From contig JAZGQO010000002.1 in NCBI GenBank assembly GCA_036850965.1, positions 26,996,901 through 27,060,900 on the forward strand: a stretch of DNA of 64,000 bases, given 5' to 3'. The DNA comes from Patella caerulea. Lineage: Eukaryota. Under the pieces are notes generated by a model. The model saw nothing but the letters and a program-made list of their open reading frames with translations, had not been told where the DNA came from and did no database searches. The translations under genes were made by a program, and so were the position numbers. This document shows positions 1 through 64,000 of the stretch, one piece after another. Positions within the stretch are counted from its first letter, which is position 1. Each line of letters opens with the position of its first letter.

Positions 1-1150
1 ATTAAAAAGTGTGGGGCTTAACACGCAGCCCTGTTTTACACCAATACCAGTACTTATTTGTTTAGAAAGTCCATTGCTGGTTTGAACTATATATGAAATA
101 TCACTATACATTGAGTTCATTATGTTAAAGATATTTCCATTTATGTCAAGTTTAAGTAATTTAAGAAAAGAGTCCCTTTCTCTAAATGGTATCAAAAGCT
201 TTGGTAAAATCTATGAAACTGATAAAAACATTTTGATTTTTACTTTTATATTTATTTAGGATTGTTTTGAGAATGTATATATTGTCCGTAGTTCGGTGAC
301 TTTTACGAAAGCCACCCTGGGCAGGATCTAACATATAATCTATAATTCTATTATTAATAATGGAGAAGAAGCATTTAGAAAGACAACTAGCCAGAGCAAT
401 CACTCGGTAATTCCCAGGGTCTTCTGTTGGGCCTTTTTTCAGTATTGGTACTATGTATGACTGATTCCAGCTTGAAGGTATTACTCCGGAAGCGAGGATT
501 AAATTAAAAAATTTCAAATACTGATCTATTAGAATTTCTGAGGAAGCTTTTAGCATTTCATTTAGAGTTAAGTCAGGGCCATTTTATTTTCCAGGTTTTA
601 ACTTTTTGAATGCATTTCTGACTTCTAAGGCTGAAATTTCTTTGTTTAGTTCAAGGTTTATATTAGTTGATATTTGTATATTGTGTATTGAATTATCTAT
701 TTCCTGGGAGTCACAATCGTTTATATTATTATTTTAGAATAATTTAGAAAAATGCTGATGCCAGTTTTCAATAAGAATGTCACTTTCTGTTTTAGATTTA
801 TTGTTGTTATCATCTAATAAAGAATTTACCAGGTTCCAATAAATTTTGGGGTCACATGTCTCTAACTCATTAAGCTTCTTAATAATTGAATTTTTAGCTT
901 CACAGCTTTTATATTTAGTTACCTTTTTATAAATTTTCTTTCGGCTATAGTAAATTTCTCTTAAGTAATTATTCTGAGGGTTGTTATTGTAATTAAGTTG
1001 AGCCTCTAACATGTCCCTTCGTAGTCTGTTACAGTCTTTGTCAAACCATTTATGTTTTTTAGTTGGTTTTTGATTCTGACAAACCTGGCACAGATATGAC
1101 CAGAAATAATTGATGTGCCAGGGGAAACAACTCTGTAATTTTGTCATGAA
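1..1150 (-). mobile_element. Non-LTR (LINE) retrotransposon fragment with reverse-transcriptase domain, 5'-truncated, extending past the window start
   Basis: Minus-strand ORFs 734-1147 and 182-556. The second carries RT motifs (PILKKG...NYRVIALASCL, FRKSHRTTDNI, FIDFTKAFDTI) typical of LINE reverse transcriptase domains. The RT continues in other frames below 182, so the copy is decayed. Confidence 0.75.
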
Positions 1151-2554
1151 TTAAACCTATTGCAAAAAAATATACAGCCATTTAAGTTCATAAAAAATAT
1201 TATACCTGGTAGATTGTTCCAGATAGCACAAGTGATTACTCCAGTCCCATCATCAACTATATAATATTGAAAAACAGAAATGTATTAATTTGGTGTACCC
1301 CTGGACGAGATAGAAACTGATCAAATCAACTTTATAAGATTTTCTGTGTGTAGTAACATATAAAAGTGCCTTTACAACAAAAATTGGTAGCTACATGAAC
1401 TATCAACTTCAATGTTTAGAAGATTTGCCACATAATATGATAAAATTTTCAAAACGAGATGCTTTGTGTGATTGACATATTGAAATGAAAAATGTCAAGG
1501 AGATTAAGATTTTGAATATATATAATTTTTTTTTTATACATAACATTTTAGGACTCTTTAGAAACAGAAAGTATATTTTCAATTTCAATTTTATTTTTCA
1601 ACATTATTCCTGTGTAACTTGACAATTTGTCAAATATAGATCTTACCATTATAGGTATAACATCTAGTTCTTTCATCAATACCAACAATCACACCCATTA
1701 TGTCAACTTTCTGGAATGGATGATTTTTGTATGCAAACACTCCTGTAAAAAATGTTTTTATAACAATACAATAAGGGAATCATTATCTTCCTGTGTGCAA
1801 CATCTCTTATTGATAGCTGTACATGCTTTAAAGAAACTTAACATAAAGGATGAGGGTGTTGGAAAGGGGCATCTATTGTTCGTTAAATTTCAATTACATG
1901 GATTCTGTTACCTATGTTTTCATTTAATGATACTTTAGTCAAGGGTTTCATAAAGACTTAGCCATTCTTGCTATAATGAATCAAACATCGATGATATAAA
2001 AAGAAAATATTGAAAATTTCAGTCAAATTACTTTATTTTGAACGGAGTTGTCACTGTTGGCAGTTTGGGCTAAAAATAGGCAAAAGGTAACTCCACCCAC
2101 ATTTTCTTGATTATCAAGTAACATATCCTCAATAGCAATGGTACTCTCGCTTGGCATGCTTTTTATCACCAGTTTCCGGTGGTGACATCAGCGACTATCA
2201 TTAAACGTTGGCTTGGTCAGCCATTTATTGATTTAATTTTAAATGGACGACTGTTTTGAATCCAAACTGTATCCAAGCCATCCGAGGGTCTACAGAGCTG
2301 ATTTTCAGCTTGACATGTAAATAAAGGTCTAACTAACATATGAAGTCTAAATAAAGAATTACAATAGGCAGATTTAGCTATCGCATAATGTATGTTTAAC
2401 TTACAAGTAATCAAAATTTCTTATCACAACAAGAATATCTGGAAGAGTTCAAATTGTCATTAAGGACAGACTGCATGTACTTGCCAGGGATATGTTTTTT
2501 TAAGGTGTGCATGTCTTCATAGTTTCAGTACACATTTTAATTAGGAGATAAACA

Positions 2555-2700
2555 CTTCCTGTTTTGCATTTAGAGGGTTGTTATTGTCCAATAGATGTCC
2601 TGAGATCATTAGTGTAGCGTCACAGGTTCTAATGTAAAATCTCTGGACATGTCTATCGGACAATAACACCCCACTAAATGCGACACAGGAAGTGTTTATT
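2555..2700. mobile_element. Small palindromic MITE-like inverted repeat
   Basis: acacttcctgttttgcatttagagggttgttattgtccaat... is mirrored by ...ggacaataacaccccactaaatgcgacacaggaagtgt. A partial third copy of the motif follows at 2745-2775. Confidence 0.4.
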
Positions 2701-3544
2701 GACATTGTAACATGATTTTTTAAGATTTTGAAAGACATTTCTAAAACAGAGGGTTGTTATTGTCCAATCAAAACGCAGGGTTTTTCCTTATCCTTAAGCA
2801 CGTTAAAATGTCAATTAATTACCTTTACATGGAGTATTATATGGTGCTTGCAATATTTCACATATATAGAGCTTTAAACATGATCTGAAATGATAATCTA
2901 AACCCCAATATTTCGGTGGTTGATAATTACAGTCTTCTACATCTTTCATCTCTTCATCATTGCTAATGTCTGCTTCAGCCATTGGCTCCTGTAATATTAA
3001 AGATTGCGTTACTAGACAACAATACATACCCCCATAGCATATTAGTCATCTGGGCATTCAACTGATGAAATTACATGGGGTTTAACGTCCTATTGTTCTG
3101 CTCCGACTTATAGTGTGCTATTTTGAGGACAGTTTTGACTGGGCAGCTGTACTGTGGCCTACACTTATATCGAATTCCAATTGCCATGTGATCTTTTAAG
3201 TGCAAGCCAATGTGTACATAATAGGGCTGCACCACTGACAAGGGCAAATTACTTCTGAAAATCTTGATGAACTTTCTTGGTCAATGCAGGGATTCAAAGT
3301 GAAGTAGGCCTATATAAAAAATGGCTTTCCTAATTCATTCAAAGTCCATTTGTCAGATTCAAATGTATCTGGTTGGGAAAGTCAGTTTTGACACAAATTA
3401 CACGGCATTCTATTTCTAACGTAATAATAAACATATATAGGATATATCAAAGCAAATCAAATAAATGGATCCGAAGCTATCCGTAAGTGTATGCTTAGGC
3501 TACCATAATCAAAACTCTATAAGATGTAAAGATAGTCTGTTGTT

Positions 3545-3815
3545 GTTGTTCTTGGTGTTTAACGTCCGCTTCCACCGAAGGTGATATCGCAGACAAGGCT
3601 TATTTTTGATTTTCATTATCTTAGCGCACGCGCAGGGGCCTTTGCTGTGGGAGGAAACCGGAGTGCCCGGGGGAAACCCACGAGGTTGAGAAGGAGCCCC
3701 TATCTCCATGCCACATACGCTCACACCAGGGCTCGAAACTACAGCCGCAAGCCAGAGGTGACCGGCCAGCTAGAGGTCGAAGTGCGGCACTCTAGACCAC
3801 TAGGCCATCTACAAA
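3545..3815 (-). mobile_element. tRNA-derived SINE copy (family 1)
   Basis: Reverse complement of the SINE seen in full at 48306-48605. It has the tRNA-like head (gcctagtggtctagagtgccgcacttcgacctctagctggccggtcacc), a conserved core (gtttcctcccacagcaaag) and a ggtttaacgtcc tail. Confidence 0.7.
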
Positions 3816-5482
3816 ATTAGTCCTTATAAATAAAAACCCAAACTGATCCCGCAGTGAATATTCGCTTGGACAATCACTGATAGGCATGACATCGACGAGG
3901 CTTAATGAGTAGGCCTACGGCATATTGACTTTTTTACTCCGACAAATTAAATTCTCAAACATTTTTTTGAGGTAAAAGAAAAATAAATAAAGACGTTTGA
4001 AGTATTTGTAGTTAAAAAATATTTCCTATTTAGTGTAAATGGGTACCGGTATTAAAATGAGTAAAACGCATCATTTTGCCCGAAGCAGTTAGGTGTTAAG
4101 TAAACAATTACATTGCACGCGCCGTTGAGCCAATGACTACGGCGCGTGCTGTCAACGCACGTGTTGTCTGTTACAGAGATAATTCGTAATTCTCTGTGAA
4201 ACAGCTGGATAAAACCCCTGTGAAAAGAAACCCAACACAGCAGCACTTAGAAATGGTTCCACTACTGATGCCTTCCGTCATACTTCAGGCACAGTAGTGG
4301 CTTTTCCTACAGAGTTCCTTTGCGCAAGTTTTGTAGTCAAATGACTACAAAAAGTTTACAGGCCTATAGCTCCCTTAATTTACACAGACACTAACCCAAA
4401 ACTGTACTGCACATAGCTTAACATATAATAAATCAATTCCCCATTGAAATAAAGGTGAAGCCTTACCGCATAATTAAATGATTTGATAAAATCAAATCCC
4501 TTCATGAAAATTCTCAAGTTCTGAAATTATAATGGCCGCCCAGTCAAATAGAGCCTGCGCAATCCAACTCACGTGATCATACGCCCCTTCCATATATGGC
4601 ATATGACCGTAATTATATGCTAATGACCTTAGCGTGGGAAAATATGTCAGAAACAATAATAGACTGCGTGTTGGGGAGATTGGGCATAAATTTGTCGCTC
4701 AAACCTGGATAAAAACTGATAATAGATTTTATTGTTCAAAAAAAGGATGTACTTGACGTCTTTGACATTTCAGCCGAGATTCTCTTATAGTATCTGTGCT
4801 GGTTCAGCGTATCGTAGGCATTACCTTATTTGGAAAAAGATGGGCGGAGTTAAGGCGTCGCGGTATTTGGCAAGATTTCAACTGGCCTGTGTCATGGCTG
4901 CCTGCACATTACAAGAACACCGCTAAGAAAATGTAAAACGCATAACCACAAAGAAAAACTGTTCGGTAACTCTTTTAGTTGTTAAGACTTCATTATGTAT
5001 GATATGATTACTTATTTTAATACAAACTGTAATGACAATTGTGCGTTTTAACCTATTTGAACTTGCGTCAACGGTCTTAGACTGTACCACTTGTAACGAT
5101 AACCAGCTATAGTTATCGTTACATTATAGTAACTAAGCAGCACTCTGTTCAACATGACAGTCAACACAAAATTAAATTGTTTCTCACAATAATCCATCAC
5201 GTACGTCATACGTGTCTGGATTATATTAAGAAATTCTCAGATTCTATTTTTTTTTAAATTTGTGGGTTTAGGATGAACCTTATGGTTTAGCTAGAAAGGC
5301 CTTTAGGCGGTCGGATTGGCCAAAGAGATTCACAGGCGAGACTGTTCGGCCTGGACCTCAATTGGTTTAACACCGCTTGTAGGCGGGAGTAACAGGACAT
5401 GTTATAAATTAACATTATTGATTGTCTTTATGTGATAATCTCGACTACAGGAAGTTGCCTTATTTATCAACAAACAAGCAGC

Positions 5483-5572
5483 ATGGCGGAAAAAAGTGAA
5501 AAAAAGGTTCTGGTTGTACATTCAGCCACAGATCTACAAAGGTTGAAGTTGGAAAAATTAATGAAAAATCCA
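5483..5572 (+). CDS. PRKRIP1: PRKRIP1-like exon 1 (MAEKSEKKVLVVHSATDLQRLKLEKLMKNP)
   Basis: ATG at 5483, then a GTAAGT donor at 5573. The peptide matches the conserved N-terminal block of PRKR-interacting protein 1 (..QKLKLERLMKNP..). Confidence 0.7.
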
Positions 5573-6412
5573 GTAAGTAGTAGCGTATGAACAAGTCGTT
5601 GGGCTTAATTTACAAAATAGGCTATTCTTTGAATGTATTCAAAACGACCGAATTTAACGTCTATTTTATGCCGAGTCGGATATTTTCTTGGTTCTTCGGG
5701 TTTAGAATAACTCCACGAACGTCAAAAGGCCTACAGTTTAAAGCGGGAATTTCATATTTTCCAAGAAAGTCAAAACATATTTTTTTCTATGCCTTTTGCT
5801 CAATAGGTTGTCAACTCGGTATTATCATGGACCTTATTATAAGGTCCATGGTATTATTCAATCATGTAGGATAGGCATTATTTTCCACACTCAAATATCT
5901 TTCACATAGGACCTATTGCCTTAGGAAAAAATACCATAATTACCTACCTTGTTTTCCCATTCCCCCGCTGCAATAAGTGCAATAGCTATCTTCAAATGTT
6001 TGTATTTAAAGTTGAAATTGATAGTTTTGCCAATTTCTCAACTGGCAATAGTGAATTATGGGATCATTCTTTAACTAAGTTTAATAACAAGGTAGTACGG
6101 TTTAATTATAGATAATAGCCTATCTATTTTAAGGCGCTTATTTTATAAATATATTTTAAAATATGAAATTGCCGCTTTGAATAATATAAACTGTATTCTT
6201 TTTACTATATAATACTAGCGTGTATTTCAAAAACTTAATAGTAATACACAAGGATTTTGAAAAAGGAAGGATATCTCCTGAAAAGAAAGTTGCAGACCAA
6301 TGATTTTAACCGCAGCTCATGCTTCCAACAAAATTTGAAAAAGATCTGTTAAAAATTATATAGCCTCAAAAGCATTGACAATGTTTATAAACAGGGTCAT
6401 AATTCTTAAGGG

Positions 6413-6690
6413 GTTGGGCGAATGGTTAGCATGTGCCATGTGCGTGCTGTATCATAAATCCTGTCTTTTAGTCAACTAAGCTGGCATAGTTTTGAATCCC
6501 TGGTTGTACGTGACAAGGAGAAAGGTCGCCTGTCTAACCTTGTGTGTTTTCTCCGGGTCCTCTGGTTTCCTCCTACTGCTAAAGACCCCTACCTGCAAGC
6601 AAAATATTGAAAGAAAATTAAACCATATATTAGACCCGAAATAACCTGGTTTGTTTTGAGTTGACGTTAAACCCCATTCCTTTCTCTCTC
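6413..6690 (+). mobile_element. tRNA-derived SINE copy (family 1) in PRKRIP1 intron 1
   Basis: tRNA-like head, a ggtcgcctgtc...ggtttcctcctactgctaaagacccctacctgcaagc core and a gacgttaaacccc tail with a (CT)n run. Confidence 0.65.
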
Positions 6691-6886
6691 TCTCATAATT
6701 CTCAAGCAGAAAGTTGGGAAACGCTGATTATCAATTAGGCTCATCCTTTTCAAGAATTAAAGGTCTGTCAAAAAAATGTAGCCGCTATTGCATTCATAAA
6801 CCAGTTGCAGATGGACAGACAGGGTGACCACTAATATGTGGATTATGGGCTTAATGAGCTTATTGTTTTTATTCATTATTTTTCAG

Positions 6887-6965
6887 AATAAAGAGGTGTT
6901 CATTCCTGATAAACCAAAAGATTCATCAGCTAAGAAAACACCAGAATTTATCAGAAATGTCTGGG
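6887..6965 (+). CDS. PRKRIP1: PRKRIP1-like exon 2 (NKEVFIPDKPKDSSAKKTPEFIRNVWG)
   Basis: tttttcag acceptor and gtaagt donor. PEFIRNVWG corresponds to human PEFVRDVMG. Confidence 0.7.
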
Positions 6966-7166
6966 GTAAGTTTAATTTTTACAATCTAATTTCCAAAATA
7001 TTTCTTCCCTACATCAAATATAGCCATGCCAAAACCTTGTATTTCGGGCACCAAAACCCTGCATCTGCTGCAGTTCAGCAATGTGATATAGACAGATATT
7101 CCATCTTAACCTAAATGTAAAACAAGATTAATGACAACTATGTAATATAATATGGTTGGATTTTAG

Positions 7167-7267
7167 GATCAAGTGCTGGAGCAGGAAGTGGTGATTTCCA
7201 TGTGTATAGAGGAGTTAGAAGAAGAGAATATGCAAGGCAAAAATTTAATGCAGAAAAAGCTAAAAGG
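7167..7267 (+). CDS. PRKRIP1: PRKRIP1-like exon 3 ([33 protein letters not shown])
   Basis: ttttag acceptor. The peptide is near-identical to the PRKRIP1 core [24 protein letters not shown]. Phase is consistent with exon 2. Confidence 0.8.
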
Positions 7268-8377
7268 GTTTGTATTAAGGGCGTTGAGCAGTCTAAGATT
7301 CGCACTAACTTTTCAACGCCAATCTTATTAAGTCTTTGCAAACTTGTTCCACTTATAAAATAACTCAGAAAACTCTCGAAAGTCGCGTCGTTTTATGTGT
7401 AACAATGGAGATACGAGGCGGAGGAATAAAACTATTTATAGCAAACGAGACTGATTCCCCGACCTAGATAAGGTGTTGAATAAATTATGACGTCGTGCAC
7501 GCCAGTCACGTGATCAACACAGACGTGGCTTCAACGGGAGTGGAAGATGTCACGTGACCAGAAGGAATTCCCTGTATGACGCTATTATCCAGGTCTATTT
7601 ATCTATCACGAAAGGAACATGACGGATTTTTTTTTTATGGTCAAAGATTACTATTTTTTGAATGCATAACATGATTTAGAGTGCGGTGGAGTAGTGCAGT
7701 GAAGTAATTATTTACTTTTACATCCGAATTGTTGTATTTTAATACTTGTTGTCGACGTATTCAAAGAATTAACCCAAAATCGCAAAATCTCGTTTGAAGG
7801 TAAATAATGAACAACAATTTTAAAATACTTTGAGTTGGTATTTTTTAACGTTTTTGGTGTCAAAATGTAGCTTATAACCTCCACTTTCGATCTACTGGTG
7901 GGATTATCAATAAATCTTTTGAGCTTGTACTAATAGAATTTCCAAGAAAACGCATCGTTTTTTTGCGTTTCCATGGATACAAGACAAACCACAACCTATA
8001 GCCAAAAATTGACCAGTGTATTTTTGGGACTTGCTATTAGCATTGTTCATGCGAAATTTGATGAAAATATCTGCAGGCATAACTGAGAAAATTCTACTTT
8101 TGTTGTCATCAGTACCCCTTTTTATCATGCTTTTGGGCCAAGTTTGGAACATAGTTGGTAAATAAAATTGGTATTTATTTGGTGATTAATATGTAGTTTA
8201 TCACCCCAAATAACAAAAAATGTCATATCTTATCAACAAAAATTACAGTGCTAGCTTTAAAATTTGCATTTTAGACTACTCAACGCCCTTAAAATTGGTT
8301 CAATGGCATTTTGGATATACACAATCAAATGTGGTTTGATAAACAAAACATCACTCATTGTAAGACAGACGTAGTAA

Positions 8378-10314
8378 TTTTTATACGCCCACATTGAAAT
8401 GTGGTCGTATGTTGTCATCCCGTCCGTCGGTCTGACATCCACAAATGCTTGTGGACGCTCTAGAGTCCAAAGTTAATATCTGATTGACTTTAAATTTATA
8501 TGCAACGTTTAAGGTCACGACAAGAAGACGCTTATTGATTTTCAGTGATTTCTGATAATTACTGCCAGAGTTATGGCCCTTGAACACTTCAAAAAATCTT
8601 TTGGACACTCTAGAGACCAAAGTTAATATCAAATTGACTTTGAATTTATACACAGTGTTTAAGGTCATAAGACAAAGAAGCCTGTTGATTTTCAGCGATT
8701 TCCTATAATTACTGCTAGAGTTATGTTGCCAGAGTCGTATGTTGTTATCCCGTCCGTCGGTGTGACATCTAGGGCTTGGTATCGATAGTGATTTTTACTA
8801 TCGATGATCGGCAGTGAAATGTCGGTCGATAATCGATAATATCGAAAACAAACTTATTTTCACGGTCGTCATCAAGACCGGAAACAGTGTAAGTTCAAAG
8901 TTCAAAACCATACGAAGTTGCGAAAGATCGTTTGCTCCTGTCTAAAACCCAAAGTCGGCAAAGTGTTTCCACACAGCACTTTTAGCTTTACCGGGAAAAT
9001 CAACAAGCGTTTTGTCGTCCATGTGTGCTATTTATTGTACCGGGTACTCTATTACTGAGGCACACGTACAGAAATAGTGAACTGTAGCATGGACCTTATA
9101 ATGTGTTATAAGGTCCATGCTACAGTTCACTATTTCTATTATAACACATTATAAGGTCCATGACTGTAGTAGACGAATTCTGAAGCTTTCAAAGGGATAT
9201 AACTCTAACTTTATTTACACATCCGGGTATCTCCGATTTAGCGATAGTCAACAATAATTTCTTCAAAACTAAAGTAATGTTTCAGTGAGAGTGAATTTAT
9301 GAAAACGGCTGTTCAAAAAATATAAGCAGTCACAATTTTGTTATGTGTTACATTGATGCTTGATCATTGATAGTAATTAAAGTGAGCGGTGTATTATGAT
9401 TAACTGAAAGAAAACATTGACATTTCAGACGCAAGAAAAATAGACGAAGAGCGATAATCGATAGTAACCCAACGCTATCGATAGTGCTTATCTGGGCAGT
9501 CCAATCGATACTATCGATTTATATCGATATTTTACCCAGCCCTAGTGACATCCACAAATGCTCTAGAGGCCAAAGTTAATATCTGATTGACTTTAAATTT
9601 ATATACAGCATTTAAGGTCACTTAAAGAAGACACTTATTTATTTTCAGTGATTGCCGATAATTACTACCAGAATTATGGCCCTTGAACTCTTCAAAAAAT
9701 CTTTTGGACACTCTAGAGACCAAAGATAATATCAAATTGACTTTGAATTTATACACAGTGTTTAAGGTCATAAGGCAAAGAATCCTATTGATTTTCAGCG
9801 ATTTCCTATAATTAATGCCAGAGTTATGGGCCTTGATCACTTTGAATAATCTTGTGGATGGTCTAGAGGCCAAAGTTGAATTGATACACCATGTTTAAGG
9901 TCATAAAACAAAGAAGCCTATTGATTTTCTGATAATTACTGCCAAAAATATCTCCCTTGATGCTCTAGAGGCCAAAATTATCATCCGATTGACTTCAGAT
10001 TGATACACCGTGTTTAAGGTCTTGAGACGAACAAGTATATTGATTTTCAATGAATTTTGATAACTGAACAGCTAAATCCATGATATTAAATGTTCTCTAT
10101 ACTCAACGTTAGCATGGGGAAGAGCTTTATAAAAACCCATCAAATTCTATCGATTTTCTGATAATTACTTAATGAGTTGTTACTCTTAATCAGATTTAAG
10201 TGTATTATAAATGTTTCATTACCGAAAAGTAAAAATATGCGAAAACTCTTTGTTGACTGCCCGGACGATTTAGCTGTTGTGGATCTCTGTTTTGTTGCCT
10301 GGCAACCTATCTTT
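8378..10314 (+). mobile_element. Satellite-bearing non-autonomous element, copy A, interrupted by a nested MITE at 8759-9544
   Basis: The 5' end tttttatacgcccacattgaaatgtggtcgtat...gtccgtcgg is followed by tandem monomers of about 166 bp. A degenerate tail then ends ...gttgcctggcaacctatcttt. The same architecture appears at 17280, 59732 and, inverted, at 29838. Confidence 0.75.
8759..9544. mobile_element. hAT-like MITE nested in satellite array (TIR TAGGGCTKGGTA..., 8-bp TSD GTGACATC)
   Basis: The termini tagggcttggtatcgata... and ...tatcgatattttacccagcccta are inverted. GTGACATC is duplicated at 8751-8758 and 9545-9552. There is an internal perfect palindrome at 9075-9170. Confidence 0.6.
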
Positions 10315-10435
10315 ATTTCTGTGAAAGACTCGGAGGCAAATTTTGCCTTATCATAGATGCTTCCAACTATTCCTTGATTTCAAACAATCAAAAAGTTCTT
10401 TTAAGGCACGCCAATGTGAACACGGGTGGTATTCG

Positions 10436-10575
10436 TTTTTATACGCCCACATTGAAATGTGGTCGTATATTGTCGTCGTCGTCCCTGTCCGTCCGTACCT
10501 GCTTGTGGATGCTCAAAGGGCCAAACTTTAAATTTATACATAGTATTTAAGGTCATGAGACGGAGAAGCCTATTG
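10436..10575 (+). mobile_element. Orphan 5' end plus about one monomer of the satellite-bearing element (copy B)
   Basis: tttttatacgcccacattgaaatgtggtcgtatattgtcgtcgtcgtccctgtccgtccg followed by a single monomer-like unit. It abuts the foldback repeat. Confidence 0.6.
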
Positions 10576-10764
10576 GTCCACAACCATGATATACAATTTT
10601 TTAACAGTATTCGCATACAAACTGCGGGCATTTTGTATGGCAATTTTGGTTGATTTTCCCGAAATTCGAACTCAACCTTCCTTGGTGTAATGGTAATATA
10701 ATCAAATGTTTTTTTAAATCGGATAATAATTTTGACCTCCAGAGGGTCCACAAGCTAAAAAGTT

Positions 10765-12245
10765 AGGCTGGCACTGCCAGGCAGGATACGCCCACATTTT
10801 TGAGAGATGGATAAAGAAAAAGCAATACCGAAAGTGATTTTTCCTACATCATTAAGTCCTGTATTTCATACTGTATTGGGAGCAGCCATTTTGCTGGTCA
10901 GTTCCAGTCTGATATTCATGAAATTCGAAGCCGACAATGATTATGGTGTGAAGGTACACAACCTAGAAATGTGACTTTTCGTCAAAATCGGATAAGAATT
11001 GTGACCTGTAGAGAGTCCACAACCATGATATACCATATTTTTACACTATTCGCGTACAAACGGCAGCCATTTTGTATGGCAATTTTGGTACTATAATCAG
11101 AGGGTTTTTTTAAAATCAGATAATAATTGTTCGAGAGATAGACAGAGAACAAGCAATACCGAAAGTGATTTTTCCTACCATCAAAGGCCATAAAGTTACA
11201 ATATGATATGCGCAAATATCGAAAAGAATAAAGATCTTTAGGTTATAAACAAGCATTTCGGGTTTCATCAAAATCGAATTAAAATTGTGACCTTTACAGG
11301 GTCCACAACTTTGATATACCATATTTTCATACTGTTCGCCTACAAACGGCGGCCATTTTTTCTTGAAATTCATGGTTATAACTCAAAGATCTTGGTTCCT
11401 TTCGATATTTGCGCTTATCGGATCATAACTTCCTGAATTATGGCCCCTGATTATACGCAAAATCGCCTTATTTTAGCTTGTGGTCCCTCTGGTGGTCACA
11501 ATTATTATCCGATTTGAAAAAACGTTTGACTCTATCACCGTTACACCCTACGGAAGGTTGAGTTCGAATTTCGAGAAAATCGGACCATAATTGCCAGAAA
11601 AAATGGCCGCCGTTTGTACGCGAACAGTGTAAAAATATGGTATGTCAAAGTTGTGGACCCATTAGAGGTGACAATTTTAATTCGATTTTGATGAAACCTG
11701 AAATGCTTGTTTATAACCTAAAGATCTTTATTCTTTTCGATATTTGTGCATATCAAATTGTAACTTAATGAATTATGGCCTTTGATTGTAGGAAAAATCA
11801 CTTTCGGTATTGCTTGTTCTCTGTCTCTCTCTCGAACAATTATTATCTGATTTAAAAAAAAACTCTGATTATATTACTGTTGCACCATAAGGAAGGTTGA
11901 GTTCGAATTTCGTGAAAATCGTACCAAAATTGCCGGAAGAAATGGTCACCTTCTGTACGTGAATAGTGTAAAAATATGGTATATCATGGTTGTGGACTCT
12001 CTACAGGTCACAATTCTTATCCGATTTTGACGAAAAGTAACATTTCTAGGTTGTGTACTGTTACATCATAATCATTGTCGGCTTCGAATTTCATGAATAT
12101 CAGACTGGAACTGACCAACAAAATGGCTGCTCCCAATACAGTATGAAATACAGGACTTAATGATGTAGGAAAAATCACTTTTGGTATTGCTTGTTCTCTA
12201 TCCATCTCTCAAAAATGTGGGCGTATCCTGCCTGGCAGTGCCAGC
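10765..12245. mobile_element. Long foldback / inverted-repeat element of about 1.5 kb with roughly 290-bp internal subrepeats
   Basis: 10765-11400 is the reverse complement of about 11560-12245. The outer ends are aggctggcactgccaggcaggatacgcccacattttt and aaaaatgtgggcgtatcctgcctggcagtgccagcct. The mirrored six-frame ORFs are artefacts of this symmetry. Confidence 0.7.
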
Positions 12246-12339
12246 CTATCTTTCATACATGTATAATGAATTGGGGCCAATATCTATCTATTTCTGGCAT
12301 TATGGATTAGTATAATAAGAAAACAAGCCAACATAATTT

Positions 12340-12610
12340 AGAATTAAAGTTATTGTGTCCCAAAGCATCAACCAATCAAATTGCTTATCTCTGCTTACCC
12401 TACGGCAGAAAATGCTCATCTTCGAACTCCATCAAGGTATCGCCCTAATAAACACCTACACCAAGTTTGAACATTCTAGGTCAATTAGTCGGAGAGTTAT
12501 TGTGTCCCAAAGAGTGTGATGGACAGACGGAACGAAAAGACAGACGGGCGGACAAACGAACCTATTTTAATAGTCCCCCACTTTCTTCGAAATGCAGGGG
12601 ACAATAATGT
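12340..12610 (-). mobile_element. Partial copy of the TIR/tandem-repeat element seen in full at 39220-40140
   Basis: It shares ...gggacacaataactctcc...ttgaacattctag...ccccactttcttcgaaa with 39220-39420, in reverse orientation. Confidence 0.55.
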
Positions 12611-12675
12611 TGACACTATGGTTGAGTTTCTTAAATAAGACTAATATTAAGGTAAAATGTATTTTGTATCAACAG

Positions 12676-12761
12676 GAAGAATTAGATGCTGAATTTTCAG
12701 AAAAAGTGAAGAAGAACCAAACTGAAGCAGAGAAAAAAGCTGCTAAAAAACGTGCTAAAAG
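12676..12761 (+). CDS. PRKRIP1: PRKRIP1-like exon 4 (EELDAEFSEKVKKNQTEAEKKAAKKRAKR)
   Basis: caacag acceptor and gtaata donor. It matches the human [27 protein letters not shown] segment. Confidence 0.7.
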
Positions 12762-13305
12762 GTAATATGGTGTTGACTTTATTTAAATAACATGTCAATC
12801 AAACTTTTGACCATTTTCTTTTATTCAAATCAAGTGAAAAACATGCATTTGATCATAGTGCAATCCCTAAATTAATTCAAGCAGTCCACCAGATTTTTAA
12901 ATTCAATTCTGTCTCAATTTGGAAACAAAATTTTCAAGACAAAAACACTAAATTAAGATGTCCCTTAACTAAGTCAAAATAGGCCATTTTCCTTTTATGG
13001 CCCGCCATGACACATTGCGGTTACTTGGAATGTCAGCAGTATTTGCACCAGTTTTAGAAACATTTACACTCTAACATTTAGGAAATTTGACAAAGTCGAA
13101 ATTATCACCATTGTTTTGAGAAATGTGTAATTATTATCACACAATTACAATCTGAGGGTCAGAGACTTCAAATAACGTTATATTACTACACTGTCTGTGA
13201 ATTAAAACCTGTTTATGTCATCGAATTTCTATTTCTGCAAATCAACTGTAAAGAAATAGCCTGTTAGATGCTATGTTGTCTGAAATTTTAGCTTAAAATA
13301 TTAGT

Positions 13306-13665
13306 AATATAAGAGATAAAAGTGGTTTTAAAGACCAAGTTTTCCCGGGTGTTAGTGATTAGTTTCGTTTGTGTAGAATTCTTCAGACTGCTTGAACTCA
13401 CGGGGGTTTATATTTATACTATTCCGAAACCCCGGCGAGGTTTTAAATGGTTACTAATAGGCGGGGCTAGTGGGGTTAGTCCCTTGGCGGGTAACCCCAC
13501 CTATTAGTAACCATGGAAACCCCGGTCAGGTTTTTGGAATAGTATAAATATAAACACCCGCCACGTGGGTCCAATCAGTCTGAAGAGTTCTACACGAATG
13601 AAACTAGTCATTGACATCCCGATCTGGGATAACTTGGTCTTCAAAGCCACCTTTACCTCTTATAT
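13306..13665. mobile_element. Palindromic (hairpin) MITE of about 360 bp
   Basis: ataagagataaaagtggttttaaagaccaagtt... at the left is mirrored by ...aacttggtcttcaaagccacctttacctcttat at the right. There is a nested palindrome around 13440-13520. Confidence 0.6.
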
Positions 13666-14890
13666 TATCTCACATTCTGCTTACAATTTCGTTATGGCTA
13701 ATTTTGTTGATCAAACTGTTTGGTCATGATTCCCCTTTTTGCTTCAGAATCAGTCACTACTTTGACGGAAGATATCCTCTCGGTTGAATAGTCTTTATTC
13801 TTTCAGCTCATAGAGATATGTAGAATCTAACCGGTCCGAATCCGATCTGGTTGATAAGGAGAGTTCTTTCAAATTTGATATATAACCGAAGGTGAACAGG
13901 CCTACCCGTCCTGTTAATAAAACGGACATTCTCACCTCTGTCCACAATAAAGAGACATTTTCTAGTTCCCTCCTACTTCCGATTTCCATAGCATAGTCCA
14001 AACATTGACTCTCATACAAATAAACCATTTGGTACTGATTCGTACCTATATACTATTAAACCTCATCGGGTGCGATGTTGAATTGCACAATATTTAACAT
14101 TTTAAAACCTAAGTAATCTATGGAATCAACAACAAATCTAAACTTGGGCACTCCAACTATCTTTGTTTTATAATATTAGTAGTTAGAGATGATTGTTAAA
14201 ATTGCTTAACAGAGCAAGAAACGGTTATCAAGACATAAAGCCATAAAAAAGTTTTCATGAATAACATAATTATCACAGCTTCATATAGAAGAATAAATCC
14301 ATACATAATTGTGCTGAAAATATTGCTGGTTCCAATGACTGGAGATTTAGCGACCATTTCACAAAACAATAAAAGGTGGCTTTGCCAGTTTATTAACCTG
14401 GGTTGATCATCAAATCAGTATAATCTCATATCCCAATTCACGCCTCTGCTCAGATTGTTGCTAGTAGTCTTACTTAATCTTAATGGCTGTTGATGAATTG
14501 TTAATCTGTTTCAAACTAGAATCTTTTTAAGCTTGAATCTTTAAAAGGAATATACATGTAAGTCACAAATAGTTTCATTCTTTGTAGTATTTACAGATGA
14601 ATTGAAAATTTAGCATCTACAGTAGATAAGATATTGTCAATCTAGCACCGACTATGATTTCTGTTGCAGTCTTTTTATTGGCCTCTTTTAATTCAGTTGA
14701 ATATAAGCTGATAGATTATCTACTGTTGATATTTTGATTGTTCAATTAAATGTTAAATAAGCAATTTGAGTATATTTTCTGTAAAATTCAAATGGTTGGT
14801 TGTGCAAATGTAACAAATAGCTTGTTTAATATACATGTACTGGTAAACTTGCATTTTGTGTTAGTTGTAATATCACAAACATTATTCTAG

Positions 14891-14946
14891 ATTAAAGAAA
14901 AAGCAAAGACAGAAAGCGGCAAAAAAACTGAAATCAGGAAAACAAG
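14891..14946 (+). CDS. PRKRIP1: PRKRIP1-like exon 5 (lysine-rich, LKKKQRQKAAKKLKSGKQ)
   Basis: ttctag acceptor and a gtagat donor. The phase follows on from exon 4 and the exon lies in the basic region of PRKRIP1. Confidence 0.55.
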
Positions 14947-14998
14947 GTAGATGTCATTTTGTTTTATAACTGAAATTTTTTTAACGGACAATATTGGG

Positions 14999-16112
14999 GC
15001 CAGTCATTATCACATATGTGATAGAAATGATTAAACACTTTCCAAATACAATATTAACACAGAGATCATCGCTACCATAGAGGAGTCATAAAGGATTCAT
15101 GAATCGGAAGTGACGAACGCCAAAGGAAAACACGAATTATCTCTCTATGTGAATGACTGAAGTGATGAGTGATGACAGATAAACGGCGGAATTTCTGCTC
15201 ACTAATAATCCCTTCGAAGACAAAAAGTTATATGGGACCGCAAGAGGTTATCTGACGATACAATAAAGTAATTAAGTGTCATAAGATACGAGAACACAGG
15301 AAAAATAGAAATACTCCGTACAGCCCCTTGTTTTTATTCATTCTATAGGGGAGACCGGGGCACATTGAACCACTTTGTTCACATACATTATGTTTGTCCT
15401 CATTTAATATCAAATGTTTTTATTAGATCTCTTTAGTTCATGATCAAAATTTTAAAAAAAAATCAATATGCCCCCTTATATGGAACGAACCCCGGTTTAT
15501 CTGGATTGTATAGATTAGACATATATGAACTTAAGTACAAGAATTTCCGAGGCTAAGATGGAAGATTTTTCTCTTTTAAGCGCTTTTTTGTAAAATTCAC
15601 CTGCCTAAGAAAATAATTGACAGCATGTGGCTTATTGATGGAGAAATGGGACTAAGAAGTTATCTCACTTCTGTACAGTGTTGGGTTGTATAGTATTATT
15701 TATAAAGGATTAGTTGGGTACAAGACCTAAAATCCGTGACCAATTTGCGGGGAAGTTATTTTGAAGGTGGTTTCTATATGACAAAAACCTGCTGAAGCGA
15801 TTAAGCTTGGGTGCCTCTCTCTAAAATGCTGGCGGAAGCCGCTAGAGGGCCAGATTCAAAATGGTGGTCAGATGTGGCGGGAAAATATAAAATTGTGTAA
15901 TATAGGCTTCTGATGTGTCTATTCGTATGTTTTAAGGGTCTCTGAATCGAAATATTTTAATCAAAAATCAATCCAGCCACTTGTTTTGCCAATATGGCCG
16001 AAAAATCCAACATAGCCATGGATTTTGATTTTGATTTAATCAACGCTTTATAATGGACCCATGTAATATATAATCACGCATGATAATCAACATCACCAAC
16101 TTACCCAGTTAG
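14999..16112 (+). repeat. Arm 1 of a roughly 1.1-kb inverted duplication
   Basis: Reverse-complement identity to 19248-20135, for example gccagtcattatcacatatgtgatag and taatggacccatgtaatatataatcacgcatg. Confidence 0.75.
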
Positions 16113-17279
16113 TTTCTAATAATAATGGGTTAGTATTTGTTAGTATTTTATTAGCATTTGTTTGTATTTTGTTAGTATTGGTAGTGGGTAAATCGCCCAA
16201 CACGGTGGGGATGCCGCACCATGAAACATATCTGGAGGTGGAAAATCATTTGTAATGCACAGATATATTCTCAACATGACGAAAGTTAGAAAATTTTCCA
16301 GAAAAGAGGATTTTGTAAGTCGAACGGCTGTAACCTTTTTTGCCCAATACCTTTCATAAAACGTAAGAATAACTTTGTCTCGAATTTTTATCCCCAGCTC
16401 ACGTAAATGCGAAGTTCTCCTACCAGCCTATTACGTGTAATATGTTTATAGACTCATTTGAAAAACACATTTAGGTCAACGTGTAATGTTGAATTTAAAG
16501 AATCGAAATGTTTTGATCTCTTGGACTGTATTATTTACGATACACGAATAACGTCATAAATCGTAAATAATAATTAATGTCAAGACAAATAATGAATAAA
16601 GTCAAGACATGTATTAAATGTTTTATTGAATTGGTATAGAAACTGAAAACCGATTAACACCCTGTGTGGGATATTTCATTCAATTATTGTAAAAGGGTTG
16701 GTAATGAAATTGAAATCATCATTGTGTCATTAAACACTGAATCGTCCTATTCTGTTATGTATTTCGTTTCAACATATTGTTGTCATGGGTTACTTCTGCT
16801 AAACAACACAATAGAAACAGGTAAAGTATTATAATAGAAACTGTATATAATATTTTGACAGCCCTTTAAATTTTCGTGCACATGAATTATTAACATATTA
16901 TGTCATCATCATCGACTTTGCTCAATTTTATTGTCAAAAACTCATGTCCATCTTCCCGTAGTCGAGGGGTTGGAAGGGGTCTTACACGTGAGATAGCCTA
17001 AGGCCTCTCCTCATCTAAATGCGACACTGAGGTGGTGAGAAATCCATAGATATATATATAGGAAGCTGGAAATAATGTTTACCCCGCCACAGAAAATATA
17101 TAACAGTTATAGAGTGAGGCAATTAGGGACGCCTGACGAGTTTAACCCTTGTGGATGCACATTGTGAGAATCACGTAGTAGGTATCATGGGGTAAATATC
17201 AACCACAGTTATAATTCAAAGTTTTTATGTACATTTATATTTGAATTAAAAGGCAGCGGTTTGGATTTTATTTACATTC

Positions 17280-18881
17280 ATTTTTATACGCCCACATTGA
17301 AATGTGGTCGTACATGTATATTGTCGTCGCCCCCGTCCGTCCGTCTTGTGGACGCTCTACAGGCTAAAGTTAATATCCGATTGACATTAAATTTATACAC
17401 AGTGTTTAAGTTCATGAGACGAAGAAGCCTATTGTTTTTCAGCGATTTCCGATAATAACTACCAGAGTTATGGCCCTTGATCACTTCAAAAAATCTTGTG
17501 GACGCTCTAGAGGCCAAAGTTAATATCCGATTGGCTTTAGATTTATACACAGTGTTTAAGGTCATGAGACGAAGAAGCCTATTGATTTTCAGCGATTTCC
17601 GATAATTACTGCCAGAGTTATGGCCCTTGATCTCTTTAAAAAATCTTGTGGACGCTCTAAAGGTCAAAGTTAATATCCGATTGACTTTAAATTTATACAC
17701 AGTGTTTAAGGTCATAAGACGAAGAAGCCTATTGATTTTCAGCGATTTCCGATAATAACTACCAGAGTTATGGCCCTTGATCACTTCAAAAAATCTTGTG
17801 GACGCTCTAGAGGCCAAAGTTAATATCCGATTGACTTTAAATTTATACACAGTGGATGCTCTAGAGGTCAATTTTAAAGTTAATATCCGATTGACTTCAA
17901 ATTTACATAGTGTTTACAGTCATGAGACTAAGTCGTCTATCGATTTTCAGTGATTTTCAATAATTTATACACAGCGTTTAAGATCATAAGACAATGACGC
18001 CTATTGATTTTCGGCAATTTCCGATAATTGGTGCCAGAGTTATGGCCCTTGATCTGTTTAAAAAATCATGTGGACGCTCTGAAGGTCAAAGTTAATATCC
18101 GATTGACTTTAAATTTATACACAGTGTTTAAGGTCATAAGACGAAGAAGCCTATTGACTTTCAGCGATTTCCGATAGTTAGTGCCAGAGTTATGGCCCTT
18201 GATCACTTCAAAAAATCTTGTGGACGCTCTAGAGGCCAAAGTTAATGTCCGATTGACTTCAAATTTATACAGAGTGTTTAAGGTCATAAGACAAAGACGC
18301 CTTTTGATTTTCAGCGATTTCCGATAATTAGTGCCAGAGTTATGGCCCTTGATCACCTCAAAAAATCTTGTGGACGCTCTGTAGGCTAAAGTTAATATCC
18401 GATTGACTTTAGATTTATACACAGTGTTTAAGGCCATGAGACGAAGAAGCCTATTGATTTTCAGCGATTTCAAATAATTACTGCCAGAGTTATCTCCCTT
18501 GATAACTTCAAAAATTCTTGTGACGCTATAGAGGCCAAAGTTACCATCCGATTGACTTCAGATTGATACATAAAGTTTAAGGTGTTGAACGAACAAGTAT
18601 TTTGATTTTCAATGAATTTAGATAACTGAACAGCTAAATCCATGATATTAAATGTTTCATGTATATACTAATTGTTAGCGTGGGGTAAAACTTTATAAAA
18701 AGCAATCAAATTCTAATGATTTTTTGATAATTACATAATGAATTGTTATTCATAATCAGTTTTTAGTGTATTACAAATGTTTCATTACCGAAAAAAGTAA
18801 AAATATGCGACAACCCTTGTTGACTGCCAGGACGATTTAGCTGCTGTGGGCGTATGTTTCGTTGCCTGGCAACCTATCTTT
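17280..18881 (+). mobile_element. Satellite-bearing non-autonomous element, copy C, full length with about 8-9 monomers of roughly 166 bp
   Basis: 5' end tttttatacgcccacattgaaatgtggtcgtacatgtatattgtcgtcgcccccgtccgtccg, then the monomer array, then a 3' tail ending ggacgatttagctgctgtgggcgtatgtttcgttgcctggcaacctatcttt. Confidence 0.8.
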
Positions 18882-19247
18882 GACATCTGAAAAACAACTA
18901 AAATGTTATCCAAAAACATTTTAGTGACATATGGAAAAGATTTAATAATTCTCACAAAATTATTGCTTTGTGTACTATGTGATAAAGAGGTTAAATGGCA
19001 ATTGACGCTTGATTCAAAAAACATTTGGAATTCATCATTTAATTGTTGGTATTTGTAACATTCCGATGCTAAAAGAGAAAATACTCTTCCGTTGGTATTG
19101 GTTGGAAACTGCTCCATAAGGACAGTGCGGCTCAATTAGATATGTGAACCCAACATTAACAGGACGTTTAAACTTCAACTTCTGAAGCTGAACAATCAAA
19201 ACTGGATCTATTGTTTGAATCGGATGACTGTGGTTCTGATATGTAAA

Positions 19248-20135
19248 ACTTTGACTGGATAAGTTGGTGATGTTGATTACCATGCGTGATTATATATTAC
19301 ATGGGTCCATTATTAAGCGTTGATTATAAATTAAATTAAAAATCCGTTGACTACAGAGTATATCAGATGATAAATATCGGTGAGTGTTATTGCTGGTTGC
19401 CATCTATCTACACAAATTCATCAAAATTGAAGACATTGACCCCGAGACTATTTTCCAGGCCACAAATGGTGGCCATCTTGGATTTTTTGGCCATATTGGC
19501 AAAACTAGTGGCTGGATTGATTTTTGATTACAATATTTAGATTCAGAGACCCTTAAAACATACGAATAGACACATCAGAAGCCTATATTACACAATTTTA
19601 TATTTACCAGCCACATCTGACCACCATTTTGAATTTGGCCCTCTAGCGGCTTCCGCCAGCATTTTTGAGAGAGGCACCCAAGCTTAATCGCTTCAGCAGG
19701 TTTTTATGATATAGAAACCACCTTCAAAACAACTTTCCCGCAAATTGGTCACGGATTTTAGGTCTCGTACCCAACTAGATATATCCACGGTGGTTCAATG
19801 TGCCCGGTCTCCCCTACCTTATAAAAACATGGTAATGCACAGACTTTTAATCTGATTTTCTTTCCCGTTCTCTTATCTAATGGCAGTCAATTCTTTTTAT
19901 GAATTGTAAGATATTCTCTCACAGTGTCACACAACAACTTCGAGGGAATTATTAGTAAGCAGATATTCGCCCATGTATCTGTTATCACTAGTCACTTCAG
20001 TTAGTTATATAGAGGAATAACTCGTGTTTTCCTTTGGCGTTCGTCACTTCCGATTCATGAATCCTTTATTCCTGTGTTAATATTATATTTGGAAAGTGTT
20101 TAATCAGTTCTATCACATATGTGATAATGACTGGC
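19248..20135 (-). repeat. Arm 2 of the roughly 1.1-kb inverted duplication; carries an indel of about 150 bp relative to arm 1
   Basis: It mirrors 14999-16112. The two arms flank a 3.1-kb spacer containing satellite element copy C. Confidence 0.75.
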
Positions 20136-21409
20136 ACCAATACTTTAAATAAGACTTTTTGTTGAATGGTAAAAACATCAACATCTTAGACTTTCGTTTG
20201 TAATCTAGTCTCTTATGGTCAGCGCTTTTTTCGTTATCAAGCACCTGTTTTTATGGAATAATCTACCATTTAGTGTAAGATGTTTTACATCTCTATATTC
20301 TTTTAAAGTTGGTTTCCCGCATACAAACTGGGTGATTTGATGATATATTAGGACTAAAATTATATACAAACTAATTAATTTATCATAATTTTGCTTCAAA
20401 TCCTTCTCAAAACACTGTAATTGCCAAGTATATCCCGCTATGAAAATCGATCAAAAGAGGCCATGTTTGCGTCAGGTGATTACCCTTCACCCTCCCTATG
20501 GCAACCGCAGGCGGAGACGGGTGAGAATTCATTGCATACACAAGACGTTGTCTGTAATCGCTGACTGTTATTACAAATATCGATTCCTAATTCAATTCTC
20601 GGATTATGCACTGCCTGCGTCTTTTTCCGTGATATTTATCTCAGAAAGTGTTGTAGGTCTAAATCTTTATAGAGTTTATCAACATGTGCTCGTGCAGCCT
20701 TCGGTGTCATGCGTGGGTATAGCCCCTAATCGTCGAGCTGTCGATTAAGGGAACCCTTACATTTTTTCATGTGTATATGCTCAATGAGTGTTTTTCAGAG
20801 AATCCAATATTTTTCTAGTAAGATTGGATATCTCTACTTTCTATATATACCAAAATTGCCATACTTTTATAGGCAATAACCACCCGATAAATACTTTGCT
20901 GGGAACCCATCTTTAAAAAACAACTTAAAAACATTTAATCAGGCTTTTAACTGACTCTGTATACAATCAATAAACTAAAAACATACTTATGTATGTATAC
21001 AATCGTTGACATGTCCATAATCTTGTTGTTTATTTATGATTACATTGTCACTTTATGAAGTGCCCCTGAACATGTTATATGAAGTATGCTGTAATAATAA
21101 TCATCATGTAAGGGGTGGGTTCTTGTGAATATTTGCTAAAATTGACATACGGTACTATTTAAAATCCAACATTTTGTAGGGAATCTGGTAATGTATGTGT
21201 GTTTAATTATGCCATACATTATATAGCCGATTACCTTGTCTTAAAGTTTCAGCTTAATGTATTAAGCCGTTTGGAAAATCATCGCCTAAATTGCTTAACA
21301 GGGTTATGTGTCATACTTACGGAATTTTAACTTATTGTTTACGTGTAACCTATCCTGATAAGTCTGACAAAGTAAAGCAAACTTATAGATATTGTTGTCC
21401 AGACCCTAG

Positions 21410-21633
21410 TTGTCAATATTCAGAGAGTGGCAAAGGTTAAAGATAAACATTATATTTTATTAGAAGAGGAATCAGAAGAAGAATCTGAAGATGAAGATGA
21501 TGAAGAAGAGAATAAACAAGATGCTATAAATGATTCCAATGATGTGAAAGATGGTGATTCAAATATTAATAAAAGTAAAGACAATTCTAGTGACTCAGAT
21601 GATGACAGTGATCCTAAAAAAGTAAAATCTTGA
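21410..21633 (+). CDS. PRKRIP1: PRKRIP1-like terminal exon with acidic Ser/Asp/Glu-rich tail, stop at 21631-21633
   Basis: This is the only frame compatible with the phase-1 end of exon 5. Two in-frame acceptors are possible (21389 or 21410). The acidic C-terminus is analogous to the human SSSAEASGTEEEEE tail. Confidence 0.5.
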
Positions 21634-23649
21634 TGGTGTTAAACTCTGAAACGTGTATATAGTGTACAAATTGTGATTTCTAATTAAAACTGAACAGTAT
21701 TTGAATTTTAAAAGTTCAAAGTTATTTGCACAATTTAATATCAATCGATCGACTTTAGAGAACAAAACTATCACCTAAATTCAATTTGAACATCATTTTA
21801 TTCTTCAACTCGATCTATGAATAGTTATATGATCATTGATTAACTTTTCCATTACTATTATATGTATGTGAGTTAGTTATACTTCATAATCTTTGGATGT
21901 TATTCTGCGTACTGTATATGAAACTTGATGTATATGATTTCAATGGTACATGTACATGTGTATATAAATTTACAGAAAAATTTGTGAGACAGGCCCTGGA
22001 CAAAGCCCAACTTAGGCATGGACCTGAGGTGCCCAGAGTCCTGCGGTTTTGGTATCCCTGCGGTTCATGGCTAAAAGAGAAAAAATTCAAATTCCAGATG
22101 AAAGTTTCACGTTAATCGATCTGTGATGCGAGGGCAGAGACTGAGCTATATTACAACCTTATATGTCAAGTTCCACTTGGTGATCGCTCTAGGCATCTAG
22201 CCGTGTGCTGGGCAGAGACTGCATCAGTCTGCAATCCTCAACCTTCTCTGTAATTGGTCAAAATCCATTCAAAAGGATATGAAATAATCTTTTCGTCGTG
22301 TTAGAGTTCCCACGATTCTAGTCAGGCCCATGGCCCTGCTAGGGTTATACTGCACTTTGGCCCTAGACTGTGGTTCTGTTTAATATTACTATAAATTATT
22401 GCATTGTCTGTATAAGTTGGTGTAGCAAACCAACATTCTGTAGCAATAATTGTATCCTGATCTCAGATATTTCACCGAGAAATTATATTAGTAAAGCAAT
22501 TATATTATAGTGTTTTCATTTTGCTAATCAATTGGAATGATTAGAGAACAAAAGATCAACTTATCTTAACATCTGGGTTTATAAGAGCTAAATCTATATT
22601 CTTAGGCACCTAGTAATGGACACAAATGGGTTGTAATGCATATAATAATGTACAGGTAATATGAATGTATATTAACTGATGTATTTTTACTGTAATTTCT
22701 AATCAGTTATGTTTGGCAAAATACGCGAAGTGTCCAAATTGAATGGCAGTTTTTGGTGTCTAATTATTTCAGTCTACACAGGTAGCATTCTCTTGTTCAT
22801 TGTGTGGCTTCGTTACAAATGGAAGTGGCATTTCTGCACACAATTTTCATTTTTTCTCAAATATTTGATATTAGAAGCCCAACGTTTCACAGTAAGATAA
22901 CAACATCAATGTTGATTTAAATTGACTTTCTTCATGTGTAGTTTAGTGGTCGAATGTGAGACATTAAGATAGATATTGATATTGCATTAGTGTGATAGCA
23001 CGAGGCAGTGTCTTGCTCAGTTGATTAAACAACTTAAAATACAGACACTATCCAGCATATGCATTTCATTGAAATACATTATGCAAGTCCAATATTGCAA
23101 CAATTATAAATAATGTACACTTGGCACATTGCCTGTACCTTTATTTAAAATAATGGTACGCCAACATGAAAGGATGACATGACATCTGTATTTTAAATGG
23201 GAATAAAATAAAGCAGAGTAATTCATTATGATGATTGTTGTGGTGTGTTTGGCAATAGCGAGTTGATGCGCAAAGGACTAAAAAAAAGAGGTATGATGCC
23301 AGAGCTAAATTTGCCTTGGGCCAAGGTGTTTCTGGTTTCAATGTTGTATAAGTTATTTTTTAGACATATTCCCACGATCAATCTATGAGTAAATTGCTTG
23401 ACAGTACACCATCCAATATTGAGAAGATCAGATAATACCAGCCATATCTGTGGTAAAGGTGAGACTGCTCACAAAGACTGACAATTAAGGTACTGGATAG
23501 CAAATGTATAATATATTATCAATGGTGAGCAAATGTATAATATATTATCAATGGTGAACAGAGTTCCCATCTGACATGACTATTACTTGTCAGAACTTCA
23601 AACATGCATAACTTTGCTCAGAATAGAGTCATTTTACTGAAATTTCCGA

Positions 23650-23845
23650 GCGTATGTGGCATGGAGAGAGGGACGCCTTCTCAACCTTGTGGGTTTCCTC
23701 CGGGCACTCTGGTTTCCTCCCACTGCTAAAGACCCCTACACGCAAGCGAATTATTGAAATAAAATTAAAAACCATATGTTAGTCCCGAAATGACCTAGTT
23801 TGTGTTGAGTGGCCGTTAAACCCCATTTCTCTCTCTATCTCTCTG
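23650..23845 (+). mobile_element. 5'-truncated SINE family 1 copy
   Basis: It lacks the tRNA-like head but retains the core (ggtttcctcccactgctaaagacccctacacgcaagcgaattattgaaataaaattaaa) and the ...gttaaaccccatttctctctct tail. Confidence 0.65.
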
Positions 23846-24224
23846 AAATTTCCGAAACATTCATTTTTCATTATCTATTAGCAATTACAAATGTATAGCA
23901 AGAATGGCCATCCAGCTTTTTATCTAAATCTTGCATACTTAATATCTTTTCAGCTTATTTTTAATGATGAAATAATGTGTTTGTATGAGAAATTGTACAT
24001 TTATTATGGGACACATTAAGTTATTTACTAATTCCTATGTTAACTTGACATACATGTAGTTCACGCTCTATTTGAAGTTGCGTATTACTGTTTTGTCCAA
24101 TTAATAATAGGTGTTCATGCTGATATGTGCATAGAACTATAGAAGACTGACCAGTTTGGAGATTACTATTATTTATACCATTCATTGATTTAGTCGTAAA
24201 TACCCCTATAAATAAAAGCTGTTA

Positions 24225-24413
24225 ATCCTGTTCTTAGCTCGATTAATGGTATTTACGACCGACGTGCGTCACGTGACATAGCCGTCATTACTATAAATAG
24301 TAACTGATTGTACATGAATATGACGTATGAAAGAAAAGATACGCCCAGTTGTCAATTTATCTATCGTACAGGGAAAGAAATTGCCTCCTCGGTCAGTCAG
24401 CAATATTTGATGT
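24225..24413 (+). promoter_or_regulatory. Candidate MVP promoter (TATAAATAG, GTCACGTGAC palindrome) and putative non-coding first exon with GTAAGT donor at about 24410
   Basis: The MVP ATG at 27189 is preceded by a ttcttacag acceptor, so a 5' UTR exon must lie upstream. ctataaatag at about 24291 lies roughly 60-120 bp before ...gcaatatttgatg|gtaagt. This is inference only. Confidence 0.3.
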
Positions 24414-27188
24414 AAGTATTTGTAATTTTTACTGTCGGTTCTGCTTGTTTGACGTAGTAGTTTATAAATATGTTCATTGTTTCACAACAAGACTGCGTTT
24501 ATTCGTCATGACATGTTAACTGCGCCGTTTAAATTGAGTTTGAAGATGTTTCCTTGGAGCGGCCTTGAACAAAATTATTGACATTTTATGTTAGTACCGG
24601 CGTCCGTACCCAATAATTATGCCGTCTGTAAAAGTACACTGTTTTCTGTTGACAGTTTATACGTGGTCCCGGTATATTTTTGAAATTTATTTCTATATGC
24701 ATCTTTAGCGCGCACCGGTTTATGCTTTATTTATGCATAAAATACAAGTATTTAACCAACCATGTCAATTATGTCTGTTTTATATATGATAAATGGCTGA
24801 CCTATTTTACGAAAGACACGAGTCAAGTATTCATAATTAATTAAATGGGGGTTGTGGATTTTTCAGTCATATGTAAACGAACGGTAAGAAATACAGTATG
24901 AACCAACACGAACGTTTATTAAATTTATGCGACAAAAAAATTAAATTACGGGCAGCGTTTAAATCAACATAGTATATTTTGCAAGAATGCATAAACACAT
25001 ACATAAGTTGTTTACTCGTGGCTAGTTTTGTTTACCAGTAACTATAGGTACAATCATTAGTCTATTTAATCAATAAGGTAAAATCACTTTCCATTGATCG
25101 TTTCAGAACAGATGTTTTGTTAATTGTAAGCACGGCGTTGAATTGTCAAATAGAATGTCAAATACAATAGCATTGGTCTAATCTTCCTGTTCGTAAAAAT
25201 TGCCAACAATATTGCGTAGTCCTCTGGGTATAAGAAAAAAAAAAACAACAACAGTTAGAGCTTGTATGCATTTTGAAGCCCGTTTAACAAATCGTGGAAA
25301 ATCTCGAAACTGACAAAAAAGAGCATCACCTACGATGAAAATTCGTGTAATTTTCAGTACTTTTTATTATCCAAACGCACCTTTGTCAAGTACCCAATCT
25401 CAGTTGTGTCCGGTGTTAATAAAAAAATTATAGCAATAAAATGCATGTGTTCTGCTCACATTTACGGAGAGTCTGGCAAGCTCTATAGTCATCCGGGTCG
25501 GACGAAAACCACAGGTCCTAAATTTTTATTAACATTTGCGTGCGCGTAAAAGTTAATGTAAGATGACACAATTTCCCAGCACGGTGAATGCAGGGACGGG
25601 TCATGGAATTTTTGCGTGGGTTGGGAGGGTTGCAAGGTTACGGAAATTCGACAGTTGACAATGTTGCCATCATCGTCTCCAAATTACCTTGACATATATA
25701 CATATGATACACACTGAGCTCTTTAAAGAGATAAATCCAATACACCATTCGATGTCAATTCTTATTATGAATTAATAGAACCACGTTTTTCAGCTATGAT
25801 GATGAAAAGCATCATTCTCCTCGCAGTGTTCCGTTTGATTAGAGGTTATCTCACTACTCACTGCTGTAATGGTCAATCCAGCAATGTGGAGTGGGGGATT
25901 TCTCTGGCCATTGCTTCGGGAATATGACAAAGTATATAATATTAGTGTTGATATCACTCAGTATCATTATATCGCGCTTCCAATGCCCATCCCATCCCAC
26001 CACCTGTTTTATATTTTTTTATGTCGCCGAACCCCCGTCTGGATCCGCCGTTGATTATCCGGCTACTCGGTATTGAAAATTGGGACGTTAAACCCCATTT
26101 CAATTCATAGTTAAGGGCATCGTTATAAGTCAGTTGTTTTCAATCTACATGTATAATCAATGTCTATATATTCTAAATTGAACTCACTATTAACCTTAAT
26201 ATTTATTTATTTGTTTGTTGGTTGTTTTTTGTTTCGGCGATTGCGACATACCGTGAAATCCATTAATTGCTGACACGGTGAATAACTGTCAGCCAATCAA
26301 ATCACTTCACTGTATATTTCTTCCCTTTTCATCATGTGCTCGAAATACATTTGACCAAGACACCTTTCTGAACAGCACAGCAAAATTTACTATATAAATT
26401 ATAGCTATGCATTTCTTGGTTTAGTTAGCGAAGGTTCTCGATGTCTGCAACTTCATAAACGTGAGACAAAGGAGTTCGATACCGAAATCACCAACTGGCT
26501 CAAAAAGTACGCCGGTTGTGTAGCAGACGACGCCATTTCTTTTTGTAACCGACAGTCGATCACTAGAATTTATGGTCATTCTGTAATAATTAATCGGCCG
26601 TAACTGTGGTAATTATTCTTACATTTATAGTGGAAGCTTAAGAGTTTTCTTATCCGCTTTTTTGCACCACGCACTATTCTGGATCTTTTGAGTAAAGCGT
26701 GTTGTAACTCGTTGAAAAGTAGTCTATATATAGTAACTTTGCCAAGGGGAATATGCAATAATTTGATCGCAATATAACATATTTAATTTAGAACATTGTA
26801 ATACATGTAGCTTGTTCTTAATTTTTACCTCCTGAATATTAGTTGAGTATATAGAATAAATTGGAGGATATATAATTATGCTGGGTTATTAAAGTGATAT
26901 GTCTTTGATTTAGTATGTAATTGGAATCTAGAAAGTTTAAACCGCGGCGTATGCTTTATATAGTGACTGTTTTCATTAGCAGTGTATTTATTACTAGCAG
27001 TGGGTGCAGGCCCTGAATTCATTCACTGAATTTGATACTATAGTTCCCGAAATGGTTTACCCATTCCAAAATATGTGATCCGTCTCCTGCACCTAATGTT
27101 TTGAAGTTAATTTTACAGATTATTATTAATTTAACAATAATATGTTTCTTTTTTGTTTTTCTTACAGCAATAATATAAGACAATCACA

Positions 27189-27334
27189 ATGTCTGTTCCT
27201 CAGAGACGACAGGGTGGAGAGGATTCTCTATATAGAATCCCACCCTACTATTATATACATGTATTAGATCAGAATACAAATGTTACCAGGTTAACTATTG
27301 GACCACAGACTTATATCAGACAAGACAATGAAAG
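27189..27334 (+). CDS. MVP: MVP exon 1 ([49 protein letters not shown])
   Basis: Near-identical to the vertebrate MVP N-terminus [35 protein letters not shown]. gt donor at 27335. Confidence 0.9.
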
Positions 27335-27684
27335 GTTTGCGAATTTTTTTTCAAACAACCAATTAAACATTCTACTTCAGTATGAAAGTTAAACATAATT
27401 TTATAGATGTATCCTCCATTTACTTAAATCTCTTTGACCTAAATAATGTATTCGTTAGAATAATGTAGTCACTCACTAGTATACACATTCAAAACTTATG
27501 ATTATCGAAGGTATGACATTTCTAATAAACAGGAAAAATAAAATTATAGCTGGAATACAAGCTGTTTAGTGAAAGTTAATGTTTCCAAAAGATGAACAAA
27601 TTTATAGATAATAGTTTGTGATACAAATTTCAATATTATTTTTGCCATTTTATTCTGAGATAATTTTAATTGTCTTATTTATAG

Positions 27685-27880
27685 AATTGTATATGGACCT
27701 GAGAAAATGTTGGTGGTACCACCCAGACATTATTGTGTAATAGAGAACCCTGTTGTTAGAAATGTTGATAATGAAGTAGTCACAGATAAAGCTGGACAAA
27801 TCAAACTCTATCATGCTGATCAAGAAATACGTCTAGCTCAAGAACCCTTTCCATTATACCCTGGTGAAGTCTTAAAACAG
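27685..27880 (+). CDS. MVP: MVP exon 2 (IVYGPEKMLVVPPRHYCVIENPVVRN...PFPLYPGEVLKQ)
   Basis: Matches human MVTVPPRHYCTVANPV...DPFPLYPGEVLEKD. atag acceptor and gtaaat donor. Confidence 0.9.
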
Positions 27881-29097
27881 GTAAATATTTGATATTTTCA
27901 AATGGAAAATGGTTGATGAAATAAAAATTAGGTTGAATTAGAATTTTCTATCACTTTCAGAAGAAATTGAAAACTTACACAAGATTGGGCAGTTCAGATA
28001 ATTGACAGATTTAATTGTAATGTTATTATGATATTGAAATGCAGAGTTTATAATAGGTCCATGGTTTAGCTCAAGGCAAAAAGGTTATTGAAGCATGTTG
28101 TACGCAGTTTTTACACTGTAGTATAATGACTCATGGTTTGTTGAAATAGTCTACTAGAAAGTTATAGATAAAGAAAGTCTACATAATGTATATGTTCTTT
28201 ACAATAGATTGTTTGTTATTGTATATATAGTGTTACGTCACATATAACAAGGCCAGAAATAACCTATTCATGAAATACACCAGCAGAAATGATAAAACGT
28301 CAATGTACAATTAAAAACAGGATTTATTACAATCTACTGAAAACAACAATTACAAACATGGTAATACAAAGAAATCATACAAAAACATAATATGTAACAG
28401 ACTAGTAATGGACATTAAATATTAGACAGTATTATTAATCATATTTTAGATAATCAGTTCACAACGCAAATGTTCCTCAAGCACACATTCCGACATCACG
28501 TGGATCGAACTATTCTGGAATCTACGATGATACTTGAATCTTCCACTCTTTCTCTAACACGAATTACTCACCACAACCACGGAACGAACACGTCTCGAGC
28601 CACTCACGATGATTTGAACACATTACCGAACAATCACATGGTACACAATAATGAAAGAACTTATATAACAACTATGAAATGAAAGAAATCACACCCGACA
28701 CATCCGAACAAATCTCGCCATGCCGCCGGTTGCTATACCTCTGCCGAAACATCATCATCACGTGGGTAACAGCGCGTGCTCGTCTTGATTAACAAGTCTC
28801 TAAATTCTGCAAGAATGCTAACAGACGGATTACGACACAACTTTAGTACAACAATTAACTGATTAGTCATTATAATCGTAAAGAAAATAATTAGAAACAC
28901 ATAACAATACCATGTACTACATGACAATAGTTTATGTATCATGCAAATGAATATTGATACATCAGTCATTGATACCTTTACAAACAGATTAATTTTATAT
29001 TTATAATATAGATTGTGCTATATCAATAATTGATTATAATTTTCAAAGATCATTTGTTCAATTTCGTATGTCAAATGTATGATTTTATCTATTTTAG

Positions 29098-29221
29098 CCT
29101 GTAACCCCACTGAAAATAGTGCCAGCCAATGCTGCATTGAGATTAAGAGCTATTTTAGATTTTGAAGATGATGCAGGAGAAAAGAGGATAGCTGGTGACG
29201 AATGGTTGTTTGAAGGGCCAG
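29098..29221 (+). CDS. MVP: MVP exon 3 ([41 protein letters not shown])
   Basis: Matches human [41 protein letters not shown]. Confidence 0.9.
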
Positions 29222-29261
29222 GTATTTAAACAGTTTTTAACTTGATATGACGTGGATAAGG

Positions 29262-29838
29262 GAGAGAAGTCAATCGGATATTAACTTAAGCCTCTAGAGC
29301 GTTCACAAGATTTTTCAAAATGATCAAGGGTCATAACTCTGGTAGTAATTATCAGATATCGCTGAAAATCAGTAGGCTTCTCCGTATCATGACCTTAAAC
29401 ACTGTATAAATTTAAAGTCAATCGGAATCAACATTAGCCTCTAGAGCATTCACAAGATTTGTCAAAGTGATCAAAGGTCATAACTCTGGCAGTAATTATC
29501 AGATATTGCTGAAAATCAATATGCTTCTCTGTATCATGACATTAAACACTGTGTATATATAAATTTAAAGTCAAACAGATATTAACTTTAGCCTCTAGAG
29601 CGTTCACAAGATTTTTCAAAGTGATCAAGGGTCATAACTCTGGTAGTAAAATAATTATCGGATATGGCTGAAAATCAATAGGCTTCTTCATCACATGACC
29701 TTAAACACCGTATATAAATTTAAAGTCAATCGATATCAACTTTAGCCTTTAGAGCGTTCACAAGAAATTTTGGACGACGGACGGACAGAAAGGGCGACGA
29801 CAATATAGGACCACATTTCCATGTGGGCGTATAAAAAT
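29262..29838 (-). mobile_element. Satellite-bearing element, copy D (5' end plus about 3.5 monomers, 3'-truncated) inside MVP intron 3, antisense to MVP
   Basis: It ends ...ggacgacggacggacagaaagggcgacgacaatataggaccacatttccatgtgggcgtataaaaatga, which is the reverse complement of the family 5' end. It starts 41 bp after the MVP exon 3 donor. Confidence 0.75.
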
Positions 29839-30611
29839 GATTATACATGATAGGGTACATCATGAGCTAGTGATTATACTGTGTACAAATTAGCTCTATA
29901 GATTTATTCATTCAATCTCCAAATTAATTTACACTTACAGATGTTATTTGTTCAATCTTTGATGTTTTGTTTAATCTTTGATTGTTTAATCTTTGATCAT
30001 ATTCCTGAAGCAATGGCGCAAGAAATCCCTCTCTTACCATTGCTGGATAGAAGTCATATTCTTGAAATTGGGCGGGGCGTGTCTCTTTTTAACGTCCAAT
30101 CAAATCCCTCCTCTCTTCTCGCATTTGGCATAATTTTCAAAACGGCCGACGAAGAAAACATGTTGGCACACGATAATCAAGCATAATAAATTTCGCGGGT
30201 TATGACGTAAACAAGTCGCGATTGTCACTAGATACATTGCGGTCACATATTTTGAGGTCTGGTTAACCCCGATATTGTTTGTTACAATGTAGGTCATTGG
30301 TTGGTAATGGCACTACTGACCAATAATAATTTAGTACAACAATGTTCACTCAAGATAGCAGTGTGAAGTGGATTAGTTCTAATCAAACGAAACACTGTGC
30401 AGGAGTATGATCTTTGATTCACTAATTTTCACATGATAAATAACAAGATATTTATTTATTGTCTTCAGACTGCACATCATATACACACATGGCTATACAA
30501 TGACCAATAGATTATAGGTATTAATTAACTACATATTTTATACGATGATCAATAAATTATTGATACTAATTAACTATAAAATTTACCTGGTAAATTTATG
30601 TATTATTGTAG

Positions 30612-30841
30612 GTACATATATTCCACGAAAGGAAGTAGTTGTTGAAGAGACTATCCGTGCTACTGTTATTAAACCTAATCAAGCTATAAGACTGAGAGCT
30701 CGTAAAGAATGTATTGATAGAGAATTAACCAAACAGCGAGTTACAGGTGAAGAATGGGTTGTAAAAAAGACAGGAGCATATTTACCTGGTGCTTATGAAG
30801 AAGTTGTTGATGTTGTCAATGCTTATGTATTAACAGAAAAG
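30612..30841 (+). CDS. MVP: MVP exon 4 ([76 protein letters not shown])
   Basis: Matches human [33 protein letters not shown]...[32 protein letters not shown]. Confidence 0.9.
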
Positions 30842-31143
30842 GTAAACCTCACAAGAATAAGCCTATGTTCTCTTTGTTTAAAAGTATTCGTGGTTTGACT
30901 AGCAGAATTGTCTAAAGAGTAGTGTGTATTGTAATATATTTAATATTTTAATATTATGATGGGTCTACCAGTGGAGAGTTTCTTTGTGCTTCAGTTTCTG
31001 GTCAATCTAAAACAATACTTGCATATTTAATGTCTTTCAGTGTGAAGAAAAGCCTACTCATATTTCAATATCATTTATATACAATAACACACAAAGTAAT
31101 ACATTGTCAAAATTCTATTATTATTTTGTTTGTCTATTTGCAG

Positions 31144-31269
31144 AAAGCCTTACACATGAGAGCCATAAGAACATATGTTGATGATTTTAAAATTACTAGA
31201 AAGAATGGAGAAGAATGGTTGATTACAATGAGAGATACTGAAACACATATTCCTAATGTTTATGAAGAG
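31144..31269 (+). CDS. MVP: MVP exon 5 (KALHMRAIRTYVDDFKITRKNGEEWLITMRDTETHIPNVYEEV)
   Basis: Matches human [43 protein letters not shown]. Confidence 0.9.
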
Positions 31270-31645
31270 GTAAGAAAATTACTAAATACAAATAAACTTT
31301 GAATGTACTTCACTATTGTTACAAATATTATTGGATATATGGTGTCTTAATGAGAGTAATTAGCCACTTATTCTAGTTTAATTTCTGTCTCTTTAAGAGT
31401 TACACTCCTTGATACTCTCACAAAATATTATTATCCCTGTAGCAGATAAAGGAAAGAAAATCTGTGTTAAACCATGTGGTCATACCCCCCTACCCCAAAA
31501 TTGTGAGTGTGTATTTGCTTGTGTTGAAAAAATTTCATTGAAATTCCTGATAGAAAGATAAACAAAGAATCATTGTATGTGCCAAGCTCTAGATTGAACC
31601 GTGAATACATGATAATATAGATAATGCTTTATTATTTGTTTTCAG

Positions 31646-31756
31646 GTTGTAGGAGTAGTTAATATTACCACATTAAATAATCGCCAATATTGTGTAGTAC
31701 TTGATCCTACAGATGATGATGGCAAACCACAACTTGGTAAACGTAAGCTTATCAAG
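31646..31756 (+). CDS. MVP: MVP exon 6 ([37 protein letters not shown])
   Basis: Matches human [36 protein letters not shown]. Confidence 0.9.
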
Positions 31757-32025
31757 GTAAATACTTATATTTAAAACTAAGGTGATTATTTTAATGCTGG
31801 GTCAGTCTGAAAAGTTTGAATAATTTCCAATGATTGGTTATAGTTTCTTGCTGAACTGTGACCTTTGTTTGCTTTAATAAGGTACGTATGTAGCGTTATG
31901 GATGTATACGGTCCCAGATTGTGTTAATGGTTTGCACCATGGTGCATTCATTGGACAACATCAAACTAATTTTTGTATTTTTCAAAGATTCTACCAGTAT
32001 TCATTGAGCTTCATTTATATTACAG

Positions 32026-32151
32026 GGTGAAAAAACTTTCTTTTTAATGCCTGGCGAAAGCTTAGAAAAGGGAATTCAAAATGTTTATATTCTTGGTGAA
32101 GATGAAGGTTTAATTTTACGTGCAACAGAATCATTTAGAGAAGGAAGTGAT
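32026..32151 (+). CDS. MVP: MVP exon 7 ([42 protein letters not shown])
   Basis: Matches human [42 protein letters not shown]. Confidence 0.9.
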
Positions 32152-33758
32152 GTAAGTATAAATATTATATTTGTAATTCAGTATGGCCAAATTCTATAAG
32201 CAGCCAATCGCCCACAGATGATCTACTCAAAAATGACCTTTATTTACGTAAATCTTGAACAAAAAAATAATTTGGATAGTTATGTTTCCTTTTTAAATTA
32301 TATGAATTTTATAAATATTATAAATAAAATTCTAGCCGCAAGAATAGCTGATCCTCTGTCTTAGTTTGGCTGATGTAGATTGTTGTCATACTCTGTGTTG
32401 GTAATGGATATCAGGTAGCATTTATTAAAACTAGTAAAGCTTTCTTAAAATAAAAATAGAGTTTGAAAAAGATTGAAAACAGATAACTGGTAGGAAAAAG
32501 AAGTTGAATTAGTGCTAAAAATAGATCAGTTGTGAGTTATAAAATGAAATAAGATCTAAATTATCAAATTTTAAGATTTTACTTATTTCACCACCAAAAC
32601 AATTCACTTCAAGAGAAAAGACTATAAATTTTTTTTAAGAAAGCTTTACTTGTCTTGGTTAATACTGATTGATTTATTCATACACAACATAGAATTGCAG
32701 ACAGAGAGTTATGCTTTAAATAAACGTAAGTAATGAGTGATTATGAAAACAATCTCCTTGTATTTAAAGGAGGTACCGCAAATAAAAAGACGTAAACGTG
32801 AAGAAGCAGTACCAGAGGTAGCCGCAGCACGCCAGGTAAATTACCAGATTGATGTGCTACATAATGATGCTGTATGATTACCTGTTTTTTATTTTCTCCT
32901 GAAATGTTGAACTGTATCCGCATGGGAATTTAATTATAGCACCATCTTTCATTTTCTTTAATTTTGTAAAATATTAAATGCTCTCAATATAAACTCTTGT
33001 TTTATCTTGAGAGCATTCTTCTAATTATGAAAACGTTAATGTAATCCGACTTTACATACCTCGTGGAGACTAGCAGGATAGTAATTATATCGCACTTTGA
33101 ACAGAGTTCATTCACCCAGTCATTTACATTTTTGTTTACTTGGTTATACTTTTAATTAGTTCCTTTGTATGGTGTAAAAAACGTTATTGATCGTACATTT
33201 ATCCTGACTTAGCCTATAGTCTTGAAGATTTATAAAATTGTGCAGGAGCCATAAAAGGTCCTGCCAATTTCAAAAATGAGAAAAAAGCTCTTGTAGAAAA
33301 ACTCTTCTTAATCATATTGCAAGAGTAATGCTACATTTTTATTCTTAAGTCTTGTTTAATGTTTGGTGAATATGGTAGTAACAGTATAATCAACATGGAA
33401 ACTGATGCCTCAAATGTATGCAGTTTTAAAATAAACAAAAACTGAAAGTAGTTTATTAATATCAATATTTAGTAGAGCGATTTTGATAATTTGCAGGTGT
33501 CTTTAATGACTCCCTCGAAGGAGAGCCGAGGTGTGCCGAGAAGAGCAGAAGCGAAAGCTCACCTTAAACGTGAAGGACTGCCTAACAATTGTGTGACAAT
33601 GCTTATTGGTAGAAAAAAATATATTGGTATTTTTTGTGAATAGCTTGTGAGTGTAAAGACATCACTGAATAAACACAGTTAATTACCACCACCAGGTTTT
33701 TGTATATATTTTAATGCTAGACAACCTATGTATATAGAAAATGTAATTGTTATTTCAG

Positions 33759-33908
33759 TCTCTTGAGAGAAAACCTGGAGACAGATGGATGATCCGTGGA
33801 CCTAAAGAATATGTACCCCCAGTTGAAGTTGAAGTTATTATGAAACGACAGGCTATACCTCTCGATGAAAATGAGGGTATCTATGTCAGAGATGTTAAAA
33901 CTGGAAAG
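33759..33908 (+). CDS. MVP: MVP exon 8 ([51 protein letters not shown])
   Basis: Matches human [45 protein letters not shown]. Confidence 0.9.
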
Positions 33909-34051
33909 GTAACTGTCGATATTATAAACATATGAAGAGAAATAATTCTACTCTTACCTGATATATTAAAATTCAAATGATCAGAGACCTGAAATAGCTC
34001 TAATTGGATCACACAAAATTTCTCTTTATCTTTGGTTATTATTTTTACTAG

Positions 34052-34290
34052 GTTCGTTCTATAACTGGTGTAACGTACATGTTAAGTCAAGATGAAGAAT
34101 TATGGGAAAAACAGCTTCCACCTGTAGTAGAGAATCTATTGGCTCAAGGAAAAGATCCTCTAGCTGACAGAAGTGATAGAAGTGCACGGGATTCACTTCA
34201 AAAGAGTAGAGATAAGACACGAGTTGTAACTTTCCGTGTCCCACATAACGCCGCTGTTCAGATATACGATTACAAAGAAAAGAAAGCTAG
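34052..34290 (+). CDS. MVP: MVP exon 9 ([23 protein letters not shown]...[23 protein letters not shown])
   Basis: Matches human [34 protein letters not shown]...[23 protein letters not shown]. Confidence 0.9.
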
Positions 34291-34638
34291 GTATGGTCCA
34301 TTTTTAAAATCTGTCAGGAATTATGGTGAAATACATACAATATTCTTTAAAAGTACCAAATCCAAAATACTTACAAAAATGGCATTGAAAATGGTCAGAT
34401 TTTTTGTTTTTCTCTCGTGCATTCTAATTGAAACTGTGGAATATCCAAACATGGTGTCTGGGGTTAAGCAGAGATAAGCCATTGATTTGTCGTTGAATTA
34501 AAACATCGGCTTCTGGATCAAATGCTTTTATACCTTTCGGATTGTTTGCTACACATCTTTTATGCACACTGTTTTTAATGAATGTACAAAACAAAGTGTA
34601 TTATGAAGTGTTATTTACTATTATATTCTATATTTCAG

Positions 34639-34836
34639 AGTTATTTTTGGACCAGAATTAGTCATGTTAGGACCTGATGAACAGTTTACCCAATTAAGTT
34701 TATCTGGTGGTAAACCCAAGAAACCCAATGTTATTAAATCTCTGTGTTTATTGCTGGGACCAGATTTCTGTACTGATATTATCACAGTAGAAACTGCTGA
34801 TCATGCCAGACTACAGTTACAGCTGTCCTATAACTG
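34639..34836 (+). CDS. MVP: MVP exon 10 ([66 protein letters not shown])
   Basis: Matches human [61 protein letters not shown]. Confidence 0.9.
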
Positions 34837-35012
34837 GTAAGATGGTGTCTTATTTTGTCAGGGATAAACTTTTATAAATAATTTAATATGAAACAAAAAA
34901 TGGCCTGTAGAAATAATAAACTATTTCTGTACAGTACCATCCATGGCAGACATCTAATAGGAATCTACAATTGGCTACATTCATATTAACTGGTTTCCTA
35001 ATTTTTTCAAAG

Positions 35013-35157
35013 GCATTTCGCTATCACAGACAAAGCCACTCCAGAAGAGGCAGCAAAATTATTCAGTGTTCCTGATTTTACTGGTGATGCTTGTAAAGCA
35101 ATTGCCTCAAGAGTTCGAGGTGCTGTAGCTCAAGTGCAATTTGATGATTTCCACAAG
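35013..35157 (+). CDS. MVP: MVP exon 11 ([48 protein letters not shown])
   Basis: Matches human ...[37 protein letters not shown]. Confidence 0.9.
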
Positions 35158-35419
35158 GTATGTTCAGAAACATTTCATCAACTGGCATCTGTCACATTCG
35201 ATAAAATACAAAAACTGTTGGTTAACAAATGATTATTACAATGTCACACTTGTCTTTTTTAACCATTTCATTTAGAAAATTCAAAATTGATTGAAAGAAC
35301 ATTTCATTTGGATAGTGGTATACATTTGAGACCAGTATTTGGTCTTTTATGATTTGTAATGGTTAATTAATAAATTAGTAAACTAGATGTTACACAATTC
35401 AACATATTTTACATTTCAG

Positions 35420-35631
35420 AATTCTGCAAAGATTATACGATCGGCTCTGTTTGGTTTTGATGATCATAATAAAGTTCGAGATAAGTTCCATTTCCCTCAG
35501 AATAGTTTAGTTATTACAAGTATCGATATTCAGTCTGTTGAGCCTGTTGATCAAAGAACAAGAGATTCATTGATGAAATCTGTACAGTTAGCTATTGAAA
35601 TCACAACTAACTCACAGGAAGCTGCGGCCAG
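35420..35631 (+). CDS. MVP: MVP exon 12 ([13 protein letters not shown]...[47 protein letters not shown])
   Basis: Matches human NSARIIRTAVFGF...[47 protein letters not shown]. Confidence 0.9.
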
Positions 35632-36219
35632 GTCAGTTCACATACTATCCAAAACATATTTTTGCTTACTATGATAATATAAACCAGGAATGCAGTAATT
35701 TATTTTCCATAATATTCGAAATTGAAAACATGAATTGGAATTAAAAATTGGTCCATTTCAATCAATATTAATGTTAGCTTGCCATGAAAATATAGGATCC
35801 TAATATCCAATATTTAAGACAGTTAATATTTCATAATCATTATAGGAGTTGTGTATTCTATGGTTTCGGGTGCCATGTTGTAATGAACAAATAAAAACAT
35901 ATCCTACAATACGTGCAGAATGGTGTTAGCAGGAGTAAATGTCTGCCCTTCAATTTGAACTGTTTACATATTTCATTGAACATAAATACAATTATAATCT
36001 CTTTACATACATTCATATTACATTAATATTATGTGCTTTTAGAACCATTTTCATCTATTTGAAGGTTCTAAAAAATAGAGCCATACGCCTTTGAATTTAA
36101 ATGAAGATTTGAATGTTTGGATAGACATGTAACAGTAAATATGGAAATAACATGATTTATGTTATTGTTGGCATGAAATCATATCCCATTAAGTAGTGTG
36201 TTTAAATAATTTCTTACAG

Positions 36220-36814
36220 ACATGAAGCTGAACGTTTGGAACAAGAAGCTAAAGGTCGTCTTGAACGACAGAAAATTATGGATGAGGCAGAAGCTGAAAA
36301 ATCTAGGAGAGAACTGTTAGAATTACAGGCTCACAGTGCTGCTGTTGAAAGTACTGGTCAAGCTAAAGCTGAAGCGCAGTCTCGAGCAGAGGCAAATCGC
36401 ATTGAGGGTGAAGCTGCCGTCGAACAAGCTAAACTAAAAGCACAAGCCATGAAAATTGAGGCCGAATCTGAATTAGAAAGACTCACTGGAGCACGTGAAG
36501 CAGAATTGAAATATGTTAAAGAACAGAATGAGCTTGAGTTACTTAAATCTAGCGAGTCTTCTTCTATTGAAACCCGTAAGTTCAAAGATATGGTGGATGC
36601 TATCGGAGCAGGAACCCTACAAGCCATGGCTAATGCTGGACCTGAGATGCAGGTGAGACTTCTGTCTTCTCTGGGACTCAAAACAACTCTGATCACTGAT
36701 GGCAGTTCTCCTGTCAATTTGTTCAATACAGCTCAAGGTTTAATTGGTGGTCTGGTACCTGCTAAATCAAAACGATCTAAAGATGATGACGATGATGATA
36801 ATTTCTCAGTGTAA
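36220..36814 (+). CDS. MVP: MVP terminal exon ([36 protein letters not shown]...[35 protein letters not shown]...[10 protein letters not shown]), coiled-coil cap-helix region
   Basis: Matches human [36 protein letters not shown]...[36 protein letters not shown]. Stop TAA at 36812-36814. The antisense ORF 36358-36726 is a shadow ORF. Confidence 0.9.
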
Positions 36815-37435
36815 GACTGGTCTTTCAATTTTCTTTATTTCACTAATAGTTTATTTATTATGTGGAGAAAAAGACAAATGCATTCGGTATGTGTGTAAAG
36901 TAAAATTAGTTTAAATTTGTCAATTTAATACTAGAGATGTTTAATTCATGTTGTCTAGAAATGTAAAGATATATAAAAATTGACTTTCATAATGATTAAT
37001 CATTGAGCAAGCACGGGTAGAGTGTGACCAAGTTTATATAGTTGTAATCTTTATATTTATATTGATGAAACTCTGTGATAAATTGTGCTAACAATAGCGA
37101 AACAATTTTTTTTTTTTTTTTTTGCACTCGAAGTTGTTATTTTTTTTTTGTTACTTTAAAGCCTTCTGTCATGAATTATAACCCAAATTCCATTATCATA
37201 TGCCATTAACCTATTAACTGGAAGCTATTTGTACCTTTTTTTGTTTTGAATAAAATATAATTAAAGATGTTGTGGCATTCTATTAACTTGTGTAAATGCA
37301 CAAGGACCAGATCAACCCTGTTCAATACTTTATTTTGAGCTATATCAAAGAGTTCTTTTCTGTATTCACAATTACTTATTGAAAGGAAAGGAATGATTCC
37401 CCCCCCCCCAATTTATATACCAGTCATAGTTGTCC

Positions 37436-37612
37436 CTGTCTGTCTGGGGGTCACGGTGGCTAAGTGGGTACGATGCTGGCTCGCTAGCCTGAAGGTCGGA
37501 TGTTCGATCCCTGTATTGGTTGAAAAATTTCATCCAGATTTTTCGAAGTGGTTCCCCCTTGCCTGCGACACATGATGGAGGACCTAACAAGGACAGCTGT
37601 CTAGTCATTCTG
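37436..37612 (+). mobile_element. tRNA-derived SINE, family 2
   Basis: tRNA-like head ggggtcacggtggctaagtgggtacgatgctggctcgctagcctgaaggtcggatgttcgatccctg and a tail ...ggaggacctaacaaggacagctgtctagt. The same tail fragment recurs at 61850-61890. It is preceded by a (C)10 run. Confidence 0.55.
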
Positions 37613-38728
37613 AATACAGTTATGCTCTCTTTGTGGAAAATCTTGTTAATGCACTAGGTGATAGTTATAACTGTATAATTCAAGCTTCTAAACAAAGGTC
37701 AGATACAAGGTAAGTGTTAGGGCATAATTGATCTTGGTCAAATTTGATTAGGATCCAAGTTGTCCCTATAAGCCAAGCAGTTGAGACTTAGCGGCTGTGT
37801 GGGCATGTGTACATGCTGTGAATGGCTATCTTTTATATTAATATTAACTGTAGTCAACATGTATTAATTAATTGACACCAAATTGTCAGATGGCTAACAT
37901 TTGAAAATATTTTTCATTCTTATAATAATTGGATTGTAAGGAATAAAACACTGGGGCATATGAGGGTTCAGGGGTGGGAACATTTTTCAATGTGAGGGTC
38001 TGGGTAATAGAGAAGCCAGGAAAAGTGAGTAAATTTTACTCATTTATTGTGTCACTAGGCAAATGTTCACATTAAATAGAGCATATAATTCTGTAAAAAA
38101 ACAAACCAAAACACATTCTTTTAAGGATTCGATTTTATTAGCAATTTTCAAGACTAGACAATCTGTGAATATGAAATCATATAAAACAGGTTATTGCCCT
38201 TAGATAAAAGAATTGAGTAATTCCCACTTGGATCTGTAGCACAAAAAACAGCACATTGAACTGCATTAAGACAAATGAAATAATGCTATGAAATCAGAAA
38301 CATGTATGTCCGATACTAAAGAAATGTGATACTATAAAAAAAGATGTATACCTGGCTTGTAATATAGGTATTTATGAAGATATTTACAATGTTAATGATA
38401 ATATGTGGTTCTCTATATAAAACAACTAATGCTATTCACTAGTTAAAATATAATGTACAAACTGTACAGCATAATTGGAACTGTGATTTTTAAAATCTTA
38501 CTTCCACATGTGCTATATGGACATACCATGGATAAAAAGTTTTAATAATGTTCCATTTATACATTTCAATTCATTTATATATTTCTAGAAATATTTAATT
38601 ATCCTTTTGGAGTTCTAATATACAGAAAACAGTCATAATTTTTCTCAGATCCCATCTAACTGTTCTTGCAATGTACATATATTTCAATACTTGCACACTA
38701 TAAACATTTTAATGATGTCGATTTTGGT

Positions 38729-38887
38729 CTATTCCATATTCTCATCCTCAGCACCCTCCTCATTATTATCTATATAAAAGTAAGTCTCTAATAATTCATT
38801 AGCTTGTTTACGTGTGACTTCATCTGTATGGTATTCCAAACCTTCTAATCTTGCTACACCTTCGCTACCTTCGAACAATGCCTTACC
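38729..38887 (-). CDS. Importin-alpha-like terminal exon (GKALFEGSEGVARLEGLEYHTDEVTRKQANELLETYFYIDNNEEGAEDENME*)
   Basis: It resembles the importin-alpha C-terminus ([29 protein letters not shown] followed by an acidic tail). Stop at 38729-38731 (cta on + strand). Phase is continuous with the 40421-40588 exon. Confidence 0.7.
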   Translation of the reverse strand, partial: GKALFEGSEGVARLEGLEYHTDEVTRKQANELLETYFYIDNNEEGAEDENME

Positions 38888-39219
38888 CTAAAATATAAGT
38901 CAATATCATACACTGCAAATAATTGACAAATCTTTATTTTACACAAACTCATCTACAATTATATGTAAGGTCATACTCGCATGGGATGGTTAATTGTTAG
39001 TGACAAACATTCTAAACTGGTCAAATTGTCATGTCACAGTCCTGTGAACTGAGGTGGTGTAAGTAGCATTTTGAAGTTATCAAACCGAGTGAATATGATA
39101 CATGCTATTCCCACTTAGCAGTAATAAATATTTGTAACAACCACTAAATGATGAATTTTAAGATACAATTTATGTTTGAACTGTAAATGTTTGTTCCACT
39201 AAAGTAAATATCATTTTTT

Positions 39220-40140
39220 GTCCCCCGCCTTTCGAAGAAAGTTGGGGGACTATTAAAATGGGTTCGTCCGTCTGTCTGTCTGTCTGTCCGTCTGTCTGTC
39301 CGTCACACTTTTTGGGACACAATAACTCTCTTCCTAATTGAGCTAGAATGTTCAAACTTGGTGTATGTGTTTATTAGGTCAATGCCTTGATGGAGTTCGA
39401 AGATGAGCATTTTCCGCTTAGGGTAAGCAGAGATAAGCAATTTGATTGGTTGATGTTTTGGGACACGATAACTTTAGTTCTAATTAAGTGAGATTGATGA
39501 AACTTTGTGTATAGTTTCATTATAGTAATACCTTGACTAAGTTCGATAATGAGCATTTTCTGCTCAGGGTAAGCAGAGCTATACGCAATTTGATTGGTCG
39601 AGAATTTGGAACACAATAACTCTCCTTCTAATTGAGTTAAAATGTTCAAACTTGGTGTATATGCTTATTAGGTCAATGCCTTGATGGAGTTCGAAGATGA
39701 GCATTTTCCGCTTAGGGTAGGCAGAGATAAGCAATTTGATTGGTTGATGCTTTGGGACACGATAACTTTAGTTCTAATTGAGTGAGAGTGATGAAACTTG
39801 GTGTATAGTTTCATTACAGTAATACCTTGACTATGATCGATAATGAGCATTTTCTGCTCAGGGTAAGCAGAGCGATAAGCAATTTGATTTGCCGAGACTT
39901 TGGAACACAATAACTCTCCTTCGAATTGAGTTAAAATGTTCAAAATTGGTGTGTATGCTTATTAGGTCAATGCCTTGATGGAGTTCGAAGATGAGCATTT
40001 CTTCTTACGGTAGGCAGAGATAAGCAATTTTTGGATGACACTTCGTGTTCAGTTTGATTGGTCGATACGTTTGAAAAAAATAAATGTGCGATTAATTAAT
40101 ATGTGTCATCTATTTATTTTGGGATTTCGGCGGGGGACAT
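39220..40140. mobile_element. TIR-bounded non-autonomous element with (GTCT)n microsatellite and three internal tandem units of roughly 290 bp
   Basis: Terminal inverted repeats ttgtcccccgcctttcgaag... and ...cggcgggggacat. The units at about 39360, 39650 and 39940 are near-identical, which explains the parallel minus-strand ORFs 39374-39649 and 39668-39943. A partial relative lies at 12340-12610. Confidence 0.6.
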
Positions 40141-40420
40141 CAGCCTCACTGTTGGCTTGTTTTATTTTTTTTTAATACATTACATTAAAACTCTAATCTT
40201 CACATGTTATAGTGTAATATCAAATATTTAAATGTAGAAACAAGCCAATGTTCCACCCCAGGGAATGTTCAGTGATCTGTTAAATTATTTTAAAATTTGT
40301 ATGATTTGATTGCCTCATTCGTTCTTGTGGATCCATTCACTATTCCCAGTACTTCATAACCAGGGGCATGGAAGACGAGATAAATTATATATGAATTAGA
40401 CAGTCAAATTGTAAGATTAC

Positions 40421-40588
40421 CTCATCTGTAAGTCGAAGCATCATTTCAATAAAACTAAGTACAAGATGTAATAATTCTACGTCATGTGTTTTTAACATGG
40501 CTGCTACAGTTTCTACAACACCTTTAGATATGAGAACAGAACAAGCTTCTTCACCATGGCAACCCAGGTTACACAGTAAATATAAAGC
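40421..40588 (-). CDS. Importin-alpha-like exon (ALYLLCNLGCHGEEACSVLISKGVVETVAAMLKTHDVELLHLVLSFIEMMLRLTDE)
   Basis: Armadillo repeat similar to importin-alpha [52 protein letters not shown]. ttttcag acceptor and gtaatc donor. Confidence 0.7.
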
Positions 40589-41164
40589 CTGAAAATAAAT
40601 TCTATTTATTATTCTTGAATAGCTAAGAAAGCACAAATAGTTAACATGATTAAACTGATTTTATAATTCCAATGGTTTCACTACTTGTAGTTTAACATAT
40701 TTTCCATCAGTAACAGTTATGTGACTATCTGATCTGTTCGGGGTATAAAATATTTCTGATATCAATGGAGTACAACATAGAGGTAAACTAAATGTTAATG
40801 ACATTTCAAAATCATTTTTGATTACCAGAATCCATATAGAAAAATCTCTTCTCAATAGTGTAATATAGATTTTAAGTAGAAATAAGAAATGATTTATCTT
40901 TAACGTTGCAGGTGATACGACCTTTTCTATATATAAAGGCTGCACATGAATATTTAATTTTATCATTGTATCATCTAAAATGTTGTTATGAATAATAAAC
41001 TACCTCTTTTTTCTATCTAAAATCTGTCTGTACTACTGTTGAATTGGGATATATCTATATATGTCTCTGCCGGAAATCAATGTTTGATCCAACAGCTATA
41101 CAAAAATGATATTGTGGCCAGATATTACTGACTTTTATGTATTTATTAAATAGATTGTACTTGC

Positions 41165-41256
41165 CTCTATTTTTATATCATACGCAGCCTTTAATTTAGC
41201 TAGAATAGGTTCTAATAATGGACCATTTGTTACTTTCTCACACACAGTATTCTCAC
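41165..41256 (-). CDS. Importin-alpha-like exon (ENTVCEKVTNGPLLEPILAKLKAAYDIKIE) with a GC-AG intron (gcaagt donor)
   Basis: Found by phase continuity between the neighbouring exons. It resembles importin-alpha ...[28 protein letters not shown]. ttttag acceptor. The only donor available is gcaagt. Confidence 0.55.
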
Positions 41257-41374
41257 CTAAAATTATTCAGAAATAAACTTTAACAACACAATCAAATATA
41301 TTTCTTAATTCAGTTTACTAATATGTAAATACCTGAATTTGTGATCTCAAAAAAATTAAAAAAATGTAACTTAC

Positions 41375-41543
41375 CAGTCATGTTTGAAAGAACCCACAGT
41401 GTTTCTTTAGGTATATGATGATGCTCGGAATTTAAACATGTAACAAGAGCAGGAATTAATTTGGTATTTTCAAAAGCCTGTATACTATATTCATCAGGTC
41501 CACTACAGATATTACCAAGACATCGTAATACTGGTGTCAATAC
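41375..41543 (-). CDS. Importin-alpha-like exon (VLTPVLRCLGNICSGPDEYSIQAFENTKLIPALVTCLNSEHHHIPKETLWVLSNMTG)
   Basis: Matches the importin-alpha ARM repeat [57 protein letters not shown]. tatag acceptor and gtaagt donor. Confidence 0.75.
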
Positions 41544-42049
41544 CTATACAATACATACAAATATTATAATCACTACATTCTCCATTAATAAATTAACACA
41601 ACTTATAATATGATTCACAACATGTACTTGTTTTCAAATGAAATAAAATTGGGTTAATATGCCATGCAGTGTGTTATTGTTCTGGGAGACATTTTGCCCA
41701 GACAGCAGCACGTAACGGTTGATCCTCATTTCATATTTCAGCTGTCAAGGGTTCTTTGACGAGCAAAACCATGTGTACACGAACCTTGGTTTTTTGTCCC
41801 ATTCGAATGAATAGACGTCATTTTCTTGTTAGGCCTTGATTCCTGCACTGATTGGCGAAATCAGGCCCAAATATCCCCAAGAACTTTCTTGGCCAACATG
41901 ATGAGTGAACCCAAGACATCCAGGTTAGCTAGCTAGAATCATACACACTGAGCCACATTATATCATGATACCACACTATCGCTTGTAAAAAAACAACTCG
42001 TACTAATCCACACTACATCATAAGCCTTGTGGGTGATTAATCTACTTAC

Positions 42050-42140
42050 ATCTACATCTTGCTGATCAGCTTGTTCTACTAGTATTTTTACCATATGTTT
42101 CAAAACACCATTGGATACTAATTTATTTGTAAACTCACCA
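42050..42140 (-). CDS. Importin-alpha-like exon (SGEFTNKLVSNGVLKHMVKILVEQADQQDVD)
   Basis: Open frame between an atttcag acceptor and a gtaagt donor. Phase is consistent with the flanking exons. It resembles ...[26 protein letters not shown]. Confidence 0.55.
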
Positions 42141-42297
42141 CTGAAATAATAATAACAATATTTTATAATTCACTAAACGATAATTCTTTCATCAATATAT
42201 ATATTTCTAATCAATTTCACAAAAAAATATGTAATAAAAGGTAATCAGTAACCAATCTGGGAATTACCACAACATATTGATTGATAATTATACAAAC

Positions 42298-42411
42298 CTA
42301 GAAGTAAGATAGGTTAAGACCCATGCTATTTCTGATAATAATTTGGGTGAAACACCAGGGTCTTGTAATCTGGACACCAAATGGGGGATAACTCCAGCAT
42401 TTACTATTTCA
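42298..42411 (-). CDS. Importin-alpha-like exon (EIVNAGVIPHLVSRLQDPGVSPKLLSEIAWVLTYLTS)
   Basis: ARM repeat resembling ..[30 protein letters not shown]. attttcag acceptor and ag|gtttgt donor. Confidence 0.65.
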
Positions 42412-42500
42412 CTGAAAATATAAAGCATACAGGTAATGTTTATCTAAATTTTTTTCAAATATAATCATTAGAATAATGAAATAATCCAATTACTTACATC

Positions 42501-44020
42501 TATACTATTCAAAAAAAGTAGGGGATATTTGATTTTTAAGTGTTATTAAAGTCACCTAATGAAACTGACGAAGAAACAAATGACAAAATGAAATGAAGTT
42601 CACATTCATCGATTTATTCCAAATGATCATTAGACTAAGTAAGGCACAGACTGACCATTATAAGGGTAAAATGATACCCGGGGTCAAACAGCAAAGTTAC
42701 CACAGCATCACAACAAAGTCAGTAACGGGTAAATCCTCCTCTGTTTGCCAAACAAGCATTGATCCGACGTGGCATACTCCTAATGAGGTGTCTAAGGTCA
42801 TTTTGGTCCAGATTGTCCCATTCCTGTTGCAACGCAGCAGCAAGTTCTTGGACATTGGCAGGACGTTGTTGACATTGACGTAGCCTCTGTCCAAGCATGA
42901 CCCAGACATGCTCGATGGGGGAGAGGTCGGCACTCAGTGCTGGCCAAGGTAATGTGGTGATGTTCTGTTGTTGGAGGTAACCTGTAACGATCCTGGCCCT
43001 GTGACATCTTGCGTTGTCATCCTGGAAGATGAAACGGCGGCCATGACGTTGTGCGAACGGCACAACATGGACTGCCAAGATGTTGTCCGGGTAGTACTGG
43101 CCTCTAACACGCCCTGCAACAACATGTAAAACAGTGATGCCTCCCCACACCATAACAGAACCACCTCCAAATCGATCATGTCTGATGACGTTAACGTCTT
43201 GGAAGCGCTTGTTTCGACGACGCCACACCCACCTACGTCTGTCCAAAAAATCAACAGTGAACCATGACTCATCTGAAAACATCACATTGCTCCAGCGTCG
43301 ATTATCCCAGTGTTGACGATCCCTACACCAACGACGTCTTGCCTGAATGTGATAATCTCTCAAACAAGGGATCACGCGAGGACGTCAGGCACGAAGGTGA
43401 CCCCTATGCAGTCGATTCCGAATCGTCTGGCCACTCACTCTCACACCAGTGTCTGTTTGAAGACGAGCGCTGATCTGATTTGCTGTGATTACACGATTTC
43501 TCAAGGCGAAGGTACGGATAAATCGATCCTGGGCTTGAGTTGTCGCCCTTGGTCGACCTGAGCGTGGTCTGTTCTGTACAGATTGTGTATCACGGTATCT
43601 GGACCATAGCCTGCTTATGACAGACTGAGAAACATTTATCGTCCGCGCCACAACCGCCTGTGTTGTGCCGATCTGTAGCATGCCAAGGGCACGTAACCTT
43701 TCATTTTGGGTAAGCCGAAGCATATGAAAATTTGTTTTCTGGTCACTAAAACAATTAAACTGATGTTTCCACCCCGGAATTCAATGCCACAATGACTGTA
43801 ACATTCAAAGTCAGAGTCGTGCAAATCTTGGGTTGGTCCCCCATGATGATCCCAAGCATCACGTACATTCCATGCGGTAGCTATTGGTGCGTTTGGGCGT
43901 CACATGTAACTGGAAATGTTTCTTCTGTTAGGTTCTATAGTGACTTTTTTCGTAGTCATTTGCATATTTTAGTATTATGCCCCCAAAATCAAATATCCCC
44001 TACTTTTTTTGAATAGTATA
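42501..44020 (-). mobile_element. Tc1/mariner-family DNA transposon, copy 1, with roughly 35-bp TIRs and TA duplication; occupies almost the whole KPNA-like intron 42412-44049
   Basis: TIRs tatactattcaaaaaaagtaggggatatttgatttt at 42501 and its reverse complement ending 44020. Internal Tc1 transposase pieces: HTH/paired-like ORF 43385-43723 and DDE ORF 42719-43375 (DD..E with the QQDNARCH, LPWPA and SPDLSPIEHVW motifs). The two are separated by a frameshift. Confidence 0.9.
42719..43723 (-). pseudogene. Frameshifted Tc1-type transposase (copy 1)
   Basis: The N-terminal DNA-binding part (MLRLTQNERLRALGMLQIGTTQAVVARTINVSQSVISRLWSRYRDTQSVQNRPRSGRPRATT...) and the DDE catalytic part (..FSDESWF.., ..FQDDNARCHRARIVTGYLQQQNITTLPWPALSADLSPIEHVW..) sit in different frames. 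Confidence 0.85.
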
Positions 44021-44049
44021 CTATATAATCATGGAAGAAAATTACATAC

Positions 44050-44126
44050 CTAGCAATGTCATTACATTCTCTGGCAAGATTAGATAAAGCAAAAGCTGCT
44101 GATTGTACAACATTAGGTGTATCAGT
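44050..44126 (-). CDS. Importin-alpha-like exon (TDTPNVVQSAAFALSNLARECNDIA)
   Basis: Resembles importin-alpha ...LRNLTWTLSNLCRNKNP. atttcag acceptor and ag|gtatgt donor, which lies only 30 bp from the Tc1 right TIR. Confidence 0.6.
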
Positions 44127-44600
44127 CTGAAATATACATTTCAATACATTTATATTTGGATAAGATATATATCTACAATAAACATATGTTCACATTGTTA
44201 CAATTCAATGCAGCAGTAAATAGGGAACCACCTGGAGGATCTGTGTTCGATACCTTTGTTATCCAATATAGTTTATCAGGATTTCCTGGTGTGGTTTCCT
44301 CCTGTCAGTGGTGCAGGACCGAGTAATGTAATGACATCTGGTACTGATGTAATTGAATGTCTCAATCATGGAAACTCATTTAATAATCAAAGTGACTGTG
44401 AAGTGATTTTCATTTCAATATTTGTTTAAAATCCATTATGTAAGATTTAGATAAAGAGCTGTCAGTACTTATATAATAAACAATTCCAAATTTCATTACA
44501 ATTGCTTTATTTTGAGAGAGGTATCAATGTTTGAAGTTTTGACATAGATTGTTTATTATCGTATCAACATTACGTCTGCACCATTCAATAGTCTAGAGAG

Positions 44601-44883
44601 AGAGAGAAATTGGGTTTAACGTCCACTCAACACAAAATAGGTCATTTCGGGACTAACATATGGTTTAATTTTATTTCAATAATTCGCTGGCGCGTATGGT
44701 TCTTTAGCAGTGGGAGGAAACCGAAGTGCCCGGAGGAAACCCACGAGGTTGAGAAGGCGCCCCTATCTCCATGCCATATACGCTCACACCAGGGCTCGAA
44801 ACCACAGCCGCAAGCCAGAGGTGACCGGCCAGCTAGAGGTCGAAGCGCGGCACTCTAGACCTCTAGGCCATCCCCCCCCCCCC
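44601..44883 (-). mobile_element. SINE family 1 copy with perfect 15-bp target-site duplication CAATAGTCTAGAGAG
   Basis: TSD at 44586-44600 and 44884-44898. The body is the reverse complement of head, core and tail, ending in a (C)13 run and a (GA)n tail. Confidence 0.8.
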
Positions 44884-45007
44884 CAATAGTCTAGAGAGTT
44901 TTTCATGTGAATAAATGTTGAGATAATTTATATAACATTCGAAGCCAAAATAAAACCCGGCAATAGGTAGATTTACATCTTACATAATGCATCTTTAATA
45001 AACATGT

Positions 45008-46150
45008 ACCATATTTTTCGGTGTATAAGGCGCATGCGTAGATAAGGCGCAGGGCGACTTTGGCAGAGGTGTTTCAGGGATAAGGCGCACCCTTTCCCAG
45101 CGCCTCGTGAAACTCTTGCAATACTACACGTGACTCAAATCCACTTGCGATCTCAAGTAACTGTACCAAACTCTATTGATTACAGTAATAATAATTACCG
45201 ATATTTAGCCGCATCAAGTCGGTAACTTAACGGTTATATGTTTAAATTATAACAAGGAGAAGTTGAGGGTAATAAGTTACGTTGAAGCCCACGGTAATGG
45301 GGCCGTGGGTCGTGAATTTAGTTTGGGGTATATGAACGTGAGACATTGGAGAGCTATGAAGTGGAAACTTACTGACATGAAACAAAGTAAAGAAGTGAAT
45401 AGATGAAGCGCCGCACATTATCCACAAACTGAGAGAGAATTGGTTGACTATGTAAATGACAGGCATCATTAAAATTTATTTTACTCGATGACTTAAATTT
45501 ATTCTGTTCTTTGATATTCTGCCAGTTTAAATGTAATCCCGACACCATTAACGCTGTCATTGTAATAGACAATAGCGTATGCTATACTGAGTGAGTGCTC
45601 AATTGATGTTATCTTTCTAAAATTAAAAGTCTTGTCTGTTGTAAGCCCCGCCTTTTCGCCAACTTTACTGACAACGCTGTTTGAATTGCATTAAACGGAT
45701 TAGCAGATATATATGTCATCAAATACATAGGAATGATAGTAATATTAACGATAATTTTCAGATATTGTTAGCACTGTGGTTTATGACTAACGGTATACGG
45801 AATAGCGGTATCTGAAAAAGCCGTTGTCTTTGTCGAAATAGCTGAAATATACGTCATCAAATATGTAGGAATAGCAGAAATATTTACGATAATTTTGCAG
45901 ATATTTTAATATCGCTAACACTAAACTGCTATCGGCCCATATGGTTGGCACTGTCGTGTATTATGACTGACGGTATACCGAATAGGGGTATGTAAAATGG
46001 CCGAAAAATGTTGACATCATCAACTTCAGATCACGATGTTGACACAGGGAAAAGCCAAGATTTGTTCAATACTACGTATTAGGCGCACCCTCTCTGTAAA
46101 TAAAAATATCTGGTAAAAAAAATGCGCCTTATACACCGAAAAATATGGTA
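45008..46150. mobile_element. Non-autonomous TIR element of about 1.14 kb with perfect 29-bp TIRs
   Basis: taccatatttttcggtgtataaggcgcat at 45008 and its exact reverse complement atgcgccttatacaccgaaaaatatggta ending 46150. A TA duplication is possible. There are roughly 130-bp direct repeats inside, at 45700-45830 and 45830-45980. Confidence 0.75.
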
Positions 46151-46194
46151 GCAGTAACAGGTATATAGAATAATAATATTCCTTAACACATTAC

Positions 46195-46299
46195 CTCTAA
46201 TAATTTGACTAAAGGTGTAACACATCCCTGTGAACTTAGTAGTTTACGACATTCAGAACTGTCACCAGCTAAATTACCTATAGCCCATGCACACTGGTC
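46195..46299 (-). CDS. Importin-alpha-like exon (DQCAWAIGNLAGDSSECRKLLSSQGCVTPLVKLLE)
   Basis: Strong match to importin-alpha [34 protein letters not shown]. ttatag acceptor and gtaatg donor. Confidence 0.8.
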
Positions 46300-46492
46300 C
46301 TATAATAAAAAAAATTCAAATATTTTGAATTTAGTGTCTTAACTAAAAATTTTGTTTCTTTGAGAATAAGTAGATCATCCACTCCAATCCCATATTTTCA
46401 TTCTATTAACTAGAAAGATAAAGTAATTCTCTAGAAAAAATTATGTTAATGTTATCAATAAAATAAGATGAAAAATCCTTTGTCAAATCGAA

Positions 46493-46760
46493 AGGTTGAA
46501 TGGTCTAGTGATTTAACTTCTGCTGGTGAAACCAGAAGGTCTGTCATTGAGTCACCCAACATGTTTCGACTTCCTGCTTGAAGGTGACAAAGGAGTAGGG
46601 TCGCCTGTCCAACCTCATGGGTTTTGTCCCATTTCCTCCCACTGCTAAAGATCCATATACGCAAGTTAATTATTGAAAAAAAAAATTGAACCATATGTTA
46701 GTCTCAAAATGATCGAGATTGTGTCAAGTGGGAGTTAAACCCTATTTCTCTCTCTCTTTA
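46493..46760 (+). mobile_element. SINE family 1 copy (diverged)
   Basis: Head ggttgaatggtctagtgatttaac..., core ggtcgcctgtccaacctcatgggttttgtcccatttcctcccactgctaaagatcc and tail gagttaaaccctatttctctctc. Confidence 0.65.
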
Positions 46761-47193
46761 TTTGTCAAATCAAACAATAGCTACATGTAGTTAGCCACTC
46801 CAATTTGACTTTTTGTTCTTTAGGGACATATGTAAAAACATTTCCTTCCTTATTTTTTCCAAATTATTTTAGTTATGAAATTTTAAACAAAACATCTTTC
46901 ACAAGATTTAAGTAGCTATTTATTTATCAAGACACCTTATTTGAATATGAAGTTTACGAGAAGGATTAAATTTCACTATAATTTAGAAATATTTATGCTC
47001 CAGTCCTTGCAATATTCCAGAAAAAATGTGTTACGTTCTTGACAAATATTATGATCGTTGTCAACTAATTTCAAAGTTAAAGTATTTAGTTTACTTTTAT
47101 TTAAGATAAGGCATGGTATGTTTTTATAAATCAATAACAGTATTGCGACTTTAAATTGTTTGACTAATAAAGAAAACAATGGCTGTTATATAC

Positions 47194-47377
47194 CTTGAGA
47201 TCTAGACTACTACTACTGAGATATGTAATAAGATATGGTGCAGCTGCCTTAACTACAGCTAATGCCTGGTCATCTGTACCAGCAGCTATATTAGTTACAC
47301 ACCATGCTGCCTCTAACTGTAAATCGGTATCATTACCAGTTAATATTCCAACCAAACATGTTAGTGCATTCTCTTGC
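47194..47377 (-). CDS. Importin-alpha-like exon (QENALTCLVGILTGNDTDLQLEAAWCVTNIAAGTDDQALAVVKAAAPYLITYLSSSSLDLK)
   Basis: Strong match to importin-alpha ...[40 protein letters not shown]. tttttcag acceptor and gtatat donor. Confidence 0.8.
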
Positions 47378-47801
47378 CTGAAAAAAAAACCAAAACAATA
47401 TTTACACTTAATGACAAAGATGGTGACAAATCTTCAAAGCATCATATCTCTGTAAACAATGAATAGAATTAAACCATTGTTGGACAGGTATTGGCAGGTA
47501 TTCTAATTAACTTTCACAATATTGTAGTTTCCGTATTTCAAAACATGGGTATGGATATGAGGAGATGTAGCTTCACTATCTGGGGAAAATTATGCCTGTC
47601 TTCAACTTCATTAGCCAATTTCGTCAGAGAAATAGGATGCCAATAAACTCCATTTCTAAACAATAATTACAGTCTCTTGTAAAAAAAAAAATCCTTAATT
47701 ATATATACATTTAACTACCTTAATAATAGTTCAGTAAAATATATGTTATAATAATACATGTAAGTATGATAATAATAATCATAATAGTTAGAACTTCCTA
47801 C

Positions 47802-47914
47802 CCAAAGAATGTATCAATGTAAGTAGTGCCTTGAGCAAATGCCCTCCTCAATGTTTGAAGAGCTTCAAGTTTTTCTGGTTCTTTATTGAGTAGAACATTA
47901 GTTGCATCAATAAC
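47802..47914 (-). CDS. Importin-alpha-like exon (VIDATNVLLNKEPEKLEALQTLRRAFAQGTTYIDTFFG)
   Basis: Resembles importin-alpha IVKGINS.N.E.QLQATQAARKLLS. ttacag acceptor and gg|gtagga donor. Phase matches the next exon. Confidence 0.6.
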
Positions 47915-48305
47915 CTGTAAATATAAAATAAACATATTTCTTTCAGATATATGGCACATAATTTATATGAATACTGACTAATTTTAAACATTTTGAATAG
48001 GGAAAGTCATAAATATTTATTTAGTACATGTATCTCAATTTAAAAATATTTTGTACACCAGTATTCATATTCTTCTAGTCAAAATGTTTAATTTAAAAAA
48101 AACCCTTTAACTCTTCTGCTATTAATAGTACTATTCAAGCAAATTAAAATTTATTCATTTGAGGATTGTTGAAAATCACACCATTTTGGAAGTATATGTG
48201 TATGTATATATGTATATAAATAATGTTACAAGAAGTATAAACAAATTGGAGGGTGGACTTGCAAAACAAATGTATCATAAATGTTGGCTTTGTCACTTTT
48301 ATTTA

Positions 48306-48605
48306 TTTTAGAGGGGGTTGGGTGGGATGGCCTAGTGGTTGAGAGTGCCGCGCTTCGACCTCTAGCTGGCCGGTCACCTCTGGCTTGCGGCTGTGGTTTC
48401 AAGCCCTGGTGTGGTGAGCGTATGTGCCATGGAGAAAGGGGCGCCTTCTAAACCTCATGGGTTTCCTCCGGGCACTCTGGTTTCCTCCCACTGCTAAAGA
48501 CCCCTACGCGCAAGCGAATTATTGAAATAAAATTAAACCATATGTTAGTCCCAAAATGACCTAGTTTGTGTTGAGTGGACGTTAAACCCCATTTCTCTTT
48601 TTTTT
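48306..48605 (+). mobile_element. Full-length tRNA-derived SINE (family 1 reference copy)
   Basis: tRNA-like head ggatggcctagtggttgagagtgccgcgcttcgacctctagctggccggtcacctctggcttgcggctgtggtttcaagccctggtgtgg, core ...gggtttcctccgggcactctggtttcctcccactgctaaagacccctacgcgcaagcgaattattgaaataaaattaaaccatatgttagtcccaaaatgacctagtttgtgttgagtggacgttaaaccccatttctc and a T-rich tail. Confidence 0.75.
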
Positions 48606-48649
48606 ATGTATTTTAGACACAAATTGTTTAATAACATATGTTAAATTAC

Positions 48650-48753
48650 CTCTTGTTCAGAAATTTCATCCCCTTGAGCATCAGTGTCTTCACTCACACT
48701 ATGACGAAATCTTTTATCACTAACACACTTTTCTCTTCTTGCTTTTCTCTGAT
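48650..48753 (-). CDS. Importin-alpha-like upstream exon (..QRKARREKCVSDKRFRHSVSEDTDAQGDEISEQE), basic then acidic, possibly the IBB-domain region
   Basis: Open frame between an attag acceptor and a gtaatt donor. Phase is continuous with the 47802-47914 exon. It starts in phase 1, so at least one further 5' exon exists and was not found. Confidence 0.45.
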
Positions 48754-48892
48754 CTAATAAAAGAAAAGTCACATGTTAATTCAACATCCGAATAATTAAA
48801 TAATGTACAACATTTCATTTCATACTTTTTGTTATGTAAGTAAAAGTTCCAAATATACATGTAGACAATGTGGGAAAACTTCATATTCTTCG

Positions 48893-49050
48893 CAGGAAGA
48901 AATCCATGAGGTTGAGAAGACGCCCCTATCTCCAAGCTACATACATGTAGCTCACACCAGGAATCAAAACCACAGCCGCAAGTCAGAGGTGACTGACTAG
49001 CTTGAGGTCGAAACTAGGAAATTCTATCTAGACTACTAGGCCGTCCCAAC
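48893..49050 (-). mobile_element. SINE family 1 fragment (head and core, reversed)
   Basis: catgaggttgagaagacgcccctatctcc...caccaggaatcaaaaccacagccgcaagtcagaggtgac...ctagactactaggccgtccc is the reverse complement of the SINE head region. Confidence 0.6.
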
Positions 49051-49462
49051 ACCTCTCAGAGGAAAAGAGGACGACTGTTTTTTTTAAGAACTTTTGATAT
49101 AAAAACAAAATATTTTTCTACAATACATTGCACAATAAATCTGGTATCAATACTTAGCCCCATGTACATGTAAGAGACAATTACTCTTTTAAAATAATAT
49201 TAAACACATTTGGCCTTCATGGGCCTTTTGATACGGGCTATTTTATAGAGACCAATAATTGCATACAATTATTTTATTTTTCACAAGTAACATGAATAAA
49301 CTGAGGAAGATCTTTAGGTTAGGGTTAATCATTAGTTACTTTAAGTATTTGTTTCGGCTCTGCTCTCAACTATGTTACTGCCAGCTCCTAATGACAACTA
49401 AAATGAAAATAAGACTTTTCCCCCAACTCCGTTCAAAGACTATTTTGGAATCTTTTACCATC

Positions 49463-50964
49463 TATACTATTCAAAAAAAGTAGGGGATATTTGATTTTTA
49501 AGTGTTATTAAAGTCACCTAATGAAACTGACGAAGAAACAAATGACAAAATGAAATGAAGTTCACATTCATCGATTTATTCCAAATGATCGTTAGACTAA
49601 GTAAGGCACAGACTGACCATTATAAGGGTAAAATGATACCCGGGGTCAAACAGCAAAGTTACCACAGCATCACAACAAAGTCAGTAACGGGTAAATCCTC
49701 CTCTGTTTGCCAAACAAGCATTGATCCGACGTGGCATACTCCTAATGAGACGTCTAAGGTCATTTTGGTCCAGATTGTTCGATTTCTGTTGCAACGTCTG
49801 TTGTTGACGTTGACGTAACCTCTGTCCAAGAATGTCCCAGACATGCTCGATGGGGGAGAGGTCGGGACTCAGTGCTGGCCAAGGTAATGTGGTGATGTTC
49901 TGTTGTTGGAGGTAACCTGTAACGATCCTGGCATTGTGACATCTTGCGTTGTCATCCTGGAAGATGAAACGGCGGCCATGACGTCGTGCGAACGGCACAA
50001 CATGGACTGACAAGATGTTGTCCCGGTAGTACTGGCCTGTAACACGCCCTGCACCAACATGTAAAGCCGTTCTTCCAGCAACAGTGATGCCTTCCCACAC
50101 CATAACAGAACCACCCCCAAATCGATCATGTCTAATGACGTTAACGTCTTGGAAGCGCTAGTTTCGACGACGCCACACCCTCCTACGTCTGTCCAAAAAA
50201 TCAACAGTGAACCTTGACTCATCTGAAAACATCACATTGCTCCAGCGTCGATTATCCCAGTGTTGACGATCCCTACACCAACGACGTCTTGCCTGAATGT
50301 GATGATCTCTCAAACAAAGGATCACGCGAGGACGTCGGGCGCGAAGGTGACTCCTATGCAGTCGATTCCGAATCGTCTGGCCACTCACTCTCACACCAGT
50401 GTCTGTTTGAAGACAAGCGCTGATCTGATTTGCTGTGATGACACGATTTCTCAAGGCCAAGGTACGGATAAATCGATCCTGGGCTTGAGTTGTCGCCCTT
50501 GGTCGACCTGAGCGTGGGCTGTCCTGTACAGATTGTGTATCACGGTATCTGGACCATAGCCTGCTTATGACAGACTGAGAAACATTCATCGTCCGCGCCA
50601 CAACCGCCTGTGTTGTGCCGATCTGTAGCATGCCAGGGGCACGTAACTCTTCATTTTGGGTAAGTCGACGCATATCAAAATTTGTTTTCTGGTCACTAAA
50701 ACAATTAAACTGATGTTTCCACACCGGAATTCAATGCCACAATAACTGTTAAGTCAGAGTCGTGCAAATCTTGGGTTGGACCCCCATGATGATCCCAAGC
50801 ATCAGCTGCATTCCATGCAGTAGCTATTGGTGCGTTTGGGCGTCACATGTAACTGGAAATGTTTCTTCTGTTAGGTTCTATAGTGACTTTTTTCGTAGTC
50901 ATTTGCATATTTTAGTATTATGCCCCCAAAATCAAATATCCCCTACTTTTTTTGAATAGTATAT
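49463..50964 (-). mobile_element. Tc1/mariner-family DNA transposon, copy 2, nested inside another repeat
   Basis: Same TIRs as copy 1 and about 93-95% identity. The transposase is disrupted by a TAG nonsense codon at 50155-50157 (TTG in copy 1), an indel of about 30 bp near 49800 and a 15-bp indel near 50075. The TA flanks split sequence (49330-49462 and 50965-51240) that aligns to one repeat family. Confidence 0.9.
49681..50724 (-). pseudogene. Tc1-type transposase pseudogene (copy 2)
   Basis: ORF 50158-50724 runs HTH and linker through ...FSDESRFTVDFLDRRRRVWRRRN and then hits a stop. ORF 49681-50103 carries the DDE C-terminal motifs. Confidence 0.85.
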
Positions 50965-51429
50965 TTTTCACTGTGATTCAGATTTGGTCGCGACATCCGA
51001 CACAAATTTATAAAAATCCAACACTATTTTCATTTATAATTCTGCGATACAAATACAAAAACAACTTTCATTTGAATTTAGTTATTTTAATAACGGATTA
51101 ATGAGAGCACTACCTCTAGCTCCCTGCCGTTATTGATCGGCTCTCTAAACAACTAATAGGAAAATAAGGCTTTTCTCTATCTCGGTTCTACGGCTAATTT
51201 AGAATCCTTACCGTCTATTTTTGACCAAGATTCCTCTTTGATCACCAAAAGGAATCATTTCCTGTCACATCTGACACAAATTTATAATAATCCAACATTA
51301 TTTTCATGTAGGATGGTGCTCTAATAAAACGTACACAACTTTCATTTGGAATCGGCGGCCATCATTAACTGACAACTGCACGGAGAACGCTAGATCAGAG
51401 ACGGTCCTACACATATTATGACGTCATAT

Positions 51430-51570
51430 ATGTGAATGTGATTGTACGTTAGGGTAACCGTTAGACTTAGCCAAGGGTTAGGGTTAGGGCTAGCCCTAAT
51501 TACATTTCGAGACTTTGGCGAAATCTACAGGTTCTAGCCCTTACCCTAATCCACAATCTATAAATGACGT
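51430..51570. repeat. Palindromic structure containing telomere-like (TTAGGG) about 2.5 copies and its inverted complement, flanked by inverted ATGACGTCATAT motifs
   Basis: ...ccaagggttagggttagggctagccctaattac...gcccttaccctaatcc... with tatgacgtcatatatgtg on the left and aaatgacgtcatatgtgct on the right. Confidence 0.5.
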
Positions 51571-51589
51571 CATATGTGCTAAAATGCGT

Positions 51590-51780
51590 AGGAGCCCTGG
51601 TGTGAGGGTATGTGGCATGGAGAAACCATACATGTATGTTAGTCCCAAAATGACCTAGATTGTGTCGAGTGGACGTTACACCCCATTTCCCTCTCTCATA
51701 AAGACATTCAATTAGAATTTGTGCTAATACCTAACCCAGAGGTCGAAGTGCGGCACACTAGACCACCCCAACCCCCCGAA
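51590..51780. mobile_element. Rearranged SINE family 1 fragments (core and tail on +, head fragment on -)
   Basis: gtaggagccctggtgtgagggtatgtggcatggagaaacc...gttagtcccaaaatgacctagattgtgtcgagtggacgttacaccccatttcc followed by ...cagaggtcgaagtgcggcacactagaccacc. Confidence 0.5.
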
Positions 51781-51789
51781 TGTCTTTAT

Positions 51790-52150
51790 GTAAATCATAT
51801 TTATGTTATATATTATGAATAAATGTCTATGTAAATTATGTATCAAATAAAAGTCTAAGTAAATTATGTATCAAATAAATGTCTATGTAAATTATGTATT
51901 AAATAGATGTCTGTGTAAATTATGTATTAAATAATTAAATAGTGTAATAGTGTAATAAATAAATGTCTCTTTTTTGGCCATTTGATCGCCAAATGTTTTG
52001 ACAATTACAATTAAAAACTTTTGACCGTTATGACTAAAACCTTTTGACCTTTAGTTTATGACTAAAACTTTTTGACCATTGGTGTTATGAATAAAATATT
52101 TTGGCTGTTACCATACGATTAAAACTTTTTGACTAAAACTTTTTTTTCCG
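51790..52150. repeat. Two AT-rich minisatellites (roughly 31 bp x 5, tgtctatgtaaattatgtatcaaataaa; roughly 28 bp x 4, actaaaactttttgacc...)
   Basis: Direct tandem repetition is visible in the sequence immediately 3' of the SINE fragment. Confidence 0.6.
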
Positions 52151-52181
52151 TTGTTGTTATAATATGAATGATACTACAATA

Positions 52182-54334
52182 GGCCCATTCTCACAAAAAG
52201 TGAACATTTAAGCACTTTTACAAAACAGGATTACTAAAATTTTAATCAATCGTCACAGCTTTAACATTTATGCCGTCGTCTTGTGCAAAGATTAAAGTTT
52301 TCGAAAATATATGTCTTTCTCTTTATCCCCCTGGTATAAATATTTGGCATCACATTTCCTTATGGTCACCAAAATCACGTAACTGTCTTTATGATATCTA
52401 CGTTACAAATAAATTCAATGTATTGATGCTATGGAAACTAAATCATATACAAGGAAATGTTCAAATGTTCAAATTATATCGATCTTCGTCATTGATTATG
52501 AAGACCCAGCTAAATTTTCCAAAAGGTTCCGGTCATCTGATGTACACTGAGCATTATTTTTGTCAACCCACATTTCATCTGGTGAATGCGGTCACTATTC
52601 GTCTACTTCTGAAACGACTCCAATATACATGTACCATTCTTTATTGTGTACTCATACTACAAAGTCGCCATCCTTTTATGCTTTCAGTTGGAGACCATTA
52701 TTTGAATCGACAGTTTCAGGAATTATATCACTATCAATAATCAATAGTATCGGGAACTGATTGTTACTGTTCATCGCCACCCCTGACTTTGATATTCATG
52801 AAATCCAAAACATATGTCCCAACGATTGCAAACCCAACCAATGAGATGGATAAGAAGTAACAAGACCTTTCCTAGACACTTACTGATCTGGTGTTCAACA
52901 AGATATTTACGTTACCACCATTAAAGTTCAATAGTCCAAATTAATTTTCAATTTTAGGATTATACACGCAACTGACCCGGTATGTCTTGATTCATTATCT
53001 GGATGGTTGGATTGCCACTGATGAACACTCGTTTTGTAATGACATTTATGACTATAGGTTTCAAAATTCCCTATCAATAAAAGTACTAATATTTTAATTG
53101 ATTTGTGAAATATTGCGCAATTTCAAGTGTAACAAACAAATGAATGATGATATGGTCATATAATACACAATTTCAAGTGTAATTAAACAAATGAATGATG
53201 ATATGGTCACTATAATAATCCATTTGGGTACAGGATAAGAGGAGTTATATTTACGTTACTAAATGTAACGTAAATATCAACGTCACTTGCATGAGAACTA
53301 TAGGACAGTCATAATATCTCTTGTGTTTTGAAATGAAAGTGATGTCTGAACATGGCAGAAATGTGAAAATAGCAACATAAATATTATTGGGCTTACCGTA
53401 AGGCGACTCTGATTTCAGTGTGTGAGCTGTTTTATATTAACAAGTAAGCATGAGCTGTGTTTAGGCAAGTTATGATTGGCCACGTTTCTTTGGTTTGAAA
53501 GTCGAAGAAATATCTAAATCGAGTCTGATCACATGAAAAAACATTGGCCAAAATAAATTGACCAGGTTGATAAGGTAAATATCAGTAACGTAAAAATGGT
53601 TTTCAGACTGAGGTAGCCTTAGCTAGAAGAAATAGTTGTAACTCGTTCTGCATATCATGGTTTCTTATACTGATATTTGATATGCTTTTAATTTATAGCA
53701 ACTATTTTTAAATATTCAAACTTTTAATACCTAAAATGGTTGTAACGTAAATATTTCCTGAAATCAGGTCTTTTTATAATTTTTGAAACAATGTCAAAAT
53801 TCAGTAAATTACAGATAACTACTAACAATAATACATTCACATATTTTCAAAAAGTAGGGAATATAACCATCTGTTTTATAAAAATAAGTTATAATAAGAA
53901 CCCAATGTAATAGCATAAATATACGTTGTAATACAGTTAAAAAGCCGAATTTGAATTTTGGCGACAGTTCTTAATGCTACTGTGTATGACTGAATTATTT
54001 GTATTATCTTGTACATTGTAGGTAAAATGTTGGGAGATATATGTCAAATGAAAGTAATATAAATGGAATATACCAAAAGTCGAGTATTTTGTTTATGTCA
54101 CTCTTGCTATTGGCTTGGCGATAGTAACGTAAATATCGTTTTTTGAACTTTTATGTCATTGTGTAACGTTGTTTCAAGTAAATAAACACTGATTAACATA
54201 ATGTTTTATTTAAATGGCCAATGTCTTTGATACAGAATAATTAAACTGTATAGATTCAACTTTCTGTATAAAATATAATGTTATAAGATAAACTACTGCA
54301 AAACGTAAATGCTCACTTTTTGTGAGAATGGGCC
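52182..54334. mobile_element. Non-autonomous DNA transposon of about 2.15 kb with 29-bp TIRs (GGCCCATTCTCACAAAAAGTGAACATTTA) and a probable 5-6-bp TSD (CAATAG)
   Basis: The left end at 52182 and the right end ...taaatgctcactttttgtgagaatgggcc at 54334 are inverted complements with one mismatch. (c)aatag flanks both sides. The interior is AT-rich with repeated aacgtaaata motifs and roughly 55-bp direct repeats at 53100-53220. No transposase ORF. Confidence 0.7.
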
Positions 54335-57300
54335 AATAGTAGGACTATAACTTTTTAGGTACGGTATATAAGTAGTCTACATACAGACGAGTACATGTAG
54401 TCTTGTACTGAAAAACAAGGTAGGCTACATCATACATGTACATGTACGTATTATAGGACATAATAATACATACATACATGTAATTAATTGTTGAAACCAG
54501 AAAAATGATTAATATTTCTTTTTTCTGCCTCTGGTCAATAAATAATCACACTGGCAAATATTCAAAATATATTATATTGTATTTGTAAACATAACACAGC
54601 TTCTATTAACCAGTGCTCCCAATCCAAAGATGAATTCAATGGACTTATGCCGGCATGGTCTAGACGCTAGTAAATCCAGACTACGAAGCGCGTGGTGCAG
54701 CCCGATGTTTATAAATAATCCCGATGTTTGTGTTTACTACCTCGTTTGCAAAAGTTGGTCCACGAATTCTGGAGAGCATCAAACAAAAAAGGTCTGGGAT
54801 ATGATCAATAAATATATATATACCTATTTCTTCTTGTCTTCGCTGATTTCTCTTCTCCTCAACGGTTTGAGTTTTGTGTTTGTAAAGCGATTTTCTCTCC
54901 ATTTTGGTTTATCTAGGTCAATTGCCCGGATGTTCACGATCGACAAGGCCCGTCTGGTTAATCTAGACTACGAAATCTCCCGCGGTTTTATAAACCATAC
55001 AGCCCTATGTATAAACTATAAACGAAAACACAAGTGAGAAAATGGTAAACATTGACATAGTAAATATTGATTGACAAATGCATATTGGTTGATAGATGTT
55101 GCACAAGTGACAATGACAATAGGCCATTCAAATTCAATAATTAAGTCACAAATGATAGTGGCGGCTACACATGCTAGGTGGATGCTAGGTCATGCATGGG
55201 TTTTATTCACCATGAAAGGGGCAATTATAACTTCAGAAAATTTCTATATTTAATTATCTGTGCTGATAAAAGGGAAAATTTCTGAATTTGGCGATCTGTA
55301 TAATATATAATGCACAAATGTGACAATTCAGAAAATTTCTGCATTTGCCCATCGCGGACGCTATATAATTTTATAATAGGCTACGCTGTTATAACAAAGC
55401 TGACAATTTAGAAAATTTCTGAATTTGGCGACCTTGCAAAGTTTCCCCTTGATCTCTGATACTAATACTATATATGTTATTGCAGACATCAATCAGGACC
55501 CAATCAACCAAAAACTAATTAACACAAGAGAGGTACCGGTAACTGTCTTCATCAGAGGAAGCAATGTCGAAGTTCATCATTAGAGGTATCCTGATCAGAT
55601 TCCCCAATGTGCTTTTCAACCAATGACACCCGCAGTTCAGGACTATTGATATGGTTTCATAGCGCCCTTCCCTCAACCCCCAGCCATCTTTTAGCGATGG
55701 GTGCTGGTTAATTCATGATTTGTCAGCTCTTCCCCACCTCTTTGCGACCAATAAGACTATAGTGCCCTTTTGATTAGGAATTATGCTACCATCAATACCC
55801 TTCAGTTTCTTCAGAAGATTTTTACATCTTGCCTTAGACCCATTACGTCTTCCCTAACACGGCTTATATAGCGATGCCTGTTGAGTGAGGATATTGTTTG
55901 TCCCTTAGTCCCATACATCTGCTAGCTTTCCTCTAGTCACAGTATCTTTTAAAAGCTGTGCATATGGCCAAACCTTTCCTTTTCTGTGAAACGCTAATAT
56001 TGATGACATTCCAACATCCATCCAGACCAGATGTGACCATCCAATTGTATTCATTGGTGGAGGAATTTTTGAATATCATCAAAAAATAATCTACACAACC
56101 TATCTGAGATGCTTTGCCAAGGTACCACGCTTTCATAGGGTCAGACTACGCATCAGTTTTTCACAGAAAAGGAATGCTTTTAGAAGACACTTAAGTTCTG
56201 AACTCCGGGAATCATTGGTTGAAGAGGACATTGAGGAATCTGATTAGGATACCTTATGAGCATACCTTCAACATTCTTCTGATGAAAACAGTTGCCTCTC
56301 CTAAGTTAGTTTTTGGTTGATTGGGTCTTGATTGATGTCTGCAATAACGTGACATGGATCACTATTAGTGTGATCAGAGATCAAGAAGAAACTTAGCATT
56401 CCGGCCAAATTTTACTGCTTGTCACTGAATCTTTTTGGGCATTGGTCACATCTGATGTTCTTAAGTTTATTTACCACCAAAATATTCATTCTTAAGTCAG
56501 TGGTTGTGAATCCTATGACCACTCCTTACATTTTACACCTCGTTCCAATGTCGCACCTTTCATGTTAATTAAATTTCTAATTAGGGGTCATTGAGTGCAC
56601 ACCAGCATTATCCTCTTCTTAAGTACATTGACCACCAGAAATTCCTTTCTTCTGTATCTGTGGATATACAGCGCAGAGTCCTGCTGGACATATTTGCGCC
56701 AGGAAGGGAGTGCAGCTCTAGTAGCTTTGAAGTGTGAGAGTTTCTTTGAAGCTCTCGACAGTGGTGCAATGCATTGATGTGTCTTGTAGATGGTTCCAGT
56801 CTATAGTTGTTTGTTAAAGAACGAGTTTCGAAATAGTGATGTTTTAGTGGTTTTAATTTTAAAGCATTTGGATTTGTTGAAAGAAAACTTCTCCACAGGG
56901 TTTTGATGGTCAAAGTCACTGAAATCTCTGGTGTTTGCATTCGCAATTGGCGTAAGAAATTCCTAGGGGGGTAATGATGGTATTTTCCCCTTGATCACTT
57001 TATAGAATATCACAAAACGTAACATACGTCAGCGTTCTGTAAGCGGTTTTAGGCCTGCGTCCCTGAGCATTTTGCTGACACAGCCCTCTTCCTGCATGAA
57101 TGGGTCCCATAATGATTTCTGATATTCCGTACAATTTCGGCTTGGTTTCACTCTCACACATTTTATGTTGATTAAAATTTTAATTACCATTTGGGGCCAA
57201 CTGATATTTTCGAGATTATGTGATACTTATAGCTATAACTTCATTAATTTTATATGTCATATTTTGCTCCTAGCAGTATAAAACATGTCCATGCAGTTTT

Positions 57301-58948
57301 GTGTTAAATACCTGAAATAGATCAAGAGATAACAGAAACATAGTTCAGAGTAAAATCGAAAAATTGTAAATTGGTGACCTTTGACCTCTTCTTAAGTGAC
57401 CTTTCCACCAAAAATTCCATTCTTAAGTTATATTTCCTGGTTCAGGGCACAATCCTCTATCAAATGCCACTGAAGTGGAACCGCACCTTCCATGTTGAAT
57501 AAACCGATTTTTGGGGGTACTATGGGTGGCTCCTCCTACCACACACACCACTGGTGCAACTTAAGAATTGGGTTTCTGGGGTCTCCTAACCCAGCCATAC
57601 ACTACTAGCACTCCAAACCTTCCGCATCTTTCATGTTTCATAAATCCTACCTAGCTCCCGGACTAACACAACACACACTGAGGCAGAGGGTGATTCTTTT
57701 CCCAAAGTAATTGCACTGTTTTCAATCTGAGAGAGAGGGGCTTAAAATCGACTCAAAAATTTTTAAATGACTTATAACGTAATATATATATTTATATTCT
57801 AAGTCTCATCCAAAATCTTCGACAATGAAAATACAAATTATTTGTCAATTTAATTCAATATGGATGTTGTGATCTTACCGCAAAAAAAGATGGACTTATC
57901 CAATATTAAAGACAAAATAAAAAAAAATTATCAGTGGTACACGAATCGTGTACCATAATTCGTTTCAGGCCCATTTTTAACAAGGGACTGGGAGAACGAG
58001 GCTAGATGGTGGTGCATGAAGAGCATACGCAATAATATAGAGGCTAGATAACCAGACCCTAGTGATTGCATGCTATTGAGACTTCAGGCGTATTTCGTCG
58101 AACATAAGTTATTTGAAATTAGATGGAAATGGATGAATGTAAATCAGTTTATATACATTCATATAAGATTATATTATGCGTTGCGACCCATTTGAGTAAA
58201 TTTCTAGATTAGCGATTTAGCTCCTTTAAATTAAGGAATCATTATGATTATTTCGGGAATAATATGTAATTAAATTATATTTTATTAATTTCCTTGATCG
58301 TATCCTACCTAGGTCTTACTTGTGGGAGGAAACCAGAGGACCCAGAAAAATTTCTTGAGATGCAGTTAGGTGACCTTTCAGAAGTGATGTGAATTGACTC
58401 ATTGACAGACCTTGTGTTCTAAAGTGCCTGCATTAGAATATCTGACTAGCCTAGAAATATTGACAATATCTGTAAACCGGACACTTATATAATTATATGG
58501 ATACAGTACAATTCTAGATTGATGATAAGCCCACAGTTATAATTTATATAGACTTACAGAAGTAATAATATGAAAGTAATGTCAATATATTTGTCTAGAT
58601 TATTTTGATGAAAATGTATAAATATACTCTAGTTGTTTGAAACAAGTGCAACAAATTTAAATTAGTCAACCACGGATGTGGGGGTACAGTTAAGTGATTC
58701 ACTTGGAAATTTATGTAACCTAATATGCCCTTTTAATGTACTTTACCTGAAAACTTTATGGATAACATTCACTAGATTAATTAACTGCAACGTTTCAATG
58801 AGGACAGAGATCAGGCCCAAAACGCAGTATAGCAGCTCTTTATAATATACTTAGTATAAAACAATGCATCTAGGATGTTGGATAGAACCATCTATAACAT
58901 TTAGGCTACAGATTAAACTGCTATATTATCCAAATCTTTATTTTTTAG

Positions 58949-59014
58949 TCAAGAAAAAAAGGGTTGAGTGCAGAAGAAAAGAGGACAAAGATGATGGAAT
59001 TCTTCTATGAAAAA
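58949..59014 (+). CDS. MND1: MND1 exon (SRKKGLSAEEKRTKMMEFFYEK)
   Basis: Matches human MND1 MSKKKGLSAEEKRTRMMEIFSE. It begins directly at a ttttttag acceptor, so the ATG must lie in an unlocated upstream exon. gtaagc donor. Confidence 0.75.
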
Positions 59015-59731
59015 GTAAGCTAACTGTTTTGAACTTACAGCTAATTGTAACTCTTTAATGCAAAAAGTAGTGCCAAACATGATTTGAAAGATATAACTAG
59101 GTTTAATGGAGATTTTATGTTTCTTGAATAATACAAAACAAGAGATCTTTTATATGCTAGTATGAAATTGTGCATATAGATTCACTTTCCATTGAACATA
59201 AATGTTTTTACAAATCTAGCACCCATATATGAAACACAAACCCACAAAGCCACAAGGCAGTTGGCATTATGTGTATCTATTGAAATCAATGAAAATCTAT
59301 TGAAATCAATACCAAAATCAGAAAAGTTTACTTTTGTTGTGGATACATGATTTGAAAAAATCATCGACTTATATATTTAGAATATAACGATCATATGTTT
59401 TGTTTTTATTGTCCCAATATTACCCTATTAATATTACTTGGTTGAAATCCGTCAGATATCAAAATAACCCAGTTTGCCTTTTTATGGTGGCCCCACCCCA
59501 CCATGTGGTGCCAAATGATTTTGAACTAATCGAATAGTAAGTGCAGGGGGATTGCACTACACAAGCAAAAGTGAAAAGACAATGCTGCTGACAAGACACA
59601 AACTATAGCCTACAGACATTGTAACAAATAAACAACAAATTTCAAATCAAGTGAATTAATCTGAGAGTCGCTGCGTTATACAGTCCCATGCCTGTATTGA
59701 TACATGCTGTACTTAAAAAAAGAAAGTGTCA

Positions 59732-60309
59732 TTTTTATACGCCCACATTGAAATGTGGTCGTATATTGTCGCCGCCCCCATCCATCCGGCGTCCACAATT
59801 GCTTGTGGACGCTCTAGAGACTAAAGTTTATATCCGATTGACTTTAAATTTATACACAGTGTTTAAGGTCATGCGACGAAGAAGCCTATGGTTTTTCAGC
59901 GATTTCCGATAATAACTACCACAGTTATGGCCCTTGATCACTTCAAAAAATCTTGTAGACGCTCTAGAGGCCAAAGTTAATATGCGATTGACTTCAGATT
60001 GACACACAGAGTTTAAGATGTTGAAACAAACAAATATTTTGATTTTCAATGAATTTTGATTACTGAACAGGTAAATCCATCATATTAAATGGTTCTTTCA
60101 GTAATTGTTAGTGTGGGGCAAAACTTTATAAAAAGCAAACAAATTATTATGATTTTCTGATAATTACATAATGAGTTGTTACTCTTAATCAGATTTTAAT
60201 GTATTATAAATGTTTCATTACCGAAAAAAAGTAAAAATATGCGACAACTCTTGTTGACTGCCTGGACATTTTAGCTGCGTTCGTTTCGTTGACTGGCAAC
60301 TTATCTTTA
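59732..60309 (+). mobile_element. Satellite-bearing element, copy E (5' end, about 1.5 monomers, 3' tail) in an MND1 intron
   Basis: atttttatacgcccacattgaaatgtggtcgtatattgtcgccgcccccatccatccg... then monomers, then a tail ...gttgactgcctggacattttagctgcgttcgtttcgttgactggcaacttatcttt. Confidence 0.75.
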
Positions 60310-60416
60310 AAACTTTTTCTTTCAAACATTTTCTTTGAGATTTGTATTCAATTATTTATAGATGAATGTGATGTATATGTGTTTACATTGTCTAATTACC
60401 AACTTGGTTTTTTTAG

Positions 60417-60590
60417 AAAGAGTTTTATCAGTTAAAAGAATTAGAGAAGTTATGCCAGAAAGAAAAGGGAATCACTTCAATGTCTGTTAAAGAAATCCTC
60501 ATGAGTTTAGTTTATGATGGAATGGTGGATACAGATAAGATAGGAACTTCAGTTTATTTCTGGGCATTTCCCAGTAAAGCCAGTCAAAAT
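60417..60590 (+). CDS. MND1: MND1 exon ([58 protein letters not shown])
   Basis: Matches human [54 protein letters not shown]. Confidence 0.85.
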
Positions 60591-60845
60591 GTAAGCATAA
60601 TGTCTAAACAGTCTGATCAGTCATCATTTTTTATTATTTAAACTTATAATTTCATTCTTGCTAAAAATGTGAGAAACTAGGCATTTCAAATTATTATTGG
60701 TTAACAAGTTATCTTCCATTTTCTCTTAGAATAATTCTTGAACTATTCTGTTTGGAATTTATTTGAGAAGTCAATCGTTCAGTAATGTTACAATAATTAG
60801 AAAACAACAGTATCATATCTAAAACCTGTTAAATTTGTTTTCTAG

Positions 60846-60953
60846 AGAAGAAGGAAAATAGATGATTTGAAGAAACAGCTGAATGATTTAGATAATAAAG
60901 AGTGTAAATTAACAGAAATGGTAGCTAAATCAAAAATTGGTAAAGAAGACACA
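60846..60953 (+). CDS. MND1: MND1 exon (RRRKIDDLKKQLNDLDNKECKLTEMVAKSKIGKEDT)
   Basis: Coiled-coil segment aligning to human RKHKLEVLESQLSEGSQKHASLQKSIEKAKIGRCET. Confidence 0.75.
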
Positions 60954-61489
60954 GTATGTATATTTATTTGTGCTTTTACTTGAAAGTGATGAGCAGTGAT
61001 TGAGGTACTCTTCTGCTGAGCGAGGGGGCGGGATGGCCGAATGGTTAATGTGTAAGCGTTGCATTGTAAGGTCTGTCACATACGATTACATCATGTGTAC
61101 CTACTTCAAGAATACACATGATGGCAAATGGCCGCCATTTAAAATACTACGCCCGCCTCTTAGAGACGATAACTTAACTCGCTATAAATTGTAAAAAAAT
61201 TTACTTCGGCTAGAATTAAAAAACACCTAAGATTAACATTTGCTAAAAATTTCTAAAAAACAACCTAAATTTATGGAAATGGGGCCAAATCAAATCAGGC
61301 AAATTACATCAAATAGTCCATGTTAAACGTATAGCAAAAATTTTAAACTAACGCGAGCACGCGCGTTTCTAGACAACGCCATAGCGGGTCATAGCAACCA
61401 GTGAGTATAAATTGGAAATCCCCAATGACGTAGATATTATAAATTGGAAAGCCGAGTCTGTCTTAAAATAAGTAGTACCGTCAGTAAAC

Positions 61490-61705
61490 AAGATGGAAGC
61501 CATCTGCTATCGTGTTTGATCATGGAGTAGGCAAGCACAGGTGTGTCGTATGGGTCTGTCATTGAGTCAAGTGTTGTGGTATCGATTCGCTGCTTGTAGG
61601 TGACAAGGAGTAGGGTCATGTGTCCAACCATCTCCCACTGCTATACCCCTACACGCAATAGAATTAATGCAATACCTAGTTTGTATTGAGTGGAGTTAAG
61701 CTACT
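61490..61705 (+). mobile_element. Degenerate SINE family 1 copy
   Basis: ...gtctgtcattgagtcaagtg...gcttgtaggtgacaaggagtagggtcatgtgtccaacc...tcccactgctatacccctacacgcaat...gagtggagttaagc retains the block order of the family with deletions. Confidence 0.5.
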
Positions 61706-62101
61706 GAGTGGAAAATGGTGTGCAGCTATCAGCAACTCTTAATGAAAATTTTTTGGTGTAAGTACTTTCTTTCGTAGATGTAGTAATTCAATCCTAATAA
61801 TCCAACCTTTGATCATGATTTTCTGACATGGTTTCCACTTGTCATTAGAGTAGGGCGGAGGTCCCGACAAGGACAGCTGTCTAGTTTTACGGATGGGATG
61901 GAAAATCAAGGTCCTGTGTATATAGTGGCATGCATGTAAAATTTCTCTTGGCAGTTGAATTTGAGTAGGCCATAATGTCATTGCCTGGACAAAATTTTCC
62001 TCATATGCATATGCTCGTCTTCATTAGCCCAGTCGGAGCAGAACAGCAGGATGTTAAACCCCATTTCATTTAATCCAACCTAAAAGTACTTTATATTTCA
62101 G

Positions 62102-62261
62102 ACAGAACGACAAGATATTTTATCTCAGTTAGCCAATAAACAAGAAGAGAAGGTTAAGGTATTAGCTACTTTAGAAAAATACAGAGAATGTGATCCTGAA
62201 GTTCTAGAACAGGTTAAACAGGAAACAGTTGTTGCTAAGGAAGCTGCAAACAGGTGGACAG
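62102..62261 (+). CDS. MND1: MND1 exon (TERQDILSQLANKQEEKVKVLATLEKYRECDPEVLEQVKQETVVAKEAANRWT)
   Basis: Matches human ...LKAEVEKYKDCDPQVVEEIRQANKVAKEAANRWTD. atttcag acceptor and g|gtcagc donor. Confidence 0.85.
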
Positions 62262-63328
62262 GTCAGCAAATTGTTATTTAAAATCATTGACTGATACATT
62301 TGGATGTGGAGATGGCATTCTCAGTACTACTCAAATATCTGAAGTATATTGTCAGTGTTTAGTCTGGGTAGAGGTCAAGAAAAAGTACTTTATTCATATT
62401 AGTCTAAAATATTACATTTTTTAGAAATTCATCTTTGTCATAAAAAATAATATCAATAAGTCAGAGTATTGTTTTTGTAATTGTAAATTTTAGCACTACT
62501 GTTAGTACTTTTGAGATTTTATTGTCCTTTCTATTAAATATATTGTTACCCAATCTTTCATGGTTCCCAACCTCTGGATCACAACCCCAGCTGGGGTTGA
62601 AAAACACTTTCTCACAATATTTTCTCAATTTTTCATTATAACATTTTGATCTGTAAATAAAAATGTTTGATAGTAAAAGGTGACGTCCTTCTTCAAGGAG
62701 TCTTAAAGGGCCAATCCGGATAACTTTTGGGGGAATAAAACTGCTTAATTTTGTGTTAAAATCCCTTAAAACCCATTACCTAAGGTCGACCAGCTAACCC
62801 GACATTTGTGATACGCTTGTAAATAACTTAAATCTGACAGCCTTTATCTGGAAATGGAGACCGTTGTATTATAAATTATCTGGATAAAACCAGACTTTTT
62901 TCTATGAAAATAATATGTAGGTGAAATTTAGCTTTTGTTATCATGTACAGTACATGGGTCATTCACTGTATAGACCTCTTAAGAAACGGGAATCGATTAT
63001 CAGGTTAACCAATGAAAAAATTGACCCGAAATCTTAAAAGGGTTACGTGTCCGGATAAGCAGTGTTGACGTTCACGTCCAAACGACTCAATATTTTGAGC
63101 TGAAATTTTGAGACAAGGTAAATAAACCCCGCCTCTATATTTTGGTCCACGAATTCCATAAATACTCAGACTTTAATTTTTGAGAATCTGTTCTTATCGG
63201 GATAGTCCCTTTAATCAGATGCTAGTTTCTAAAATAAATTGCAGACCAAGTTAGTCTTGTATGGAGTAGACTAACAAACAATTTTCATGTGTATATTCTT
63301 ATACATATTAAAACAATTGTATTTACAG

Positions 63329-63435
63329 ATAATATTTTCTCTACCAAATCATGGATCAAGAACAAGTTTTCATTTGATGACAGTGTTATTGACAAACAGT
63401 TTTCTATACCACATGACTTTGATTATGTTGAGTGA
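63329..63435 (+). CDS. MND1: MND1 terminal exon ([35 protein letters not shown])
   Basis: Matches human [35 protein letters not shown]. atttacag acceptor. Stop TGA at 63433-63435. Confidence 0.85.
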
Positions 63436-64000
63436 AAAGGTGATACAAAGGAAATGAAAATACTTTTCTATAAAAGTTAAGGTCTAGGATAGAAATTGTT
63501 GTGAATAATAATTTATTTATATTCACCATGTGTACTTATACGTATATATTATTATTATTAAAAAGTTGTTAAAAGAAAGTTACAAATTGTTAATTTATTG
63601 TATTTTTATATACGGCATCATAGAAATGTTGTGTATTCTTGTTGCCCCGGCCTGTCTGTCATCCACAATTTCTTATGACTTCATTTATCATCGTATCTTT
63701 ATAAAATGTATGTATGTTGTTAACATTAGAGAGACGAGGAAGCCTTTCGAATTCCAACTGTCAAGGGTTCTTTAATGTGAATCCATTCCATCCCAATGAA
63801 TATGTCTTGCATGACTAATTGAATAACCTATGATGGAAAATACAGAGGAACTTTCTGTGCGAGCCTGGTCATAAAGACTTGTGAGCCAATATTTTACTTA
63901 CAAAGCCACTGCAATTCCCTGAAACTCTGTAATTGTTTGAAAACAATACCAACATCCAGTGTAATTGCCTCTTCTTGGACATGGTTACAAACAGTATCTA

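Follow-up and report, generated by a model that had tools for sequence, protein, structure and literature searches.

HINE elements are non-autonomous Helentron elements and include DINE-1, pearl, DTC84 and Cg_HINE; published definitions give them a GTCY-type microsatellite and 11- to 12-bp repeats with a complement 1 to 12 bp away (PMC4067079, PMC7492417). In the window, the 64,000-nucleotide stretch of Patella caerulea DNA that was analysed, we found a family of elements (family A) whose structure fits every testable HINE feature (PMC4067079, PMC7492417), as the earlier note had proposed in calling it a pearl/HINE-like satellite-carrying element. That note had drawn its comparison from bivalves; the host is a limpet, a gastropod and not a bivalve. 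We consider it roughly 80% probable that family A is a non-autonomous Helentron (HINE, DINE-1-like) family of this limpet. The HINE layout is known from oysters and clams, and such a family in a limpet would be new.

Family A shares with Cg_HINE (PMC7492417; Repbase Helitron-N*_CGi) an 11- to 12-bp 5' repeat with a complement 1 to 12 bp away, a GTCY/GTCC-type microsatellite, a short satellite-like array of same-orientation monomers (138 to 181 bp in Cg_HINE, few per array), a right flank in which a palindrome comes after the 3' repeat, and T-rich ends. In both, target duplications are missing, copies often lie in introns, and families occur with common flanks and different repeats. The two differ in host class (bivalve versus gastropod limpet) and in the right flank, which is a 298-bp conserved tail in family A versus about 60 bp reported for Cg_HINE, and the microsatellite of family A is very short, unlike that of Cg_HINE (PMC7492417). 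Six motifs of 9 to 14 nt and six of 12 nt from family A were absent from the supplements of two oyster papers, which is a weak test.

Compared by description, DTC84 (Donax trunculus) and pearl (Crassostrea virginica; Gaffney et al. 2003, via PMC4067079) likewise consist of a flank, a microsatellite, a few repeats of about 150 to 160 bp and a second flank (PMC3879986). As far as that description goes, the likeness extends to the first, penultimate and last monomers of family A, and the palindrome near the junction in each of their repeats has a counterpart in CTCTAGAG, which lies inside the family A monomer, 12 nt from its start (PMC3879986). DINE-1/INE-1 of Drosophila and HINE-Mo of Metaseiulus occidentalis have subterminal inverted repeats of 12 to 15 bp, a microsatellite and optional central repeats, and, like family A, they are non-coding, end in a 3' stem-loop and insert at T-rich sites without target duplication; DINE-1 also has the 5' complementary repeat (Thomas et al. 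2014, PMC4067079). However, autonomous Helentron partners with the same ends have been identified for these elements, whereas family A is known from non-autonomous copies, and the 3' repeat of HINE-Mo lies 38 to 60 bp from the end compared with about 25 bp in family A (PMC4067079). P. caerulea itself also has a described tandem repeat associated with a mobile element, PcH-sat. [quoted passage not shown] 2024, PMC11121367).

Anatomy of family A

All five loci that the earlier note had grouped under one architecture were confirmed, each with the 5' end. The features were as follows.

8377..10314, + strand: A1; 5' end, duplicated block, about 3.4 further monomers, 3' tail
8405-8727 and 8728 onward: tandem internal duplication in A1 of left flank plus two monomers, about 325 bp
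8770..9544: foreign insertion nested in A1; 775 bp, TIRs TAGGGCT[T/G]GGTA, 8-bp target duplication GTGACATC
10436..10575, + strand: A2; 5' end, (CYGT)n microsatellite, partial first monomer
17280..17343, + strand: left flank of A3 (17280-18881), the best copy; T5 run at 17281-17285, TCA before it
17285-17296, + strand: A3 5' subterminal repeat TATACGCCCACA
17303-17312, + strand: A3 imperfect complement TGTGGTCGTA, followed by a spacer
17333-17344, + strand: A3 (CCGT)3 microsatellite, closing the left flank and reaching 1 nt into the array
17344..18625, + strand: array of A3, made up of ten in-phase blocks that amount to about 8.5 monomers of 150 bp
18626..18881, + strand: A3 right flank, the remainder of the 298-bp conserved tail
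18845-18855, + strand: A3 3' subterminal repeat TGTGGGCGTAT
18861-18873, + strand: A3 palindrome GTTGCC-T-GGCAAC
18874-18881, + strand: A3 terminus CTATCTTT
29267..29838, - strand: A4; 5' end, microsatellite, 3.3 monomers, without 3' tail
59731..60308, + strand: A5; 5' end, microsatellite, 1.65 monomers, 3' tail

Two further copies (L001 and L002) were found in public assemblies. The conservation claimed for the 5' end was borne out, with about 31 nt (TTTTTATACGCCCACAT[T/G]GAAATGTGGTC) invariant across the five aligned loci, and the T run at the start was 5 nt long in five copies and 6 nt in one, probably with TC upstream. The tail, previously put at about 300 bp in every copy, measured 298 bp at three loci (85 to 87% identity, ending ...GTTGCCTGGCAACCTATCTTT) and comprises about 256 bp of right flank that follow the final, degenerate monomer, plus the overlap with that monomer; A4 does not have it, and A2 breaks off inside its first monomer at an abrupt junction to inverted family C sequence. 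Copies such as A2 and A4, with the 5' end intact and no 3' end, are also compatible with 5'-truncated retroposition on the opposite strand. Locus 8377-10314 is a single element with an internal duplication and a nested insertion; the 775-bp insertion resembles hAT-type MITEs in its TIRs and 8-bp duplication and does not belong to family A.

The 11- to 12-nt 5' subterminal repeat has an inverted copy shortly ahead of the palindrome, about 25 to 26 nt from the 3' terminus, and 5' ATACGCCCACA is matched by its exact reverse complement, 3' TGTGGGCGTAT, in A3, L002 and both ends of family C. The lack of TIRs on which the earlier note had leaned for its Helitron/Helentron rolling-circle reading was therefore wrong, while the Helentron-type anatomy stood. 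As read from the sequence, the subterminal inverted repeats place family A in Helentrons and not in canonical Helitrons, and its 3' terminus reads CTATCTTT and not CTRR. Within the window, just one of three family A tails has an intact 3' subterminal repeat: that of A1 is degraded (TGTGGATCTCT) with the palindrome intact, and that of A5 is deleted.

The 5' hairpin is formed by the 5' subterminal repeat paired with the nearby imperfect copy, and its stem extends to ATACG.CCCACATT/AATGTGG.CGTAT. The 5' hairpin (CCACATT-GA-AATGTGG) had been reported as perfect; it is so in four of the five window copies, with one mismatch in the copy at 29838. The 3' one (GTTGCC-T-GGCAAC) is perfect in two copies, whose ends are at 10314 and 18881, and has one mismatch in that ending at 60308. 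Folding of the 5' hairpins was more stable than that of shuffled sequences (z values of -3.0 and -3.6), the first value being that of family A (-6.9 kcal/mol), whereas the 3' palindrome alone was thermodynamically unremarkable (z = -0.6) and is too short for significance by folding energy. The microsatellite downstream of the 5' hairpin consists of two to three (CCGT)n units. The DTC84/pearl microsatellite, (ACGG)n, is the reverse complement of (CCGT)n.

The monomer had been estimated at about 166 bp; TRF and in-phase blastn gave a period of 150 bp instead, with a 150-bp consensus of 38% GC. The number per array varies, as claimed, with an actual range of 0.3 to about 8.5 and not 1 to about 9. 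The A3 array contains two irregular internal junctions (17854/17855 and about 17963) and a degenerate final monomer, which is common to A1, A3, A5 and L002. The nearest relative of a monomer was often the monomer at the equivalent position of another copy (A3_m9/L002_m3, 96%; A3_m1/L002_m1, 97%). The array travels with the element, and the order of monomers is inherited between copies. No coding capacity was found in family A: the open frame in the array had no Pfam match above the cut-off, and an open frame was also present in 15% of shuffled monomers.

Boundaries and mode of spread

Family A has sharp common boundaries with unrelated flanks at seven loci, and in the window copies the flanks are unrelated on both sides. 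L001 carries the 5' end and four monomers with a new flank upstream, and L002 aligns with 18083-18881 (800 bp, 95.25%), the similarity ending exactly at CTATCTTT; in both, similarity to the window copies begins or stops exactly at the element ends, and the flanks are unrelated to those in the window. Such base-precise ends, in different genes and independent assemblies, argue against a dispersed satellite that is not mobile and owes the spread of its arrays and flanks to segmental duplication or recombination, because a segmental duplication would have brought neighbouring sequence with it. We consider this the least probable explanation, even though local rearrangements are frequent, for example in A1, where about 325 bp are duplicated, and in family C, which is duplicated in inverted form.

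No target-site duplication of at least 3 nt was present at any of the six copies examined, which also bears on two explanations by other mobile elements. Family A could be a cut-and-paste MITE that contains internal tandem repeats and is mobilised by a DDE transposase: short inverted repeats lie near both ends, the T runs at element start and end can be read as a TT duplication, and recent Tc1/mariner DDE transposons are present in the window. Indeed, pearl and DTC84, both from bivalves, were first classed as MITEs with a 2-bp TT/AA target duplication (a putative AA in the description of DTC84) (PMC3879986; PMC4067079). However, the inverted repeats are placed asymmetrically, the 5' repeat 5 to 8 nt from its end and the 3' repeat about 26 nt from the other and followed by the palindrome, neither terminus (T5-TATACG... 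or ...CTATCTTT) is the inverted copy of the other, and this same class was moved from MITEs to Helentrons after autonomous partners had been found (PMC4067079), so that we regard a MITE as very improbable.

Slightly less probable still is a LINE-mobilised, SINE-like retroposon on the opposite strand that ends in TATAAAAA, with the tail-less copies as 5'-truncated insertions. The minus-strand element end is an A5 run, A2 and A4 keep this end without the other as expected under 5' truncation, LINE reverse transcriptases occur in the window and in L001, and DINE-1 was once misclassified in this way (PMC4067079). Against it, the length of the A/T run is fixed, target duplications are absent, a search for a tRNA-like or other pol III-type RNA signal found none, and retroposition would not explain the features diagnostic of HINEs, namely the hairpin, the 3' palindrome and the subterminal inverted repeats.

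For the Helentron reading that we prefer, the structure suggests rolling-circle mobilisation, the enzyme and the target preference. The module order is a short T run, the 5' repeat, its imperfect complement 6 nt downstream (hairpin), a spacer, a (CCGT/GTCY)n microsatellite, the array of same-orientation 150-bp monomers, the right flank, a perfect 3' repeat, a palindrome with a 6-bp stem and CTATCTTT. The Rep/helicase-endonuclease of a Helentron at another genomic site would act in trans, taking the left-end repeat with its hairpin as the signal to start and the right-end repeat with the palindrome as the signal to stop, and the element would be copied as single-stranded DNA into new sites without target duplication. 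The array would be passenger cargo, and slippage or unequal exchange would alter its length. Within the window, no autonomous Helentron (Rep, PIF1 helicase, AP endonuclease) was found.

Related families and gene context

Two further families with the same layout, B and C, were present in the window, which brings the HINE-derived share of the window to about 12%.

39215..40163, + strand: full copy of family B, starting with a T run
39220-39229: family B 5' repeat GTCCCCCGCC; imperfect complement GTTGGGGGAC at 39241-39250
39266-39301: family B (GTCY)9 microsatellite
39311-40030: family B array; monomers of about 147 bp in a 294-bp higher-order repeat
40129-40138: family B 3' repeat GGCGGGGGAC; terminus TGTTGGCTTGTTTT at 40150-40163
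12320..12607, - strand: deletion derivative of family B, with the 5' repeat and hairpin, a degenerate (GTCY)n and roughly one monomer
10576..12253: block of family C; inverted duplication, axis near 11367
10759-11370, - strand: family C left arm; repeats of about 335 bp and a 218-bp tail
11364-12253, + strand: family C right arm; repeats of about 335 bp and a 218-bp tail
10576-10758, - strand: further family C fragment

Family B has the layout of family A in a different sequence: GTCCCCCGCC and GGCGGGGGAC form an exact inverted pair, and, as in family A, the 3' repeat is perfect and the complement near the 5' repeat imperfect. Its deletion derivative keeps just the final 14 nt of the 3' end (TGTTGGCTTGTTTT). 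The family C tail ends in TGTGGGCGTAT-CCTGCCTGGCAG..CTATCTTT in the right arm and in ..CTAACTTT in the left arm, and between families A and C the position of the 3' palindrome is kept with a paired substitution (GTTGCC/GGCAAC to CTGCC/GGCAG). The family C block and the 5' end at 10436 may together be one composite element.

The earlier note had placed all copies in introns of PRKRIP1, MVP and MND1, and tblastn supported this for four of the five (PRKRIP1-like, MVP and MND1). A4 lies in an MVP intron, between the exon ending at 29223 and that starting at 30611, and A5 in intron 1 of MND1 (exons 58949-59011 and 60417-60581). The exception is the copy at 17280-18881, for which we make no claim of intronic status because the last PRKRIP1 exon that can be recognised lies on one side of it and the first exon of MVP on the other. 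The spliced MVP protein from the window was 100% identical to KAK6190922.1. Besides these genes, the window holds Tc1/mariner DDE transposons of recent origin and LINE reverse transcriptases, the latter also seen in L001.

Loci, array and conserved ends of family A

A BLAST search of the window, with three segments of the 17280-18881 copy as queries, found in-phase monomers at all five loci of the repeat family (family A, copies A1 to A5). When the 5' junctions of these copies were aligned, approximately 31 bases were invariant, TTTTTATACGCCCACAT[T/G]GAAATGTGGTC, and no relatedness between copies was seen upstream of the junction. Similarly, the aligned tails had a shared terminus, ...GTTGCCTGGCAACCTATCTTT, and the sequence downstream of it was unrelated between copies. 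Thus, the five loci with conserved ends and a variable number of monomers that were described in the earlier note are real, as judged from Tandem Repeats Finder (TRF), BLAST and the junction and tail alignments. However, the monomer, which had been put at ~166 bp, measured 150 bp by TRF, by in-phase blastn and in the consensus.

Family A features in the window (5' ends and 298-bp tails by BLAST, tails at 85-87% identity; 150-bp arrays by TRF)
8377-10314, plus strand: copy A1; 5' end at 8377, arrays at 8443-8725 and 9561-9875, tail at 10022-10314
8770-9544: nested insertion in A1, 775 bp
10436-10575, plus strand: copy A2; 5' end at 10436
17280-18881, plus strand: copy A3; 5' end at 17280, array at 17344-18583, tail at 18584-18881
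17284-17871, minus strand: array open reading frame
18066-18473, minus strand: array open reading frame
29267-29838, minus strand: copy A4; 5' end at 29838, array at 29267-29765
59731-60308, plus strand: copy A5; 5' end at 59731, tail at 60020-60308

The number of monomers at the five window loci was 0.3, 1.65, 3.3, ~5.3 and ~8.5, and in all copies the 150-bp monomers followed a microsatellite in a fixed phase and in one orientation relative to the flanks. The copies starting at 10436 and 29838 kept the 5' end, while the tail was absent. A right flank built of degenerate monomers was rejected, as its local alignment score equaled the shuffle mean; the last degenerate monomer accounts for just the first ~40 nt of the 298-bp tail.

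The locus at 8377-10314 is a single element in which ~325 bp, namely two monomers and a portion of the left flank, are tandemly duplicated (~92% identity), and it also holds the nested insertion. The latter has terminal inverted repeats TAGGGCT[T/G]GGTA and a perfect 8-bp target duplication (GTGACATC), in the manner of hAT-type MITEs, and contains an internal palindrome at ~9080-9160. It provides an internal contrast, an example of how cut-and-paste insertions appear in the same DNA as the family A copies. A large inverted repeat pair (14992-16109 versus 20142-19254, arms 75-95% identical) brackets A3, which may sit within another, larger element.

The only long open frame was on the minus strand of the array, with 50 codons per 150-bp monomer and frames of up to 195 amino acids, and two such array frames are annotated as proteins of public metagenome assemblies (P0001 and P0002). 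We rejected a protein-coding array, since no Pfam family scored above the cut-off and 15% of shuffled monomers were also open. None of the ten window open reading frames scanned against Pfam contained a Helitron-like domain; the other frames of at least 70 amino acids, judged by eye, read mostly as MVP exons, Tc1 transposase, array frames or short anonymous frames. Scans of the window for tRNA and Rfam gave no match.

Terminal structures and class assignment

HINE and DINE-1 elements are non-autonomous partners of Helentrons, defined by 12- to 15-bp subterminal inverted repeats, a 5' complementary repeat and a microsatellite, and further by optional central repeats, a 3' stem-loop and T-rich insertion without target duplication (PMC4067079). 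We looked for subterminal inverted repeats of 11 to 15 bp, the 5' one a few nucleotides from the terminus and with its complement 1 to 22 bp downstream. In A3, the 5' subterminal repeat ATACGCCCACA (17286-17296) is the exact complement of the 3' repeat TGTGGGCGTAT (18845-18855), which lies 26 nt from the end and five bases upstream of a palindrome (18861-18873); the lack of TIRs asserted in the earlier note was therefore wrong. The pair was also intact in L002, a public contig with an additional copy, and at both ends of family C, a further element of the window, while A1 retained a degraded 3' repeat and A5 had lost it by deletion. An imperfect complement of the 5' repeat, TGTGGTCGTAT, was located 6 nt downstream of it in each of the six family A copies, and the single G-to-T mismatch was conserved throughout. 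The 5' hairpin noticed earlier is present and consists of the subterminal repeat paired with this imperfect complement (-6.9 kcal/mol, z = -3.0 versus shuffled controls). A degenerate microsatellite, (CCGT)2-3, lies between the left flank and the array. The GTTGCC-T-GGCAAC hairpin ascribed to the 3' tail was likewise found; A1, A3 and L002 carry it at a distance of 8 nt from their end and A5 has it with one mismatch, although its folding energy alone was not significant.

The outer ends of family A begin with T5 and finish with TTT, the 3' terminus being CTATCTTT; these T residues may belong to the element or to its target, and the adjoining outside bases are not T-rich. No flanking target-site duplication of 3 nt or more was found at six element copies. 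The T run was preceded by TC(A/G) in four of six copies, and in a fifth with an indel; thus, the true 5' terminus may be TC.

Family A therefore combines a subterminal repeat pair, a 5' complement, a microsatellite, repeats in fixed orientation, a 3' palindrome, no target duplication and no coding capacity. The best explanation for this well-delimited family is a HINE with a 150-bp satellite-like array as cargo, its putative mechanism being read from this anatomy. Canonical Helitrons start with 5' TC and end with 3' CTRR, have a hairpin ~11 nt from the 3' end and insert between A and T. The family A terminus CTATCTTT is not CTRR, so canonical Helitron membership fails; nor do its flanks show A|T. 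The earlier note's reading as a Helitron/Helentron-type element is supported in part, with rolling-circle mobilisation as the putative mechanism. A cut-and-paste MITE, which would have terminal inverted repeats at both tips and a target duplication of fixed length, is unlikely given the subterminal, asymmetric position of the repeats and the missing target duplication. A SINE or other non-LTR retroposon would have a Pol III promoter or tRNA-like head and an A-rich tail and target duplication of variable length; it is unlikely given the same absence of a duplication, an A/T run fixed at 5 nt and no tRNA or Rfam match in the window.

Families B and C and copies outside the window

Two further window families share the HINE layout.

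Features of families B and C in the window
39215-40163, plus strand: family B element
39266-39301: family B microsatellite, (GTCY)9
12320-12607, minus strand: family B deletion derivative, 288 bp, both termini kept
10576-12253: family C inverted duplication, axis near 11367

Family B is unrelated to family A in sequence, and its element at 39215-40163 opens with a T run and GTCCCCCGCC, which are followed by the imperfect complement GTTGGGGGAC, (GTCY)9, an array and exact GGCGGGGGAC. The subterminal pair GTCCCCCGCC/GGCGGGGGAC is exact, and GGCGGGGGAC lies 24 nt from the end ...TGTTGGCTTGTTTT. In the array, monomers of ~147 bp are organized as a 294-bp higher-order repeat, and the 5' hairpin folded with -12.1 kcal/mol (z = -3.6). 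Family C adjoins the truncated family A 5' end at 10436-10575, which may belong to it. The two 218-bp tails of family C share 95% identity, and both arms end with TGTGGGCGTAT followed by CCTGCC-T-GGCAG and then CTATCTTT on the right or CTAACTTT on the left. The subterminal repeat is hence that of family A, and the terminus is exact on the right arm and has one mismatch on the left. Between A and C, the palindrome underwent a paired change, giving CTGCC-T-GGCAG at the same position. Apart from the subterminal repeat and the terminus, the match between the ~335-bp units of family C and the family A monomer was limited to one significant segment of 37 nt. Families A, B and C together account for ~7.8 kb of the window (~12%).

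The oyster elements Cg_HINE have 11- to 12-bp repeats with a complement 1 to 12 bp away, GTCY, GTCC or GTCK microsatellites and 138- to 181-bp monomers at ~3.6 per array, with intronic copies frequent (PMC7492417). The (GTCY)9 of family B belongs to the motif class of six Cg_HINE families. However, the host here is a patellogastropod limpet, whereas pearl, DTC84 and Cg_HINE reside in bivalves. Sequence motifs of the family, searched for in paper texts and in the supplements to the oyster HINE and satellitome studies, gave one match, which was unrelated. The family may already be catalogued in Repbase or Dfam.

External copies were found with the minus-strand frame of the array as a protein query, which matched two predicted proteins in ENA assemblies and led to two contigs with one additional copy each. 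In L001, a new flank is followed by TTTTTTATACGCCCACTTTGAAATGTGGTCGTAT..., the microsatellite and four monomers, after which a non-LTR retroelement (2282-6160 of the contig; endonuclease, reverse transcriptase and RNase H) has been inserted. L002 contains monomers and a full tail in which TGTGGGCGTAT and the palindrome are intact, then the terminus CTATCTTT and a new flank; it was 95.25% identical to 18083-18881 over 800 bp, and the match stopped exactly at 18881. Thus, in this small sample of two copies, the monomer is again accompanied by the conserved ends at independent loci, as the earlier note had expected of a genuine element family. Exact patterns of the 5' end and the monomer core had no match in JGI metagenome, viral and prokaryotic genome contigs.

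Positional counterparts were often the closest relatives: the ninth monomer of A3 paired with the third of L002 (96%) and the first of A3 with the first of L002 (97%), and a degenerate last monomer was common to four copies. On these comparisons, the array is taken to travel with the element. For DTC84 of Donax, it was reported as a hallmark that monomer variants hold fixed positions (PMC3879986). The three monomers at 29267-29765 are mutual nearest relatives, which suggests a local amplification or a separate subfamily.

Gene context, novelty and other repeats of the window

Exons were placed by tblastn with human protein sequences as queries.

Exons in the window
5492-7309: PRKRIP1-like exons (tblastn)
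near 12660-12770: further likely PRKRIP1-like exon (read by eye, no tblastn support)
27219-36811: MVP exons (tblastn)
58949-63429: MND1 exons (tblastn)

Over its full length, the spliced MVP matched KAK6190922.1 of Patella caerulea at 100% identity, with Lottia gigantea next at 90%. A single MVP exon used as the query gave a best match of 81% identity. The placement of all copies in introns of PRKRIP1, MVP and MND1, as stated earlier, applied to four of the five family A loci, but the copy at 17280-18881 is either intergenic or situated in an unrecognized intron. Copies occupy introns of housekeeping genes (PRKRIP1-like, MVP and MND1), and the three families make up ~12% of a 64-kb genic region.

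In oysters and clams, satellite-like repeats scattered in gene-rich DNA are carried by Helentron-derived elements. Our literature search found no paper describing Helentrons or HINEs from gastropods, limpets included, and PcH-sat was the only satellite found described for P. caerulea. Gastropod satellite DNA has been called largely neglected, and PcH-sat is a SINE-derived pericentromeric satellite of 179 bp (PMC11121367). At slightly less than even odds (about 0.45), these would be the first satellite-carrying HINE families characterized in a gastropod, at least three in number (A, B and C) and with the bivalve module order and a GTCY-type microsatellite. If so, the Helentron cassette for nucleosome-length repeats would either predate the split between bivalves and gastropods or have moved between molluscan classes, and it would offer a general molluscan route to seed satellite DNA, traceable across five sequenced Patella genomes. 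A carrier system known from oysters and clams is extended here to another molluscan class, with the working model of the elements unchanged. Additionally, annotators of Patella genomes gain a consensus for masking and classifying repeats that yield spurious open reading frames.

Other repeats in the window
3629-3809, 6461-6694, 23648-23843, 44594-44884, 46541-46761, 48314-48607 and 48895-49048: short interspersed repeat
42497-44020 and 49459-50963: Tc1/mariner-type transposon
182-1147, minus strand: non-LTR reverse transcriptase fragment (RVT_1), at the left edge of the window
2548-2699, 13305-13667 and 51818-52103: two foldback-like self-complementary stretches and a 28-bp minisatellite, unrelated to the HINE finding

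The seven copies of the short interspersed repeat (~180 to 290 bp) were 72-94% identical and gave no tRNA or Rfam signal; the repeat might be related to Nin-SINE, the reported source of PcH-sat. The two Tc1/mariner-type copies were 93.6% identical over 1.5 kb and contained DDE_3 transposase frames.

Follow-up and report, generated by a model that had tools for sequence, protein, structure and literature searches.

A Patella caerulea foldback bounded by two HINE 3' ends: a possible snap-back rearrangement

How does a long foldback come to lie among satellite-bearing mobile elements, and why do its ends share a motif with theirs? The locus lies in a 64-kb stretch of the Patella caerulea genome (contig JAZGQO010000002.1, positions 26,996,901 to 27,060,900), referred to here as the window. 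An earlier note on this DNA had offered two readings, a hotspot of nested insertions or an end-recognition sequence common to the foldback and the satellite elements. The locus proves to be largely transposon debris of an ordinary kind, apart from one unusual twist. The main outcome is a re-labelling, as the foldback itself and what had been called the 'satellite element' and the 'TIR element' all turn out to be HINEs.

The foldback lies in an intron of a PRKRIP1-like (DUF1168) gene (Table 1), which is supported by colinear tblastn matches and by a Pfam PF06658 match across the splice (E=2.6e-34). The major vault protein gene, seen at 36.2 kb, was also considered as host of the intron and was rejected, as tblastn puts it at 27219-36814; a protein search with the exon of that gene gave 81% for the best match and no sequence of the same species. 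Also in the intron are an A-family HINE at 8378-10314, an orphan 5' end from a second one and a T-family fragment. Rfam and tRNA scans of the window found no RNA genes.

By their sequence, the satellite-bearing elements, here the A family, are textbook HINEs, that is, non-autonomous Helentrons. In five copies the 5' terminus reads TTTTT-AT-ACGCCCACAT, and the flanks diverge just before the T-run. The 5' subTIR, ATACGCCCACAT, is followed by tgaa and then by a hairpin partner, ATGTGGTCGTAT, which is complementary to it at 11 of 12 positions in all five. Every copy has a (GTCY)n microsatellite (GTCGTCGTCGTCCCTGTCCGTCCGT and variants), and a tetranucleotide-type microsatellite of this kind after the left module is a published HINE feature (PMC7492417). 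The central repeats of 150 bp form blocks of 1.9-4.2 copies with 79-93% matches. The 3' end reads GTGGGCGTAT gtttc GTTGCCtGGCAAC CTATCTTT up to the flank. A paralog, L005, supports the 3' terminus of copy C, being 95% identical with an identical end and a different flank, and a second paralog on an ENA contig, L004, starts at the same T-run as the orphan 5' end, again with a different flank. No direct repeat flanks A, C, L004 or L005 and T-runs lie at both boundaries, a pattern that fits insertion in T-rich sites without target-site duplication. The family thus matches the published definition of HINEs (PMC4067079, PMC7492417). It is not a canonical Helitron, which has 5' TC and 3' CTRR ends and is inserted between A and T (PMC4067079); A-family ends are TTTTTATACG... 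and ...CCTATCTTT. The window has no Rep/helicase ORF: only five of its ORFs are 150 aa or longer, and none of them resembles Rep.

The orphan 5' end and the supposed third element, with TIRs, are truncated HINEs. The orphan aligns at 70-76% with four other 5' ends, and it breaks off abruptly at a junction, J1 (10575/10576). It had been described as abutting the foldback; the 5' end is real, but a 183-bp monomer (10576-10758) intervenes, which is 84% identical to the reverse complement of 11471-11662 and 82.5% identical to that of 11838-11997. The reversed downstream fragment of the element at 39220-40140 was correctly recognised, 12338-12607 matching 39483-39215 at 89%. The 'TIR' label of that element does not hold; it is another HINE family, whose repeats are subterminal and asymmetric. 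GTCCCCCGCC lies 6 nt from its 5' end and about 35 nt from its 3' end, accompanied by a 3' palindrome and T-runs; a TIR DNA transposon or MITE, which would have inverted repeats at the extreme ends plus a target-site duplication, was rejected. Both the A and T families agree in every point with the definition of HINEs, a group that includes DINE-1 of Drosophila, HINEs of mites and mosquitoes, Cg_HINE of the oyster and the bivalve elements pearl, CvA and DTC84. They share with these T-rich ends, a 5' subTIR with a complementary repeat nearby, (GTCY)n, satellite-like repeats of 146-170 bp, an inverse 3' subTIR, a 3' palindrome and the lack of a target duplication.

Table 1. Features of the foldback locus and of the reference elements, in window coordinates
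Feature	Position	Strand	Description
Intron of PRKRIP1-like (DUF1168) gene	7268-12675	+	Exons 7167-7267 and 12676-12761 splice in frame
Truncated A-family HINE, 5' part	10436-10575	+	T-run 10436-10440, subTIR ATACGCCCACAT, hairpin partner ATGTGGTCGTAT, (GTC/GTCC)n microsatellite, about 0.65 of a 150-bp monomer
About 1.1 F-type monomers outside left arm	10576-10758	-	Left half of apparent target; ends in A/T-run GCTAA
Left arm	10759-11366	-	Inverted copy of 11593-12253; F-type monomers and 3' end module; deletions of 47 nt and 7 nt relative to right arm
Left terminus	10759-10797	-	HINE 3' end on minus strand; tail CCTAACTTT, subTIR ATGTGGGCGTAT, overlapping palindromes TGCCTGGCA / CTGGCAGTGCCAG
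Asymmetric centre, 226 bp	11367-11592	+	F-type repeats extending right arm inward
Right arm	11593-12253	+	F-type monomers of 165-174 bp with TTGTGGAC...ATCCGATT core, dimer unit about 338 bp, canonical polarity; then 3' end module
Right terminus	12215-12253	+	HINE 3' end: subTIR ATGTGGGCGTAT, palindromes, tail CCTATCTTT
Right flank, 84 bp	12254-12337	-	First ~30 nt resemble continuation of monomer interrupted at 10758
Truncated T-family HINE, 5' part	12338-12607	-	subTIR/hairpin GTCCCC..GGGGAC, (GTCY)n, about 1.2 monomers
Complete A-family HINE, copy C	17281-18881	+	Reference defining 5' and 3' end modules
T-family HINE reference	39214-40173	+	T-run, subTIR GTCCCCCGCC, hairpin partner GGGGGAC, (GTCT)n, 146/294-bp repeats, 3' subTIR GGCGGGGGAC, palindrome AGCC..GGCT, T-run

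The foldback itself is a long inverted repeat far above chance. Global alignment of 10761-11366 with 11593-12253 gave matches at 568 of 605 ungapped columns (93.9%, K2P divergence 0.064), with 37 mismatches (19 transitions and 18 transversions) and four indels (gap runs of 2, 47, 1 and 7 nt). With blastn, 10759-11376 pairs with 12253-11584 over 672 columns (86% including gaps, E=0), and a repeat search found an outermost inverted pair of 341 nt at 93%. The repeat is not 'near-perfect', as had been proposed, with arms at 93.9% and 226 bp of asymmetric centre. The predicted hairpin of about 700 bp was right as to potential, the folding energy being -661 kcal/mol as ssDNA and -1037 kcal/mol as RNA, but the stem is about 600 bp because the central 226 bp are asymmetric. 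Subunits of about 290 bp had also been reported. In the right arm they measure about 335-339 bp; the left arm, with its 47-nt deletion, has subunits of 286-331 bp. Each subunit is a dimer of monomers of 165-174 bp (about 170 bp; motif spacing in the right arm 173/165/174). On direct reading, the TTGTGGAC...ATCCGATT and TTATGGCCC boxes of these F-type monomers are also found in the A satellite, and the monomers of about 170 bp and dimers of about 335 bp are related to the 150-bp satellite.

The two arms do not differ in the outer ~50 nt, TAGGCTGGCACTGCCAGGCAGGATACGCCCACATTTTTGAGAGATGGATA, and 10 of the 37 mismatches are concentrated in 30 nt beside the 47-nt deletion, which hints at later conversion or patching of the arms. 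The 47 nt missing from the left arm are found in related monomers, so the gap is a true deletion. The substitutions and this deletion argue for a genuine, old structure. Symmetry ends at 11367-11592 in the arm alignment, 11364-11696 and 11699-12035 being 78% identical, and repeat orientation flips at 11366-11377. The whole foldback can be written as rc(11593-12253)+(11367-12253), the form of a snap-back. Its inner, strand-switch junction, J2, lies within 11366-11377 in imperfect microhomology: GAAATTCATGG fits both partners imperfectly, at about 9-10 of 12-13 positions.

Both outer ends are canonical HINE 3' termini, and the polarity from repeats to tail is normal in each arm. Each arm ends exactly at its terminus, and the symmetry is absent beyond the tails. 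The foldback ends read GTGGGCGTATccTGCCTGGCAgtgccagCCTATCTTT and the A-family 3' end reads GTGGGCGTAT..TGCCTGGCA..CCTATCTTT, giving three matching blocks of 10, 9 and 9 nt; the distance from subTIR to terminus is 27 nt in the foldback and 26 nt at A-family 3' ends. Against the 5' end of the satellite element the match is just 13 contiguous bases, short because by definition a subTIR repeats the opposite end in inverted form. In the whole window ACGCCCACAT is found 7 times (0 expected); inside the foldback it is confined to the two 3' modules, 27 nt from the ends, with no partner repeat or microsatellite adjoining it. A 5' module (terminal T-run, subTIR 2-4 nt from the end, hairpin partner, microsatellite) is absent on either side of the foldback. 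The shared CGCCCACAT is the subTIR, a normal end signal of the HINE family that needs no special explanation. The earlier note was right to see a shared end-recognition motif; the homology is to the 3' end, not to the 5' end that it compared. The foldback does not form a transposon class apart, with ends peculiar to itself.

The only named relative of the F terminus comes from another locus in the species. Translated, the terminus matches the C-terminal 44 residues of the P. caerulea protein KAK6181973.1 at 42 of 44 residues, and a different flank starts there exactly at the tail. As a separate matter, a protein model that ends in a translated HINE terminus is an annotation error. The 64-kb window, with its five A-family copies, has no second F-type sequence. 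Scans for the 3' or 5' module gave no match in metagenome or viral contigs, and the three matches in bacterial genomes are about the chance expectation for a 19-base pattern in that much sequence; one of them (L001) has GC-rich surroundings without HINE-like context. A full-text search of the literature found neither the monomer nor the end k-mers.

The flanks bear on how many events made the structure. They show no direct repeat (...CAAGCTAA, or AAGCTAAAA, on the left and CATACATG on the right). The right flank has GTATAATnA..GGGGCCA at the offset expected for the monomer interrupted on the left, with p=0.008 against 20,000 random 45-mers of the window and p=0.018-0.024 by shuffles. This match is short and degraded (about 16 of 22 positions), its p of about 0.01 comes from a targeted test picked once the sequence had been inspected, and set against the whole region it has no significance. 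The same flank (12254-12337) gave p=0.46 as a continuation of the T array and p=0.70 against the A satellite. It is suggestive only, then, that the flanks are one interrupted monomer of another HINE, and so that there was a single insertion. The proposed hotspot of nested insertions fits this picture in so far as the foldback appears to break a HINE monomer and its neighbours are truncated HINEs.

On balance we favour, with modest confidence, a rearranged HINE: two inverted, 5'-truncated tail halves of one F-family element, of snap-back origin. The F and A families carry the same end signals: subTIR ATACGCCCACAT/ATGTGGGCGTAT, a short palindrome and the tail CCTATCTTT. One Helentron Rep-helicase, acting in trans, presumably recognises these in both families. 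A single strand-switch may have occurred while an F element was copied inward from its free 3' terminus. We conjecture that the switch was linked to transposition rather than to ordinary chromosome replication. The product may have been fixed as one insertion into the T-run of another HINE's monomer. Without a 5' end module it is now probably immobile, and its likely effects would be only structural, a hairpin of about 600 bp in the intron DNA and in the PRKRIP1-like pre-mRNA. The one-event origin and the immobility are inferred from one foldback copy.

Snap-back, or copy-back, strand switching is known from single-strand copying, for example in copy-back defective viral genomes. Like the foldback, such products reflect copying inward from an end and then self-copying outward to the same end, which leaves a short unique loop and two identical termini. 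The analogy is one of geometry only, and we know of no snap-back products shown for Helentrons. In the literature searched we found no precedent for HINEs with two 3' ends, nor for foldback or head-to-head Helentrons or Helitrons. Described HINEs have one 5' and one 3' module, with repeats in one orientation (PMC3879986). The foldback arms keep the HINE architecture of central repeats and a complete 3' module; the whole differs in carrying a 3' module at each end, in lacking a 5' module and in having repeats that run both ways. A simple inversion, with 10436-12253 as one HINE with an inverted middle, was rejected: re-inverting 10576-11366 puts a 3' module in mid-element, and the same model without that module leaves the monomers about 47 nt out of register.

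Could the foldback instead be one copy of a propagating, foldback-type HINE family, with two 3'-type ends mobilised as a unit? The Helentron enzyme would accept both ends, given that a subTIR has the same sequence whichever strand is read. Each end is an exact canonical terminus, and no difference is seen in the outermost 50 nt despite 6% arm divergence, though that many identical terminal bases at this divergence arise by chance about 4-5% of the time. The flanks resemble a single monomer broken by an insertion in a T-run, a preferred site of HINEs (PMC7492417), and an F terminus lies at another locus in the Patella genome; that match is the terminus only, however, with no foldback. The 5' module is missing on either side, no second F-type sequence accompanies the five A-family copies in the 64 kb, and the literature searched describes no such family. 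We consider this explanation unlikely, and slightly less likely still that there is a mobile family of double-tailed HINEs in which a Helentron enzyme moves DNA with two 3'-type ends and no 5' end.

Foldback transposons proper offer a partial parallel. Drosophila FB and Tetris of D. virilis resemble our foldback in that a short centre without symmetry separates long inverted arms composed of tandem sub-repeats. In FB-type elements the terminal sequences are their own and target-site duplications are made, whereas the foldback has Helentron 3' ends and no direct repeat in its flanks, and the window has no second copy of it, multiple copies being a feature of FB- and Tetris-type transposons. Tetris has been cited as a source of satellite DNA (PMC7492417).

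An inverted duplication in situ, independent of transposition and made by host replication or repair (such as a template switch of a fork in the repeat array) acting on a resident complete F element, seems to us about as unlikely as a propagating family. The junction shows imperfect microhomology, such events typically leave a small asymmetric spacer, and the arrays abound in internal direct and inverted repeats, which favour template switching. The copy, however, must stop precisely where the element does and take the place of just its 5' portion as far as the insertion site, with no flank copied, a coincidence that we estimate at about 1 in 100 or less.

Less probable again is that independent head-to-head insertions of two sibling F elements were followed by a deletion that took the 5' half of each and the intervening DNA. 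Clustering, with insertion side by side, is known for Helitron-type elements (PMC4067079), the arms differ by 6% and by indels, and J1 (10575/6) is evidence that truncated HINEs do become fused by deletion at this locus. The two landing sites would nevertheless have to lie within about 14 nt, if the right flank truly continues the monomer broken at 10758, the window has no other F copy, and three events are needed rather than one. Helitron and Helentron clusters, tandem arrays and composite elements that arise by end bypass resemble our locus in having related rolling-circle elements adjoining or nested, some of them truncated. In the reported clusters, however, the elements either follow one another head-to-tail or are simply neighbours; no tail-to-tail inverted dimer with its join within the arrays is described there (PMC4067079). 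An assembly artefact, from a palindromic chimeric read or a haplotype mis-join, is very improbable: artefacts in the form of inverted duplications are known, and heterozygosity in patellid genomes is about 2% (bioRxiv 10.1101/2023.12.18.572124), yet the arms differ by 37 substitutions and by 47-nt and 7-nt indels where chimeric-read palindromes would yield near-identical arms, the centre is asymmetric, and both ends coincide with biological termini.

The analysis documents satellite-carrying HINEs in a patellid limpet. The published descriptions that we found concern bivalves, insects and mites, and the literature searched gave none for gastropods. A HINE derivative with two exact 3' termini, apparently fixed as one insertion, limits the ways in which Helentron DNA can be copied and joined. 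Its hairpin of about 600 bp, in the intron of a PRKRIP1-like gene, is a candidate source of intron-derived double-stranded RNA, which may be edited or give rise to small RNAs, and a candidate for structural polymorphism. If mobile double-tailed HINEs did exist, rolling-circle elements would no longer be sharply distinct from inverted-repeat or foldback transposons, and Helentrons would have a route by which to seed long hairpin loci inside genes.

The long inverted repeat described in the earlier note was borne out when we compared the foldback region against its own sequence and against the entire window (blastn, global alignment). Positions 10759-11376 pair with 12253-11584 over 672 columns (E=0, blastn), and the arms, 10761-11366 and 11593-12253, are 93.9% identical over 605 ungapped columns of the global alignment. 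The repeat is not near-perfect, as had been thought: the arms differ by 19 transitions and 18 transversions (K2P 0.064), gap runs of 2, 47, 1 and 7 nt interrupt their alignment, and the 226-bp centre (11367-11592) has no symmetry. Related monomers contain the 47 nt that the left arm lacks (10652-10683 vs 11889-11920, 97%), so the gap is a deletion in that arm. Predicted folding of the strand gives a stem of ~600 bp, rather than the ~700 bp proposed, at -661 kcal/mol as DNA and -1037 kcal/mol as RNA. The repeats in each arm are 165-174-bp monomers in a ~338-bp dimer; the subunit is ~335 bp and not ~290 bp.

The elements bearing the 150-bp satellite (the A family) share a 5' end in five copies, TTTTT-AT-ACGCCCACAT-tgaa-ATGTGGTCGTAT followed by (GTC/GTCC)n and then the 150-bp tandem repeats, and complete copies end in GTGGGCGTAT-gtttc-GTTGCCtGGCAAC-CTATCTTT. 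ACGCCCACAT occurs 7 times in the window against an expectation of 0. Published descriptions of HINEs, non-autonomous Helentrons, give subterminal inverted repeats (subTIRs), a repeat complementary to the 5' subTIR beside it, a (GTCY)n microsatellite, central repeats and a 3' palindrome; the elements are bounded by T-runs and insert into TT-rich targets without duplicating them (PMC4067079, PMC7492417, PMC3879986). Judged by this layout, the satellite-bearing elements are HINEs. The element at 39214-40173, previously labelled a TIR element, has the same architecture with another subTIR (GTCCCCCGCC / GGCGGGGGAC) and is therefore a HINE (the T family), not a TIR transposon. In ENA metagenome assemblies, two called ORFs match the open frame of the satellite. 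On the contigs that hold them, paralogous A-family copies begin and end at precisely the same bases between unrelated flanks, which confirms the A-family termini.

Read from the terminus inward, both foldback ends have the tail CCTA(T/A)CTTT, overlapping palindromes and then ATGTGGGCGTAT, with 27 nt between subTIR and terminus compared with 26 nt in A-family 3' ends. On this sequence evidence both ends are HINE 3' modules. The motif reported as shared with the satellite element does match that element's 5' end over 13 bases, as expected because the subTIR is the inverse of the other end, but the foldback ends are not themselves 5' ends. Within each arm the repeats have the normal polarity with respect to the 3' module. 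By direct reading, the monomers carry TTGTGGAC...ATCCGATT and TTATGGCCC boxes also found in the 150-bp satellite. As judged from these signals, the foldback's repeats and 3' ends form a family (F) with end signals common to the A family and diverged central repeats; module shuffling of this sort has been described for oyster HINEs (PMC7492417).

The symmetry stops at 11366-11377. Rightward from 11367 the F array continues in plus orientation (11364-11696 vs 11699-12035, 78%, blastn), which makes the structure rc(11593-12253)+(11367-12253). At the inner junction GAAATTCATGG fits both partners imperfectly in the alignment, a microhomology. Alignment found no arm sequence beyond the canonical tail on either side and no symmetry between the outside flanks. 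The left flank (10576-10758) is a minus-strand F-type monomer, 84% identical to rc 11471-11662, that ends in an A/T-run; this 183-bp monomer separates the foldback from the orphan A-family 5' end (10436-10575) once thought to abut it. At 10575/10576 that 5' fragment (+) joins the minus-strand monomer without overlap, which we read as a deletion junction. The first ~30 nt past the right end resemble a continuation of the left-flank monomer and lie at the offset expected for it (p=0.008 relative to random 45-mers drawn from the window, p=0.018-0.024 by shuffles, not significant against the whole region). The foldback thus looks like one discrete insertion into the T-run of another HINE's repeat, and the interrupted HINE appears to be a minus-strand element with the T-family fragment 12338-12607 as its 5' part.

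By inference, we favour a single transposition-linked snap-back as the origin. One F element would have been copied from its free 3' end in connection with transposition, and a single strand switch during such copying would yield the foldback. Membership of a mobile foldback family is unlikely. An error of replication in situ is equally doubtful, as ordinary local duplication would not readily leave an exact terminus at each end. Two insertions followed by a deletion are less probable still, since independent insertions would need sites no more than about 14 nt apart. The divergence of the arms and the gaps between them make an assembly artefact very improbable.

The F 3' end recurs elsewhere. 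Translated F segments matched one named protein, the Patella caerulea hypothetical protein KAK6181973.1, whose last 44 residues (KDRLALPGRIRPHFREMDREQAIPKV...) are the translated F terminus, 42/44 identical to the right arm. It diverges from the window sequence exactly at the tail, which marks the F 3' end as a biological terminus that recurs, and the match points to a patellid limpet as the probable host. The C-terminus of this protein is likely a gene-model artefact from an F-family insertion.

The window holds other repeats. A second long inverted repeat (14992-16109 and 19254-20142; arms ~1.1 kb, blocks 75-95% identical) encloses a complete A-family HINE, 17281-18881; its ends begin TATTGGGGCCAGTCATTATCACATATGTGATAGAA, unrelated to the HINE motif, so it is probably either a DNA transposon with long TIRs or a further foldback. 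In the A-family HINE nearest the foldback (8378-10314), ~650 bp of other sequence (8793-9445) split the 150-bp array and hold a 114-bp palindrome (9069-9182; 68 nt at 94% self-complementarity). On one ENA contig (L004, 5796-6200) a non-LTR retrotransposon with endonuclease, RT and RNase H genes cuts short a paralogous A-family array, which again shows HINE arrays serving as targets for insertion. One minus-strand frame of the satellite stays open across entire arrays (up to 195 aa), which is why gene callers list it as protein; the frame probably just results from a monomer that lacks stops and has a length divisible by three. Two direct copies, 42497-44020 and 49459-50963, are 95-99% identical and ~6.95 kb apart, with ORFs up to 218 aa; by eye those at 42719-43375 and 50158-50724 (-) resemble Tc1/mariner-type transposases. 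Short interspersed repeats (~130-170 bp, 62-95% identical, both orientations) are possibly SINE-like; ARAGORN and Rfam detected nothing tRNA-like in them. The PcH-sat of P. caerulea is derived from Nin-SINE (PMC11121367). At the left window edge, open frames in 1-1150 (-) resemble, by eye, the reverse-transcriptase region of a retroelement fragment.

Genes, satellite open frames and short interspersed repeats in the window
Feature	Positions	Strand	Remark
PRKRIP1-like gene (Pfam DUF1168), exons	5492-5605, 6863-6967, 7167-7267, 12676-12761	+	
Major vault protein gene	27219-36814	+	~15 exon hits
Satellite open frames	17284-17871, 18066-18473, 8381-8668, 9622-9873	-	
Short interspersed repeats, first group	3641-3809, 44704-44872, 48950-49012		
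Short interspersed repeats, second group	6521-6696, 23668-23845, 46632-46764, 48436-48611		

An acidic open frame at 21376-21630 (21.4-21.6 kb) might be a candidate C-terminal exon of the PRKRIP1-like gene. A 3'-truncated A-family HINE (29267-29837, -) lies in an intron of the vault gene, between exon hits 29101-29223 and 30611-30850.

The foldback and its neighbouring fragments all lie within one intron (7268-12675) of the plus-strand PRKRIP1-like gene; expression of this gene would therefore place the hairpin in its pre-mRNA. The foldback is real and largely accounted for by a known kind of element, the HINE. Its unusual side is that of a HINE derivative which has an exact 3' end on either side and seems to have come in as a single piece.

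Follow-up and report, generated by a model that had tools for sequence, protein, structure and literature searches.

An inverted-repeat block in PRKRIP1 intron 5 that looks like the relic of a non-coding mobile element and carries a nested HINE

The window, meaning the whole 64-kb stretch of DNA analyzed here, carries a mollusc-like PRKRIP1 gene on its + strand, with the closest relatives found being only 70-77% identical. Its exons lie at 5483-5572, 6887-6967, 7167-7267, about 12676-12762, 14890-14946 (exon 5) and 21463-21633 (exon 6, the last coding exon), all on the + strand. Intron 5 spans 14947-21462, and 79% of it is occupied by a pair of inverted arms separated by a spacer, the first arm starting 45 nt downstream of the exon 5 donor. 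The exon mapping agrees with the initial annotation, which had assigned the structure to this intron.

Arm 1 (14992-16110, + strand) is 1119 bp of non-coding DNA and arm 2 (19253-20142, - strand) is its 890-bp reverse complement. The same relationship had been claimed for 14999-16112 and 19248-20135, and it is recovered by both blastn and gapped alignment. The blastn matches pair 15711-16018 with 19777-19470 (308 nt, 95.1% identity, E = 4e-139), 14992-15373 with 20142-19790 (74.6%, E = 1e-69) and 16020-16109 with 19345-19254 (91%). The inverted repeat is genuine, chance being excluded by a wide margin. The earlier outer bounds at 14999 and 20135 captured the structure but not its ends, which the gapped alignment places 7 nt further out on either side. 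Similarly, the single indel of ~150 bp previously ascribed to arm 2 gives way to several indels distributed across both arms. Arm 1 has an extra 23 bp relative to arm 2 (about 15063-15087), as well as a segment of about 330 bp (15381-15709, + strand) with no further copy in the window. As arm 2 holds just 12 unrelated nt opposite this segment, its deletion from arm 2 is most likely. Arm 2 in turn contains about 123 bp (19346-19469, - strand) absent from arm 1, which probably lost them. There are four inverted pairs in the window.

In the gapped alignment, the edges of the arms are sharp and symmetrical, outer and inner alike, and at the inner end both arms stop at the identical nucleotide. Conservation along the arms is uneven. 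The outermost 71 nt (14992-15062, + strand, against 20072-20142) are 96% identical, the adjoining stretches 86% and 67.5%, and the remaining blocks 95% and 91%. This heterogeneity in divergence is pronounced, with K2P distances between 0.04 and 0.43 (chi-square 81.5, p = 8e-17).

The conserved outer termini contain a perfect 16-nt palindrome, TATCACATATGTGATA, at 15008-15023 in arm 1 and at the mirror position 20111-20126 in arm 2, in each case 17-32 nt from the outer end. A palindrome at both outer arm ends had been noted before, and these two are its only occurrences in the window. Perfect palindromes of at least 16 nt are found at only 4 loci in the 64 kb, and the chance of one falling less than 40 nt from an arbitrary breakpoint is about 0.2%. 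A second perfect palindrome, the 12-nt GATTCATGAATC, lies at 15094-15105 in arm 1 with its mirror copy at 20052-20063 in arm 2. Outer ends this sharp and conserved, each with its palindrome, resemble those of a mobile element.

The whole block is flanked by TA on both sides (TA|TTGG...CCAA|TA), the left one at 14992-14993. Given a TA frequency of 0.09, both flanks would read TA by chance with a probability of about 0.008. This TA is the sole candidate for a target-site duplication of the whole block, and it also reads as two further nucleotides of the inverted repeat; because TA is itself palindromic, a duplication and a repeat longer by 2 nt look the same. Around the block, no duplication longer than TA exceeds chance: within ±8 nt the matches reach 4-5 nt at best, as they do at random positions. 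This is in line with the initial annotation, which saw no obvious target-site duplication immediately outside 14999 and 20135. Around arm 2 alone (19253-20141), the 5-nt sequence ACTTT is directly repeated at offsets 0/-1; a direct repeat of at least 5 nt at comparable offsets has a chance of 1.3% (p about 0.013). No direct repeat flanks arm 1 alone.

Without its nested HINE, the spacer consists of 1.5 kb of unique non-coding DNA, divided into a left (16111-17277) and a right part (18882-19252), neither of which has a repeat elsewhere in the window, a Pfam domain or a protein homologue. With the HINE included, the arms lie 3 kb apart. The HINE, a complete non-autonomous Helentron, occupies 17278-18881 on the + strand. 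It had been described as a satellite element at 17280-18881, and both its presence and its 3′ end hold, whereas the 5′ end was off by 2 nt. The element starts at 17278 with TCATTTTT and ends at 18881 with CTATCTTT. Its 11-nt subTIRs, ATACGCCCACA (17286-17296) and TGTGGGCGTAT (18845-18855), are perfectly complementary. Beside the 5′ subTIR is a short inverted repeat (17302-17307, CCCACAT-TGAA-ATGTGG), followed in the left flank by a (GTCC)n microsatellite (17335-17345, GTCCGTCCGTC) and then by 150-bp tandem repeats that extend over 17344-18625, with arrays at 17344-17854 and 17962-18583. A palindrome, GTTGCCTGGCAAC, at 18861-18873 lies 8 nt from the 3′ end.

HINEs are recognized by a pair of 11-15 nt subTIRs, one a few nucleotides from the 5′ end and the other tens of nucleotides from the 3′ end (PMC7492417, PMC4067079), by a short palindrome that follows the 3′ subTIR and lies 8-35 nt from the terminus on that side, and by dispersed copies that share ends but differ in their flanks, inserted at T-rich or TT sites with no target duplication. 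The element at 17278-18881 shows the subTIRs, the 3′ palindrome, the inverted repeat, microsatellite and tandem repeats, and the dispersed copies: there are 5 in the window, itself and four others with different flanks. Among the HINE ends in the window are five 5′ ends of the form TC(A)TTTTTATACGCCCAC... and three 3′ ends of the form ...CTATCTTT, all with unrelated flanks. The ends are T-rich and there is no real target duplication, as the only flanking repeat, ACAT (4 nt, offset +1), is within chance. With Cg_HINE of Crassostrea gigas (PMC7492417) and the DINE-1/HINE group (PMC4067079) the element shares the subTIRs, the short inverted repeat and the GTCC microsatellite. It further resembles Cg_HINE and DINE-1-like HINEs in its central tandem array (here of a 150-bp unit), the palindrome after the 3′ subTIR, T-rich ends, the lack of target duplication and many dispersed copies, and differs in monomer sequence and host species, not in structure. 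This likeness is limited to the nested element and does not extend to the arms. No Rep/helicase ORF of an autonomous Helentron partner was found in the window. Because its own termini coincide with those of four copies having unrelated flanks, the HINE inserted itself and is a later, nested insertion in the spacer. The ORFs at 17284-17871 and 18066-18473 lie inside the 150-bp array (150 bp being 50 codons) and have no Pfam match above threshold, so they were correctly called tandem-repeat artefacts.

The arms and spacer have no recognizable coding capacity and match no RNA family. Stop-free stretches of the arms, concatenated, found no match among 5.8 billion proteins, and those of the spacer found no protein match either. 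When the longest arm stretch without a stop (66 aa) was run with HMMER against all 1.84 billion representatives, there was one match, to an EGF/HYR-repeat protein, which rests on a summed score and was rejected as spurious. No Pfam domain emerged from the six X-masked reading frames of either 14950-17290 or 18870-20180, the lone match (E = 0.059) being below the cut-off. Rfam at E ≤ 1 returned no family for arms or spacer and one sub-threshold snoRNA match in the spacer, while ARAGORN found no tRNA in the arms. Neither six-frame translations nor protein searches revealed a transposase remnant or homologue in 14992-20142. A 26-mer from the arm terminus had no match in metagenome or viral contigs, nor had the HINE 5′ end, a control for host DNA, in the metagenomes; a 22-mer from the arm core is absent from prokaryotic genome contigs. 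Two long ORFs of the window, looked up by exact sequence, likewise gave no entry, and this species is thus missing from the collections covered. The terminal motifs, searched as text strings in the literature, gave only unrelated primer matches.

Within the window the arms stand apart from other repeats. Neither blastn nor nhmmer at E ≤ 10 detects a third copy or fragment, whereas true multi-copy families in the window have 2-8 copies each. A relationship between the arms and either the monomers of the HINE or the repeat units at 10.5-12.25 kb was rejected (z-scores of 1.8 or below). The block termini, TTGGGGCCAGTC..., are unlike the 36-bp TIRs that bound the window's two Tc1-like elements (42497-44020 and 49459-50963), so that the idea of shared termini was rejected, and to our knowledge they resemble no named terminus. 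Within a single arm there are neither tandem nor internal direct repeats, and its two ends do not repeat each other in either orientation, the best end-to-end complementary match of 8 nt being equal to that of shuffled sequences. Accordingly, an arm by itself is unlike a class II unit, and the idea that each arm is a TIR element was dropped. The whole block (14992-20142), by comparison, does have terminal inverted repeats with defined ends, the terminal 71 nt being 96% identical.

Taken as a whole, the structure looks like what is left of a dead, non-coding mobile element, and so like ordinary transposon debris. The best single reading, to which we give a probability of roughly 40%, is one dead non-autonomous DNA element with long TIRs, flanked by TA. 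A TIR transposon that had captured the satellite was among the origins initially proposed; its TIR part is retained here, while capture finds no support, the HINE being self-contained. The confinement of the arm sequence to two adjacent copies in the window fits such a linked origin. On the other hand, the 64 kb contain no further copy of the unit in another sequence context, cut-and-paste elements rarely have TIRs as long as 1.1-1.2 kb, the termini differ from those of the Tc1-like elements nearby, and the flanking TA may simply be 2 nt more of the inverted repeat.

The direct repeat around arm 2 alone speaks for an independent insertion of that arm, and the common inner nucleotide is equally expected of two complete, separate copies. 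Hence a possible, if doubtful, alternative is that two members of one ~1.2 kb non-TIR repeat family (e.g., Helitron-like, solo-LTR-like or other) inserted independently, head-to-head and 1.5 kb apart before the HINE arrived, the spacer being original intron. Both inner and outer ends are common to the two arms, as in complete copies, and patchy identity with independent large indels is usual for different family members. Members of multi-copy families also form inverted pairs elsewhere in the window, such as 44603-44884/48314-48598 (92-93% identity) and, at 10572-12253, two HINE-type copies lying head to head. Moreover, the 16-nt palindrome is followed 4 nt on by CTGG, superficially like a Helitron 3′ end. 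However, homology extends 8 nt beyond this CTGG, and of the features sought in the arms, namely subTIRs and a 3′ palindrome for a HINE or a 5′ TC and 3′ CTRR with A|T insertion for a Helitron, only the 3′ palindrome is present: there are no subTIRs and no 5′ TC. The specific proposal that each arm is a Helitron/HINE unit with its 3′ end outward was therefore rejected, the inner end being (G/A)ACTGG rather than TC. Nor is there a TG...CA, a poly-A or a tRNA-like head. Two insertions would also leave unexplained the missing duplication around arm 1 and the want of a third arm copy or fragment where real families have 2-8, and the common TA just outside TTGG/CCAA would need coincidence.

An origin without any mobility, in which ~1.2 kb was duplicated in place in inverted orientation (e.g., through a template switch during replication or through fold-back repair), then decayed for a long time with patchy gene conversion, is unlikely. 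It accords with the lack of a convincing whole-block target duplication, with the confinement of the arm sequence to this locus within the window and with the failure to find a transposase, RNA family or known terminus. The spread of K2P distances is far from uniform, so an in-place duplication needs conversion as an added process; exchange between the arms could then give 95-96% blocks beside one of 67%. Random breakpoints, though, should neither meet a rare 16-nt palindrome at a fixed distance nor coincide with the best-conserved 71 nt. A palindromic duplication, also among the origins first listed, is thus disfavored on these grounds. Inverted terminal repeats and no clear target duplication are features of DIRS elements, and the block could on that likeness be a DIRS-like retroelement relic, or else an inverted Penelope-like pair, that lost its coding region. 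We consider this exceedingly improbable and already largely refuted, since each of the defining parts is missing: the arm termini have no complementary counterpart internally, the six-frame translations hold no reverse transcriptase, tyrosine recombinase or other domain, and for a Penelope-like pair there is neither a hammerhead ribozyme (Rfam at E ≤ 1) nor an RT/GIY-YIG remnant.

If the block is a single long-TIR element, it would originally have measured about 4 kb, with two inverted ~1.2 kb repeat copies enclosing the 1.5 kb of unique non-coding DNA, and have moved by cut-and-paste. Lacking coding capacity in arms and spacer, it would be non-autonomous, and a transposase supplied in trans may have recognized the ~70 nt conserved at the outer ends, in which the subterminal 16-nt palindrome lies, and inserted the element at a TA in PRKRIP1 intron 5. 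Mobility, a transposase partner and TA as a true target-site duplication are thus what we infer for this element. The changes that followed can be read from the sequence itself, namely the probable loss of internal pieces (~330 bp by arm 2 and ~123 bp by arm 1), uneven divergence of the arms, and then the arrival of the HINE with its 150-bp satellite array in the spacer. At present the block has no detectable function and is passively carried along in the intron transcript, in which its arms could pair as a long hairpin.

Among known systems, the block may be set beside long-TIR, TA-target Tc1/mariner-type (Tc3/Tc7-like) elements, with which it shares sharp TIRs, a flanking TA, a conserved terminus of ~70 nt with a palindromic candidate binding site, and a non-coding nature; Tc1-like transposase genes are also present in the window. 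It differs in having arms of 1.1-1.2 kb, termini unrelated to the Tc1-like TIRs of the window and an ambiguous TA duplication. The TIRs of typical long-TIR Tc1 relatives are several times shorter. In Foldback elements, too, inverted arms of great length enclose a short stretch of non-coding DNA, but their arms consist of short tandem subrepeats, and a Foldback origin was rejected as the arms here contain no tandem or internal repeats. Similar to inverted Alu pairs in primate introns, the locus presents two opposite repeat copies in one intron that could form a dsRNA stem; here, however, the arm unit is about 1.1 kb and unclassified, and independent insertion is only a candidate.

Pairing of the arms is computed to gain -683 kcal/mol, with perfect complementary runs of up to 66 nt. 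That they pair in the PRKRIP1 pre-mRNA as an imperfect dsRNA stem of ~0.9 kb maintained for a function is very improbable. Such a stem could give rise to hairpin small RNAs, undergo RNA editing or act as a feedback element, the last being conceivable because PRKRIP1 itself codes for a dsRNA-binding protein. The sole hint of a function is the uneven conservation of the arms, which gene conversion or transposon constraints explain equally well.

The overall significance of the block is small. As an unclassified repeat, the arm belongs in a repeat library for this mollusc-like genome. The arm-spacer-arm unit would become notable only if it turned out to move throughout the genome, as a cut-and-paste element whose TIRs (>1 kb) are exceptionally long, or if the intronic hairpin turned out to be processed. 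The 150-bp satellite falls in the HINE class already known from oysters, and it adds one more clean case of a satellite array spreading inside genes on a Helentron-type element, such arrays being nested insertions and not cargo captured by other transposons.

The inverted-arm structure lies, as the initial annotation had placed it, within intron 5 of PRKRIP1 (14947-21462). The gene is on the forward strand, with exons at 5483-5572, 6887-6967, 7167-7267, ~12676-12762, 14890-14946, and 21463-21633. The block of arms and spacer, 5151 bp in length, begins 45 nt past the exon 5 donor and takes up 79% of the intron. The composition of the window is eukaryotic and repeat-rich (~35% G+C), and the nearest PRKRIP1 proteins come from gastropods and a pearl oyster (70-77% identity), so the host is mollusc-like. 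Downstream on the same strand is a major vault protein gene with exons at 34079-34477, which matches Pfam Vault_3 and Vault_4, and at 36236-36814, a coiled-coil-like-rich open frame of 192 aa lacking a Pfam match. An ATG-started ORF of 137 aa on the minus strand (734-1147), likewise lacking a Pfam match, may by its composition be a retroelement fragment.

The inverted arms were recovered in the window by both repeat search and blastn, which pair 14992-15062 with 20072-20142 (96%), 15088-15219 with 19938-20069 (86%), and 16037-16109 with 19254-19326 (96%); in blastn, 15711-16018 matches 19470-19777 at 95% identity over 308 nt (E=4e-139). Gapped alignment places arm 1 at 14992-16110 (1119 bp) and arm 2 at 19253-20142 (890 bp), with homology stopping abruptly at the outer and inner ends alike. 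Rather than the single indel of about 150 bp described previously, there are several: arm 1 carries an additional 23 bp and a segment of ~330 bp (15381-15709), to which 12 unrelated nt correspond in arm 2, and arm 2 carries ~123 bp of its own (19346-19469). As the extra segments differ between the arms, the ancestral arm was probably ~1.24 kb long and each has since lost a different piece.

Divergence between the arms is uneven. Along arm 1, identity is 95.8% at 14992-15062 (K2P 0.043), 86.4% at 15088-15219 (0.153), 67.5% at 15220-15380 (0.432), 95.1% at 15711-16018 (0.050), and 91.3% at 16019-16110 (0.093), and the heterogeneity is strong (chi-square 81.5, p=8e-17). Conservation is highest over the terminal 71 nt. 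The arm terminus reads TTGGGGCCAGTCATTATCACATATGTGATAG, and the palindrome reported in both outer ends, TATCACATATGTGATA, indeed has exactly two occurrences in the window, one at 17-32 nt from either end; a second palindrome of 12 nt lies 103-114 nt from either outer end. As just four window loci carry perfect palindromes of at least 16 nt, an arbitrary breakpoint would have a chance of ~0.2% of lying within 40 nt of one. The outer ends of the block look functional.

The spacer contains an element at 17278-18881 (copy C), which had been described as a satellite and considered as possible captured cargo. It is a HINE (non-autonomous Helentron), a well-described class, and the cargo reading is not supported, because the element has its own ends, common to other copies whose flanks are unrelated. 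Alignment of all window copies sets its 5′ start at 17278 (TCATTTTTATACGCCCACATTGAAATGTGGTCG...) and its 3′ end at 18881 (...GTTGCCTGGCAACCTATCTTT); other 5′ ends are at 8375, 10433, 29848 (minus), and 59729, and other 3′ ends at 10314 and 60308. All structural hallmarks given for HINEs in oyster (PMC7492417) and in Drosophila and mite (PMC4067079) are present: an 11-nt 5′ subTIR (17286-17296) perfectly complementary to the 3′ subTIR (18845-18855), a short inverted repeat adjoining the former, a (GTCC)n microsatellite (17335-17345), central tandem repeats with a 150-bp unit, and, 8 nt before the 3′ end, a palindrome of 13 nt. As had been suspected, both long ORFs of the array are repeat artefacts: 150 nt equals 50 codons, which preserves the frame, and no domain scored above threshold. 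ACAT occurs on both sides (17274-17277 and 18883-18886), giving a direct repeat of 4 nt with a one-base offset; this is within chance (~5%), and HINEs are reported to lack target duplications. The simplest reading is that the HINE inserted into an already existing spacer. Subtracting it leaves a block of ~3.55 kb with a 1.53-kb spacer.

Four more copies or fragments of this HINE family, with monomers of 147-150 bp, lie at 8375-8725, 9560-10314, 29267-29848 (minus, without a 3′ flank), and 59729-60308 (copy D, a short form of about two monomers). The 3′ subTIR, intact in copy C, is degraded in copy D and in another family member, copy A.

Little else could be recognized in the arms or the remaining spacer. 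When the arms and the two parts of the spacer were translated in all six frames, no Pfam family matched. The joined stop-free segments, whether from the arms or from the spacer, had no match in 5.8 billion proteins; the longest such segment of the arms, used in a full HMMER scan, gave one match, spurious and repeat-summed. Neither tRNAs nor Rfam families, hammerhead ribozymes included, were found. The arms have no tandem subrepeats; taken singly, an arm lacks terminal repeats of its own, inverted or direct, and the complement of the arm termini is absent from the spacer. Comparison of the arms with the HINE monomers and with the repeat units at 10.5-12.25 kb detected no similarity, and the arm termini are unlike the TIRs of the window's two Tc1-like elements. 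A DIRS-like or Penelope-like origin was rejected, as the defining features failed. The arms are an unclassified repeat.

How the block formed can be answered tentatively. The reading we favor, with a probability of roughly 0.4, is a single non-autonomous cut-and-paste element, now dead, whose TIRs were very long and which landed at TA, because this accounts for the symmetric sharp ends and conserved palindrome-bearing termini, for the lack of hallmarks in a single arm, and for there being no other arm copies in the vicinity (no third copy in the 64 kb, even by nhmmer at E<=10). The block would have arisen as one long-TIR unit inserting at TA; both a transposase and mobility are presumed. Outside the block, no target duplication rises above random positions, in line with the initial annotation, except for a TA on each side (TA/TTGG...CCAA/TA; chance ~0.008). 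TA being palindromic, it is indistinguishable from two further nucleotides of the inverted repeat. A somewhat doubtful alternative is that two copies of one non-TIR repeat lie head to head. Its main supports are the mosaic arm identity and the ACTTT that flanks arm 2 alone (offsets 0/-1; chance 1.3%); no comparable flanking repeat surrounds arm 1. Local inverted duplication is less probable still: a single in-place duplication with neutral decay does not predict non-uniform divergence, which requires either patchy gene conversion, as this model would add afterwards, or an origin from two sequences that were different to begin with. Under all three models, the structure is non-coding repeat debris, the arms-spacer block is older than the HINE insertion, and decay has proceeded through independent deletions.

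Including this block, the window holds four inverted pairs of at least 150 nt with partners within a few kb, so such pairs are an ordinary by-product of repeat density here. The others are 10572-11376/11471-12253 (HINE-type units, 3′ ends outward), 44603-44884/48314-48598, and 55422-55644/56194-56411. The first is the interior of 10433-12253 (up to 86% identity over 672 nt), which opens with a HINE 5′ end, TCGTTTTTATACGCCCACATTGAAATGTGGTCG, at 10433 and closes at ~12253 with a HINE-type 3′ end, TGTGGGCGTAT followed by a palindrome and CTATCTTT; a copy of the 3′ end in inverted orientation is at ~10755-10795, and the whole looks like a pair of HINE-type units head to head. The second, 3.4 kb apart at 92-93% identity, belongs to a short SINE- or MITE-like interspersed family (~180-290 nt) with about eight window copies: 3629-3809, 6511-6691, 23648-23840, 44594-44884, 46592-46760, 48314-48598, 48895-49048, and 51592-51699. 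The two Tc1-like transposons (42497-44020 and 49459-50963; ~1.5 kb, 95-99% mutual identity) have perfect 36-bp TIRs (TATACTATTCAAAAAAAGTAGGGGATATTTGATTTT) and partly intact transposase ORFs (Pfam DDE_3 and HTH_Tnp_Tc3_2), and look recently active. A second satellite-like array, at 39311-40030, is built of 146-bp units with a higher-order period of 294 bp (93% matches); an inverted fragment related to it lies at 12338-12607, within intron 3 of PRKRIP1 and immediately before exon 4.

For a specialist, the block holds no surprise. Wider interest would attach solely to a hairpin reading, which we consider very improbable: the arms could form a predicted dsRNA stem of ~0.9 kb in the pre-mRNA of PRKRIP1, whose own product is a dsRNA-binding protein.
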